NCBI GenBank assembly: GCA_051294905.1
Contig: CM119373.1
Span: 3,226,001-3,290,000 of the forward strand
Direction: 5' to 3'
Length of the DNA: 64,000 nucleotides
Source: Botryllus schlosseri
Taxonomy: Eukaryota
The position numbers and the translations under genes were made by a program. The notes beneath the pieces are model-generated. The model was not told where the DNA came from, made no database searches, and was given only the letters and a program-made list of their open reading frames with translations. Below, in pieces: positions 1 through 64,000 of this stretch (positions within the stretch are counted from its first letter, which is position 1; every line of letters starts with the position of its first letter).

Positions 1-1734
1 GTCCTTGTACAAATAAAAAGTAATCGTTCTTTCACACAGAAATCGATTAAATATGGGAAGTAGTCGATTACGATTACGATTACGATTACTTCGGGATTTT
101 TTCGAATGTATTCGATTGCAATTACGATTACTTGAAAATGCTGTAATCGTCGTAATCGATCACGATTACTAATCGCGATTACCCCATGTCTGGATGATAG
201 ACCCAACTCTGGGAGGACTTCACCCCAAGACCCCCATCACGATCTACGTTTTTTGCCGCTACTTATCATCAACATACGCTGCACTCATTAGCTTATATCG
301 CCTACACTTCCGAATCGCGAATATTTTCTATACCTCATGATCGAATAGGTCAATATGTTCGGGAATTGCATATATTTTGCTATCAATTTTTATCCCCTCT
401 CTGCACACGTAATCAGATTTACCTGTAAAGCTGAGTGAGGTGTCTTGGAAAATGTATAGGGCCCAAAATAATAATTAAACATATACTTCAGCGGCCCCGT
501 TGTTATAATGACTTCGTTACATGATGTTATTTTATGACTTTCTGTCTGCTATGTCAAAAGATATTAAAATCGCCCAAACGTACTAAACTAAAAGACGCAC
601 ACGACTTATAATTGGTATTTCTTCACTGGCAAATAATATTTCTCTGCGGGATGGCATTTGTCTTGTGGGGTTCAGATTTCCAGGACAGGAACATTCGGCG
701 CCCGCCATTTAGGCGCCTATGGACAATTGAACATACATGTATTTATATCGAAGTTTTTGGTCAGTATAAGGACATTCCTTGTCGACCAAGGTTTTCCCGC
801 TGCCGATTGTTCTGGCACACTTTATATACGTCTAGGTGCGGTGTGGCGCCGAAATGTTTCTATAAATCAAGCAGTTTTTTTCTTGGGAAAAGGGTACCCA
901 ACAATCAAGACATTTGACAACACGAAATCGTGCGCGGCGCGAAAAAAAAATTGAAGGATTTGCCTGAATTTTACAAAAAATACTCTGTAATTTATGTTAA
1001 CTCACGATATAATTTTGGCCCCTTCGAGCTCGCCCTCCCCTTCCCCCAGTTGGGAATTTGGGGTGAGGTAGTTACTGTCCTGGGTATACGCCTCGTGGGA
1101 TTGGTTTATTATTTAGCTTAGCCTGATACAGTTGTGTTACTGAATACTATGTTGCTGCCCCAGTGGTTAAACATGTTCCTGTTATGTCGTTCACCATTTA
1201 TTGTATAATTCAATTCAAACACTTTGCTGTTGAATGCCACGGCGACATCATGAATTCTATATTTCAAACATTTCAAGAACATTTACTAACGTTGTTCCTG
1301 ATCTGATTCATCCTAACAACTTGAAGAATATTAAATTTAATTTAATTTTTATGAACATAGTTTGAAAATTTATATATGGTGTCGTTACAAATATATATTC
1401 TTATCATTTCTCTATTTATGAATATTTCTGAACACGCGTTTTCCTAGTATAATAAGACAGATAAAACTGAATGTTTCACTGCTCATCATCTTCATAATCT
1501 GCCCATAGCTCTGTGGCTCTCGGTCAAGTGATGGCCCCTCGGTTAAGAATCACTATGCGTGAATTAGTTCACAACCTTGGTTGTTTGGTTGGTCGGCTGG
1601 TTGATTAGCAAGCGCTGACAGCGTCGCAAACTAGTGAATTTTATTTTCACTCCCCGAAACACATACGCAACGCAAGATATGGGCCCATATCATCTGATCT
1701 CGGTGTATCCATGTCATTAGTATATTTTTCTTAC

Positions 1735-1900
1735 CTGAGAAGTCATAGGTCGAATAGATGATGGTTTCAATTTTACAGCCGCCATCAACACAGCTCGAAA
1801 ATAATGTTTGGAGCTCCGCCAAGTTACTCGGACCTGCAGGTGTATAAGATTTAATCATGCGATATCGAAATCAGCGTATAGCGTAGCGTTCGCCTGTTCA
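1735..1900 (-). pseudogene. Decayed exon fragment of unknown protein, paralogous to 51917-52070
   Basis: Translation ...ADFDIA*LN/YTPAGPSNLAELQTLFSSCVDGGCKIETIIYST aligns by eye with LIFNISRPNILSPDPSAVADIQALFSKCNNGNCKIQTTIYPAT. Both end at a G|GTAA donor-like site. This copy has a stop and a frameshift. Confidence 0.45.
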
Positions 1901-2146
1901 GTATTATAGTAAAACGCTATTGCCGTGCGAATATAGAAACGATTCCAGACAGCGTTATTGTTACAGCAGAACGAGGTGGCGAAGTAAAAGCGGCCTATAT
2001 AAAGGAAGCGGATTATAATAAATATCCTGAAGAGGTACGAATATCTATGATAACGACTTGTAAAACAAGTTATTGTTATATACAAGGTATTTTTCATGGT
2101 TATTATTATTATTATTAATTTTGAAAATTGGACATTGTGGCGCTTG

Positions 2147-5100
2147 TCACCTTATCGGTCTGGTGCGCCACGACAGAAATGTCGTATTACCTGTCGCAAA
2201 TCGTGTACCTTGAAGAAAATTTGTCGAAATCAAAACATTGCTGGCCAGGACGAACTCGACGAGAGGCGAGAGAAGTTCTGGTCGTACGAGAAGGTTATAT
2301 GTGGTGAACTCAACTTTCAAGTTCAAGCAGACATCAATCAAATATGCTCGGTGCCAATCGTATTTTGAGCATGCGAGGAGGAAGTGATCCACATTCTCCG
2401 GTACGAGGCATAAGTCACACAAAGGCGTGTCGATGCAGCCTATTTTAAATAAATGCCCTTTTAGGCGACAATGGCCGGACCGGAGACGGAATATTGTCGT
2501 TTCTTACAAACGTGATCTGTGCATCGAGGGAAACGTTGTTTGTACCGTTTGGTGGAAACGTTTGTAGTGGTTTCCGGTCTCTGTTGAACAGTACTCGGTC
2601 TGCCACTCAGTCCGGACGTATTTGCGTACTTCGTTCTTGACATCTCTATAGGTAATTTCAGGTATTCCCTGACTGTCAAATGCGAAAGAGGCGGTGGAAC
2701 GTGCAAGTTCATCTGCAACCTCATTGTCGGGAATGCCACTATGTCCTGGAACCCAGGAGAAAGGCAACGTCGATCCCCATCCCTACCATCTGCAGGAAGA
2801 GAGGAAAAATCTTATTGAACGTTCTGCTCGGTGTGCGGTTCGGGGTGGCGATTGTGTTCAGAACACTAAGACAATCTGTCGGAATAACATATTTATCGGT
2901 TCGACTGCCATGATCGATTATCCACGATAGGGCATTAGCGATAGGTAGCATCTCCACTTGGAAAACGGAAAATAAACTCGGGCAGCTCTGGCTAAGTCGG
3001 ACTGACTGTGATGGTATGTAAATCGCGAAGGCCGTTGCTGTATCCGTCTTAGAACCGTCTGTGTAGATCTCGACGGCTTGGTCGTGGCACTCGAAAAGGT
3101 ACGACGGCTTGGTCGTGGCACTCGAAAAGGTAATCTCTGAAACACGAGTTCACTGAGATCGGCGAGTCCCCCTTTCGTATAAGTCGAAGTAATGATCTGT
3201 CGACCGTGGGGGTGGAACTGTCCAGGGTGCCACGCACTGAATTCGTTCTTTTTCCACCACCAACCGTTCCAGAATAGGGGATTTTGACAGGGTATTGAAC
3301 GTCTTGAAGTTTGGTCTTATCAAGGAGTAAATTTCATGCCATGTATCAGTTAGTAGTTCAGTTGATGGGTGTTGGTTGTATTCCTGACCAAGCAAGTGGC
3401 ACCGATAATTCATACACAAATATTTGTGTCGAATGTGGAGAGGCGGTTCGTTACATGCGGCTTGCAAAGCACATATGGGTGTACTCCGCATTGCTCCGCA
3501 ACACAAACGTGAAGCTTGGTTCTGTATGAGCCCTAATTTGTGAGTGTTATACTTCGATGTGAAAAAGTATGCTGGCATACCATAGTCGATGACGGATCTG
3601 ATAAGAGATCTGTATAACTGTAGGAGTGCGTGTTTATTAGCACCCCATGCGGTGTTTGTGACGACACGAAGTAATCCCATTCTGCTGGAGCATTTTTTCG
3701 CGACGTTGTCAATGTGTGTTTTATACGTCAGCAACTTATCAAAAGTAATACCAAGATACTTGAAGTTGTCAACGAGGGTGATTCGATTTCCGTCAATGTG
3801 CAAGTACACATCGGGAATCTTTCTTTTCCTAGTGAAGAGCATTGCCACAGACTTCGTTTTTGAGAGGACGAATCACCATTTACTACACCATTCCTGCACC
3901 GAGTCTAGAGACCTCTGAATTGATGAAACGATCGTGGGTATGCCAAGCCCGCTCTCCCATATGGCACAGTGATCAGCGTAAATGCCAACGCTGCTTCGAA
4001 CATCTAGGGGCATATCGTTTAACATCACGGTGAAAAGCAACGGACTCAAAACGCTTCCTTGGGGGATTCCGTTATCGAGGCTGTTTACATCGGACAGCGT
4101 ATTCCCGACACGGACTTGGTAGGTTCGATTTGTTAGGAAATTCTGGATCCAGCAGAGCGCTTTATCACCAATACCAAGCCGAGATAGCTTCAATAGTAAA
4201 CATTTTCGCCAAACCATGTCGTAAGCGCGTTCAATATCGAGAAATACGGCTATCGTTGAGCGTTGGTTATTGATAGACTTGTAGGCTATATCGAGTCATG
4301 GAGTCGTATGGCGTGGTCTAGAGTACATCTCCCCTTTCGGAATCCTGACTGAGAGGGATGCAGCAAATTATTGGCCTCCAAGTGCCAGCGTATTCTATTT
4401 GCGACCATAACCTCCATCACTTTGCAGAGATGACTCGTAATAGAAATTGGTCGATATGACTTGGGATCGGTGTCATCTTTGCCTTGCTTGAGAATCGGGA
4501 TTACAATAGAATGCTTCCAGCCGGAGGGAATTTCTCCGCTGTCCCAGGATGCATTGAAGAGGCGTAGTAGATGCTGCAGCGAGTTGCCGGATAGATGTTT
4601 CAACATTGCAGAACAGATTGAATCGCCCCCTGGAGACGTGTCTTTCCGGGAGCGTATTGGGCATTCCAACTCTGACATACTGAAGGGTATGTTCAATTCA
4701 CCTCCAATACGATTTGAACTTGCGGTGGACATTTGAATTCTTTCGATTTCATTTCTAGACTGCATGAAGGTCACTGGGTAATTCGCGTTACTACTAACTT
4801 TACAGAAAGCCGCCGAGAGGGCTTCGGCTTTGGATCGATCGGCCTTCAATGTAGTGTTGTTGACATTGAGTATCGGTATTGTGCGAGGTGCGGAGGCCCC
4901 GGACATCGATGCCACAATTTTCCACACCTTGCTGAAGTCCGTTATTCGGTTAATAGAATCGCAAAACTCTTCCCAGCACGACCTCTTTGCAGTCAGAATG
5001 ATTTTGCGGCATTCCGACCGCAGTCGCTTAAAGCAAATCACGTCACGGTAATTGAAAGATCTTTTCATTTTCAAGAATGCAGCTTTCTTGCGTCGAACGG

Positions 5101-5990
5101 CCTTTTCAAAGTCCTTATTCCACCAAGGCACAGGGATCTTGTTGGTGTCTCGCGTCCGGGGAATTCTGACTTTGGCGGAATTGACTATGGTATTTGTGAG
5201 AGCAGTATTGAGTTGCTGTACATTTTCCGGCATAGGGCTGCTGAGGGCACGGTCCACGTTCTGCGAGAAATCCAGCCAGTTGGCTTTTTTAAAACACCAT
5301 CTTGGTATTTTTGACGAACGTACCACATTTCCAGTGAAATGTCGTGGACACTAAAAAGTGATCGCTGCCAATGAGGTGACCTGACACGCTGGTGTGACAA
5401 CAAGCCGCAATGTCTGGTGACGCAAGGGTTAAATCAATCACAGATGATCGATGTATGGCATCTGCGGATAGGTTGATTCTCGTCGGTTGCGAAGTGTTGG
5501 GCAAAACAAAGTTATGCCTGTCAATATACTCATAAAGTCGGTTACCCCGTTGGTTTGAGCGATGGCTCCATGCCCAATGGGGAGCATTAAAGTCACCACA
5601 AATGAGTGATCGCGACTCTAAAGATGACAAGAAAGAGAGGTCGTCTTGGTTCAAAGTGCGATCGGGGGGTATATAGACGTTGCATATAGTTATGTTGGCA
5701 AGTCTCAGGTACATCAACTCGAAGCAATTCGATGCCACGGAAACGTCCTCGCGACAACTCAGAGATTCTGCAACAAAAGCTGCCAGACCACCCTTGTGAA
5801 CCGTCTTGTCGCGTCGGATAAGCCGATAACCCCGTAATTTCGGAGTATATTTGTCGATTAGGTGAGTCTCTTGCAAATGAATAACATCTGGTTTGTGATC
5901 TAGGGTCGATAGAAAATGCTTGAACTCCGGCAATTTTTTATATATACTACGGCAATTCCATTGTAATATGGTTAGCGGTTTATTTGTCCA
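2147..5990 (-). pseudogene. LINE ORF2 (APE endonuclease, reverse transcriptase, RNase H, C-terminal CCHC), broken by stops and frameshifts
   Basis: APE motifs ILQWNCRS, LQETH, GDFNA, IDLT, GSDH. RT motifs YRPISITS, QSGFR, GIPQGSVLSP, YADH (for YADD), KYLG. RNase H motifs IYTDGSK, WVPGHSGIPDNEVADELA. C-terminal CDLC...HFLLAC. Confidence 0.93.
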
Positions 5991-7483
5991 TCGCGATTTT
6001 GTGGGACCGTGGCTTCATTTCGTACCTCCGAATTTTGATTGTTTGCGTTTTTCGACATTTTCTGCAACAAGGTCGAGTCGATATGCTGTTCAAAGTACTT
6101 TCCAAACGCTTCTGCGACGATGTTGAATATGTTTCCGTTGCCAGTTTGGCAAGCTGAAATCGTAACCTGGACGATTTCTGTTACCATCACCAGCAGTTGC
6201 ATCGGTTCTAATTGTTTCAAGTGAACTGTCGTGTTGCCTGCGGTATCAGCAGTCTGTGTTGCGGTGGGGTTTCGTAACGCAGATTGTTCTGATTGTTTTC
6301 TCTGTAGTTGTCCCAAGTCCCCGTTATTGGGTGATGGCGCGGTTGGTATATTTCTGTTTAGGGGATTTCTGACTTTCAATGATTTGCATTTGGAGGTGAC
6401 TTTATGTGCGTATGACTCTTTTGGCATTGTCGGCGAAGCAGAAATGGAATCCTGCGGCGTTGTCGAAGAGTCCGATACGAGATCCTGTGTACGTACTTGA
6501 TGCCTCGCCTCAGGGAAGGAGAGGTTTACCCTCTCTTTGACAATTTGGATTTTTGCCTCTTCTTTATGGACGGGGCACCCGCCATATGCGGCTTAATGAT
6601 TTTCATTGCTATTGATGCATTTTCTGTTATTTTGGCATTCATTGTATGCATGGTCCATGGCGCCACATTTTGTGCAGCTCGGTTTTCCGCGGCAAGATTT
6701 AGAGGTGTGGCCGAATTTGTTACATCTGAAGCTGCGAGTTGGCGGTGGATTGTAAGTGTTCGTGCGGAAACGTAGGTAGGTAACCGAACGTGACGTAGTT
6801 GGGTACCTCTGTTGAACTAAAGTATAGAAAGACGGACAGGCTTGGCTCAAACTCTTTCTCTGCCCTCCGTTTCAGGCGTTTGAGGTGCGACACACTACTG
6901 GCTTAAAAGGTCTTCTACAACTCACTCTCCGGTATTTCTAAGGGTACCCCTTTGATGACTGCGCGACTGGCGTATGGCTTCTGAGCGGTGTGAGGTGTAA
7001 CTGAGATAGCAATTTTAGTATTTGTGGTCGTGTCACTTAATGAAACGCATTCTAACATTTTAGTCACTTGCTTGTGGTTATGACACGTGAGGAGAAGATC
7101 TCCCGAAGGGAGTGGCTTGATACCAGCATAGCTGTCGATGACAGCGTATAGAGCTCTGTTAACTTTCCCAGGGTGATATCGTGTCATCACCCTCTCTCTG
7201 CCCGAAATTATAACGGTCATACTGTTGACTGGATCCGTCACGAATGCGGATTCCCCACTTGACACCGGTGTTGCCAAAGATGCACTCGGGATAATGCTTG
7301 GTGAAGAGCTATCAATGTTTTGACTATAGACGATGGCTGAGAAGTCGTCGTAGCGTTGGGATTATCTACGATCGCGAATTTCCTGGCAGGAATCTTGGTA
7401 TTCCCACAAGATCCAACAGCTCCCTCATCGCTATCTGGATCTTCCATTCTACGTTTGAGATTAGAGGTTATACCCTCCATCAC
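5972..7483 (-). pseudogene. LINE ORF1 gag-like nucleic-acid-binding protein with zinc knuckles, fragmented
   Basis: Fragments 7238-7483, 6915-7277 (VIKGVPLEI), 6593-6850 (RCNKFGHTSKSC, CTKCGAMDHAYNEC, KCINSNENH) and 5972-6427, lying upstream of ORF2. Confidence 0.85.
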
Positions 7484-10400
7484 CTACCCTTTTTAAGGCG
7501 GTGAGGGTATACACTCTACTTACTACCTGACAAAGATCCCAAGAGGCACGTCTCCATATGTACTACGTAAAGACCTAACCTCGCGGAGTATCGATACCTA
7601 ATGAGGCAAGCGAAGACTAGCGATAATTACTCTTTCACGAGAGACCTCCGTAGGCTACTCGACGACGGTCAGACGGGAATGTATTTTTCATGGTAATGCA
7701 TATATAAGCCTGTTTATGATGCGAGGCATATTAACTCATTCTCATTTCGCACCAATTCGACTTCGAGGATAGAATCAACCATTTGGAACTCACCGAGCAT
7801 GTCGTCCTGAAATATGGAAGAATGAAAATAAGTAATATTTAAGCTTTCAGCATATATATACCTATATATACAACATCACATTACACAACAGACGAAATAT
7901 AAACGCATATAAATGTACGGGCTTTAATATTGAATCCATCCACTATTCAGCCTGTTATGGAATGTGTATTAGTCACCCAACCAATCTAATTTAGCGGGTG
8001 GTCAAGTCCGAACTGGTCTTGCACAAGACAATAGCAGTTACGTACAATTAACCTCCCCCGGTGTCAGTGATTCTCAATTTTTCTTCGATTGCTATTTTAC
8101 ATCAGCTTCTTCATTCGAGCTTTACAATAAGATGTTATTTTTATTTCTCTGGTAAGAGATTCTTCCAAAACTTGAGAATAAGCCCATATATTCTTGTATC
8201 TATCTGCTGATCAGTTTATATCCTCTTCGTGGTCGAAGATTTCAGTGGCACGCTTGAAATATCATAAATAGCTCACATCAAACTTACATGATTAGAAAAG
8301 TTTCTTTAATTTTTATAAGAATGACAACGAAATAATCCTGCAAAAATGTGATAGTGGCTTCGGGGATCTCAAAAATCACCATCTCGAAGCCATTAGAATT
8401 AATTGCGAATATACTACAGGAAAGGATCTTATACTTTTGAAGTGCCAATGGGATTTGTTATGTGCATGTACAATGTGCATGGAGTATTCTGACAAGATTT
8501 GATACAGCCTGTTCGAAGTTTGCAGGCTGAAATTTAGACCATGAAAATACCGACCCGAAATCGAAGACTATTGCCGGTTCAACTGAGGTCAGTGTGAAGG
8601 GATACTGAAATTGTAGTGAGCTTGAACCAACAACATGCCCTACGAAAAATCAAAAATTTATGAATTGATTGTATCAAAACTATATATGAGTTGACGGCTG
8701 AACACATAGAATTATCCTATGATTTTCGTAAATCCTGACATACCGCCATTGTCAGCTCGACTTCCTGTTCGGGTGCGCAATAGTGTTCCCCTGAAAACGA
8801 ATGAGTAATCTTTAAATGAGTCCTTAAAATGAATTACTGTTATATCTTTTATTTTTTGAAATCAGACTGAATTCTGTTGTATAACTTTGGTGTGAGTCTT
8901 GACCTCAAGCGAACTCATAGGGCTCGTATTAAACCCAGTTATTATCGATAAATAATTATTAATTATTTATAATAAATAATAATAATTATTAATTATTATA
9001 ATCAACCACAAATTTAGAAGTATGATGAACATTGGTTAAATTGGATTGTTTCCTGATTGAAATTATCAGAATCGCTCAATAAGCATGGTCGGTGTATCAT
9101 GAACACTGGGTGGAATCACGATATTGTGTCTATATGGATGTTAGATTGACACGCCGCACTGGTCGTTTCGACATCCTTTTATGAAGAGCTTCTTGGAGGT
9201 AGGCTACAAAACTTCAATATATCATTGGATAGTATATTCATATTGAAATGAATCCGAATATTTTCGGCTGACACGCGCCAAGGGTAATGGTCAGCAACTA
9301 GCAGAGAATTGGAAAGAACATTGTATATCAACAATCGTATCACAAAATAAGACGTCACTGGCATGAAATTTCGAATACGAGAGCGTTTAATGCCACATTT
9401 TCAGAATGTACACGAACTCCTTTTGCAGATACAGCCTTGTGTGGTGTATTTTAATAAAAATAAGTCAACTCATTGCGTCACATTAAGTCTTGTTTATCAC
9501 ATTGTTCTTGTGAATGAAAATAGTAGCATCCCTGGTAACATATTTTCCCGGAAATTGGCTCTTGATATGACAGTGCTGACTAAATGATTTTTTTAAAATA
9601 CTGTACCGCAAATTCCAAGCGAGTTCGTCTCGAAAAGCAAGAGCATAGACGATATCCAGTGGGCGAACATCACGGATGTCATTAGTTCCCTGTCAAAAGA
9701 TGAACAATGAAATGATGAATATATTATAGGTTCATTCTGAAAATATCACATGCATAGAATAAACGTAGTATAGATACCTTGTGTTAGTAATTAAGTCTAG
9801 GCAAAATCGAGTGAGTCCGTGGTTTGATTCTTAATCGAGTAGTATGCGTCGAGTCGAGTATTCTAGTATCGCTTGATACAGAGGTCTCAAACTCAAATGT
9901 GCTCGCGGGATAATTTCCTACATTTTGATGGCGCCGCGGGCCGCAGCACCAATAATAGGGGGATTCAATGTATTTCCAAGTAGACCTTATTTGACGGGAC
10001 CTTGCAGACTGACATTCCACACGCATCGTAAAAATGTGATTTACCATTGTGAATTCACGCTTGGCACGAAAGAAATAATTTTTTTTTAAATATTTGAATA
10101 GAATTGTTCCTGTACTTGGCATAAAGTTTGTCAAAATAAATAGGTGTAGACACCGCGGCGGAGTAAAAATGCATCAGGATATCGTAAAAGCTGTCACGTT
10201 GTAATTTTGCAACTGACGGACATTTGACGTGCCGCAAATGTGATATCAGAGCAATATTGTAGCAGTACAGCCTAATCCTGAAGTCCTGATAGCTGGGCTA
10301 TTCATCATGTCATTACCAATGTCAAATTAAATCAGCGTTAGATTTACCTTGGAATATTTAAACAGATCAATAACAACTTGAATATAATGATTACTGTGCC

Positions 10401-10914
10401 CTAGAAATAGTCATATCCAATCACCGAAGAATCCATTTGTGTTACAGCTGTGAAGCGTAGGCTACGGCTGCTTTATACTGGACACATTGAATTGACGATA
10501 ATAACATGAATAAAGACACCCAATATGACACACGATGTAACCAACTATACATCAAGAGGGAAACATCATGCCGATGGTTGCCATACCGCCCTGCTTATAT
10601 ATCTAAATAAGCTACGAAACGCAACCTTTTGATATTTTACTGTTTTCCATACCAGTTTTATAGTTTGTTGCATCCTTAGTTGTACAAAGTCACGGCGCTC
10701 CGCGTCACAAAAGTCCTTCTCTGATGGTATCTCTTGACACGACTCAACTCGAGTCATTTATATTTCATCACTCATTAAGTCCGAGTTCGAGTAATTCTAC
10801 AAAAGATTGCGCCCAAGTCCAAATCACAATTTTCGATACGAATCATCGACGGGTCATGTTTAACCATAATAAACAAGTAATGTCACGTAATAGGTAATCT
10901 GTCAATGCGTCGTA

Positions 10915-13900
10915 AGTAGTTATATAGATCGGTCGTGAGGTGCCTGGGTTTCTTATGGCGGGGTGGCGATTCGTATTGAAAACCGGGGGTGGCGACTCGT
11001 ACTTTCAGACCCCCCGCGGGGCCGCGATTCGTAATGGGTTCTTATGGATGCGGTCGTGATTCGTACTTTTGGGTATAGGCTGCGGCGGTGAATCGTAATG
11101 AGAACTCGTGGTCGTGATTCGCACTTTCAGACATCTCTCGCGTGGTGTTGAATATGTACGAGTCACCGACAATAACCGCGCAGACGGAAACGTGGCTTGT
11201 TGTGAGGATTAAGCAGTGCGTGCGACAGACGGCGATTCGAATATCAACAATAGTCGCGTTCGCAAACTAACACTTCAAAAAGATGTGAAATATTTGTAAA
11301 ATCCTACGATCGCTCACAAGATACCACTTCCGGCAAATCGATCTATCACTCAATACACAACCGAAGTTGAATTGTAATTGAATGCGTAAATTTATCACCT
11401 CGACATCAAAATTCGAAAACAACAACTTGATGCTTTATGTTCTCACTCTAATTTCATGATAAGTGTAATAAGTGCCGAATAACAGATACACCACCGGCGA
11501 GACTTGGATACCAACAAATTGTCACTTATTTCTATTCTAGCCGTAATCCTTTGTGAAGTTAACGCTTATTCAAAAAGGTGTGAAATATTTGCAAAACCCC
11601 GCGATCACTGACAAGATAATGTCTCGGACATAACCATCTTTCGCGACTTGGTGTCATAACCATACCGATCGCTCACGCGGTGAAATTTTAGTAATCAGTT
11701 TGTCACAGAACTTGATTTCGCTGGTAAGATTTAACAAGTAACGAATAATAGACCGCCAGGGTCGGTAACTTGAATAGCGACAAATTGTCACTTATTTCCG
11801 CTCTAACCCTAATCCTCTGTGAAGTGAACGCTTATTCAAAAGGGTGTGATATAATTTGAAAACCCGACGACCACTCACCGGATAAAGCTTCAGACATAGC
11901 AATCCCTCATACCCGCTCACAAGGTAATATTTCGGTAATTAGTTTGTCCCAGAACCATCGCAGACGGTGATTCGAAAACCAACAATTTGTCACTTGCCCG
12001 CGATCGCTATACGTTTCACGCCTCCCGAATAGTGGCTGACTTTAGTTGCGTGATAAGATCCATGAAAATATTCAATCAATGTGTTAGTTTGTCAACTTGA
12101 AATGTAACTCACTACACAAATCAAGTTGAATCGTATTTGAATGTATTGATTCGACCCAACTCAAATCCTATTAACGCGATCTGTTGAATCGAACGTAACC
12201 TGAATATTACTGACGCCAACATTCACTCTCATCGGATCATTCACACATTCCACGCCGCTGTTTTAACACTTATAGAATCAATACCAACTATCTCTGACCC
12301 GATAATATTCAATCATTTTGGTAATTTGCCAACTTTAAATCCATTCGCGGGATGTACTAAAGGTAAATCCAAATAATCCAGAATGAAATATTTGGACTTA
12401 GACATTGTGCGAATTGAAATAGGTTTGACAAACATGACTACCAACTTTCACCCAGTCACATTTCAAGATTATACTTTGAAACAATCCTTGAAACTGACAA
12501 CTCTATTCACGACTGAGTTTTCCGAGCAACTCGGTAAGGTCATAGTTACTACCGCATTACCTAATTTACCCGACCAACTCGTCATGATCATTCCTGAAAT
12601 CAACACAAACATGACTACTGACTTGAGTCAACCACAAAACAGCATCAAGTTTTAAATCCGCTTGTAGCTTACGGCTTATTTGAATGCAGGTTATGTTTTG
12701 TTGTAATTGAGTGTACGGAAATAGTATTACGTCTCGACATCTCACCATCTTACCATACTCAAAGAGTCAACCACGAAAACATTGTCAAGTAAATCCGTTA
12801 CCCAACCAACTCAAACAGTATCAGTACGAAAAACAACCAAACATACACGAATCCATACAATCACTAAAACCTAAAATCCATAACAAGCTTGGTTGTATTC
12901 ATATCCCTACACATCTTTTTTTTATTCAGCTTGAAAAGTCGTTACTATTCTGTAAGATTGAGGAATTACTACGCGGTATATTCTGCAAGACAAACTAATT
13001 ACTACTCGGTATATTTTGTAAGACAAAAGTAATTACTCTTTGGTACAGGCGACTTGAGATTAACATAATATGTTTGAGTATACGAGATTTGAAAGTCCGA
13101 CCAACGTAGTTGAGAATTCATTTCTTACAATCGAACGATGGTGTTATATTCAAAGTTATCATGCTGTGAACATAAGGATTGACACATTGATTTGACATAT
13201 GAGATTTGTAATAGTTGATCATTACTTTATTATTAAATTATTTGCGTTAATTAGACCCGGCGTTGTGGTAAATGTTATGACAGCAACAGACTTTTCAGTA
13301 CCAATGTTATTAACATATTAAGCTGTAAAACTATGTATGTCTGAAATGTTCTTGATTGGAAAATTACTCCACCTTGGTAAAAATCACTCGGCGTATCGCG
13401 GATATCAGAAAATATTTCCAGTAACCAAGACTAAAGATGAAACGACAATATCGGTATTATTACATTCAACAATCAGTACAATTATTAAAATCTATCGTTT
13501 GCGATAAACAGCACTAAAGATGTAATAATTCCAGTATTCATACATTGAACATCCGATACAAAATGCTTTATTATCCCGATTCCCAACGGGTAATTGAAAC
13601 GACTAAGTGTAGAATCAGTATATCACAATATCGTTACTATTGAATCCAACGATTTATTGTCGGAATTTGTGACAGAGAATTGAAACATATGCACTTTACA
13701 GAGTATGAAAATATCACTTTGAGTATCGAGTACCGTTCGAAGCTAGCGATCAATTCTTAATCATTTCAGTAACTCCCCATTGTGCGTGCTAAATGTAAAA
13801 TATCGCGAGGTTATACACTCTAAGACTTTGATTATTGTAAAAGTAAATTGTGATATGTTTGTTAGATGCATCCAATTCAACTAGAAGTGTCTAGTGCCCA

Positions 13901-16900
13901 ACACTCGTAATATCAAAAAAGTACTTGCTACACTGTTATTTGCTAAACGTGTTTTGCATTGTTGTTCATTTCTAGTATTGATTGAAATCATTCTTGAACC
14001 CTCAAATAATAATTCCCGACATGAAACCAAGCCGCTGAAATCACGAAGATACAATGTGTACGATGTTTGTCAAATGTGTCCTACCTGGCCAACAGAAAAC
14101 AATTTTCACTAGCTTGGTAATGAAACCGAAGTCTCCATTCGATATTTTGTTTGTGTCAAATACTTTACAATGAACACATTTGCGTGGTTGAGCTTTACAT
14201 CATCAGACTGCCATCTGTACATCAAGAATACATCCGACTTGTAACTGGGTCGTTTACCTAACCGAGTTGTATGCACAGTTTGATATTTTTGTCATTTAGT
14301 GATTGCTGAACATACCACTTCGAAATACCGCGTTGATCTCAATTTCCATCATCGTGATAAGTGAAGTACATTTGTTTTGAATTCATAGCAATAGGCTTTT
14401 CTATGGTATGATAAATTATTGACAAGCTCTGCTTAGAAGATTGGTTGCATATCACGAAAATAATATACCACACATATTATTACTGTTACTCCATTCATCG
14501 GTATTTTTTCCGTTGTCGATTTTCAAACGAGTAAAATTTATTACTTGAGTTGCTCTGCTTACTATATTTAAATGTAAACTCACCCGTCTTTCAACAACAA
14601 ACAATGTTAAAAAAGTATGCAATCAAACACAACAAGTTTTACGATACTAATTATTATCCCACATAACCCATTTCTTACCGAAGACATATGAAATATATTC
14701 ATGTTACACGAAAATATTCGCTCATGCTACAAACCTGTACAATGATTGGTGGTGCTTTCAAACTGTTTCGACACCTCAAGAACTTTATTGTCTGAATGGT
14801 TGTTCATGTATCGTAATAATCAAGTAGTTCAACACAGAACTAGTATTAACAGAAACACCAGAGTTGTTTACACAAAAGTTTGTATGCGTACAGTATGCGA
14901 ATACCATGTGTAAGTCGAGCGCAATTGCGGTATCCATCCAAGTTTAGTTAACACAAATTCATTACAACGGAGCCGCGTAAACCTTCGTGAAAGAAAAGCA
15001 TACCCACTTCCCGAGGGTTCTGTCAATGTCATAACAATAAACCAGATACTCCAACAACAGAGTACATATGTTTTCTAGTCACGATCCTTACATCTTTCAC
15101 ATAGATCAATCTACTTTGCTACCGAAAAGTACTGAGTCATCATATGGTTGTCCTCACAACTAAAACATACTATCGTACAAAATGGTCGTTATAGTTTGCA
15201 CACCAACGGTACATCGTACAAGTAACAAGGTTCGAGAATCCAGTTATTCAAAAAAAAAAAAACGTGAAAGTATTTCTACACCAAGTCGTTATGTTGACGA
15301 AAGCGTATATTGTAATATCATGATCGATTTGCATTCGTTGGCCACAAACTGTCACTACTCTAAATAATTCTTTTTCACTCAAACACAATCGCATACTTGT
15401 CACCATTCGTTTTCATCAAGCACGAGTTCAAGAAACTTACTTACTACGACATGAATTTTTATTTTTATGTTGTGTAAATAGGTAATAATTAATTCAAGTA
15501 ACACTATATCAACATCATCGACTTGTGCTAATAGATTTACATGCGGTCTTGTGGTTTTCGTCGGGTCATACAGCACGAACTAACTGTAGACTCCTCTCTG
15601 TTGTACAACTACTCGGTAATCGAAATGCATTAACATGTAAACAACGATCTTGTTTCGTCACACCAAAAATATGTTCACTGTCGCGATACTCCGCACAAGA
15701 CGCGCATAGCCTTTTCACACTCGTAATAGTATACCAACGTCAAACGATAACGTTTAACAAGACCAACGACACTGAGCCCACGACGTTTACCTATGTGAAA
15801 TTACCACTTTCACTTGCCAGTCCATCGTTTACCTGACTAAACATATTATTTTCCTTTGGAGATCTGACGTTTACCCAGAGTAAGAAACCATTTTCACTTG
15901 TAAATATATTTTTTCCTTGGCTAACAAACCTTTTTTCACTTGGAAATATATTTTTTCCTTGGCTAACAAACCTTTTTTCACTTGGAAATATATTTTTTCT
16001 CTGGTTAACAAACCTTTTTCACTTGGAAATATATTTTTTCTCTGGTTAACAAACCTTTTTCACTTGGAAATATATTTTTTCTCTGGTTAACAATCCTTTT
16101 TCACTTGGAAATATATTTTTCCCTGGGTAACAAACCTTTTTTCCCTGAGCAACAAACCATTCTCACTTGGTGGTCCGTCGTTTAGCCGAGTAAAAATATC
16201 ATTTTCCTTTGGAGATCCGGCGTTTACCCAGTGTAACAATACATTTTCACTTGGAAAAATACTTTTACCTAGAGTAACTAATCATTTTCTCCTGGGTAAC
16301 AATCCCTTTTCGTCTGGAAACTATCATTTAACTGAGTACCAATACCGTTTTCACTTGGAAATACATTTTTTCCCTGGGTAACAATACCATTTTCGTTTTG
16401 AAAACTGACAACCACACCGGTCAATTTGATATTTTTGTATATTGTTACAACAAACAGTGACGGAAATATACACAGACAACCGGTTTCAGAGTATACCCCA
16501 TCGGTCGTATCACATCAATATCATCGGTTAACCACATACAATATGCTCTTGTACACTGAAATGCATGTTTTGGAAACTTGGACAATAGGCCTCGATAGTT
16601 CTGTGATGTCCGGGTTCGTGCTTTGGATTTTCCAGAGTCAAAATGTCTGAATAAAACACCTCCTCGACGACGGTTGGTATGTGGATAACGGTTGGATTTA
16701 TGTCACCCATCGCGATAACAATTCCTGGTCGAGTTTTCCACCGGCATGTTTACTATATTGTGTCTTTATTGATCAATGTATGTCTCGACATTCAGTTTGA
16801 AATCGGAAATGCTAAAGTATGTAACCGGATCCGGATATCAACTCTGAATCGATAAACCAATGAACAATATTCAAAGTAAACATGTCACACCCTGTGTTTC

Positions 16901-17101
16901 CACGAAAAAATACCATCCAGACATACGTCGCGCTTGTTTGCCCACACCAGTATATGCGCAAATGGAGGTGTGTGACATTGCATGCAATGTGTTGGTATAC
17001 AAACATCGATCCACAGACATTATCATAGTCGGTAATTTTGATGCAGATCGAATGTCACCCGATAACAATACCAATAAGCCACATTGCAATGACTCTGAGT
17101 C
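10915..17101 (+). repeat. Left arm of palindrome 1 (6187 bp)
   Basis: Reverse complement of 18018-24207; mirrored ORF pairs in the track (e.g. 12383+/22467-, 15525+/19283-). Confidence 0.97.
15885..16390. repeat. ~38-39-bp minisatellite (TTTTCACTTGGAAATATATTTTTTCTCTGGTTAACAAACC-like); mirrored at ~18730-19235
   Basis: About 7 near-perfect tandem units with degenerate flanking units. Confidence 0.9.
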
Positions 17102-17635
17102 TGCGCTATTACATCGATATTTCGACACCGTTCACTGATTTATTCGATGGTGTTATCGTGTTGTAACATTACAAGATAGTCATGACCCTATCTCCGGACA
17201 GATCACCCAGATCAATTGGATACATCGGTCAATATCCGTCGTGTTGTCGACACCGAAGTTTTCTGCTGCAGCGTTTGACCAATGTGAACTATCGAAGTAC
17301 GGTGCTCGAAATGATTGCAATCAGTCTTTCAGTCACGATCAATGGATGTCGCTACTCCCACATAACGACTCCGGATAAATATCGTGCAAATGTCGGACTG
17401 ATATTGTGATCCAATAAGGTATGTTTCTGTGGAATGAAGACTGCAATCGTACACCACAATAGAACACTACCTCGTGATTTCACACGCAATCATAAAACAC
17501 ACTTTCGTAAGGGTCTAGCTCGTCCGGTGACATTTCGAAACGGTCGTCACCACAAGAGATCGGGGTTGGTCTCGTCATATCGGAGCATTTTGAAACGACA
17601 TCGTCACAAGTCTATTGACGTCGATTCAGTTGGTC

Positions 17636-17911
17636 ATGTCAATCCGTTTCACAATCCACCGTTTTTCCACTCCCCGCACCATAGTGTTACGACACAGACA
17701 AGAAGCGTCGGTGGAAATGATAAAACACGGAAGGTACACTTTGGTGTTATTTGATATGGATTTTACACCAGACGAACCTCACATTCGAGTGATGCATTTG
17801 AATGGCGATTGTATTATTGATGTCCAGGGAAAAGAAATGTATCGATTTATCGGATTTGTACATATCCAACAAAAACCTGGGTATATGATTGTACACGGTT
17901 CGCATATTTGA
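17636..17911 (+). CDS. Putative 91-aa protein of unknown function in the loop of palindrome 1
   Basis: MSIRFTIHRF...GYMIVHGSHI; indel-free homolog in copy 2 with many synonymous changes. Confidence 0.45.
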   Translation: MSIRFTIHRFSTPRTIVLRHRQEASVEMIKHGRYTLVLFDMDFTPDEPHIRVMHLNGDCIIDVQGKEMYRFIGFVHIQQKPGYMIVHGSHI

Positions 17912-18017
17912 CTGTGATCACAATATTGGTATATACTGTACAGTTCACTTTCACCGCCGTGCGAATAACCCATGTTACGGTTCCGTGTTTGTGTGTCTGT
18001 ATGTCATGCTTCAGATT

Positions 18018-21000
18018 GACTCAGAGTCATTGCAATGTGGCTTATTGGTATTGTTATCGGGTGACATTCGATCTGCATCAAAATTACCGACTATGATAAT
18101 GTCTGTGGATCGATGTTTGTATACGAACACATTGCATGCAATGTCACACACCTCCATTTGCGCATATACTGGTGTGGGCAAACAAGCGCGACGTATGTCT
18201 GGATGGTATTTTTTCGTGGAAACACAGGGTGTGACATGTTTACTTTGAATATTGTTCATTGGTTTATCGATTCAGAGTTGATATCCGGATCCGGTTACAT
18301 ACTTTAGCATTTCCGATTTCAAACTGAATGTCGAGACATACATTGATCAATAAAGACACAATATAGTAAACATGCCGGTGGAAAACTCGACCAGGAATTG
18401 TTATCGCGATGGGTGACATAAATCCAACCGTTATCCACATACCAACCGTCGTCGAGGAGGTGTTTTATTCAGACATTTTGACTCTGGAAAATCCAAAGCA
18501 CGAACCCGGACATCACAGAACTATCGAGGCCTATTGTCCAAGTTTCCAAAACATGCATTTCAGTGTACAAGAGCATATTGTATGTGGTTAACCGATGATA
18601 TTGATGTGATACGACCGATGGGGTATACTCTGAAACCGGTTGTCTGTGTATATTTCCGTCACTGTTTGTTGTAACAATATACAAAAATATCAAATTGACC
18701 GGTGTGGTTGTCAGTTTTCAAAACGAAAATGGTATTGTTACCCAGGGAAAAAATGTATTTCCAAGTGAAAACGGTATTGGTACTCAGTTAAATGATAGTT
18801 TCCAGACGAAAAGGGATTGTTACCCAGGAGAAAATGATTAGTTACTCTAGGTAAAAGTATTTTTCCAAGTGAAAATGTATTGTTACACTGGGTAAACGCC
18901 GGATCTCCAAAGGAAAATGATATTTTTACTCGGCTAAACGACGGACCACCAAGTGAGAATGGTTTGTTGCTCAGGGAAAAAAGGTTTGTTACCCAGGGAA
19001 AAATATATTTCCAAGTGAAAAAGGATTGTTAACCAGAGAAAAAATATATTTCCAAGTGAAAAAGGTTTGTTAACCAGAGAAAAAATATATTTCCAAGTGA
19101 AAAAGGTTTGTTAACCAGAGAAAAAATATATTTCCAAGTGAAAAAAGGTTTGTTAGCCAAGGAAAAAATATATTTCCAAGTGAAAAAAGGTTTGTTAGCC
19201 AAGGAAAAAATATATTTACAAGTGAAAATGGTTTCTTACTCTGGGTAAACGTCAGATCTCCAAAGGAAAATAATATGTTTAGTCAGGTAAACGATGGACT
19301 GGCAAGTGAAAGTGGTAATTTCACATAGGTAAACGTCGTGGGCTCAGTGTCGTTGGTCTTGTTAAACGTTATCGTTTGACGTTGGTATACTATTACGAGT
19401 GTGAAAAGGCTATGCGCGTCTTGTGCGGAGTATCGCGACAGTGAACATATTTTTGGTGTGACGAAACAAGATCGTTGTTTACATGTTAATGCATTTCGAT
19501 TACCGAGTAGTTGTACAACAGAGAGGAGTCTACAGTTAGTTCGTGCTGTATGACCCGACGAAAACCACAAGACCGCATGTAAATCTATTAGCACAAGTCG
19601 ATGATGTTGATATTATAGTGTTACTTGAATTAATTATTACCTATTTACACAACATAAAAATAAAAATTCATGTCGTAGTAAGTAAGTTTCTTGAACTCGT
19701 GCTTGATGAAAACGAATGGTGACAAGTATGCGATTGTGTTTGAGTGAAAAAGAATTATTTAGAGTAGTGACAGTTTGTGGCCAACGAATGCAAATCGATC
19801 ATGATATTACAATATACGCTTTCGTCAACATAACGACTTGGTGTAGAAATACTTTCACGTTTTTTTTTTTTTGAATAACTGGATTCTCGAACCTTGTTAC
19901 TTGTACGATGTACCGTTGGTGTGCAAACTATAACGACCATTTTGTACGATAGTATGTTTTAGTTGTGAGGACAACCATATGATGACTCAGTACTTTTCGG
20001 TAGCAAAGTAGATTGATCTATGTGAAAGATGTAAGGATCGTGACTAGAAAACATATGTACTCTGTTGTTGGAGTATCTGGTTTATTGTTATGACATTGAC
20101 AGAACCCTCGGGAAGTGGGTATGCTTTTCTTTCACGAAGGTTTACGCGGCTCCGTTGTAATGAATTTGTGTTAACTAAACTTGGATGGATACCGCAATTG
20201 CGCTCGACTTACACATGGTATTCGCATACTGTACGCATACAAACTTTTGTGTAAACAACTCTGGTGTTTCTGTTAATACTAGTTCTGTGTTGAACTACTT
20301 GATTATTACGATACATGAACAACCATTCAGACAATAAAGTTATTGAGGTGTCGAAACAGTTTGAAAGCACCACCAATCATTGTACAGGTTTGTAGCATGA
20401 GCGAATATTTTCGTGTAACATGAATATATTTCATATGTCTTCGGTAAGAAATGGGTTATGTGGGATAATAATTAGTATCGTAAAACTTGTTGTGTTTGAT
20501 TGCATACTTTTTTAACATTGTTTGTTGTTGAAAGACGGGTGAGTTTACATTTAAATATAGTAAGCAGAGCAACTCAAGTAATAAATTTTACTCGTTTGAA
20601 AATCGACAACGGAAAAAATACCGATGAATGGAGTAACAGTAATAATATGTGTGGTATATTATTTTCGTGATATGCAACCAATCTTCTAAGCAGAGCTTGT
20701 CAATAATTTATCATACCATAGAAAAGCCTATTGCTATGAATTCAAAACAAATGTACTTCACTTATCACGATGATGGAAATTGAGATCAACGCGGTATTTC
20801 GAAGTGGTATGTTCAGCAATCACTAAATGACAAAAATATCAAACTGTGCATACAACTCGGTTAGGTAAACGACCCAGTTACAAGTCGGATGTATTCTTGA
20901 TGTACAGATGGCAGTCTGATGATGTAAAGCTCAACCACGCAAATGTGTTCATTGTAAAGTATTTGACACAAACAAAATATCGAATGGAGACTTCGGTTTC

Positions 21001-24000
21001 ATTACCAAGCTAGTGAAAATTGTTTTCTGTTGGCCAGGTAGGACACATTTGACAAACATCGTACACATTGTATCTTCGTGATTTCAGCGGCTTGGTTTCA
21101 TGTCGGGAATTATTATTTGAGGGTTCAAGAATGATTTCAATCAATACTAGAAATGAACAACAATGCAAAACACGTTTAGCAAATAACAGTGTAGCAAGTA
21201 CTTTTTTGATATTACGAGTGTTGGGCACTAGACACTTCTAGTTGAATTGGATGCATCTAACAAACATATCACAATTTACTTTTACAATAATCAAAGTCTT
21301 AGAGTGTATAACCTCGCGATATTTTACATTTAGCACGCACAATGGGGAGTTACTGAAATGATTAAGAATTGATCGCTAGCTTCGAACGGTACTCGATACT
21401 CAAAGTGATATTTTCATACTCTGTAAAGTGCATATGTTTCAATTCTCTGTCACAAATTCCGACAATAAATCGTTGGATTCAATAGTAACGATATTGTGAT
21501 ATACTGATTCTACACTTAGTCGTTTCAATTACCCGTTGGGAATCGGGATAATAAAGCATTTTGTATCGGATGTTCAATGTATGAATACTGGAATTATTAC
21601 ATCTTTAGTGCTGTTTATCGCAAACGATAGATTTTAATAATTGTACTGATTGTTGAATGTAATAATACCAATATTGTCGTTTCATCTTTAGTCTTGGTTA
21701 CTGGAAATATTTTCTGATATCCGCGATACGCCGAGTGATTTTTACCAAGGTGGAGTAATTTTCCAATCAAGAACATTTCAGACATACATAGTTTTACAGC
21801 TTAATATGTTAATAACATTGGTACTGAAAAGTCTGTTGCTGTCATAACATTTACCACAACGCCGGGTCTAATTAACGCAAATAATTTAATAATAAAGTAA
21901 TGATCAACTATTACAAATCTCATATGTCAAATCAATGTGTCAATCCTTATGTTCACAGCATGATAACTTTGAATATAACACCATCGTTCGATTGTAAGAA
22001 ATGAATTCTCAACTACGTTGGTCGGACTTTCAAATCTCGTATACTCAAACATATTATGTTAATCTCAAGTCGCCTGTACCAAAGAGTAATTACTTTTGTC
22101 TTACAAAATATACCGAGTAGTAATTAGTTTGTCTTGCAGAATATACCGCGTAGTAATTCCTCAATCTTACAGAATAGTAACGACTTTTCAAGCTGAATAA
22201 AAAAAAGATGTGTAGGGATATGAATACAACCAAGCTTGTTATGGATTTTAGGTTTTAGTGATTGTATGGATTCGTGTATGTTTGGTTGTTTTTCGTACTG
22301 ATACTGTTTGAGTTGGTTGGGTAACGGATTTACTTGACAATGTTTTCGTGGTTGACTCTTTGAGTATGGTAAGATGGTGAGATGTCGAGACGTAATACTA
22401 TTTCCGTACACTCAATTACAACAAAACATAACCTGCATTCAAATAAGCCGTAAGCTACAAGCGGATTTAAAACTTGATGCTGTTTTGTGGTTGACTCAAG
22501 TCAGTAGTCATGTTTGTGTTGATTTCAGGAATGATCATGACGAGTTGGTCGGGTAAATTAGGTAATGCGGTAGTAACTATGACCTTACCGAGTTGCTCGG
22601 AAAACTCAGTCGTGAATAGAGTTGTCAGTTTCAAGGATTGTTTCAAAGTATAATCTTGAAATGTGACTGGGTGAAAGTTGGTAGTCATGTTTGTCAAACC
22701 TATTTCAATTCGCACAATGTCTAAGTCCAAATATTTCATTCTGGATTATTTGGATTTACCTTTAGTACATCCCGCGAATGGATTTAAAGTTGGCAAATTA
22801 CCAAAATGATTGAATATTATCGGGTCAGAGATAGTTGGTATTGATTCTATAAGTGTTAAAACAGCGGCGTGGAATGTGTGAATGATCCGATGAGAGTGAA
22901 TGTTGGCGTCAGTAATATTCAGGTTACGTTCGATTCAACAGATCGCGTTAATAGGATTTGAGTTGGGTCGAATCAATACATTCAAATACGATTCAACTTG
23001 ATTTGTGTAGTGAGTTACATTTCAAGTTGACAAACTAACACATTGATTGAATATTTTCATGGATCTTATCACGCAACTAAAGTCAGCCACTATTCGGGAG
23101 GCGTGAAACGTATAGCGATCGCGGGCAAGTGACAAATTGTTGGTTTTCGAATCACCGTCTGCGATGGTTCTGGGACAAACTAATTACCGAAATATTACCT
23201 TGTGAGCGGGTATGAGGGATTGCTATGTCTGAAGCTTTATCCGGTGAGTGGTCGTCGGGTTTTCAAATTATATCACACCCTTTTGAATAAGCGTTCACTT
23301 CACAGAGGATTAGGGTTAGAGCGGAAATAAGTGACAATTTGTCGCTATTCAAGTTACCGACCCTGGCGGTCTATTATTCGTTACTTGTTAAATCTTACCA
23401 GCGAAATCAAGTTCTGTGACAAACTGATTACTAAAATTTCACCGCGTGAGCGATCGGTATGGTTATGACACCAAGTCGCGAAAGATGGTTATGTCCGAGA
23501 CATTATCTTGTCAGTGATCGCGGGGTTTTGCAAATATTTCACACCTTTTTGAATAAGCGTTAACTTCACAAAGGATTACGGCTAGAATAGAAATAAGTGA
23601 CAATTTGTTGGTATCCAAGTCTCGCCGGTGGTGTATCTGTTATTCGGCACTTATTACACTTATCATGAAATTAGAGTGAGAACATAAAGCATCAAGTTGT
23701 TGTTTTCGAATTTTGATGTCGAGGTGATAAATTTACGCATTCAATTACAATTCAACTTCGGTTGTGTATTGAGTGATAGATCGATTTGCCGGAAGTGGTA
23801 TCTTGTGAGCGATCGTAGGATTTTACAAATATTTCACATCTTTTTGAAGTGTTAGTTTGCGAACGCGACTATTGTTGATATTCGAATCGCCGTCTGTCGC
23901 ACGCACTGCTTAATCCTCACAACAAGCCACGTTTCCGTCTGCGCGGTTATTGTCGGTGACTCGTACATATTCAACACCACGCGAGAGATGTCTGAAAGTG

Positions 24001-24207
24001 CGAATCACGACCACGAGTTCTCATTACGATTCACCGCCGCAGCCTATACCCAAAAGTACGAATCACGACCGCATCCATAAGAACCCATTACGAATCGCGG
24101 CCCCGCGGGGGGTCTGAAAGTACGAGTCGCCACCCCCGGTTTTCAATACGAATCGCCACCCCGCCATAAGAAACCCAGGCACCTCACGACCGATCTATAT
24201 AACTACT
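18018..24207 (-). repeat. Right arm of palindrome 1 (6190 bp)
   Basis: Inverted copy of 10915-17101. Differences seen: a 3-bp indel near 19611 and substitutions near 18126, 20342 and 21669. Confidence 0.97.
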
Positions 24208-24622
24208 GTCGTAACTTTTGAAAGTGATGTAATACTGAAGTTTGATGAGTAGTTTCTGGCTTCTGGAGTGGTTTTAGAGCGAATTCTAAGTTCTCAAATT
24301 AAAAAAAATTGGTATTCAAATATTAAATTAATTAAAATCCAAAATGCCGTCGCGGGGCGCACAAAATGGTCTCGCGGGCCGCGTGTTTGAGACCTCTGGC
24401 TTAATATGACTTCATAGCAGTATGGAAGATGTGGAAAGCTCACACAAATACCTTTTACGCGACCACAAAGAATGCAATGCTATTTCTACATCACATTAAA
24501 GATTATTTGATATTTTTCAACCACGAATATTTCATTGCACTTTGCGAAAATGATGTAGGTTAATCACTAATTTATAGATATGTCATTAGCACCAAATTAC
24601 GTAGTTGTGTAGGCTACTACAT

Positions 24623-25448
24623 CAGTGGCTCTCAACCTTATTTTTTTCTTCGCGGAACCCTTTTGGACTGTCACGCATACCCCGCGGTCCTCCCAAAGTT
24701 TTAATTCTAATTTATCTCAATTTCCGCGCAACCGTTATCTATCTGGTGCAAATATTACATGTAGGCTTAGTAATAAACAGCAGCAAATCCTTTCTTGAAA
24801 ATAACAATATACAATGCAGAAATTGAGTAAACTTATATAATTTCAAAGCGAATTCTGCAACTCCATTTCTTCAAATGCGTGATCGTGCCTTCAAGATCGG
24901 CGTCTTCAATTTGTTATCAACGAGGGCCGCAACTCCATTTCCACAACTATACCTGGTGGCGAAAGCAATGGCCGACGGCACCTTTAACTATGATCGCAAC
25001 ATACATTGCACCATATCTTTAATAGACATATAACGTCCAGCGCCAACCTATATAGTTATTTCTTTCTAGCAGCCCATCTTGAAGTTATTCTAGAATGGGG
25101 GTTACGTATATCACAGGCGAAAGTGGATTTTGCAAACATTTCGAAGTCACCACCCTTGACCTTACTACTTTTTTCCCGCAAACCCCAACAGAACATTTAT
25201 AAACGGCAATATAATATGTTTGTATCAGTAAGCTATTGGCAATTTGGCAATTGAAATCAATTTGCACAGTATAGGATATTTCACCCCAAACGGCCATTCT
25301 ATTGAGGTTTTAGCAGTTATGAAGCTAAACTGCCTCGTGACTTCTCTGATTTAAATAAATGCAAATTAGGTTATCAAACATTTTGCAGATTCTGAGGTTT
25401 CACGGACCCCCTGAAAATTCAGCGCGGACATCCGGTTGAGAATCACAG
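24623..25448. mobile_element. hAT-type MITE
   Basis: TIR CAGTGGCTCTCAACC / GGTTGAGAATCACAG; 8-bp TSD TACTACAT/TACCACAT; related (inverted) to 52453-53154. Confidence 0.75.
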
Positions 25449-28110
25449 TACCACATGATTCGTATGCTGCGGTACGACCAATCGAGGTTTCAAGGCTTCC
25501 ACAGTAGACCTGTGTTTCCAGCACCAAATCCGCATTATTTCTGCATAGATGTTTTTATACACATCTGCATATATCTTTACATATATTTAATAATCAGAGG
25601 TAGTCAGTCACGAAGTGTCTCTACCTTTTGGGTAAGAATACAAACTGTTTTCGCTACGAATGTAATACCGACATTGTGGGAATTCGGTCACTTGTGCACT
25701 ACTGACTTGGTATAGTATGGTGATCATGTGTAGAAGGTAAACATTTAAAATGTGTTACTTGTTATTTTGAGAAAAGCTGAAACCAAACGAACCTAGATAT
25801 CCTTGAAGATAGACGCTACAATCTGAATAACTTTCAGTCCCATCGAATACTCATAGTTTTATGTCTCGTTATCCGGGAGAGAAATTGCATCAATATACCC
25901 TTACGACCTGACACTGATACCAATACGCAACTATGCCGCAAGCAGAATGTAGCATTGAACTGGGATAGTGCAAAATTTCTTATCTGCGTTACGGTACAAG
26001 CATAGTGGGATCTCTTTATGATTCTAAACACGATCTATACATGTTCTTTACCTTATTCCAAGATCAACGTTAAATCTCCAACGAAACCGTGAAGCAAATG
26101 CAAGTATTTTCAGTGTTGCGTCTACGGCAAGATACGGCTTAACATAACAGTAGTTTTACCTGTGTTATATTTGTATTATGTGTAAGTGGTAGTCTTAACT
26201 TGCGCGTTGTAATGACTAACGAGTATCCACGGTTGCACAAGTGACTTTATGTAAAGATAGTCATTGATACGGATACAGTTTGAAAATGCGCATACTTTCA
26301 ATGCATAGGGGAGGGGTATTGTAATCAACACTATACCACAGTGGCCTCTGGTTGGCATTGGTCGATGAACATTGAACTATCACGCGTCCGCCAGCAAGCT
26401 ATGTTTTGAATGAAATGTTGGGAATGCGGCTATATATTTAAAACAAAATCGATGTAACGCTTAAAGCAAGTCATCGGTCGTCGCTAAGCAAATTGCGATC
26501 CCTTCCTCATGCAATTCAAATGTACTTTAATAGCCCAGTTTGAGTTGTCTGATATGATACATGATACATGCATTAGAATAAATTCAATGTTGGCAAGATG
26601 TGTACCAATGTGCACCAATATGATTACTGACTGGCAACTATCTAAAAATAAATTATCTCCCTTGACCACGACGAGAATGTGCAACAGTGAACAATGTGTG
26701 CCAGCAATCTCGAAAAGCGAAGAAGTGACACGTCACGTCGATATGAGTATGACATAGATCGATGTAATGTTATATACTTTTTCGTACAAGTACTTTAGCT
26801 GCATTAGAAATACGGTGGACTTTATAGTGTAGCGGCCCAGATTCGACCAACTGACAAACCGCTACTCGGAAGATTTATGTCTAGGATAGGAGAGATGGCC
26901 AAGTTAAAAATTGCCCAAGTTCATGTATCAGTTCCATTGCGGCAGTCCCACAAATATCAATCTGCACCCCCGTTTGAGAACCACTGAATTAGACTAATTA
27001 GAGCAGTGGTTCCCAACGTGGGCGATTTTTAGAAACAGGGGGGCAAGAATACCAAAGGGGCGACTGTTGGCGATAGGGGGGCGAAAATGTTGGAGCGTAC
27101 AGTGCGATATATTTAATTAACACGGCCAAAACAGGCACGTAAAGACGGCTTATTTTGCATATGAAGCGAATAAAGCTCAATTCAAAGGAAAGTAATCGCC
27201 GGAAACCGGTTTTCCGACTACCTAATCAGAGATAGTTGAATATTTTCAATTTCAAAGTTCGGTAATTCATATTCTAATCTTATTGGCGAAATCTGTGCAG
27301 CTGTAATTCTAATTCTATCTAATTCGGAAAAAACCCAAAATTTGCTAGTAGTCAAACGCGGCGCAGAAGGCATTAAACATCTTCAAGTGAGAAACCAATA
27401 TGAATACTATGACGTAATAATCGGAAATTAGTGACCAATGAATTCGGATCGAAACAATGGCAACAGTTGTTCATTAAGAGCCCCGACCGGGTCAGACTTA
27501 AGACTTGCTTATATCAATAATTCCACGAACTTCGTGCCAAGTGTCCGGAGCTTCGAAAAAGCGCGAATACGAAAATGGCGATGCTTAACTAGAAGGTGGG
27601 AAGAGATGAGCATCGTCCTACCGAAGCAATACAGTGACAGATTGAACTGCCACTTGAAATTGACCATGTAGTCGATATCCATAGTTGAATAGCAGTTGAA
27701 TCCGCTCAGTTTAAGACCGGATAACCCGAACATCAACTTTAATCAGCCAATATGGTTAGGAACGAAACAGAAGTAAAATTATGCGTGAAAATATCCTGTT
27801 AATTCAGACAGTTTTCCGCTTAATTCTTACACAGACCGGTAATTCCTAACATTAGGTTATGACTAGGGCAAGTTTTTGCAACTTTTGTTTTACAGCTTCC
27901 CATTTGCTCAGGACCTATGAACTATGATGTTTTAAGCTGTTGGGGGGGGGGGAGTGCAACTTTTTGCAACTTTTCTCTATTTTTGACACTAATTTCTACT
28001 GCAACGTTGATCAAATATTGCGTAAAAATGTAAAGGGGTGGTTTAAAAGCATGCTCTAAACTATTATTAGTTTGTCTATACTCTTTTATTTGCCAAACAA
28101 AGAGCTACAC

Positions 28111-28818
28111 CAGGGCCGGCCAACCCGTGGCCCGCGGGCCACATTTGGCCCGCGAGAAGGTTTTGAGTGGCCCGCGAGGTAAATTCCGAAATTTCTAATG
28201 TTATCAAAAATGGATTGCACAGAAATTGTGAACTTGTGAGGCGAACCAGGCAACATTTGAGATGTGATGACTAAAATATCAGTTCCGACGCATTGGCAGA
28301 TCCATGAACCAGTCACATTTTGGTAGATCTTCGTACACTACAATGAAGCAGATAATTTGCGATAGATTTATCAAAAGTAAATACTTTCTACACGCTTCGC
28401 GCAACATGTTGTCACTCGATTTCTTGCTTTTAATATTGTTGCCCTTTGTGAAAATAGAAGAACGCATAATGTATCAGATTGAATCTAACTATATTCACGA
28501 TTACGACACAGAGTGTTGTTCGACATATGCGACTTTGCGTTTGCACTCGCAGAAAGACCGTCGACTATGGAACCTATCTAGGTACAAAATGATTGACGTT
28601 TGTTGGTCGAAACTTCCGATATCGATATGTCCAGACGCCGATAGCCCAGTCCATGCAAACTGAGCCCGGCGATATACAGCAGGCCCACAATATAGTCAGG
28701 TGACAATATTATTGACCTGTGAACTTCAAAAAAATTTCGCGCTCCGCGCGGCTAGTGGCCCGCGCAACAGATCGTCAATCGAATGTGGCCCTTTGGCTGA
28801 AAAGGTTGGCCAGCCCTG
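28111..28818. mobile_element. hAT (Charlie-like) MITE
   Basis: TIR CAGGGCCGGCCAACC / GGTTGGCCAGCCCTG; perfect 8-bp TSD AGCTACAC; GGCCCGCG subterminal repeats. Confidence 0.9.
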
Positions 28819-30925
28819 AGCTACACTATTGGTTAGCTGCATCTCACTGATATCTATGACACGATGGATAGCAAGGAAGAAGTTGAACTACCCCTGACAA
28901 GCACCACCGAACAACACGTAAATAGATCGCTTTATAAATTCTCTCGTTTAAATTTGAGATAGTTTCCCGTGTCACGAACGGCCAAGCGAGAACGCCAAAA
29001 TTTACATATTCACTTTGTCACCTTATTCAGGCTAATGGTTTTGTTAAAGTCGTCAACAGTGAATGTTTCTGCAACGCCTTGGGTAAAGTTTGCAGACATA
29101 TGGGGTTTGAGGTGTGTTTTTTGACTTGTTTTAGCGGCTGGGTTATCGCTATGCTTTTTGACTTTTTAGGAAAAATTATTCCCGCATTTCGTAATTTCTT
29201 GCTGTGTTCCGGCAAGAAACGTAATTTTTGGCGGTCTTGCCAGAATGTCTGTGAAATGGCAAAGTAAAAAATTTGACAACTCTGCATGAACTAGGTTATA
29301 CAACGGGACCTTTCGAGTATCTCATACCCTGCTAATTAAAAATATATATAAATCCAACTTTTGTCAATATTAAGTGCAACTTTTTCACGATTTTAGTGCA
29401 ACAAAAGCTTACCCTATAGTTTTGACAGAATAAACAGTACTTCTGTCATTTTAACGCAATATGAGTGATTATGGTGAACCAGCGCTAACTACAGAACTAA
29501 CAATCGACAATGAACTCTTGTAATACTCTGTCAGCTTTAGAAAGTAATACACTAATTTTTCAATTGTCAATTGCTGCCGTATCGCGCAAATGCCATTGAT
29601 TTATTACGCAACAGTATGGCATTTTCAATGCGTTATTGTCTGCCTTTTCGCATAACGATGAAGCTAACAATTGGTTTTTCACTTAATTCGGATAAAGTCG
29701 TTTCTTCGCTTCATTAAGTCAAATGTGAGAAGAACCAAACTATTCGAATTAATCGTAGTGGACTGAATATTTGAGACGATTAAATTGAAATGAGTCTCCT
29801 GTATTCTGAGTGAAGTGTTTATGAATGCTATGCTTGGTCGGTGACTTGGAGCACAATACTGCATTCGTAACATTCCTTGATAAATCACTCATTTCCGTAT
29901 ACACATATGGACGGGAATTTGCGGCCAATAATTATAATAGTCAAACATTACCTGCTCAAATGTCCGATTCCAACTTCCTACAAACGCAGCGACGTCTTCT
30001 TTTCTTCTTTGTTCGCTATACGTCGACGGTATAGTCGACAACATACAGCTAATTGCGATACTATCTGTTTTGTTTTAGTACTGTAGGCCCTAACTGCATG
30101 TACGGGTCTTTGCTTTATTTCCGCGTTGCTATGACTATTTCCAGAGTGGAATTTGGATACATTGAAAGTCATGCGCACATCACAATCGTTGACGTATAGT
30201 TATTACAGAAATATAACATCGGCTAGTTTCATCTTTTCCTACCAGCGGCAATGATTTCGAACGATTGCTCGGTTTAATGTGGATGCAGCGGTATCTGTCG
30301 CAATGAAATCACATCATCATCTTAATCTTACCGTGATATGATGCAATTTGAACATATACATTTACATAGATAACCAGGCAATTAGACATCGCTCATTTCT
30401 ATGCTTTATATCAGGGGTGTCAAACATGCGGCTAAAGAGTGTCTGGTATATGTGTTCATTTCAAGTACCAACAGATGGATGTGCGACTGTGCGTGAACCA
30501 GGGTAAGTAAGTAACGAACCAAGGCTTACAACGCTTGCCCGTATGACTATATGCGTAACCAAGATGAATATTTTGGGGCTTTTGCAAAAATGTATATGAG
30601 TTGGAATTTTCTTCACATTGCTGTGACGCCACATAACCACTATGTCACAATCGGTTTGGTAGAATGTCGAATGCTTTGAGGGAAAAGGTCACCTAGTTAG
30701 ACTAGTTAGTGCTGGAGTGGAATCTCCTAGGCATACTTTTCGTGGAGTAGGTAGCCTACTTTCGTATGCCTTAAAACACCTCCTCCCTCAATATCTAACA
30801 ACGTGGAAAACCCATGCCTTGAATTTATACAAAGTTCACCGTTTCCATACGAATACATTCCGTATTTCATCCTCAACGCCGAATTAAAGCTTCAATATAC
30901 AGCGAACATGATCGTAATGCACGTT

Positions 30926-33900
30926 AGTAGTAGTATATATCGGTCACGAATCGCCATAGGGTTCTTATGGGCCCGCTGGTGAGGTGTCGCGACACTCGTG
31001 TTGGTGATGGCACCCTTTGTTAATGTGTATATCGTAAATTATTATATATGATGTCGTAGTTTAGTCGTGTCAAATGACCGATCGTGTTCCAACTCTTTCC
31101 TCGCTATTGATTGCTACCTGAATAATACTTTCAGATCGGATTATTCACACCGCTGTTTCGCACCTACAGAATAGTCTGCTGTTCACAGTCGCAACTTCAT
31201 CGCGATAGCACAATTTTCACACCTCGGTGTCGGTAACTTGAATAGCGACAAATTGTCACTTATTTCCACTCTAACCCTAATCCTTTGTGAAGTGAACGCT
31301 TATTCAAAAGGGTGTGATATAATTTTAAAATCCGACGACCACTCACCGGATAATGCTTCAGACATAGAAATCCCTCATACCCGCTCACAAGGTAATATTT
31401 CGGTAATTAGTTTGTCACAGAACCGTCGCAGGCGGTGATTCGAAAACCAACAATTTGTCACTTGCCCGCGATCGCTATATGTTTCACGCCTCCAGAATAG
31501 TGGCTGACTTTAGTTGCGTGATAAGATCCATGAAAATATTCAATCAATGTGTTAGTTTATCAACTTGAAATGTAACTCACTACACAAATCAAGTTGAATC
31601 GTATTTGAATGTATTGATTCGACCCAACTCAAATCCTTTGACAAATCCTATTAACGCGATCTGTTGAATCGAACGTAACCTGAATATTACTGACGCCAAC
31701 ATTCACCCGCATCGGATCATTCACACATTCCACGCCGCTGTTTTAACACTTATAGAATCAATACCAACTATCTCTAACCCGATAATATTCAATCATTTTG
31801 GTAATTTGCCAACTTTAAATCCATTCGCGGGATGTACTAAAGGTAAATCCAAATAATCCAGAATGAAATATTTGGACTTTGACATTGCGTGAATTGAAAT
31901 AGGTTTGACAAACATGACTACCAACTTTCACCCAGTCACATTTCAAGATTATACTTTGAAACAATCCTTGAAACTGACAACTCTATTCACGACTCCGTTT
32001 CCGTTTGTAAAATAGAGTTTCAGAAATACTATCACTATGACAACTCAACATTTTAACATCTCGCCATGCATAAACGAGTAAAATACAAAAACCTTGGTAA
32101 GTCAATCCGTTTGTAGTAACTCACCAAACCAAAACAAAAAGAGTCCGTATGAAAAGTAGACAAGACTACGCGAGTAATCACTACAACCCGCAAACATATC
32201 AACTCAGTTGTATCCATATCCCATATTTTTTATTCAACTGTAAGATGAAGTAATTACTACTTGGCGCGCGGTTTGTGATTAACACATTACATTTGAGTAT
32301 ACGAGATTTGAATGTCTGACCAACGTAGTTGAGAATTCTTACAATCGAACGCAGGTGTTATATTGAAAATTTTCACGAATTGACACATTGATTTTGACAT
32401 ATGAGATTTTGTAATAGTCGATCATGACTTGATTATTAAATTATGACATTATTAGACCAGGGTTGTGTTGAAGGTTATTACGATACCAACAAACTTTTCA
32501 GAAACATTGTTATTAACATATCGATTTGTAAAACTAGATTAACATGTCTGAAATGTTTTGATTGGGAAGATTAAGCCGTGTTCGTAAAAACCACGCAGCG
32601 TATTGTGGAAATCAGGAAATAATTTACAAATGTAATTGTCTCCAGTAACCAAGACTAAAGATGAAACAACAATTTTCTTTGTTGAACAATAACCGATACA
32701 ATACTTTATCGTCGTAATCTGCGGTGGGAATTGAAACACTTTCGCACATTTCCCGGTGTCAAGATATCACACTAGGTGAATTGACATATCGCCGCTTGAT
32801 TAATGCTTAATCCGTTCGCACCATTTCACACACTTTGATCATTACAAAAAACAAATTGGAATATGTTTGCTAGATGCATTCAATTCAGTTAGAAATGTCT
32901 GGTACACAACAATCGTAATATCAATGAAGTACTTGCTACACTGTAATTCACTTAACGTGTTTTGCATTGTTGTTCATTTGTAGTATTGATTGTTTTTGAA
33001 CCCCCAAATAATAATTCCCCGACATGAAACCAAACCGCTGAAAGTCATTACCCCCACAAAAACAATCTGTATGATATTCACCAAACGCATCCCGACTCAG
33101 CATGCAGAAATTATTTGTAGAGTGCATACCGACAAAGAAATCACGAACACAACCAACACCGAAAATGATAAACACGTTTCGCGTTACTATTGATACAAGT
33201 TCATTTCTATCGTCGAAATAAATGCCACCACAAAACTCAGAGCATGCAAAGGTCTTGATTGATATGAATTTCGATTTGTGTCTTATGATACCAGCAAGCA
33301 TTTTAGACATATTACGAATTGTTAAACCGAAGTCGTACGTCCGATTAATAGTTGATTGGAAACTTGTTCACGTACCTCAACCATTACAGAAAAGTATAAC
33401 ACCATTGTCCGACAATCTTTTACAAAAAGGATCGAAATCAAGTCACTCAAAGTCGTTGCCGTCACATAAACAATTTGTACGACGTTTGCTAAATGCGTCC
33501 TATAGTTAGGTGTACTAGAAATATTTGTAAAACACACTCCGAAAAAGAAATCGGCGAAAAGATATCCTACACCTAAATCTGGTAAAACCAGTTTGCACTT
33601 TTTGTTCATTAGTATGGTATCCATTTCCTTTCGTCAAAGTAGATGTAATCATAGTCACTAAAGAACTTACTCGGACGTATGCTTCAATTCTAGACATAGT
33701 TCTGATTTGTCCGACACAAGACCCAAGAACAACCCTAGTTTCAACCGAGCACACATATCCAAAATATCACACACTCCGCTATTCCTAAAGCGCAAACACC
33801 CGATACAAAATATTACTTTTTGTGATGTTGCGGCATCATCTTCACAATATCACACACAATACAAATGATGGTTATGTGTAACATGCTATCGACTTGAATC

Positions 33901-36563
33901 ACACCAACATGGAAGAGGATTTACTCACTCTTTACATAACGATATTGACCAACATCACGTCGTCGGAGTGTATCGTTTTTTCTAGATACAAACTACGCTA
34001 GTGTAGCGGAAAATAATTTAGTGTAACAAAAACAATTTTCACTCTCTTGACTTATGAAAACAACAGACGAGTCTTCATTCAATATTTTGTTTGTGTCAAC
34101 AAGTTACTTTCTATGATACGACTGATACCCGCGCGACTTTTTCAGATCACAATATGAAAGATATTTACATCACACAAAATACTCCACTTGATATTCCCAT
34201 ACTATACTAAACTGTGGAATGGTTGGTCAGACTCTACAAAATGTTTTGATATCGTTTTTCACACGAATGGTCACGCATCTAAATATTCAAATAATCCAAC
34301 ACACAACTATAGTACTTACAGAAATATCATAGTTCTTGTAACAAAGTTGTATGAATATACTATTCAATTGTATATTGAAGTTTTCTACCTCCAAGAAGAT
34401 CTTCAAAGTTGTATGTGTAGTTGTGTACAATGTATATCGTGAGTCCTACACATTCATGATATCCACCCGAGTTTGACTTTTAGTAAACACTATACCGACA
34501 TCGCGACATCTTTCAAAATTAAGATCACGGTGACTGCTTGAGAGACCTACCAATGATATTGCAGTAATACAGTTACTTCCACAAAAGAGTATGTATTCGA
34601 CTTACTTTCCACAAATCTTACACACAAATCAATCTACTTTGCTAACGAAAAGTGCTGAGTCATCACATGGTTGTCCTCACAACAATACAACTAAAACATA
34701 CTATCATACAAAACGGTCGTTATAGTTTGCACACCAACGGTACATCGTACAAGTAGCAAGTCTCGAGAATCCAGTTATTCAAAAACGTGAAAGTGTTTCT
34801 ACACCAAGTCGGTATGTTGACGAAAGCATATGTTGTAATATCATGATCGATTTGCATTCGTTGGTCACAAAATGTCACTCCTCTAAATAATTATTTTTCA
34901 CTCAAACACAAAAGCATACTTGTCACCATTCGTTTTCATCAAGCACGAGTTCACGAAACTTACTTACTACGACATGAATTGTTATTTTTATGTTGTGTAA
35001 ATAGGTAATAATTAATTTTAGTAACACTATATCAACATCATCGAGTTGTGCGAATAGATTTACACGCGGTCTTGTGGTTTTAATCGAAGTACACAGCACG
35101 GTCTAATGTAGAGCCATCTCATTGTACAGCAACTCGGTAATCGAAATGCATGCATTAAAATTTAAACAGCGATCTTGTTTCATCACGCGAAAAATATGTT
35201 CACTATCGCGATACTCTGCACAGGACGTGTAAATCCTTTTCACGCTCGTAATAGTATCCCAACGGCTACCGGCGACAACGTTTAACAACACCAACGACAC
35301 TAAACATACGATACCTACCCAAGTAAAATTTCCATTTTCACCTGGAGGTCAGCCGTTACCTGAGTAAAAATACCATTATTCTTTGGAGATTTATCGTTTA
35401 ATCAGAGTAACAATACATTTTCACTTGGGGGTCTATCGTTTCCAAGAGTAACAAGCCCCCTTTCCTTTGGAAATCTATTTTTCCCTGGGTAACAAACCTT
35501 TTTCACTTGGAAATATATTTTTTCTCTGGGTAACATACCTTTTTCACTTGGAAATATATTTTTTCCCTGAGCAACAAACCTTTTTCACTTGGAAATATAT
35601 TTTTTCCCTCAGCAACAAACCATTTTCACTTGGAAATATATTTTTTTCCCTGAGCAACAAACCATTTTCACTTGGCGGGTCGTCGTTTACCTGAGTAAAA
35701 ATATTATTTTCCTTTCGAGATCTGGCGTTTACCCAGTGTAACAATACATTTTCTCTTGGTCATCTAGCTTTTCCTAGAGTAACAAAACCATTTTCATTTT
35801 GAAATCTGACAAACACACCTGACAATTTGGTATTTTTTGTATTGACGATAGTTTGAAATAGAATGCAAGGAACAGTGACGGAAATATACACGGACTACCG
35901 GTTTCAGAGTATACCCCCATCAGTCGTATCACATCAATATCATCGGTTAACCACATACAATATGCTCTTGTACACCGAAATGCATGTTTTGGAAAATTGG
36001 ACAATAGGTTTCGACATGTCCGCGATGTCCGGGTTCGTGCTTTGGATTTTCCAGAGTCAAAATGTCTGAATAAAACACCTCCTCGACGATGGATGGTATG
36101 TGGATAACGGTGTTCGGAAAACGGTTGGATTTATGTCACCCATCGCGATAACAATTCCAGGTCGAGTTTTCCCCCGCATGTTTACTATGTTGTGTCTTTA
36201 TTGGTCAATGTGTGTCTCGACATTCAGTTTGAAATCGGAAACCCTGATAAAGTATGTAACCGGATCCGGATATCAACTCTGAATCGATAAACCAATGAAC
36301 AATATTCAAAGTAAACATGTTACACCCTGTGTTTCCACGAAAAAATACCATCCAGACATACGTCGCGCTTGTTTGCCCACACCAGTATATGCGTAATGGG
36401 GTGTGTGACATTGCATGCAATGTGTTGGTATACAAACATCGGGGAGTAAGCCTTCGATCCACAGACATTATCATAGCCGGTAATTTTGATGCAGATCGAA
36501 TGTCATCAAGCACACCCGATAACAATGTCATACCAATAAGCCACATTGCAATGACTCTGAGTC
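30926..36563 (+). repeat. Left arm of palindrome 2 (5638 bp; lacks a 689-bp subterminal block)
   Basis: Reverse complement of 37517-43845 except 43069-43757; mirrored ORF pairs (e.g. 32948-/40772+). Confidence 0.96.
35410..35760. repeat. Same ~38-39-bp minisatellite in copy 2; mirrored at ~38320-38670
   Basis: TTTTCACTTGGAAATATATTTTTT... tandem units; fewer units than in copy 1. Confidence 0.85.
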
Positions 36564-37132
36564 CGCGCTATTAAATTGATATTTCAACACCGTTCACTGA
36601 TTTATTCGATGGTGTTATCGTGTTGTAACATTACAAGATAGTCATGACCCTATCTCCAGACGGACCACTCAGACCAATTGGATATATCGGTCAATATCCA
36701 TCGTGTTGTCGACACCGAAGTTTTCTGCTGAGACTGCAGCGTTTGACCAATGTGAACTATCGAAGTACAGTGCTCGAAATGATAGCGATCAGTCTTTCAG
36801 TCACGATGCATGGATGTCGCTACTCCCACATAACGACTCCAGATAAATATCGTGAACTGTGATTCTGCAAATCTCGGACTGATACTGTGATCCAATAAGG
36901 TGTGTTTCAGTGGAATGAAGACTGCAATCGTACACCACAATAGAACACTACCTCGTGATTTCACACGCAATCATAAAACACATCATCGTAAGGGTTCCGT
37001 TCGTCTGGTAACATTACAAAAAACGGTCGTCACCACGCGAGATCGGGATTGGTCTCGTCATATCGAGGAACAATTTGAAACGGTATCGTCACAAGGCTAT
37101 TGACGTTGATTCAGTTGGTCATATCGAAGAAC

Positions 37133-37414
37133 ATGTCAATCCGTTTTACAAAGTACCGTTTTTCAAGTTCCTGCACCATAGTGTTACGACACAGACAAGA
37201 TGCGACGGTGGAAATAATAAAACACGGAAGGCACACTTTGGTGTTATTTGACATGGATTTTACACCAGACGAACCTCACATTCGAGCGATGAATTGGAAC
37301 GCCACTTGTATTATTGACATCGAAGGGAAAGAAATGTATCGATTTATTGGTTTCGTACATATCCAACAAAAATCTGGGTATATGATTGTGCATGGTTCGC
37401 ATATTCGACTGTGA
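37133..37414 (+). CDS. Putative 93-aa protein of unknown function in the loop of palindrome 2
   Basis: MSIRFTKYRF...GYMIVHGSHIRL; colinear with 17636-17911. Confidence 0.45.
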   Translation: MSIRFTKYRFSSSCTIVLRHRQDATVEIIKHGRHTLVLFDMDFTPDEPHIRAMNWNATCIIDIEGKEMYRFIGFVHIQQKSGYMIVHGSHIRL

Positions 37415-37516
37415 ACGCTCTATTGGTATATGTTGTACAGTTCACTTTCACCGTCGTGCGAATAACCCATGTTACGGTTCCATGTTTGTGTGTGTCTGTA
37501 TGTCATACTTCAGATT

Positions 37517-40500
37517 GACTCAGAGTCATTGCAATGTGGCTTATTGGTATGACATTGTTATCGGGTGTGCTTGATGACATTCGATCTGCATCAAAATTAC
37601 CGACTATGATAATGTCTGTGGATCGAAGGCTTACTCCCCGATGTTTGTATACCAACACATTGCATGCAATGTCACACACCTCCATTTACGCGTATACTGG
37701 TGTGGGCAAACAAGCGGGACGTATGTCTGGATGGTATTTTTTCGTGGAAACACAGGGTGTAACATGTTTACTTTGAATATTGTTCATTGGTTTATCGATT
37801 CAGAGTTGATATCCGGATCCGGTTACATACTTTATCAGGGTTTCCGATTTCAAACTGAATGTCGAGACACACATTGACCAATAAAGACACAACATAGTAA
37901 ACATGCGGGGGAAAACTCGACCTGGAATTGTTATCGCGATGGGTGACATAAATCCAACCGTTTTCCGAACACCGTTATCCACATACCAACCATCGTTGAG
38001 GAGGTGTTTTATTCAGACATTTTGACTCTGGAAAATCCAAAGCACGAACCCGGACATCGCGGACATGTCGAAACCTATTGTCCAATTTTCCAAAACATGC
38101 ATTTCGGTGTACAAGAGCATATTGTATGTGGTTAACCGATGATATTGATGTGATACGACTGATGGGGGTATACTCTGAAACCGGTAGTCCGTGTATATTT
38201 CCGTCACTGTTCCTTGTATTCTATTTCAAACTATCGTCAATACAACAAATACCAAATTGTCAGGTGTGTTTGTCAGATTTCAAAATGAAAATGGTTTTGT
38301 TACTCTAAGAAAAGCTAGATGACCAAGAGAAAATGTATTGTTACACTGGGTAAACGCCAGATCTCGAAAGGAAAATAATATTTTTACTCAGGTAAACGAC
38401 GACCCGCCAAGTGAAAATGGTTTGTTGCTCAGGGAAAAAAATATATTTCCAAGTGAAAATGGTTTGTTGCTGAGGGAAAAAATATATTTCCAAGTGAAAA
38501 AGGTTTGTTGCTCAGGGAAAAAATATATTTCCAAGTGAAAAAGGTATGTTACCCAGAGAAAAAATATATTTCCAAGTGAAAAAGGTTTGTTACCCAGGGA
38601 AAAATAGATTTCCAAAGGAAAGGGGGCTTGTTACTCTTGGAAACGATAGACCCCCAAGTGAAAATGTATTGTTACTCTGATTAAACGATAAATCTCCAAA
38701 GAATAATGGTATTTTTACTCAGGTAACGGCTGACCTCCAGGTGAAAATGGAAATTTTACTTGGGTAGGTATCGTATGTTTAGTGTCGTTGGTGTTGTTAA
38801 ACGTTGTCGCCGGTAGCCGTTGGGATACTATTACGAGCGTGAAAAGGATTTACACGTCCTGTGCAGAGTATCGCGATAGTGAACATATTTTTCGCGTGAT
38901 GAAACAAGATCGCTGTTTAAATTTTAATGCATGCATTTCGATTACCGAGTTGCTGTACAATGAGATGGCTCTACATTAGACCGTGCTGTGTACTTCGATT
39001 AAAACCACAAGACCGCGTGTAAATCTATTCGCACAACTCGATGATGTTGATATAGTGTTACTAAAATTAATTATTACCTATTTACACAACATAAAAATAA
39101 CAATTCATGTCGTAGTAAGTAAGTTTCGTGAACTCGTGCTTGATGAAAACGAATGGTGACAAGTATGCTTTTGTGTTTGAGTGAAAAATAATTATTTAGA
39201 GGAGTGACATTTTGTGACCAACGAATGCAAATCGATCATGATATTACAACATATGCTTTCGTCAACATACCGACTTGGTGTAGAAACACTTTCACGTTTT
39301 TGAATAACTGGATTCTCGAGACTTGCTACTTGTACGATGTACCGTTGGTGTGCAAACTATAACGACCGTTTTGTATGATAGTATGTTTTAGTTGTATTGT
39401 TGTGAGGACAACCATGTGATGACTCAGCACTTTTCGTTAGCAAAGTAGATTGATTTGTGTGTAAGATTTGTGGAAAGTAAGTCGAATACATACTCTTTTG
39501 TGGAAGTAACTGTATTACTGCAATATCATTGGTAGGTCTCTCAAGCAGTCACCGTGATCTTAATTTTGAAAGATGTCGCGATGTCGGTATAGTGTTTACT
39601 AAAAGTCAAACTCGGGTGGATATCATGAATGTGTAGGACTCACGATATACATTGTACACAACTACACATACAACTTTGAAGATCTTCTTGGAGGTAGAAA
39701 ACTTCAATATACAATTGAATAGTATATTCATACAACTTTGTTACAAGAACTATGATATTTCTGTAAGTACTATAGTTGTGTGTTGGATTATTTGAATATT
39801 TAGATGCGTGACCATTCGTGTGAAAAACGATATCAAAACATTTTGTAGAGTCTGACCAACCATTCCACAGTTTAGTATAGTATTGGAATATCAAGTGGAG
39901 TATTTTGTGTGATGTAAATATCTTTCATATTGTGATCTGAAAAAGTCGCGCGGGTATCAGTCGTATCATAGAAAGTAACTTGTTGACACAAACAAAATAT
40001 TGAATGAAGACTCGTCTGTTGTTTTCATAAGTCAAGAGAGTGAAAATTGTTTTTGTTACACTAAATTATTTTCCGCTACACTAGCGTAGTTTGTATCTAG
40101 AAAAAACGATACACTCCGACGACGTGATGTTGGTCAATATCGTTATGTAAAGAGTGAGTAAATCCTCTTCCATGTTGGTGTGATTCAAGTCGATAGCATG
40201 TTACACATAACCATCATTTGTATTGTGTGTGATATTGTGAAGATGATGCCGCAACATCACAAAAAGTAATATTTTGTATCGGGTGTTTGCGCTTTAGGAA
40301 TAGCGGAGTGTGTGATATTTTGGATATGTGTGCTCGGTTGAAACTAGGGTTGTTCTTGGGTCTTGTGTCGGACAAATCAGAACTATGTCTAGAATTGAAG
40401 CATACGTCCGAGTAAGTTCTTTAGTGACTATGATTACATCTACTTTGACGAAAGGAAATGGATACCATACTAATGAACAAAAAGTGCAAACTGGTTTTAC

Positions 40501-43500
40501 CAGATTTAGGTGTAGGATATCTTTTCGCCGATTTCTTTTTCGGAGTGTGTTTTACAAATATTTCTAGTACACCTAACTATAGGACGCATTTAGCAAACGT
40601 CGTACAAATTGTTTATGTGACGGCAACGACTTTGAGTGACTTGGTTTCGATCCTTTTTGTAAAAGATTGTCGGACAATGGTTTTATACTTTTCCGTAATG
40701 GTTGAGGTACGTGAACAAGTTTCCAATCAACTATTAATCGGACGTATGACTTCGGTTTAACAATTCGTAATATGTCTAAAATGCTTGCTGGTATCATAAG
40801 ACACAAATCGAAATTCATATCAATCAAGACCTTTGCATGCTCTGAGTTTTGTGGTCGCATTTATTTCGACGATAGAAATGAACTTGTATCAATAGTAACG
40901 CGAAACGTGTTTATCATTTTCGGTGCTGGTTGTGTTCGTGATTTCTTTGTCGGTATGCACTCTACAAATAATTTCTGCATGCTGAGTCGGGATGCGTTTG
41001 GTGAATATCATACAAATTGTTTTTGTGGGGGTAATGACTTTCAGCGGTTTGGTTTCATGTCGGGGAATTATTATTTGGGGGTTCAAAAACAATCAATACT
41101 ACAAATGAACAACAATGCAAAACACGTTAAGTGAATTACAGTGTAGCAAGTACTTCATTGATATTACGATTGTTGTGTACCAGACATTTCTAACTGAATT
41201 GAATGCATCTAGCAAACATATTCCAATTTGTTTTTTGTAATGATCAAAGTGTGTGAAATGGTGCGAACGGATTAAGCATTAATCAAGCGGCGATATGTCA
41301 ATTCACCCAGTGTGATATCTTGACACCGGGAAATGTGCGAAAGTGTTTCAATTCCCACCGCAGATTACGACGATAAAGTATTGTATCGGTTATTGTTCAA
41401 CAAAGAAAATTGTTGTTTCATCTTTAGTCTTGGTTACTGGAGACAATTACATTTGTAAATTATTTCCTGATTTCCACAATACGCTGCGTGGTTTTTACGA
41501 ACACGGCTTAATCTTCCCAATCAAAACATTTCAGACATGTTAATCTAGTTTTACAAATCGATATGTTAATAACAATGTTTCTGAAAAGTTTGTTGGTATC
41601 GTAATAACCTTCAACACAACCCTGGTCTAATAATGTCATAATTTAATAATCAAGTCATGATCGACTATTACAAAATCTCATATGTCAAAATCAATGCGTC
41701 AATTCGTGAAAATTTTCAATATAACACCTGCGTTCGATTGTAAGAATTCTCAACTACGTTGGTCAGACATTCAAATCTCGTATACTCAAATGTAATGTGT
41801 TAATCTCAAACCGCGCGCCAAGTAGTAATTACTTCATCTTACAGTTGAATAAAAAATATGGGATATGGATACAACTGAGTTGGTATGTTTGCGGGTTGTA
41901 GTGATTACTCGCGTAGTCTTGTCTACTTTTCATACGGACACTTTTTGTTTTGGTTTGGTGAGTTACTACAAACGGATTGACTTACCAAGGTTTTTGTATT
42001 TTACTCGTTTGTGCATGGCGAGATGTTAAAATGTTGAGTTGTCATAGTGATAGTATTTCTGAAACTCTATTTTACAAACGGAAACGGAGTCGTGAATAGA
42101 GTTGTCAGTTTCAAGGATTGTTTCAAAGTATAATCTTGAAATGTGACTGGGTGAAAGTTGGTAGTCATGTTTGTCAAACCTATTTCAATTCACGCAATGT
42201 CAAAGTCCAAATATTTCATTCTGGATTATTTGGATTTACCTTTAGTACATCCCGCGAATGGATTTAAAGTTGGCAAATTACCAAAATGATTGAATATTAT
42301 CGGGTTAGAGATAGTTGGTATTGATTCTATAAGTGTTAAAACAGCGGCGTGGAATGTGTGAATGATCCGATGCGGGTGAATGTTGGCGTCAGTAATATTC
42401 AGGTTACGTTCGATTCAACAGATCGCGTTAATAGGATTTGTCAAAGGATTTGAGTTGGGTCGAATCAATACATTCAAATACGATTCAACTTGATTTGTGT
42501 AGTGAGTTACATTTCAAGTTGATAAACTAACACATTGATTGAATATTTTCATGGATCTTATCACGCAACTAAAGTCAGCCACTATTCTGGAGGCGTGAAA
42601 CATATAGCGATCGCGGGCAAGTGACAAATTGTTGGTTTTCGAATCACCGCCTGCGACGGTTCTGTGACAAACTAATTACCGAAATATTACCTTGTGAGCG
42701 GGTATGAGGGATTTCTATGTCTGAAGCATTATCCGGTGAGTGGTCGTCGGATTTTAAAATTATATCACACCCTTTTGAATAAGCGTTCACTTCACAAAGG
42801 ATTAGGGTTAGAGCGGAAATAAGTGACAATTTGTCGCTATTCAAGTTACCGACACCGAGGTGTGAAAATTGTGCTATCGCGATGAAGTTGCGACTGTGAA
42901 CAGCAGACTATTCTGTAGGTGCGAAACAGCGGTGTGAATAATCCGATCTGAAAGTATTATTCAGGTAGCAATCAATAGCGAGGAAAGAGTTGGAACACGA
43001 TCGGTCATTTGACACGACTAAACTACGACATCATATATAATAATTTACGATATACACATTAACAAAGGTTCATTCACATGACTATTTACTTGATACATAT
43101 TCAACACCGTGCGAGAGATGCCTATACCCGAAAGGGCGATTCACGACCGCATCCATAAGAATAACGATATATCGAAGTCGCGCTCGCCGTAAACGTTAGG
43201 ATTACCCGGAATCGGTCATATATAATAATTTGGGGTATACACAATAACTAAGGATCAATCACGTGATCAATATACTTCGTAATCAACATCACCTCATGAC
43301 CGCAGCCTATACCAACTACATTAGTTCACTACGACACAAGAATCCGTGGGCACATCATCACCCCAGCATATATCTGAAAGGGTACCATCATCACCACATA
43401 GGCACATCATCACCACATGGGGGTCTGAAAGGGTACCATCACCACCACGAGTTTTCACGGCACATCATCGCCGCAGCCTATACCAGAAAGGGTACCATCA

Positions 43501-43845
43501 TCACCGCATCCATAAGAACACATGGCACCTCACCAGAGATCCCATAAGAACCAATGGCACATCACCAGAGATCCCGTAAGAAACAATGGCACATCACGAG
43601 CGATAGGGGGTCTGAAATGGTACCATCAACAACACGAAGGTACCAACACGAGTTTTCACGGCACATCACCGACGAAGCCTATACCGGAAAGGGTACCATC
43701 ACCAGAGATCCCATAAGAACACATGGCACCTCACCAGCGGAAGGGGGGGTCAAAAGGGTGCCATCACCAACACGAGTTTCGCGGCACCTCACCAGCGGGC
43801 CCATAAGAACCCTATGGCGATTCGCGACCGATCTATACTACTACT
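37517..43845 (-). repeat. Right arm of palindrome 2 (6329 bp)
   Basis: Inverted copy of the left arm plus a 689-bp subterminal block and a net 2-bp indel near 37680. Confidence 0.96.
43340..43830. repeat. Subterminal array of GGCACMTCA/GGTACCATCA motifs, mostly ~32-bp spacing
   Basis: About 15 motif copies (e.g. 43491, 43524, 43556, 43588, 43619, 43692, 43725, 43757) separated by linkers such as CCATAAGAAC. Confidence 0.85.
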
Positions 43846-45650
43846 CACGTTTATGTTACTTATGATGCTTGAGGAGTAGTCGATACTTACGAAACGGTGT
43901 TAATTTATTCGCAAGTACAATTGGACCTAGCTTCTTCCAGGACAAGACAAAACTACTGACACACAAGGCTTGTGGTCGCGGACCCTTTCGACTCTAGTTA
44001 GGCTATTTATAAATGCCTAAAATAAGCTAACTACACTGGCGAGATGTGGTAGCGTAGTCCCACTCACAACGTCATTGTCCGGGGATTGTAATCTGGTTTT
44101 GTAGCTTCCTGATGACGTAAATCAACATTATGCCATTTCATGGCCCTACTAAATTTAGTTCGCGGTCTCAAGTTTGTCGATCCATGTCAAAGAAGGAGTA
44201 GAGGGCTGGCTAAAAAGTATTCCAATACGTAAGGGGTCGCAGATTTGTTTAACGATTATGTTTAAAAGCCCATTAACCTCCTGAATTACTCTGGAAATGG
44301 TTTAAAAACTGTAATACTCGGTTCAAACCCCACTACCCAACACTCTTGGTTTGAAAATGTTGGACGTCCAGAAATAACAACTGACCCACATCTTAAGATG
44401 CCTTGCGATAAACGGTCCGTGCCCTCTTCTAACGGTTTCCAACATTCATAAATAACGGGCTACCAAGCAGCATATACTGGAATCTTGTAGTCTCGTATTG
44501 TCAACATCGATAAGATGTCTTGTCCCCAAAAGAGATGTGAACCGAACTTTATTCGGTTAACTATTTACCTGTATTACAAAAATACCATCATCGAACACGC
44601 AAATCTTTAAATCCATTTACCCGGTACGGTAATCCATCAAAAATGATCAATATCTATTTCACGGGAGAATGGTCTTCCGAGTATAGATTAGGCGACATCA
44701 GAGTCACTATACCTCCTGTCGAAATGGAGATTCCTTATTTCTTGATAGACCTACGAAAGCGTATTAAGTGATAATACAAAACATCATTTCTATCTGTACG
44801 TCCATTTCGTGTCGCTTTTATCCAATCACACGTAGCAGGATATGAAAATGAGTGCGTTTCTTCAAGTTACAGTTAAATCATATAAATGTCACGACACGGC
44901 GCAGAATATGACATCACCATACAGAGACAAGCCGATTCTAGCCTTCAAATTACAGTCAGGCCAACATTCAATATTTGATTATATTTTACCGACAAAATAT
45001 ATTCGCAAATTTACCCAAATGATATGTGATAGAAAATTTGCATTCTATATACGTATGAACGTAACTATAAGAGACAGCTATACAGTTGTTGAACACATGG
45101 TGCGCAAAAATGAAACCATACGAACATGAATAGACATAGCAAGCAGGTGTGGTTACTAGTCAACACTGCCTTGAAGTGTCACATCAACAAATTGGCCAAA
45201 AAGAATGTAGCTTGAGAAAAGCGCCCCTTTTTCTGTTTTGAGTTCAAAGTTATCGCAATAAATTAGCATAAGGGGTCAGTAACGAAGTATACTTGTACCT
45301 CTACTTCTACCTCAAGTAGATTTTGCATATACTTACACTACTTCCTCAATTGGTTATGTCTTATAGAGTAATTCTGCTTGACAATTTTCAGATTTCTATT
45401 TAAAACTAGGCCTGGAATACTTACTATTTTATTTACTTGGAAATAGCTTCTTCTAATTATACTATTGTATAAATTTACTTCGACGCCACTAATTCTACTT
45501 AAGTACCGCCTCTGTAAATTAGTAGCCCTACTTCTTTTCGGAGTACGCTTTTAAAGACCGCTTCCTTGCACCAAATTAGGGTGTTTTCTCTAATGGTCTA
45601 CTTACACCTCTATCACTGGCTGAACAAATTCTGAAACTAAACATATTACT

Positions 45651-45892
45651 GTGGCGAGATAGCGTAGTGGTATAATCCACAGCTGCCACACCAATGCCAA
45701 TGGGTTGCGGGTTCGAGTCCGATCGAGGTCGACTCCTCCTCGCCCTATCATCCGTGTACGCGGTGTCTTATAAAAAGCCTAGAATCGGGCCGTGCTACAA
45801 TTCGGCAGCTACGGAATGAAAGTAACAAACAATGACCTGTAATAAATGACCATAGTAGTCGACAAAGGAATATGAATACAACAACAAACAAA
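45651..45892 (+). mobile_element. tRNA-derived SINE
   Basis: A-box-like GATAGCGTAGTGG, B box GGTTCGAGTCC, (CAA)n-like tail; homologous copies at 47909-48199 and 51284-51520. Confidence 0.8.
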
Positions 45893-46746
45893 TATACATA
45901 TTGCTCTTATTTCCATAATCCATTCCATTTTGCTTTCGAAGCGTGAAATCTTGAACATCAACGCCCGTATGTAAATTACAGCAACATGTGTCACTTCAAT
46001 AGCGTTGGTCATAATGTCGTCAAAAGGTACGCATCAAGTTACCATGTTATCACGTTATACGGGAAGTATTCGAGCAGAAACGGAAGTTATACTGTTTACA
46101 GAAGTTTGCCATGTACTGAAGGATCGTAGCTACAGCCACAGAGAGGCTGTTTCTCAACACTAAACTCTAACAGTACGGAGTTTCTCACCACCCTACTGCC
46201 CCCAATTATTACTACAGCCCCTACAATGATACAAAACTTTATTGTCACCAGAAGCAAAGTCGATAAAAAGCGGACTGACTGATCTGTCCTCTTTTCTTTA
46301 GAAAAGCGAATGGTCCTCCGAGGACGGTCAAAAATGCCAAAACGACTTTTTTCGCATTTCGAGTTGTTGCTTTTACTTTCATCAAGACTTCTAGGCGAGA
46401 CGTAATGTTATTTTCAAAAAATACTGTACATATAAAACAGGATGAATTGCTATAGTTTAGAAATCTAATATGTAGTCCTCCTTCTTGATTGTTATTGCAA
46501 TGATTATTCGACGTTCTTTGTAGCATCGGGGCCTTTTTACATGCGAGGATATGTCGCAATTTTTCTGATGAAAGTTCGAACTTAACAGACCGTAACGAAA
46601 GTATCTATATACTCGTCTCGATAATTCCGTGGTTCGTATTCTACATGTAAAGTTAAGTTCGTGTTCTCGTTTTACATGCCGGCAAAGAAAATGAACTCTG
46701 TTCTGGTGCTGAAAATATGGTATGCCGGTACTCCAAGCGCATAAAC

Positions 46747-46959
46747 CTATAAACACTGGACATGGTCTGCTGTCTTCGAACACAATACTCCGTTTACTTG
46801 ATATCCTGGCACATGATTCATCAGTCCATCACCGCGGTCTTTGTTGTTTCCCTTCCATTGAAGGTAGATTTTGTTTTTTGTACCTGTATAGTTCGGTGTG
46901 GGCTCATGGCTGATTCTGAACCAGTTATAATGGGCGTCTACGGGATCTGTACTGCTTGT
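46747..46959 (-). CDS. C-type lectin gene, last exon
   Basis: TTTCTTTCAG acceptor; TSSTDPVDAHYNWFRISHEP...GLMNHVPGYQVNGVLCSKTADHVQCL*. Confidence 0.85.
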   Translation of the reverse strand, partial: TSSTDPVDAHYNWFRISHEPTPNYTGTKNKIYLQWKGNNKDRGDGLMNHVPGYQVNGVLCSKTADHVQCL

Positions 46960-47007
46960 CTGAAAGAAAAAAGATCTCGCGTATTCGATGTAGCCTATCC
47001 AATGCTT

Positions 47008-47062
47008 ATAGTGGTAGTGGTGGTGGTGGTAGTAGTGGTGGTGGTAGTAGTGGTATAGTGGT
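47008..47062. repeat. (GTG/GTA)n microsatellite in the lectin intron
   Basis: Direct trinucleotide repeat. Confidence 0.9.
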
Positions 47063-47179
47063 TCCGCAAAGCCATGCAGATTAACCTAAGTGTTCCGCGG
47101 ACACTAAAAGTTAAGAACCACTGCATTGAATGATCTAACAGCTAACATTCCTCTGTTACCGTGAATTTGCAATGCTCAC

Positions 47180-47415
47180 CGACGGATTTATGGTCATTCC
47201 AGTCCATATCCCGGCCCAGTCCCATTCACGTTTCAACATGTCCATAGCTAACCGACCCTCCTCCATAATTTCTCGATCGATTTTGTGCGTCCGAATCATG
47301 GCTACGGTCGAATTGTCCCTACTGCAAATACGAGCTGCCCTTTCAAAATCAACAACGCGTTCCGCATACATTTTAATCCAATAGCAGTCTTCCAATATAT
47401 CGTCGTTGCAGAATT
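47180..47415 (-). CDS. C-type lectin gene, exon 3 (N-terminal half of CTLD)
   Basis: TTTAG acceptor, GTGAG donor; EFCNDDILEDCYWIKMY...ICSRDNSTVAMI...IWTGMTINPS. Confidence 0.88.
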
Positions 47416-47908
47416 CTAAATGAAGAAATAGCAATCTCGTATTTATTAATCACTAGGGCGATTTTTTTTTTACATGTAAAAAAAGTCAAAATAAGGTCAC
47501 AATTTTAGCGTTAGGTCAAAAAATGACAAAATTGTTTACAAAGACAAAATTTTTTGCAACCTGCATTTCGCTTGTATCGTAGATTTTGCACAATCCGTGA
47601 ACATATCGTTTGACAATATACAGCTTGTAGCCTACTTTATAGGCCTACCGTTGCAAACGGCGCATTGTCTGCTCATTGTGAATCATAAACAGTTAAATGA
47701 AACAAATAGGTTGACACGGTGTTATGCTCAACGTACCGCGATATCCTAAGTGAAGCAAGACTGCGTGGGCATTGCATAGCTTTTACAGAAAATGAGATGA
47801 ACAGCATTGTAAGAATGAACCAACACTGTGTGTCACCAGCAGTGTACGCACGCACAACTTCAGTGTTGTCAGCCAACAGCTGCTACGGTTGAACGTTCTT
47901 TCTCCATT

Positions 47909-48199
47909 CTTCTTGTTGTTGTTTGTATATTCATGGTGTTTGTCGACTGCAATGGTCATTTACACCAGGCCGATATTCTTTATTTTCGATTCCGCATCCG
48001 ACGACTATCTGCCGACTTGTAGCACGGCCCACTTCTATGCTTTTTGTAAGTCACCGTTTACGCGGATGAGATGGCGCGGAAAAACCTAGATAAACCTTCA
48101 ACACTTGGGTAGGAATTCTGGAGTCAACCTTGGTCGGACTAGTGCCCACAACCCATTGGTGTTGTAGCTGTGGTTAATCCCACTACGCTATCTCGCCAC
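47909..48199 (-). mobile_element. tRNA-derived SINE, same family as 45651-45892
   Basis: Minus strand begins GTGGCGAGATAGCGTAGTGG, shares GGGCCGTGCTACAA and GTCGACAAA, and ends in CAA repeats. Confidence 0.8.
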
Positions 48200-50197
48200 A
48201 TCTCCATCCATGGCAAGCTACTTAGTAAAGACGACACTTTTTACCCGAGAATCAGGGATATCTATAACTAGATATTTAGATATCCCTGCTGAGAATGTAG
48301 GAAAGTATCTTTCGTTGTACTACAACAAATTTTAATTATTTTCACCATAGTACGTCATGTACTGGAATTCATCATAGGGTCACATTTTGTTAAAATAATC
48401 TTTTGTTATGTAAAAATTTGTCAGTTTTTGGGTCGAAAAAGTTTTTTCAGGGAAAACTACTTCGTAAGGACAGACGGTTCGAACTAGAAATGAGGATAAG
48501 TAGTACAAGTCTAACCTTTTTTGGGAAAACACCTAATTTGCATACCTTAGGTCAAAATTTAGTTTTTTAAGTCAAAAAACGTCAAAATTTAGATTTTTTA
48601 GGTAAAAATCTTTCGTTTTTTAGGTCAAAAAAATCGCCTTAATAATCGCTGCTTGCACGATGGAATTACCGTAAACTCATCAATATATGAACATCACAAA
48701 GTATAACTTTCTAATATGAAAGGAGAAAGTCGTCTGTAGCCTATTATAGGTATTGGTGATTATTAGGGGTGGGCTCATTGATTCTAGTTCTAGAATCCGA
48801 ATCGAATATTAATTGTGATGATTCGAGTCGACTAGTGAGAGACGTTTTTCGAGCACTGAAATTTTACTTCCCTATCCACTACGAGTTACATTATCAACGA
48901 GAATTATAGTTTCGGTGCTTTTTCCCCAGAGTGGAAACCTTGAAATCATGACTGGTCGCATAACAGCATCCAAAGCATATGGTACTAAGCCACGATCAGC
49001 CTGCAACATTGTAACAAAGACAAACGAAATAGGTACAGTAGGGAAATACTAAATTATCTTTATGTGGTGTATAACTGCCATCATTTTCGTTGTGGCAGCA
49101 TGATAGGTACATATTTGAAGACTCCATATCATTAGGGTTGCCATTAGTGTTGCATTTAAAACAAATGGTTGTTTAAAACATGTTTTAAACAGTATTTCCA
49201 ACAAAGGCCTTTTAAAAAATTATTTTTTTCAAGTTGTAAAATCATGCCATAACTGTGTAAATATTTAACAAAAAACGTGTTGCATGAGCCTACGGACAAT
49301 TACCACCCGATATAACCGACGTATATACGATATAGGATGGTTGGAACTCTCAAAATAGTCGGTTCAACAGCTATATTACGTAGATATTTCATCAACGAGG
49401 CTGTATTTACCCTTAAATTTCAATTGACAATGTCAATCCAATATGACGTCACAGTTGAGTATCCATGATGTCATTGCTTTAAAAAAACATATTCTATACA
49501 AGTGCCTTGTTGTAAACATGTTTGATTTAAATGCAACCCTAGTTACCATACGTCCTCCACTTTTTTCAAAACATTACCATACCCCACCTTGCCATACGTC
49601 CATACCACACCATACCATACCATACGTCCTCCACTTTTTTCAAAAAATTGAAATTGTCGTCGAAGTACGCCTAACTGTACTCTTTTTGGGAATGTGTCCT
49701 CAATGTCGATAAAAAGGATGAAAATGCGACCAAAAATGCGACCCTGGCGCAGCGTCAGGGTTTCGTAAAACATCGGGTAGATCAGGAGACGAGTCAAAGG
49801 GATGACCTTTTTTTAGTCGGCGCTACACATTGTTGTAAAAAAGCGAGTAATTCGTGAGTCGAGCCGAAGTGATGTCCCTTTTTTTAGTCAACAGGGTACC
49901 ATCGGTTCAAAAATGTTCAAAATCACCAGTTTTCTTGTCCGGTGCTGGAGCTTTCAGAATTTTTTGAAAAAGCCTAATACTTTGCCTCTCCTCTCCTTAT
50001 TCGCGCAGTGTTTCTGCACAACAAATATGAAAATTAGTGTAGTTGTGTGAAAAAAGTTCATATTTAGTTAATCATGAACATCGACGGTAAATAACAATAA
50101 TTATTGAGGGTTTTCGCAATTTTTCTCTTACACATCCTAATGACAGGTGAGGCACTGCCTTCCCTGACCGCACGTAACTGCATCACAACATACCAAC

Positions 50198-50364
50198 CTC
50201 TAGGGCAGCAAGATCCGGTTCTGTAAGTTGAGATGCTGCTCACAGAACGCTCATCGTTTGAATCCGAGCTTGAACCTTTAGAAGCAAAGAGCCGCGATGC
50301 GTCTATAGCGATTTCGCCTTGGAGTGCCGGCTCGATACAACAAATCTGTCGTAGATCGTTTTGT
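50198..50364 (-). CDS. C-type lectin gene, exon 2
   Basis: Open 167-bp exon QNDLRQICCIEPALQG...TGSCCPR, phase-compatible with both neighbours. Confidence 0.65.
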
Positions 50365-51283
50365 CTTGAAAGAATGAAGACTCGTGTCAGTTATCGATAT
50401 GAGAAATGATGCGAACTTTTGAGTTCGGTGTGAGAACCTTCATAACAGGTGACAAGTCAATCTGGCTTTTTTAAGTTTTGACTCGAATCAAGTCGAATCA
50501 TTTCCAAGTCCGAGTCCAAGTCAGGGAGCAATGGGTCGAATCAGAGTCATAGAGTTGGGACTCGAGTCCTTGTCTCTGATAAGTCCCCGTGGTATCAGTT
50601 TGATACATACCCGGTAACCTTCGCCCCAACTAACTAAGCTACCTCGGTCACTTCGAATAACAATTTCATCATGGCTACGACTGTGAGTGTGAGCAATGTC
50701 TTACAAAATATACTCACGATTCACTTTCGGATACCTTCCAGTGTAGTAAACCATTTGAAAGAACTAATTCCGAGGTAACATTGCCCGTGGTCCAGTTAGA
50801 ACTCGACTGACAAGCTTGAGAAAATAAATACGAGCGCTGTAGTATTAATAGTACGATATCACAAGTGTGCAGAATACTGAACATATTCGAACAGTCGAAA
50901 TTGATTGAATAGTTATCGAATAACTCGAGCATCGTATTTATAATGATACACACAATTATATCGGATCTGTAGCATTGATTGTAGTTGTAAAAGCAAAGTA
51001 CCGTGTTACTTTATGAATCGGTGGCCAGCCTCTGTCACTCCCTAGGTCCTTCAAATGGACGCACTTTGATAGTAGGTAGTTATAGTATGACGGTAAATTG
51101 CCCTAAAGTTGAAAATCGCGGGCTCCTCACCCTCAGTGATCTCTTTTACTGTTATATGACTGAACTTATGTAAACAGTGTAAAGTGTACAATAGAATATA
51201 CTGCAACAGTATAATTTACACAATGTACATTGTACGTGGCAGGATTTCACTTTTGCTGTGTAACCCAACTGGCAGCCTGTGCC

Positions 51284-51520
51284 TTGTTTTTGTTATTGTT
51301 TTTCGTATTCATGGTGGTTCGACTAAAACTGTCATTGTACAGTGTACACCAGGTCTATATTCTTTGTTATTATCATTCTTGATCGCATATTTGTAGCACG
51401 GTTCACTTTCGTTTTAGAATTTTGTAAGCCATCGCTTCCGCTGATCAGATGGTAAGGAGGATCCTAAGAAACCTGCAACATTTTTAGTATGAATTCTGAA
51501 GTAGACTTGTCGATCCGACG
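51284..51520 (-). mobile_element. Older, partial copy of the same SINE
   Basis: Shares CCGTGCTACAA, AAAGAATAT...CCTGGTGTA, CACCATGAATA and an A/CAA-rich tail. Confidence 0.65.
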
Positions 51521-51916
51521 AAAACGTAGCATGTTGGCAATAAATGTTGAGACTTCTTTGTGTGTGGTTAGGGTCGGTTGATATTTATAAAACTCAGATT
51601 CGAACTCAGATCAGAAAGTCTGTGAACCTGACATACAATCTCATTAACTCAAATAAATTTCCATTTATCGGCAGAATAAACATCATTTGCGACCACATCC
51701 CGAAAAAGGCAATAGAGACTTTTGAAGTTACTAAACTTCGATTTTGAAACGGTATATTGATAATCAAATAAACATGAATATTTTCGGCTGGTACTCGTCA
51801 GGGGTAATCGTTAGCAACTAGTAGAGAATTGAAATGAGCATTGTACGTCAGACTCGGTAAGCTAAGCTGACCAATATCAGCCGACGTTGGTGTACGCACA
51901 GCTCGATTCTCGTTAC

Positions 51917-52070
51917 CTGTAGTGACTCCAGGTTCAGCGGTAGCCGGATAGATAGTGGTTTGAATTTTGCAATTCCCGTTGTTGCACTTTGAAAACAAGG
52001 CTTGAATATCCGCTACTGCACTTGGATCTGGTGACAGTATATTCGGTCGTGAGATATTAAAAATAAGCAC
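51917..52070 (-). pseudogene. Exon-like fragment of unknown protein, paralogous to 1735-1900
   Basis: LIFNISRPNILSPDPSAVADIQALFSKCNNGNCKIQTTIYP...TTG|GTAA. Confidence 0.45.
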
Positions 52071-52452
52071 ACTTTACTGATACATATCACATACTGATTA
52101 TTTTTAGGGCGCATTAGTTTCCCCTATAGTCGATTACCTCTCTTTATTCATTGAGATGGTGGTTAATTAGAAATGGTGGTGTTTTTCTCGTAGGCGTAGC
52201 CAGGATGAAATTTTGGGAAGGGTTGGGTGGATTTGTTGTCAATAATGTAACATCACAAATGCGTTGTGACGTTCTGAATAACGATAACATAAAATTACGC
52301 ATTTCTTGAATTTTGTATGGTTTATAACCGTTTTTCCTCGCACAGAATATGAATGACACGACTTCCACCGAGGCGAAGAAGTTACTGGTACATGGCTATA
52401 ATTTGAACAAGGTTTTTAATAATGACATTATGAATCTATATAAGATCTATAA

Positions 52453-53154
52453 CAGCGGTTCTCAACAGGGGGTCCGCGAAACAATTTCAGGGTTCCGCGA
52501 AACCTCCAAATGCGCAAAATGTGCGATAACCTAATTTCTATATCCTTTCAATTGGAGAAATCACGAAACAGTTCCTCTTCATAACTGCTAAAACTTAAGG
52601 ACTCGCGTAAACAGAACGGTTGTCTGAGACGTAATATTTTACTGTGCAAACTCATTTTAATCGCCAAATTACCAATAGCCTACGGATACAAAGATATTAC
52701 TGTTTAGAGATGTTTTCTAGGCTGGGCGCTATAATAGTTTCATTTATGTTGCGATCAGACCCAAAGGTGTGGTCGGAAGCGTGACGTGTTATCATTGCAT
52801 TCGCCATCGCCTATATTTGTGGAAATTAATGGATTTTTGGCATTCGTTCATGTCGAATCAAATAGGCCTACTGCATGTGCGGATTTTCGAGACACGGCCG
52901 TGTATTTCAAGAAATGCAGCCACAGAATTCGTTTTGACATAATGAACGTCTTCCAAAGTTCTACATAAATAGTATGTTCGTGTCAAGAAAGATCATTTTG
53001 TTGCTGTTTATCACTAGCCCACAGTTAATATTCACACAAGACTGAGGACGGTTGCACGGTAATAGAGCTAAATTTGATCTAAAGCTTGGGGGTCCGCGGG
53101 CGTCCGGGGCGGTCCAAAGGGGGTCCGCGAAGACAAAAAGGTTGAGAACCACTG
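52453..53154. mobile_element. hAT-type MITE
   Basis: TIR CAGCGGTTCTCAAC / GTTGAGAACCACTG; perfect 8-bp TSD ATCTATAA. Confidence 0.9.
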
Positions 53155-54003
53155 ATCTATAACATCCACATGCAATATGCATATTATACGACCCATTTCG
53201 TGTATATGTGGCGCGGACATGATTCCTAGTGTAGTCGCGTCACCCAAAACTCACGTGATATGTCTTCCTAGAAAAGAAAAAGTAATATGTTGGGCAAATT
53301 TTCAAGGTGGAAATATGTCATGATATAATCTGCACTCTTAACGAGAATGTTGTGTACGACCCCTGATATACGGGTGTAAGTATATACTGATGGAACACGA
53401 GCCCAGAACCTAACTCAGACTTATACCGCGGTATGAATCGAGTTTAACATTTTAATCCAAATTATGCGCGCACGTAGGAAGGTATGCACGTAGTCATGTA
53501 GGATATATGACTGCGATATAGTTCTGAGTTGGGCGTACCACAGCAACATTGCATTTGTGCAATGTAGCTTGTATTCAAAACGGTTTCAATCGAGATAAAT
53601 TCGTACAAAGGCATGCCAGACATACAGTATAGCCAGACATTCCTGACTCACAAATCTTGAGCCATTACAACGTTAAACAAAGCTATACATAAGATTCCAT
53701 GGATTCTAAATCAGAGTATCAACTTCATCTTGCTGACTATGGATATTTTGAGCTGGCGGTATTAAAGACGAAATGACTATGCCAGGCCCAAAACAGTACT
53801 CGAGTATGTCAGTGGAATATCGCAATGTGTTATTTGGGTTTATTAAATTTTGCACAATTCAGTACTTCGACTGACATCGAACGCCTCATAACAAAAACAT
53901 AAGGACATGTATCACATTAATCAATTAATGGACACGGAATGAAATGAAATATATCGCTAACTTCATGTTTTCGTACCAGTACGTACTTCGAGTAATTATA
54001 CAG

Positions 54004-54668
54004 CAGGGGTCACCAACGCCAAATGGGTCGCGGGTCACTTTTAAAATGTCGTAGAGACCGCGGTCCGCATAAATGGGACATCGAGACAAATAGGCCACAC
54101 TTTTAGCAACCACGCTTTTGAATCTTTACGTCGGTACAACGCGGTGCTCTCTAACATGGGCGACGGGCATAGTCACCACAAAAGAAGTAATATTAAGAGA
54201 TACAAATACAACAAAAATATCATGATCATCACTTTCGTGAATTTCTGCCCAAGATACCTGACGACGCTTTTCAGCGACCAAGCAGTCAATATTGGGTAGC
54301 GAGACACGGCACCGGCTGAAAGAGTACCTCCTCGGAAGCTTGATCTTGTGGGAAAGCCCAACGCTGTTTTGTAAGCGTCTCGGTCTTGGCAGTGTACGGG
54401 TCATTGCACATTAAAGCAGTCTACCCATTCATATCAGCCTATTCTTCCTCGATGGAATGCTGTTGCCATCGCCGAAGCCGTTTCAGACAGTGAGGAATAG
54501 TAATTTAATTAACAGAAGAATAGCTTATTTTGAAACAACAACAATATTTTGAAACTGATATCAATTTCAGCATTTAAAAATACTTTACTTATAGTATTCC
54601 TCCAAAATCTGAAATCATATCGCGGGTCAAACAGTATGACGTCGCGGACCGCGTGTTGGTGACCCCTG
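54004..54668. mobile_element. hAT-type MITE
   Basis: TIR CAGGGGTCACCAAC / GTTGGTGACCCCTG; TSD degenerate (TTATACAG/GTGTGCAG). Confidence 0.75.
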
Positions 54669-55762
54669 GTGTGCAGTATTGCTTGGTAAAAACTAAAGTA
54701 GGCCTACGCAAAAAGTTAGAGAATCACTGCTACACGTAGTAGGCCTATTCATGACGGCAACATTAAATTTCGTCACTGATTTTGAAGAAATAGAGAGATT
54801 GAGGGTGGATTGGACCGATCTCGATATAAAATAAAGTTCTTGTGCGTCGGATAGCGATATCTTCGCTGTGAATACAATGGTGTGTCAGGGCTGGCTAAAA
54901 TCAGTATAGCGCAATAGTGAAATCGTGGAGGATTATTTAGTGCTAATAAAGAAAATCTCATTATAAACTACGCTGACTGACAACGGATCAACACGTTATT
55001 ACCACTATGGGCGAAATAGATTTAAACATACCATCCCGAATTCTTTATAATCGCAATGGTTTTCAGCTGAAACGGAATAAATAGAATTGAATCCTCTCAT
55101 TTCTGTGAAGCCACACTGATATATCCATCGCCTTATTACATGTCTAGTCGCTAACTAGCAGAGATGGGGAAAAGTAGCCAGTATCGCCACTCAAGTAGTA
55201 TAGTATAGTTGTAGCGAAATAGCAAGAAGTGAGTAATGGCTGCAAGATCATTACACAACAGAACAGCAAAACAACCGGTATCGCGATTCATGCCAGACGA
55301 CGACACGTGTTTTTTAGTTGTTCGATAACTAGACTTTTTTATTGTGCAGCTAGAACTAGAACTGGAACCTACTCACATTTCAAAATCCGCAAACTTGAAC
55401 TAGAACTAGTCTTACTCATGAAACAGTAGATAGTTGACTGTCGACAAACTAGACCAGTAGTTAGTAAATGTATGACAGTAGGTCTAATACTTCACAACAC
55501 GATTTCAAAGTGAAATCCGCTGATGATGTCACTACGTTGGATTTCCACAAAATATCGGTGATTTAAAATCTTCTTCTTCGTCGTCCCGGATAATCTACTT
55601 ATTATGTCGTTATGAATAACAGGCTAGATTACCTGAAATCCCAAGAGTGAGCGTTCCAAAAAGTAAAATGAGGAAACACATCCAGGTTACAGACATCGTT
55701 GACATCAACACCTTTCTGTTTAAAATGGAAAAAATATGTATCATCCGTTGTTAGGAGTAGTA

Positions 55763-56722
55763 GGGTAGATGTGGTACCGATGGATCACTGGGACCGAAAA
55801 TACTTTGAAAATTCTCTATGATAATTCCATGATTACACTCCGTGAACTTGTCTACAATTGCATGCTGGCAAAATCTTTCCTCACATACAAAAAAATTCGA
55901 CGTGCGCGAGCAATGGGGTCTCTCACAGATGATTTTTGTTTTAGGGGGTGTAAACTAAATTTAGATCGACATATACATTTTTCTTTGTAACCTTCAACAC
56001 GAACAAACCAGCAATCATTTTTATTGTGAAGTGTAAGGCTTGTATCAGACTATATAATGGCACCTATTATTTTTTCAGTACTTTCCTTGAATGGACTTTT
56101 TTCGATTCATGTATAAAATTCGTAGGGTGGGGACCGATGATACAATAGCCAAATCAAGCAAAATAATCAAGCATACTAATCATGAAACAAATGAAACATG
56201 CCTACGTACAGAAAATCTTTATGTAATAATTACATATGATGTTTTATCGCTATAACGAGGTATTTAGAAGTCACACTGTCGATTTTCGGGCAATATGTAT
56301 GTACCCTCAAATTTATAAGTCCGAGCCTAAATCGAAACGTGATTTTATGACAACATTTGAGTTAATACTTATTCCATTTTTGGACAGTTGCGACCAAACA
56401 TTCTTCTTTGGCTTGCTGTCGCTTAGATTATAATACTGAGCAAGAAAAGTAGTCACATTTGAGTTTTTTAGGGTATATGTGTCATAGGTCCCCGGGTCGT
56501 GTGTCATTGGACCCACCGGGTGGGGACCGATGACACGTTCGAGCAGCAAATTTTAAACGTCCATAAATATTTTTTGAAAAGACGGATATTCATGTATATG
56601 TGCGCGATAGGTAGAGCTTGTATCAAAGTGCTGAGCCAGCAAAAGATCTGCTGTTTTCGGCTGAACATTTCAGGGCCAGCGATCATTTTCCGATTTTTGA
56701 TCCATCGGTACCACATCTCCCC
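55763..56722. mobile_element. MITE with ~25-bp TIR, superfamily uncertain
   Basis: GGGTAGATGTGGTACCGATGGATCA / TGATCCATCGGTACCACATCTCCCC; flanked by TA (or TAGTA) on both sides; internal TIR-like GGTGGGGACCGATGA repeats at ~56127 and ~56519. Confidence 0.75.
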
Positions 56723-56737
56723 TAGTAGTCTATATAG

Positions 56738-57066
56738 TAGGCTTACCATATTTTGGAAATCTAAAAAGAGGACACTTTTTCAGAAATTTGAGATTTGCAA
56801 AACCGGAGAAGAATTTTAAAAAATCGGTGAATTTTTCCCACTTTGTGATCGGTTGAGTAAAAAAAAGGTCAACTTTTCGCTGAGAGCTCATATCACCGTC
56901 GCCGGAGCGTCACTTCTGCGCTAATTTACGGCATATCACTCAAATTTTGCTCTAAATGTAACCTAAATTTTCAAAAAAGAGGTCAAAAGGGCGTCCTCCG
57001 AGGACACTTTCAAAAAAGTCAAAAAAGAGGACAAATCCTCTTAAAAGAGGACGTATGGTAACCCTA
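56738..57066. mobile_element. hAT-type MITE (TAGG termini)
   Basis: TAGGCTTACCATA / TATGGTAACCCTA; perfect 8-bp TSD CTATATAG; AAAAGAGGAC subrepeats. Confidence 0.85.
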
Positions 57067-60000
57067 CTATATAGCAATGTGGGCATCAATGACACGCTCC
57101 CCATTAAGATTAATATTATTATTATTGATGAAAACTAGAGTGACGTATTTCGCCTGTGAGGCTATAGGTGCGTCACGGACAAGAATGTGCGATCAATATA
57201 CCAAAATTAGGATGTGAGCCGTTTGCACTTATACGTTTCGCTTTGACAGTTTTTCCATGACCAGAAATTTAACTCATTCAGGTAAAATCACTTGTCTGGA
57301 TTTGTGGTCACAAAAATCTTATTTGCGGCTCTGTTTTATCCGGGTATCGGTGTACCGAGTGTAGCCTGGATTAAAAGCGCAAATATGCGAACAACATTGC
57401 GCATTTACTCATTATCGCTTTTAACCATGCGCGTCAATGATTAAATGCATGTTAATGTGCATATTATTGGAGACGCGATTCTCACATATCACTTATGTTT
57501 GAGTGAGATATAGCTTCCGTCCCTATACCTATAGCAAGCAAACGAGCTATTGCTAAATCTGGTGGTGTTTTGCGATGTTAGTAGTAAACTAGTACCACCT
57601 AGTAAGGTGTATGGTAGGGTGATTTCTCCGAGAACAATTTAAATCAATTCAGCTAAGCAACTTCACGGTGTTATTATTATTATTATACCAAACGGATATT
57701 CTCTGCAGATTCTGCATACATATGCTGAACCAATACTCGCCAGATTTAGACTGCTGAGGCGCTCTGCAGTTGCCACAAGTGAGCATAACGATCTTGCTTT
57801 GCCACCAGAGACCCTCGTCCTGTTCAGTCGCTCGCAATTATTGCGGACCAGGCCAAAGATCAGTTTCCTTGTGCATTTCTCGACGTATCGAGACACGTTT
57901 CCATATCTAATGCTACAAGTAGTATGATTCTGACTAGCTGCAATGACCACAAATGCCATTCGGCTTCATGCCGTATCAGCTGCACTTCGCGATATGGATT
58001 CTGATCAACTTGTAAACTTCAGTATAACCACGGCCTGTTGCCGCCTGTAGCTTTTTGTAGTTCTGCGACTAATTGCGGACTTCATATTTACGAATCTCAA
58101 CGAAGAAATAAAATTTGGGGTGAACTCATCGCACCAACAATGATGTGCCGTCACATATTCACTGTGGCGCATTGAAAAAGTACGATGATATTAATACCAG
58201 GTCAAATATTGGGAGAATTGGTTCTTTTCGCCACCCTGGACAACACCACTCGTAATACTTGAATTCCGAAAACTATACCGATATCTAAGCTCGCAGTAAC
58301 ATACGAAGTTAGGGTATTTTGAAATCTTGTTTGTGCATCATATATATAGGCCTATACTCCCAACTACTTTTCAAGCGAAGACACTACAAAATATTTGCTG
58401 ACATGTAATAGCTGCCATGCACCACAGAGTAATCATTTGCCTACATAACCTCACGACACGTCACTGTAGGTAGTTTGCGAGTATTCTCGTGTACAGCGTG
58501 CCTCCGCGACGCACATTTCAACATAATCAATATTGAATTCTAATAATGATTCTTACTTCGATCCAATCGGCACTCTCAATGTTTGACGAAAGTTGTATAT
58601 TCGTATCTCTGCAACACTGCGGCTATTGTAAAAAATACCAAATTGAAAATAGAACTCTGATACTTCAGTGGTACTGATGCATGCTCGTCTCCAGTTCCGC
58701 GTGGTGCCGTGACTAATCCTGACGTGGGTGCGTTAGTGAATGTATGGCCATCGCGAACGTGATGACGTAGGCCTACGCGATTTACCAATGTGCGCTATTA
58801 CAACGCTGTGAATTCTTATATTCTTAGAATATGCAAAGTATTTGGAATTGAGATTACAAAGGCAAATAAAATTACAAAGGCAAATATGCTGCCGAGTGAA
58901 ACTGCCAATTCGATGTGAACGCCACAGCATGAGTTATGGCCTACGTAACGTATCTACTAGCAAACGCGACGCAAGTTTTCGCGGAAACATCCCACGACTT
59001 ATCACATCTGTCATGGAGATTGAAGAGGGAGGATTGTTGGAAAATATGTAGGACTATCAAGTAAACTAACATCTTTAGATCTATATACTTCGGACGTAAC
59101 CGTGCGTTACGTTATCATGGTTAAGGAATATGATTACATTTGGATCAGACTAGAACAACTTTTCTATAATTAGACTAATCGAAGCTAAATACCAGTAATC
59201 TGCTTCAAATCTACCTTGGGAGATGTTTCGTTCCTTTTCGAATTCTGACTAATTTATGGATTCCTGAAAATGCTACAGGAGAACTGTACAGTGCGTAAAA
59301 AGCCAAGCTTGCTGTACAGACATTTACCATCCTTATGTTTATGAGGATGAACTCTGATTTCATGTGAACTGAATTTTATTACATTTCCAAGTTTTCGCGA
59401 ATTCAGTAACTCTAATTCTGATGTAATTCTAGTCTAGTTCGGAAAAAAGGCGTTGCTATAATTCTAATACTATTGTAGTTTGGAAAAGCTGAAAATTTTC
59501 TTGTTGTCCAACCATGATTTGTACATTTACACAACTAATGCATCATTATATCATGTAGGCTATCACGTGCCGGTAAAGGCACAAAAACTTACTTCAAGTT
59601 TCAACTATGAAACAAAAAGGTTTAATTTTAAATTGAAGCTCTCAAATACGTTTAAACATTATTTTGTCATTAAATATAGTATATTGAAGTTCTGTCTGTG
59701 CCTCCAGGAAGCTCGTCGAGTAGTTTACCACGATTGTGATGAGGTGATGAAGTGATGAGTAACAAGGCCTTTAGGTAATGTTGTCACCTCCAGTCAAATT
59801 TTATGTTTGACGAATCAATCGATGTCTGTCTGTCTGTCAGTCTGCATGATGACTAAATCTCCCGTATAAATTGCGTCGCTTTATTCATGTTCACTGCTCG
59901 CCCATCGACATGGTGTACACCGTGACAGATGTAAACCCGCGATGTCAGGAACTCTACATTACGTATCGGAGTTTCTGATTTTTACATTGCTATAGCCTAA

Positions 60001-60076
60001 CAAGATTATATTTATACTGATAATTGATATCGGTATCTTGTCCCTCAAATCATTATAAGAATATCGAGAAAAAAGA

Positions 60077-60149
60077 CGCCCGAAAAGGGACTTGACCCCT
60101 TGACCGTTGGATTAAAAGTCCAACGCTCTACCGACTGAGCTAACCGGGC
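60077..60149 (-). tRNA. tRNA-Lys (anticodon TTT), variant
   Basis: GCCCGGTTAGCTCAGTCGGTAGAGCGTTGGACTTTTAATCCAACGGTCAAGGGGTCAAGTCCCTTTTCGGGCG, 73 nt, followed by a T6 Pol III terminator; G54 and a U7:U66 mismatch. Confidence 0.9.
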
Positions 60150-60682
60150 TGCTCAATTCGTGGGGAAACGTTATAATGATGATTGGTTTATTAGCAATTT
60201 TTATCAGTTCAACACACCACAAAAATGCGATACAATGAAAAGACAGGAAGATGTCGAAGCGACTTGGAGTAGTCTATGGAATCAGACACCCACCTTGACC
60301 AATGCGATGTAAAGAGGAGGCATGCACACTGAATAAAAGTAAAGAAGATAGTATAGGAAAAAAGAAAGCGACAATTAATTAAATAAATAAATAAATTACA
60401 CGAGCTACTCTGATATTTTGGTTATATATCGATCGATTTAATAATGCAGGTATACTTGAATAAGGTTCAGGTACGTCATATCTATATTTCAGTGTCGCAA
60501 GTTCGCCATAATGAGCTGCACGTGCACTATAGGCTCGTTGGTATCGCAACGCAACATACAATTCGATACGTGAGCTCATGGACAGTTTATGCACATATAT
60601 CAGCGAATCTGCCAATACAACAGCATAGGTGCGTACCTATAGGGCTATTCAAACAACGTGTATTGAATGCATAGCAGTATAG

Positions 60683-61864
60683 CAGACTTGGACAAAGTGC
60701 GACCCGCGGGCCAAAGACGGCCCGCGAAGCTATTCTGTGCGGCCCGCGAAAGGTTGCTTGGAATCCAAAACATAAAACTTGCTTTGTGAATGACTAAAAG
60801 GCTGCATCAAGCGACAGGGAAATTCGTTTACTCTGGAGCCTGTTCCTTCATTAATATGCCACGATTACGCTGCCTACTACGTACCTCGCATGCGTAATCC
60901 AGATTCAAAATAAAGACAATTTGACAAAGTATGAGTAGCAATTAAAGTCACAAGAAATCACTATTTCCATACAGTTTAGTTTAAACCTTCTTTGTTGACA
61001 TTGTAGCATCAAGGATATTTAGGCTGCACATGCACACTGCTCGGAAGGCAGCGACTAAGAAAATATGCTTTGTACCATTGCATATATATTTCAGTGCAGT
61101 GGTTCTGGAACTGCGGGCGTAAAAGCATCAGGAGGGGGCGCGAAGCCGAAGTTTATTGAATTTCTTTCGCGTCCCGCGCGACTAACCCCCAGCTTATAGG
61201 TATTGCTCCGTGCATTGTCCGACTTTGATATTTCAGAACTCTCTCATCAACAGCCGTAACCTAACTTGTATATATAGTTTGAAAGTTTATATAGTTTGAA
61301 ATTTAACCCTATGTCCCAGAGCACGAAAACTAGATCCTTGATTACATATTTTGTCCGTGGTGCACAAGGCCGGAAACGGCGACACGCGCCACTTAAAACT
61401 CCTCATTAATAATAATAATAATAATAACAGCCGTAACCTTCCATACCATCAAACTATTCGTTGGGATTGCTAGCATTCAAGCTGCACTCATTAATATTTT
61501 GTGATATAATATTTAGGGGGCGCGAAATTTTTCACTATTATAAAGGGAAGCGTGCCTAAAAAAGTTTGAGGACCACTGTTTTAGAGTTTGAATAGAAGAA
61601 CGTGGATAGGAGTTTAACGAGAGTTAAAAATGTATCACGTTTAACATTGCTTCTAATCATGACGGCAATTAGATTTTTTTAAATTAAATCTCACTTTATC
61701 ATTACCTAACCTCAACACATTCATTGAGCAGCATTTATTATCAAAGTAATTCAGAAACATAATTAAAATACGCTCGAGAATATAGCTAAAAATTTCCACT
61801 CGGCCCGCCAACGTATTTCTTACTTCTCATTTGGCCCGCGGAGGAAAATATTTGCCCACCGCTG
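60683..61864. mobile_element. Degenerate hAT-type MITE containing a nested MITE
   Basis: CAG...CTG ends, GGCCCGC subterminal motifs, TSD CAGTATAG/CAGTATAA. Confidence 0.6.
61097..61578. mobile_element. hAT-type MITE nested in 60683-61864
   Basis: CAGTGGTTCTGGAACT / AGTTTGAGGACCACTG; TSD TTTCAGTG/TTTTAGAG (6/8). Confidence 0.6.
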
Positions 61865-64000
61865 CAGTATAACATCGGGAAGATCACATCAAATTACAGG
61901 AAAATCAGGAAGATGCGTCGACTTATTGGTAAGTATAATGACTAGCACTGTCCGCGTGCATTAATCGGAATTCATTGAGCGCATTTTTTAGAAGGTGACT
62001 AGAATGCATCCATAGAGAAATCCTACATTGAAGTATTCAGATATTCGTGCGTTTGGATGTGTTGAACTATTACATCTAATTCGATGTTCATCATACTTCG
62101 ATTCTATATACTCACTTACTCCAGTTCTGGGTATTTTTAGCTAATTTCGAACTTATATTGCGTCCGGGAAGTCATAGTCATATGCCAACACTGGAGCAGG
62201 GATTGTGCAGATCCAAAAATTACGACACACGAAATAGAAAATAGTATTGTTAAAACTGAGATGGCGACACTGTGAACACTTTCTTTGTGAATTCGGTCTT
62301 AGTCTACATCACAGATCCTCATGAGGTTGATGGATGTCCAATGTCTATCTTCCAATTCCAATGTCCTCATTAAATGAACAGGACATAGTTCGATTATAGG
62401 GATAATTCGAACCTGAATTTTCAATTATCATTTGGTTGTCTGCGACGTACAGTCAAGGCCAAGTTCCAATTCGTTTATATGTAGGGCGAAGACGTGATAG
62501 GGCAACTTGATATTCTTTTGGTTGAGCGTATAAGCATTCAACCTGCCTGTATTCATTCGTGAATCAGTAAAATATATCCAGACCAATTGTGTGACAGGAT
62601 AGTTTGATTCGTGAAATATTATCCTTCGTTATAGTGCAGGTACTCATTATGCAGATCCACATAAAGGAGGAATTGCGGATGCATCAAAATAACTCCTTCA
62701 ATAGACGAATTTGCATCGCAATTTGAGTGTGATGTGGCTATATACCGAGAAATTGGCCGTATTTTGTGAACGAGCTGTCGAGCGCTCTTCCGAGATTGGA
62801 ATTACATTTGCGCTTTTGCTGCAGTGTATTCCGAGTCAATAATAAGCTATTCTTTTGGCAGTATGGCATTGCTTTTCGACGTCTTGATGGGTATGGAAAT
62901 ATTGAGCTTAAATACACAATGACAGGGTCTCTCTAAACGGGGTATGTAAATTGCTACGTAGCCTACTGCAGATCTCGGATTAGCTCTAACATAAACAATG
63001 AAGGTTACGTAGGCTAATTAGTCGAGCGTAGCGTTACGTGAAGGTTATGTGATTAGTGCTATTATTATCTGACTGCAAAATGATCTGCTGACTCTAATAA
63101 TTTCTAGGACTATTCTATATAGTACGGTAAATTCGTATCCAGCAGTGTCAAAAATATGTATGGAGAGTATTTTACATTTACAGTTGTGACTTGACTTTTC
63201 AAGCATACGCAATGCGCATGATAAAGAAAATCTTCGTCCTATAGGCCAACGTTCCGTTGAATATAATTTACGCGTGTGCATTTCCAAAACACTACCCAAG
63301 AAATGATTTACTCGTGAAGTAGGTTCAGCTCATTCGTCGCGGAGAAATGAGTATATACATATTTAGTTTCGTGTTGTGTCTTTCAATTGAGTGCACGTTA
63401 TGCATTGTTATTTAGAGGGGAGAGCCATATACAGATATTTCAAAATGGTACGCAGACACACAAAAAATGAGAATGTCTGCATTAGGACAGACTCGATACT
63501 TCTCAACGATATCTCAATTGCTGTCATTCAGACGCATTTGCATTTTTCTTTCAGACATAAGAGACAACCTGTCGTTGGCCACATTCACTCCCATACTTTC
63601 ATATTGCATTGGTAGAAATATATAATTTGTAACCATGCCATTCTACGGTGGTGGAGATATGCGGATATGTCATAGATCTCTACACGGAATAATGTGGGGA
63701 AAGCTGCAAAGCTATGGAAATGAGATAGCGATTGTAAGTAGTATTGTAAGCCCTTCCGTGTCCTGCAATAAATACGCATAAATTAGAACGGAAACCCCAG
63801 AATAGCGTCAAATACAATGCACCGTGAAAATGTGATCTTTAATTTCTTGTAGATGTAGAAACTATACGAGTGCATGTATTCTATTACACTTGCTGACGAT
63901 GCGCAAAATGTAATAGATGTGTGAAAATGACCAATCATTATTGTATCGCAGGCGGACTTGGATAGCTAGATTGTTCTAATTAGACCAGGGGCGGCCAACC

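Follow-up and report, generated by a model that had tools for sequence, protein, structure and literature searches.

Palindromic 13-kb elements of Botryllus schlosseri as probable helper-dependent satellites of Polinton/Maverick elements

Two palindromic insertions in the window

We analysed a window of 64,000 nt from Botryllus schlosseri (GCA_051294905.1, CM119373.1, positions 3,226,001-3,290,000 of the forward strand). Positions below are those of this window. It contains two large palindromic elements (Table 1), each of which was inserted as a discrete unit and is flanked by a 6-bp target-site duplication (TSD). Copy 1 is arranged as GTCGTA, AGTAGTTATATAGATCGGTC ... ACTACT, GTCGTA, and copy 2 as CACGTT, AGTAGTAGTATATATCGGTC ... 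ACTACT, CACGTT. AGTAGT ends and perfect TSDs are thus present in 2/2 window copies. The coordinates, ends and TSDs given for both insertions in a first-pass annotation were all exact when the sequence was read again. For copy 1, insertion with a 6-bp duplication is demonstrated beyond inference, since in 5/5 paralogous copies of its host repeat the flanks are joined with a single GTCGTA-like hexamer. These empty sites prove copy 1 to be a precise insertion.

Table 1. Features of the two palindromic elements (window positions)
Feature	Positions	Strand	Remarks
Left target-site duplication, copy 1	10909..10914	.	GTCGTA
Palindromic element copy 1	10915..24207	.	13,293 bp
Terminal region common to copy 1 and autonomous Polintons	10915..11220	+	mirror image 23902-24207
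Left arm, copy 1	10915..17101	+	6187 bp; non-coding by every test run
Loop, copy 1	17102..18017	+	916 bp; at least 40 full-length genome matches, 91-96% identity
ORF C, copy 1	17636..17911	+	91 aa and stop (codons 17636-17908), MSIRFT...GSHI
Right arm, copy 1	18018..24207	-	6190 bp; 99.95% identity to left arm reverse complement
Right target-site duplication, copy 1	24208..24213	.	GTCGTA
Left target-site duplication, copy 2	30920..30925	.	CACGTT
Palindromic element copy 2	30926..43845	.	12,920 bp; second terminal subfamily, GGTGATGGYACC subterminal motifs
Left terminal region, copy 2, shortened	30926..31013	+	88 bp; about 690 bp fewer than right end
Left arm, copy 2	31014..36563	+	first 52 bp recur around pPolB loci
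Loop, copy 2	36564..37516	+	953 bp; 88% identity to copy 1 loop
ORF C, copy 2	37133..37414	+	93 aa and stop (codons 37133-37411)
Right arm, copy 2	37517..43068	-	99.55% identity to left arm reverse complement
Right terminal region, copy 2, full-length	43069..43845	-	777 bp
Right target-site duplication, copy 2	43846..43851	.	CACGTT

The window elements are tail-to-tail inverted dimers of a unit of about 6.2 kb around a loop of about 0.9 kb. The measured arm coordinates confirm the inverted arms and the loop lengths noticed earlier, as well as the 93% share of the arms in copy 1. The arms are near-identical but imperfect. Those of copy 1 differ by 3 mismatches and one 3-bp indel over 6187 bp, and those of copy 2 by 25 mismatches and a 2-bp indel over about 5550 bp. 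In addition, copy 2 has a one-sided deletion of about 690 bp at its left end, whose junction was seen only here among 40 scored matches.

Of each 6.2-kb arm, tandem repeats make up only about 0.5 kb (positions 15881-16403 and two short arrays in the arm of copy 1). Drosophila Foldback (FB) transposons have arms made of tandem repeats and 9-bp TSDs. The window elements are similar to them in having long inverted arms and a short centre, and in being mostly non-coding and mobile. However, they have 6-bp TSDs and Polinton ends. The length of the TSD and the small share of tandem repeats rule out an FB-type transposon.

No stop-free frame longer than 119 aa was found inside the window elements. 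None of their 34 ORFs scored over the Pfam cut-offs, and tblastn (E<0.1) of 17 ORFs of the autonomous Polintons described below produced zero matches to arm and loop, and likewise none across the window. This agrees with the claim that genes for pPolB, integrase, ATPase, protease and capsid are absent. Among the arm ORFs, 0/27 are open in more than two of up to eight relatives. The earlier statement that ORFs above about 120 aa are lacking stands. However, the elements are not gene-less, as their loops carry a conserved 91-aa ORF, here named ORF C, which is under purifying selection.

The palindrome family and its loop gene

ORF C is open in 41/44 loops, a biased sample consisting of the best matches to the copy 1 loop. 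For 22 independent pairs its pN/pS is 0.42 (p=7e-7), whereas the two control frames give 0.69 and 1.17. In four lineages with 69-78% nucleotide identity the 91-codon frame is uninterrupted, with dN/dS of 0.25-0.37, and a divergent version is stop-free in 143/150 scored genome matches. These substitution patterns mark ORF C as a conserved orphan gene under purifying selection. No Pfam family matches it, searches of about 5.8 and 1.8 billion proteins gave only two near relatives, and structure prediction gave no usable fold. ORF C is missing from two relatives (L015/16 and L001/2), and hence the element can lose it.

All further family members examined are palindromic (14/14). Palindromes are present in 7/7 full elements and in 5/5 loop loci. 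The inverted repeat makes up 86-99% of the element length, with arms of 5.6-8.1 kb. Most of these members share a homologous loop despite arms at 66-88% identity, which upholds the earlier claim that the palindrome is an inherited family trait. Own 6-bp TSDs, which were to be sought in other copies, were observed in 9/10 fetched relatives and in 2/2 elements of a sister family considered below. Copy 1 has relatives elsewhere in the genome at 99%, 98% and 96% identity. The copy number is in the hundreds, with fresh TSDs. No published description of this palindromic satellite family was found in the literature.

Within an element the arms are about 99.5-100% (99.49-100%) identical, whereas between elements they are 66.5-87.8% identical. 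Since identity is high within elements and low between them, the arms undergo concerted evolution along lineages. Ordinary gene conversion in young copies may be an alternative cause of the arm identity. Homogenisation is not continuous in the chromosome, as the arms at L024 are only 98.2% identical, and copy 2 retains its mismatches and private deletion.

One possibility is that the assembly is wrong and that ordinary shorter elements were turned into palindromes, for example by fold-back chimeric long reads. The public contigs that align to the element span no more than about 80-150 nt there. One locus (L011/L012) resembles a fold-back join: its palindrome covers 5 kb or more of each flank, and its hexamers are inverted, not direct. 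Thus for at least one palindrome the origin differs, or the assembly is in error. However, 15/16 palindromic loci examined show unique flanks that differ from each other or, for ends that were read, direct 6-bp TSDs. The arm differences are real (3 to 25 mismatches, indels, the one-sided deletion), and the loop contains a conserved gene and not an adapter. Furthermore, the same architecture is observed in lineages with diverged arms, and the empty paralogous sites match the full element exactly. We consider an artefact hardly credible.

Autonomous Polintons and ends shared with them

The same genome contains many autonomous Polintons of 16-17 kb encoding pPolB, an rve-chromo integrase, an NTPase and a double-jelly-roll capsid protein. 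Three of the ten fetched terminus pairs turned out to be non-palindromic elements of 16.1-17.4 kb (L003-L008), below called the helper. Their terminal inverted repeats (TIRs) of 602-770 bp lie about 15 kb apart and are 94.3-98.4% alike, and 3/3 copies end in AGTAGT and are flanked by perfect 6-bp TSDs. The 1300-aa ORF is pPolB (PF03175, E 2e-8, 34 bits with a cut-off of 25.8); out of 382 first-look candidates, 36 loci were scored, with 91-100% identity, and 23/36 are stop-free. First-look candidate counts are also such that the palindromic elements appear to outnumber the helper.

The 359-aa ORF is the integrase (rve PF00665, 60 bits; chromodomain PF00385, 35 bits). The AF2 model of the 432-aa ORF (pLDDT 87) has the double-jelly-roll fold of major capsid proteins, and its Foldseek matches are the capsid proteins of iridovirus SGIV, PBCV-1, Sputnik and mavirus (E 1e-16 to 1e-13, TM 0.5-0.65), as well as capsid proteins in BFVD. 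It is thus a predicted major capsid protein of this type. The 217-aa ORF has matches to P-loop NTPases: RNA_helicase is marginal (21.9 bits, cut-off 21.5), and AAA_14 and Pox_A32 score under their cut-offs. In a profile scan, none of the 17 ORFs matched a protease family at E<=0.01. With pPolB, rve integrase, capsid protein, TIRs, the end motif and 6-bp TSDs, these copies are autonomous Polinton/Maverick elements, and the search for such an element with the same termini has therefore succeeded within the same genome.

Six subterminal GAWTCGYA motifs (10968-11123) lie in the terminal region of copy 1, which also has the (AGT)2 end motif, a stretch that varies (nt 7-37) and one that is conserved. 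Its first 306 bp or so are 77-94% identical to three autonomous copies. Ends of the palindromic elements have 213-662 bp in common with helper ends, at up to 98% identity, and one pair coincides at 100/100 bases. One arm (L015/16) contains 1.43 kb of a helper end, reaching past the helper's TIR. Helper sequence is confined to the terminal 0.2-1.4 kb. The 52 bp at the start of the left arm of copy 2 recur as inverted pairs, 98-100% identical, that bracket two pPolB loci elsewhere. Ends have been swapped repeatedly with those of the helper, and (AGT)2 is strictly kept in 14/14 elements with ends read (12 elements, plus 2 of the type-C sister family).

The palindromes could instead be a defence locus used by the host, where read-through of the 6-kb hairpin yields dsRNA and small RNAs against Polinton ends. 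The hairpin geometry is suitable, and the terminal 0.2-1.4 kb is common to the helper and the palindromes. However, the helper match is limited to a small part of each arm, hundreds of copies with fresh TSDs and 99% relatives are the pattern of an active parasite, and it is the loop ORF, not the arms, that is conserved. This makes a defence role very unlikely.

Polinton/Maverick elements together with non-autonomous derivatives were reportedly described by Kapitonov and Jurka in 2006. An end motif of (AGT)2 together with a 6-bp TSD has been published for Mavericks, and the same source ties the repeated motif to jumping-back in protein priming (Barreat and Katzourakis 2021, PMC8097293). The window elements thus have the Polinton/Maverick termini claimed for them, as they also match the genome's own Polinton ends. 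They have (AGT)2//(ACT)2 ends, a 6-bp TSD, TIRs as in the copies with pPolB and integrase, and an overall size in the Maverick range. Maverick sizes are given as about 17 kb within about 10% (PMC8097293). On the other hand, published Maverick TIRs are 46-1447 bp long (PMC8097293), as opposed to an inverted repeat covering nearly the whole palindrome. The palindromic elements also differ in lacking any core gene and in having an orphan gene, ORF C, that is absent from the helper.

With helper-homologous ends, 6-bp TSDs and no polymerase or integrase of their own, the window elements are, by sequence, candidate non-autonomous Polinton/Maverick elements. We estimate a probability of about 0.8 that these tail-to-tail dimers are helper-dependent satellites of Polintons. 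Helper end sequences and a small conserved gene of their own argue for satellites and against dead wreckage. Copies 1 and 2 are quite probably recent insertions of an abundant satellite family, the helper being a virus-like Polinton/Maverick element. The first-pass annotation had proposed a non-autonomous fold-back Polinton element, which is supported by the helper with shared ends, the 6-bp TSDs and the absent Polinton genes. Every check of this proposal that was carried out favoured it. Its analogy with copy-back defective genomes is only partial, because the arms beyond the ends are unrelated to the helper. A plain copy-back piece of the helper is ruled out, as the helper match in copy 1 is restricted to its terminal region and no remnant of a helper ORF was found.

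Possible replication of the satellites and related systems

The shared ends and TSDs suggest that the elements are mobilised in trans by an autonomous Polinton. The helper integrase would insert the satellites, and this would account for the 6-bp TSD. The protein-primed polymerase of the helper would copy them from either (AGT)2 end. The displaced or excised single strand would snap back into a 6-kb hairpin, an extreme case of the adenovirus-type panhandle, that would provide a duplex origin at once. Repair of this hairpin could erase arm differences, and thus each new copy would be born with near-identical arms. The doubling would supply the second terminus of a one-ended unit. It would also bring the length to 12-16 kb, near that of the helper, which would suit packaging in helper capsids. 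The 91-aa protein would serve the satellite, perhaps by binding the ends, by hijacking capsids, or by interfering with the helper or the host.

Defective adenovirus genomes in which one end is duplicated in inverted orientation, and panhandle repair of adenovirus ITRs, were reportedly described by Daniell (1976) and Leegwater (1988). These systems have in common a protein-primed helper, a repeated terminal trinucleotide, and a dependent genome that is an inverted duplication supplying two identical ends. In adenovirus the ends are kept identical by displaced strands that anneal to themselves, and the same may happen in the satellites. However, the defective adenovirus genomes arise anew from helper sequence and have no lineage, whereas the satellite arms beyond the ends are unrelated to the helper, and the architecture is inherited across lineages differing by 12-33%. 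Moreover, the satellites are chromosomally integrated and have their own gene.

Similarity may also be seen to adeno-associated virus (AAV), with its hairpin or self-complementary genomes, and to virophages: probable dependence on the replication and capsid of a helper, a gene or two kept, and self-complementary DNA (see also PMC11575299). However, the satellites are known here only as integrated DNA, and their genome would be 12-16 kb of dsDNA or a 6-8 kb hairpin. Their ends would be protein-primed, unlike the hairpin-primed ends of AAV.

The main alternative is a family of ordinary non-autonomous fold-back transposons for which the Polinton integrase is the only borrowed function. Such elements would move as dsDNA, with no polymerase-driven replication or packaging, the arms would be kept alike by intrachromosomal gene conversion, and the palindrome would have no role in the life cycle. 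Integrase alone is sufficient for 6-bp TSDs and shared ends, and gene conversion is known to occur where inverted repeats lie close together. Furthermore, satellite arms, separated by about 1 kb, resemble each other more closely than helper TIRs, separated by 15 kb, as distance-dependent conversion predicts. However, the arms drift in place, with 98.2-99.5% identity at several loci and the deletion private to copy 2. The (AGT)2 repeat, a requirement of protein priming, is strictly conserved, and the repeated end swaps are easier to explain by joint replication. Finally, two unrelated arm sets are both palindromic and about the size of the helper. Borrowing of the integrase only is therefore unlikely, and we prefer helper-dependent satellites.

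The second of these arm sets belongs to the type-C family, which consists of 16-kb palindromes with AGTAGT ends and 6-bp TSDs in 2/2 elements. The ORF C module is the sole sequence common to both palindrome families. Some of the second-family palindromes carry a Bcl-2-like gene.

The two insertions and their relatives

Both palindromic elements of the window, which is part of a 495-Mb assembly, begin with AGTAGT and end with ACTACT, and each is bordered by a direct perfect hexamer, GTCGTA in copy 1 and CACGTT in copy 2. Coordinates, ends and hexamers agree with the first-pass annotation, which had described two insertions with (AGT)n ends and with, for each, its own target-site duplication (TSD) of 6 bp. 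Its description of almost continuous inverted arms around loops of 916 bp (copy 1) and 953 bp (copy 2) stands as regards the architecture, with the arms forming 93% of copy 1. However, the arms are near-identical rather than exact. Exact alignment yields 3 mismatches and one 3-bp indel over the 6187 bp of copy 1, and 25 mismatches and a 2-bp indel over approximately 5550 bp in copy 2; the "100%" arm identity reported by the repeat finder is a rounded value. Copy 2 is asymmetric, as 88 bp of the terminal region are left at its left end versus 777 bp at the right end. The junction of this left-end deletion is private, being present here alone among 40 scored matches.

The left flank of copy 1 is a piece of another repeat family (Table). 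In all five fetched paralogues of the insertion site both flanks are joined with a single hexamer, GTCGTA, ATCGTA or GCCGTA. Copy 1 thus inserted precisely, with duplication of 6 bp. A joint of position 10900 to 24210 (sides of 21-23 nt, data sets X1 and X6) was not counted as an empty allele, since the flanks belong to a repeat that has paralogous empty sites. The three DNA data sets consist of short contigs, about 80-150 nt inside the repeat, which are too short to bridge any junction. Word depth summed over the DNA data sets is far higher within the element than in the flanks, but does not give a copy number. Among 12.9 million records of the raw RNA run X23, 102 reads matched, all of them partially and from both strands, which is uninformative on expression.

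The inner arm contains tandem-repeat arrays (Table). GC skew in 1-kb bins is mirrored between the arms (11001-17000 versus 18001-24000, and 31001-36000 versus 38001-43000): on the forward strand, C is in excess in most bins of the left arms (to -0.23) and G in most bins of the right arms. Read 5' to 3' from either end towards the centre, the strand is thus C-rich.

In the genome, the copy 1 loop is matched over its full length by at least 40 sequences with 91-96% identity (1013 first-look candidates). All five further loop loci, in which 3 kb were examined per side, are palindromic, with arms 98.2-100% alike. Relatives of copy 1 elsewhere in the genome are 99%, 98% and 96% identical to it, and thus it belongs to a young subfamily. 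In nine complete elements the arms of one element are 99.49-100% identical, versus 66.5-87.8% between elements. The palindrome is therefore an inherited family trait, as had been proposed at first pass. Since lineages that have diverged by 12-33% nevertheless have matching arms of their own, the arms evolve in concert, either by arm-to-arm copying or because one arm is remade from the other. In place, arms drift apart, as seen in copy 2 with its mismatches and private deletion and at loci with only 98.2-99.5% identity. This suggests that symmetry is restored upon multiplication of the element, and not continuously in the chromosome.

It is unlikely that the palindromes are artefacts of assembly: the flanks differ and the TSDs are direct, there are real differences between arms and a gene in the loop, and the same design recurs across diverged lineages. 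One fetched element (L011/L012) does behave as an artefact might, as its palindrome continues into both flanks and its hexamers are inverted (CACGGA/TCCGTG). Here the loop-centred palindrome runs on into each flank for at least 5 kb, with 99.9% identity and one 538-bp indel; either the element seeded a genuine fold-back duplication, or the locus is misassembled. Hundreds of palindromes of 12-16 kb are a potential source of fold-back rearrangements and a hazard for genome assembly; at the locus just described, the palindrome around the element spans at least 24 kb. Another possibility, a host locus producing hairpin RNA for defence, fits poorly with the copy number and the fresh insertions, and with the fact that the conserved part is a protein-coding frame.

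Features of the window and of related elements (G000, the Botryllus schlosseri assembly; L, fetched loci)
Feature	Location	Strand	Size	Remarks
Copy 1	window 10915-24207			
Copy 2	window 30926-43845			
Host repeat of copy 1	window 10515-10914 and 24208-24400			abundant family; 2295 first-look candidates, 84-90% identity
Tandem-repeat arrays	window 15881-16403 and mirror image in right arm		units 41-42 bp	inner arm
ORF B	window 17434-17751	+	106 aa	basic; overlaps the start of ORF C
ORF C	window 17636-17908		91 aa	MSIRFT...GSHI
LINE-type retrotransposon remnant	window 3150-6592	-		endonuclease (PF14529/PF03372) and reverse-transcriptase (PF00078) frames
Extended palindrome, L011/L012 with L067/L068	G000:C9:7514377-7538887			
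Helper end in satellite arm	L015:164-1595		1.43 kb	91-95% identity
First sister element	L065:372 to L066:8116 = G000:C3:16026871-16043102		16,232 bp	TSD CTCCAT
Second sister element	L069:201 to L070:7863 = G000:C9:5400595-5416320		15,726 bp	TSD AGTCTT
Bcl-2-family ORF, one arm of second sister element	L069:6194-6853	+	220 aa	PF00452, E 9e-22
Bcl-2-family ORF, other arm	L070:1211-1870	-	220 aa	
Short paired arm/terminal matches	G000:C13:15015819-15020971			
Short paired arm/terminal matches	G000:C1:29885684-29889300			
Short paired arm/terminal matches	G000:C1:19317205-19320506			
Helper protein-primed polymerase			1300 aa	PF03175
Helper rve integrase with chromodomain			359 aa	Pfam
Helper P-loop NTPase			217 aa	Pfam, weak assignment
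Helper double-jelly-roll major capsid protein			432 aa	predicted fold (pLDDT 87) and Foldseek

An autonomous Polinton with the same ends

The terminal 300 bp of copy 1 have many inverted paired matches in the genome, 12-29 kb apart. Seven of the ten pairs fetched are palindromes of 11.9-14.1 kb. The remaining three are non-palindromic, ORF-dense elements of 16.1-17.4 kb with terminal inverted repeats (TIRs) of only 602-770 bp, and these carry Polinton genes. Thus an autonomous Polinton sharing the termini, for which the first-pass annotation had suggested a search, is present in the same genome; below it is called the helper, and the palindromes with helper-type ends are called satellites.

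Pfam names three of the 17 ORFs of one helper (Table), and no adenain-type protease was recognised among these ORFs in the same scan. A 432-aa ORF is confidently predicted to fold as a double-jelly-roll major capsid protein: Foldseek comparison of the model with the capsid proteins of iridovirus, PBCV-1, Sputnik and mavirus gives E-values of 1e-16 to 1e-13, and fold matches in BFVD agree. This ORF has 133 animal homologues, whose sole name, where any is given, is "F54H12.2-like". The helper polymerase has 36 scored loci with 91-100% identity, 23 of them stop-free (out of 382 first-look candidates); the absence of matches in a first-look PF03175 search over the whole genome is a false negative, the polymerase being present by other searches. 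Each of the three helper copies fetched has AGTAGT termini and a perfect TSD of 6 bp. The helper is thus an ordinary Polinton/Maverick that was active recently.

The 17 helper ORFs have left no trace in copy 1, arm or loop, or in the rest of the window, in line with the first-pass observation that the palindromes lack Polinton genes; the satellites have no replication or integration genes. The sequence common to copy 1 and the helpers is limited to the first 306 bp or so (77-94% identity). The fetched satellites match helper ends collinearly over 197-662 bp; for the best match of each type-A satellite the length is 213-662 bp, with 98% identity over 662 bp at the top. Of the earlier idea of a Polinton derivative resembling copy-back defective genomes, the helper-type ends remain. 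Simple copy-back pieces of the helper are ruled out, as the match is confined to the ends.

Within the first 100 terminal bases, positions 1-6 and 38-100 are almost invariant across helpers and satellites. The two ends of the same element are identical over these 100 bases except in copy 2 (four differences) and the helper L007/8 (one). Positions 7-37 (window 10921-10951 and all fetched ends) vary between elements in a mosaic manner; 12 elements were compared in this stretch, and 11 have matching ends, whereas in copy 2 two positions differ. The 100 terminal bases of satellite L009/10 are exactly those of helper L007. An arm of satellite L015/16 contains a stretch of helper end (Table) that extends approximately 0.7 kb past the helper TIR and is followed by satellite-type arm sequence. 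Thus ends have been exchanged between helper and satellite; judging from sequence comparison, the switch in L015 points to recombination between the two. Copy 2 is a member of a second terminal subfamily, and the 52 bp immediately inside its terminal region occur as inverted pairs, 98-100% identical, bracketing two polymerase loci. The elements have subterminal repeats GAWTCGYA or GGTGATGGYACC.

Other superfamilies making 6-bp TSDs were rejected, since the ends belong to elements bearing pPolB. Based on ends, TSD and helper, the palindromes are placed among non-autonomous Polinton/Maverick derivatives. The FB elements of Drosophila have 9-bp TSDs and arms of tandem repeats, and the window elements do not fit this definition. 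PMC8097293 gives Polinton/Maverick TIRs of up to 1.4 kb, whereas the inverted arms here are 5.6-8.1 kb. No description of palindromic Polinton derivatives was found in the published literature, including passages of PMC8097293, PMC3014272, PMC6431247 and the Halocafeteria preprint; this comparison covers published descriptions. Unlike the derivatives found in these descriptions, the satellites have an orphan gene of their own and a second palindromic family with cargo, and they apparently outnumber the helper.

The loop gene and a second family of palindromes

None of the 27 arm frames of at least 60 aa in copy 1 is open in more than two of up to eight relatives, no Pfam cut-off is passed by any of the 34 ORFs in arm and loop, and Rfam and tRNA scans of arm and loop gave nothing over noise. 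The first-pass annotation noted no ORF over about 120 aa inside the elements. In the loop, however, the shorter ORF C (91 aa) is preserved as an open frame, without a shift, in 41 of 44 loops. The set comprises the two window loops, four from fetched pairs, five from loop loci and 33 that were fetched for their high similarity to the loop, as its best matches; excluded were three fetched elements in which the loop is deleted or too divergent for alignment. As a control, two open frames of copy 1, probably non-ancestral, are open in only 3/44 and 4/44 loops.

The pN/pS ratio of ORF C is 0.42 (22 independent nearest-neighbour pairs; synonymous excess p=7e-7). Where no other frame overlaps, the ratio is 0.34; the two alternative frames of the same stretch give 0.69 and 1.17. 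The loop of L009/10, with DNA identity of approximately 75%, retains an intact 91-codon ORF C (57% protein identity). Four ORF C lineages with 69-78% nucleotide identity have no indels across 273 nt, with dN/dS of 0.25-0.37 and dS of 0.7-0.9. ORF A and ORF B were rejected as genes: they are open in 35/44 and 36/44 loops, and their substitution patterns are inseparable from those of control frames.

ORF C belongs to no Pfam family, and its fold prediction (pLDDT 40) is unusable. Large protein collections contain no relatives besides two of near-identical length, P0001 and the divergent P0002, both in unnamed clusters. A profile search of 1.84 billion proteins produced P0002 as the single true relative; a WD40-repeat protein was regarded as spurious, with seven weak stretches only. 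The ESM Atlas yielded nothing usable, and word-based searches of viral and metagenome contigs found no relative. Helper ORFs do not match ORF C, ORF B or ORF A (E>0.9), and thus ORF C has no helper counterpart.

Searched with P0002, the genome yields 1195 candidates with 150 scored matches; 143 of the scored matches are stop-free, and most lie in inverted pairs 3-17 kb apart. Two of these pairs lie in palindromes of a sister family (Table). In the first, arms of 8094 bp that differ by 3 mismatches surround a 44-bp centre, and the ends are AGTAGT. The second has arms of 7848 bp at 99.85% identity around a centre of approximately 33 bp, and is inserted in a copy-2-like element. The family ranges are 15.7-16.2 kb in length, 7.8-8.1 kb in arms and 33-44 bp in centres, with AGTAGT ends and 6-bp TSDs. 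Neither in the arms nor in the subterminal sequences are the sister elements related to the window elements. What the two families have in common is the ORF C module alone, with 75% identity over 285 bp and approximately 90 bp more upstream. It lies in the arm of the sister elements, hence two copies per element. As only this module is shared, the combination of palindromy, ORF C and Polinton-type ends recurs on unrelated backbones.

Each arm of the second sister element also contains an intronless Bcl-2-family ORF; the window has no such ORF. In the genome it has 576 candidates with 150 scored matches, of which most form inverted pairs and many are uninterrupted. Animal Polintons can thus host parasites other than decayed copies; these keep a conserved gene absent in the helper, and the sister family carries a homologue of an apoptosis regulator.

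A possible mode of multiplication

To our knowledge, replication of Polintons/Mavericks has been inferred almost wholly from their genes, and we know of no handle on its intermediates. A family of large, young, diverse and Polinton-dependent near-perfect palindromes with concerted arms is a natural probe of this process, and it predicts self-annealing single-stranded intermediates and exchange of termini with the helper.

Satellites would be inserted by the helper integrase and copied by its protein-primed polymerase from either (AGT)2 end; initiation by jumping back requires a repeated end trinucleotide, according to PMC8097293. During strand-displacement replication of an ordinary Polinton, the displaced strand would pair through the TIRs only, as a panhandle. 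When a palindrome is copied, this strand would fold wholly into a hairpin, rebuilding the duplex origin at once. The hairpin would also expose mismatches between arms to repair, which could account for their concerted evolution.

Doubling would also supply a one-ended unit with a second terminus, and the doubled unit of 12-16 kb is near the helper's 16-17 kb. Adenovirus mini-genomes dimerise under a capsid size constraint. The sizes reported for Mavericks form a cluster, within about 10% of 17 kb (PMC8097293), which suggests a capsid size constraint.

Taken together, the satellites may represent an unrecognised class of Polinton satellites, self-complementary and both replicated and packaged by the helper, with selected palindromy, a 91-aa hijack factor and, in some, host-derived cargo. 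This joint reading is tentative, and we assign it a probability of roughly 0.3. The genome would be a 6-8 kb hairpin if single-stranded and a 12-16 kb palindrome if double-stranded. Palindromy would be a selected design, re-created repeatedly, since two families with unrelated arms share the 91-aa gene module alone. With the 91-aa protein the satellite would have a factor of its own to hijack the helper, and the cargo of some lineages, such as the Bcl-2-family gene, would be derived from the host. It is also possible that the elements are fold-back transposons that borrow only the integrase, with symmetry maintained by ordinary gene conversion; consistent with this, the TIRs of the helper, 15 kb apart, are less alike than the satellite arms, 1 kb apart.

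Finally, three loci contain short paired arm/terminal matches 3-5 kb apart (Table), possibly shorter deletion derivatives of the palindromic families.

Follow-up and report, generated by a model that had tools for sequence, protein, structure and literature searches.

The window analysed here, a 64-kb stretch of Botryllus schlosseri DNA, holds two neighbouring palindromic elements whose long arms are nearly identical within each copy while the copies differ far more from each other. What keeps the two arms of one element alike? An earlier note on this DNA had proposed that one arm is repeatedly re-templated from the other, and we have examined this idea by comparing the arms within and between the copies.

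Two Palindromic Elements with Polinton-Type Ends

The palindromic structure had been placed at 12510-42090. It does consist of two elements, but both are larger than this interval allows: copy 1 occupies 10915-24207 and copy 2 occupies 30926-43845. Both are complete, 12.9-13.3 kb long, and have inverted arms of about 6 kb (5.6-6.3 kb) around a central spacer of about 0.9 kb, the palindrome making up 93% of each element. The left arm of copy 1 (10915-17101, forward strand, 6187 bp) starts with (AGT)2, its non-palindromic spacer spans 17102-18017 (916 bp), and its right arm (18018-24207, reverse strand, 6190 bp) ends with (ACT)2. Copy 2 comprises the interior part of the left arm (31014-36563, forward), a spacer of 953 bp (36564-37516), and a full-length right arm of 6329 bp (37517-43845, reverse) with (ACT)3 at its end. 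AGTAGT-type termini, the (AGT)2//(ACT)2 motif, are present at all four ends. A perfect 6-bp target-site duplication (TSD) flanks both copies and differs between them, the letters at 10909-10914 equalling those at 24208-24213 for copy 1, and those at 30920-30925 equalling 43846-43851 for copy 2 (all on the forward strand). With two insertions that carry different TSDs, the family has moved as a unit. It is dispersed and multi-copy: in run X1 unique bins had a depth of 14-75, and the summed depth of the arm ends, which is not a copy number, exceeded 100,000. The window may itself come from run X1, which was not counted as independent. A horizontal transfer to 'organism B' was also considered and rejected, as both the element and a host repeat unrelated to it stood at about 1/1000 or less of X1 depth in run X7, where unique bins were near zero; the X7 signal fits trace DNA of organism A.

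The end motifs and the 6-bp TSDs agree with the Polinton link drawn in the earlier note. In the excerpted survey of vertebrate Polintons/Mavericks (PMC8097293), the ends are (AGT)2//(ACT)2 or (AG)3//(CT)3, the TSD is a perfect 6 bp, intact elements measure 12.7-24.6 kb and terminal inverted repeats (TIRs) 46-1447 bp. The elements described here resemble these in their ends, TSDs, possession of TIRs and length, which falls within the intact range. They differ in that the arms of 5.6-6.3 kb are four times the longest TIR given there, 93% of each element is palindrome, and Pfam found no core gene domain. All 12 frames, read through stops, were scanned against Pfam and 0 families were returned, with no polymerase, integrase, ATPase, protease, capsid, single-strand-binding or transposase domain among them; the longest stop-to-stop frame is 139 aa. 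With the core genes absent by Pfam, the two copies are not classed as autonomous Polinton/Maverick members, and their sequence features support an assignment as putative non-autonomous palindromes of Polinton/Maverick type. A literature search found no published description of this palindrome family.

With their long inverted arms, tandem repeats inside the arms and short centre, the elements are also reminiscent of other fold-back classes, such as Drosophila FB/Galileo or Mutator-like elements with long TIRs. However, Mutator-like and FB elements make longer target duplications (about 9-11 bp) and have their own transposase family, whereas here the TSDs are 6 bp, the ends are AGT microsatellites as in Mavericks, and no transposase domain was detected by Pfam. 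That the elements belong to such a class instead is very unlikely.

The Arms Group by Copy and Not by Side

The four arms were compared over five alignable blocks, with the non-alignable blocks and the minisatellite excluded. Among 2789 gap-free columns, 233 grouped the arms by copy, 0 by side and 0 crosswise, and 11 were changed in a single arm; 29 indel events were mirrored and 2 were confined to one arm. The tree of the four arms gave grouping by copy with a bootstrap of 100. The expectation that arms cluster by element is thus borne out in this sample of two copies. A raw count of 923 by-copy columns was dropped, non-homologous blocks having been forced into the alignment.

Kilobase heterologies between the copies are also mirrored in both arms. 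Two blocks reported as specific to copy 2 (about 33044-34024) and copy 1 (about 14160-14800) are real and mirrored, but neither is a clean insertion; both are part of one replaced region, which occupies 14041-15023 in copy 1 (forward, mirror 20099-21081) and 33044-34550 in copy 2 (forward, mirror 39532-41038). This region is largely non-homologous between the copies, with homology to copy 2 confined to short islands. In its copy 2 form, a 56-bp piece (34350-34405) resembles a dispersed host repeat, and a homologue search with the open reading frame (ORF) at 33222-33509 found none. The mosaic breakpoints between the copies are sharp and mirrored, identity going from 97% to about 80%, to none and to 95-98%. 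The 15-bp indel near 36440 proved real and mirrored, as did the 41-bp minisatellite arrays, which differ between copies and are mirrored within each; in copy 1 (15800-16403, forward) the two arms of the array are letter-identical. The mirroring described in the earlier note is nevertheless not universal. A 689-bp subterminal segment that copy 2 has in its right arm (43064-43752, reverse) is absent from the left arm only, where the junction shows a 5-bp microhomology. This deletion, overlooked before, severs a left terminal stub of 93 bp (30926-31018, forward) that has 4 differences from the right terminus.

The arm/spacer boundary, which is marked by an 11-bp palindrome, is identical in both copies at both junctions, and the spacers are homologous, in the same orientation and 9% diverged (82 substitutions). 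Because boundary and spacer orientation are shared, a palindromic layout older than the split of the copies is supported, and with this common boundary the arms would have been re-templated after the split. Together with the clustering by copy, this upholds the proposal that one arm is re-templated from the other.

Arm Differences Are Clumped and Do Not Keep Time

The copy 1 arms (10915-17101 and 18018-24207) are 99.90% identical over 6190 columns, with 3 substitutions and one 3-bp indel between them, in line with the count first given, and are symmetric as far as the terminal base. The interior arms of copy 2 (31014-36563 and 37517-43068) differ by 23 substitutions and one small indel site (99.55% identity), in line with the 15-25 sites estimated previously. 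Arm divergence is thus seven-fold apart between two neighbouring copies in one assembly (4/6190 versus 25/5550, P=2e-5). In copy 1 the last symmetrisation was probably more recent; to call this copy the younger is acceptable as a likely ranking by last symmetrisation, but not as a date of insertion.

Arm divergence had been offered as an insertion clock similar to that of LTR pairs. Such a simple clock fails, because the stub is 4.3% diverged against 0.43% inside copy 2, about ten-fold, and the inner differences are too clumped for dependable dating. Even (Poisson) accumulation along the repeats was contradicted by the Greenwood test (P=0.0035 for the interior, 0.0007 with the stub) and by bins of 500 bp (P=0.0006) and 250 bp (P=0.010), the departure being weaker in 1000-bp bins (P=0.17) and in a KS test (P=0.25). 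One tract of 2335 bp contains one difference and another of 1576 bp contains none, and local rates within this one insertion range from 0.04% to 4.3%. The stub excess has a P of about 0.001 when the stub is treated as a predefined zone and of 0.21 when it is treated as any 93-bp window; the stub is GC- and CpG-rich. Polarity could be assigned to 4 of the 23 differences as derived on the left and to 5 as derived on the right, the other 14 having no outgroup, while all four differences of the stub appear derived on the left. CpG content was a poor fit as the cause of the clumps (3.6-5.1% across the interior tracts, with 6 of 23 differences being CpG transitions).

A Predicted Orphan Gene in the Spacer

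Both spacers carry an intact ORF on the forward strand, of 91 aa in copy 1 (17636-17911) and 93 aa in copy 2 (37133-37414), with 81% amino-acid identity. The dN/dS ratio of 0.37 between the copies (P=0.016) is that of a conserved, predicted orphan gene. True relatives of the protein are only P0001 and P0002; two WD40 proteins were rejected as summed repeat noise, no relative was found in viral or metagenome contigs, and all Atlas matches were below 0.9. The predicted structure is all-beta (pLDDT 63), and neither PDB nor the viral libraries gave a fold match at E<=0.001. No RNA run appeared among the matches listed for the spacer and inner arm.

Proposed Mechanism of Arm Re-Templating

We consider hairpin (panhandle) repair during helper-driven replication the most likely mechanism, and in-place gene conversion its main rival. 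As a whole, it seems somewhat probable to us that these are palindromic elements with Polinton ends, likely moved by a helper, whose arms were likely re-copied through a folded 6-kb hairpin and then underwent drift and patchy correction. A racket-like single-stranded intermediate is the mechanism proposed for Polintons in the excerpt of PMC4196379, and that of PMC11886824 gives panhandles as the model of how adenovirus and PRD1 restore homology. A helper Polinton would supply the protein-primed polymerase and integrase, and the displaced single strand, being 93% self-complementary, could zip into a racket-shaped hairpin during mobilisation. Folding alone would be insufficient for symmetry; since a folded strand that is copied faithfully retains its internal mismatches, an extra symmetrising step would be required. 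The 3' end might be resected and filled in with the other arm as template, mismatches might be corrected, or the template might be switched at the loop. Such correction may be incomplete or recur in tracts, in which case arm divergence would reflect the time since the last local correction and not since insertion. Two letters that are rare in the family are present in both copy 1 arms (in run X1 the alternative letter accounts for 136,525 of 136,874 and for 48,295 of 52,738 depth units, and in run X6 for all depth), which points to recent and frequent symmetrisation. Since copy 1 is symmetric to its last base and the copy 2 deletion is unrepaired, repair does not act continuously at the locus.

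Alternatively, gene conversion between the arms in the chromosome could keep them identical, as in Y-chromosome palindromes, with mobilisation copying the existing state. The clumped differences and the 2335-bp and 1576-bp tracts do resemble multi-kilobase conversion tracts, for which the excerpt on human P6 gives a mean minimum of 2068 bp (PMC3723533), and the stub cut off by the deletion is the more divergent part. Beside the boundary, the copies differ less in the inner arm (11/398, 2.8%) than in the spacer next to it (21/399, 5.3%), but this contrast falls short of significance (P=0.10), and further arm blocks diverge by 12-18%, more than the spacer. Moreover, the one-arm deletion persists although other kilobase heterologies were mirrored, copy 1 was corrected up to the terminal base, and drift at two ends would not favour four stub differences that are all left-derived (two-sided chance 0.125). 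We regard in-place conversion as unlikely, though a serious contender. Clustering by copy and mirrored mosaics would also be expected, with no repeated repair, if each copy came from a separate, single fold-back event of a different parent end. This origin appears already largely refuted by the inner boundary common to both junctions and the homologous, co-oriented, 9% diverged spacer; independent fold-backs would need an identical switch point twice, which is programmed re-templating itself, and we give this origin very little credence.

The arm identity could, lastly, be an artefact of assembly, through collapse, polishing or chimeric fold-back reads. The DNA runs compared with the window consist of contigs. 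Those of four runs were aligned to 23500-31200 in search of empty sites and of the deletion junction; none of the pieces listed bridges a junction or spans the stretch, and the substitutions covered are 40 of 633 rows. Against an artefact stand the perfect TSD and unique spacer of each element, the true arm differences (4 events in copy 1, 24 in the copy 2 interior, 4 more at the stub, and the 689-bp deletion), the seven-fold gap produced under one assembly, and the finding of spacer and inner arm in at least 20 runs from 9 studies, at least half of the words being present in 5 of these runs. Collapse is an unlikely source of the identity, and an artefact of any of these kinds is hardly credible.

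Discussion

Hairpin repair, our preferred reading, can be set against several known systems. Copy-back or snap-back defective viral genomes are helper-dependent, end-duplicated, self-complementary derivatives of a virus-like replicon. The elements would share these properties, given a helper, but they consist of integrated DNA, are heritable and old, and have a conserved predicted gene in the loop. A bolder form of the idea, which is possible but doubtful, is that they are Polinton satellites in which an arm is rebuilt in every replication round by programmed fold-back at the fixed loop boundary; the insertions would then be fossils of the racket, a heritable counterpart of snap-back genomes with a selected loop gene.

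Adenovirus and PRD1, as treated in the excerpt of PMC11886824, are likewise protein-primed strand-displacement replicons with inverted ends thought to restore each other; here, in contrast, the repeats are kilobases long and the record is a chromosomal sequence. Butterfly polintons also have unusually long TIRs, and their derivatives lacking polB stay mobile without a polymerase of their own (excerpt of 10.1101/2025.02.07.637071). Those TIRs, however, are about 2 kb, a third as long, and carry hexon and adenain genes; the elements are not nearly wholly palindromic, and the excerpt notes no analysis of arm re-templating. Y-chromosome palindromes resemble our elements in that the arms, which flank a unique spacer, are more than 99.5% alike, changes are present in both arms, and multi-kilobase tracts are possible. 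Each of those palindromes, however, is a fixed locus of the host, about 100 kb in size (excerpt of PMC3723533), whereas the elements here are mobile, flanked by TSDs and dispersed in many copies. We note that the clumps, the derived letters on both sides, the 2335-bp tract and the divergent stub suit in-place conversion as well as they suit the hairpin reading.

The self-copying of Polintons by a racket or panhandle is still a proposal, and panhandles are without direct evidence even in adenovirus and PRD1, according to the excerpt of PMC11886824. In elements that are 93% inverted repeat, each copy offers thousands of marker sites with which to see when and where the ends are equalised. They also carry a warning for the dating of such elements by arm divergence, as local rates within a single insertion differ by two orders of magnitude. 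Finally, 6-kb palindromes in many copies should be fragile and recombinogenic sites in the host genome.

Anatomy of the Two Elements

Self-comparison revealed two giant inverted repeats in the window. In copy 1 (10915-24207; 13,293 bp), a 916-bp spacer separates arms of 6187 and 6190 bp; in copy 2 (30926-43845; 12,920 bp), a 953-bp spacer separates arms of 5638 and 6329 bp. Each of the four ends starts with (AGT)2 or (AGT)3. Both elements lie between perfect 6-bp duplications of their own. Vertebrate Mavericks have been mapped by the same end motif and 6-bp duplication; in the accessible part of that report, intact elements are 12.7-24.6 kb long and their repeats 46-1447 bp (PMC8097293), whereas here inverted repeats fill 93% of the element. 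A Pfam scan of both elements found no family in any of the 12 frames read through stops. Because Maverick ends and the 6-bp duplication are combined with 93% repeat and no Pfam family, the copies appear to behave like non-autonomous Polintons and do not qualify as autonomous members. That they belong to another fold-back class is very improbable.

The open-access literature, judged mainly from titles and the starts of abstracts, yielded neither nearly wholly palindromic Polinton derivatives nor any dating of Polintons by arm divergence; subscription journals, supplements and repeat databases may contain either. The nearest cases, as far as the accessible parts of the sources go, are butterfly polintons, which have gene-bearing repeats of ~2 kb and derivatives without a polymerase (10.1101/2025.02.07.637071), and C. 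elegans elements with 744-bp repeats (10.1101/2024.01.15.575659).

The two spacers are homologous and co-oriented, differing by 82 substitutions over 916 columns. The boundary between arm and spacer lies at the identical base position in both copies. An 11-bp palindrome (5+1+5), of a kind found at 0.14% of window positions, underlies this boundary at 17091-17101, at 36553-36563 and at the mirror junctions.

The Arms Group by Copy, Not by Side

The earlier note had counted about 3 substitutions and one 3-bp indel between the arms of copy 1, and exactly these were found; its 15-25 differing sites in copy 2 correspond, in the interior, to 23 substitutions together with a single small indel site. 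It overlooked 689 bp (43064-43752) present in the right arm of copy 2 and missing from the left, where the deletion junction carries 5-bp microhomology. Five blocks could be aligned across all four arms, giving 2789 gap-free columns once the minisatellite and the non-alignable blocks were set aside. Of these columns, 233 separate copy 1 from copy 2, none separates left from right, none splits crosswise, and 11 set a single arm apart. Indel events in these blocks were mirrored in 29 cases and confined to one arm in 2, and same-copy arms paired in the tree with a bootstrap of 100. The arms thus cluster by element, as predicted, and clustering by side is clearly absent. The copy-specific blocks, 15-bp indel and minisatellite differences described earlier are real and mirrored in both arms.

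Identity between the copies is a mosaic (copy 1 coordinates): ~97% at 11761-12520, ~80% at 13017-14040, islands only at 14041-15023, then 83-94%, and 95-98% adjoining the spacer. At 12520 in copy 1 and 32000 in copy 2 it drops sharply, from 97.8% to none, at a recombination breakpoint mirrored in both arms. A 56-bp piece at 34350-34405, present with its mirror in both arms of copy 2 and not in copy 1, has 85% similarity to the beginning of a dispersed host repeat (compared at 9182-9325).

Arm Differences in Copy 2 Are Uneven

Interior differences between the copy 2 arms are clumped (Greenwood P=0.0035). Binned tests gave P=0.0006 at 500 bp, P=0.010 at 250 bp and P=0.17 at 1000 bp, a KS test gave P=0.25, and the longest difference-free gap, 1576 bp, had P=0.011. 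Nine of the 23 substitutions could be polarised, 4 to the left and 5 to the right; since derived letters occur on both sides, one-sided import from another copy does not account for the clumps.

The stub, the 93-bp left terminus of copy 2 cut off by the deletion, is GC- and CpG-rich. Its divergence from the right end is 4 of 93 sites (4.3%, interval 1.2-11%), compared with 0.43% (0.28-0.64%) in the interior; the contrast has P of about 0.001 when the stub is treated as a zone fixed beforehand, and P=0.21 when any 93-bp window may be chosen. All 4 differences look derived on the left, judged for two of them by an exact copy-1 motif and for the other two by a looser match to copy 1 or to subterminal repeats.

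Other Samples

Inner arm and spacer are present in at least 20 runs from 9 studies among the runs listed. Contigs of four runs on 23500-31200 gave a summed depth, which is not a copy number, of >100,000 at the arm ends against 14-75 in unique bins of run X1, possibly the source sample of the window and so not independent; this points to an abundant family. At 23615 and 23786, letters other than those of copy 1 account for 136,525 of 136,874 and 48,295 of 52,738 depth units of X1, respectively, and for all of run X6. Each of these family-rare letters is found in both arms of copy 1. Between a 340-bp contig of run X7 (low depth) and the end of the copy 1 arm there are 2 differences over 325 bp, and this similarity fits a copy 1 close to the common family form. 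Over unique DNA at 25800-30700, contigs from other samples are ~5-12% different from the window, so the species is highly polymorphic.

Spacer Gene and Surroundings

Both spacers carry an intact ORF of 91-93 aa (17636-17911 in copy 1, 37133-37414 in copy 2). Its dN/dS of 0.37 between the copies (P=0.016) points to purifying selection on this orphan frame; of the five other spacer frames, an antisense one comes to 0.46 (P=0.04). The product, predicted to be all-beta, had no family or fold match, and its only outside relatives are two proteins, P0001 and P0002. Within the block confined to copy 2, the short neighbouring frames 33222-33509 and 33531-33788 have a short peptide motif in common, which suggests an old internal duplication; no homologue of the former was found.

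Elsewhere in the window are a minus-strand LINE-type retrotransposon (2739-7361; endonuclease, reverse transcriptase and weak RNase H, broken by stops), a very high-copy host repeat between the copies (28126-28896), and a diverged, mutually inverted repeat pair (45650-45887 and 47913-48200) with what we take to be a tRNA-like head. The LINE, along with other repeats in the vicinity, indicates eukaryotic DNA.

How the Arms Are Kept Alike

The palindromic elements are a real feature. That collapse during assembly created the arm identity is scarcely credible: target duplications, unique spacers, true arm differences and the one-arm deletion speak against it, as does the seven-fold difference in arm divergence between the neighbouring copies 2 and 1 (P=2e-5). 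Equally improbable is that the copies became palindromic independently. Because boundary and spacer are common to both, the palindrome predates their split, and every by-copy difference therefore passed later from arm to arm. By this logic, the shared boundary and spacer together with the 233 by-copy columns show that one arm was re-templated from the other after the split, as the earlier note had proposed.

A single-stranded, racket-like extrachromosomal intermediate has been proposed for the Polinton cycle (PMC4196379), and the panhandle is the model, lacking direct evidence, of how adenovirus and PRD1 restore the homology of their ends (PMC11886824), according to the accessible parts of both papers. 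A folded single strand of either type could equalise the arms at mobilisation; internal mismatches would survive folding alone, so an extra step would be needed, perhaps resection followed by fill-in, the correction of mismatches, or a switch of template at the loop. We lean towards correction chiefly at mobilisation, which would explain the mirrored kilobase mosaics, the last-base symmetry of copy 1 and the unrepaired deletion of copy 2. Gene conversion between the arms chiefly in place, on the chromosome, explains clumps and stub equally well and is judged less likely overall; its tracts here would be multi-kilobase, as described in the accessible part of a study of human palindrome P6 (PMC3723533). 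Incomplete correction at mobilisation would also yield clumps and stub, some differences then predating insertion.

An LTR-like clock requires arms that are identical at insertion and, from then on, gather differences evenly. Arm divergence had been put forward as such a clock, and accumulation in copy 2 is not even, local rates ranging from 0.04% to 4.3%. The clock is thus not dependable, with error possible in either direction. The accompanying claim that copy 1 is the younger does not hold as a date of insertion; what stands is that the last equalisation of copy 1 probably came after that of copy 2.
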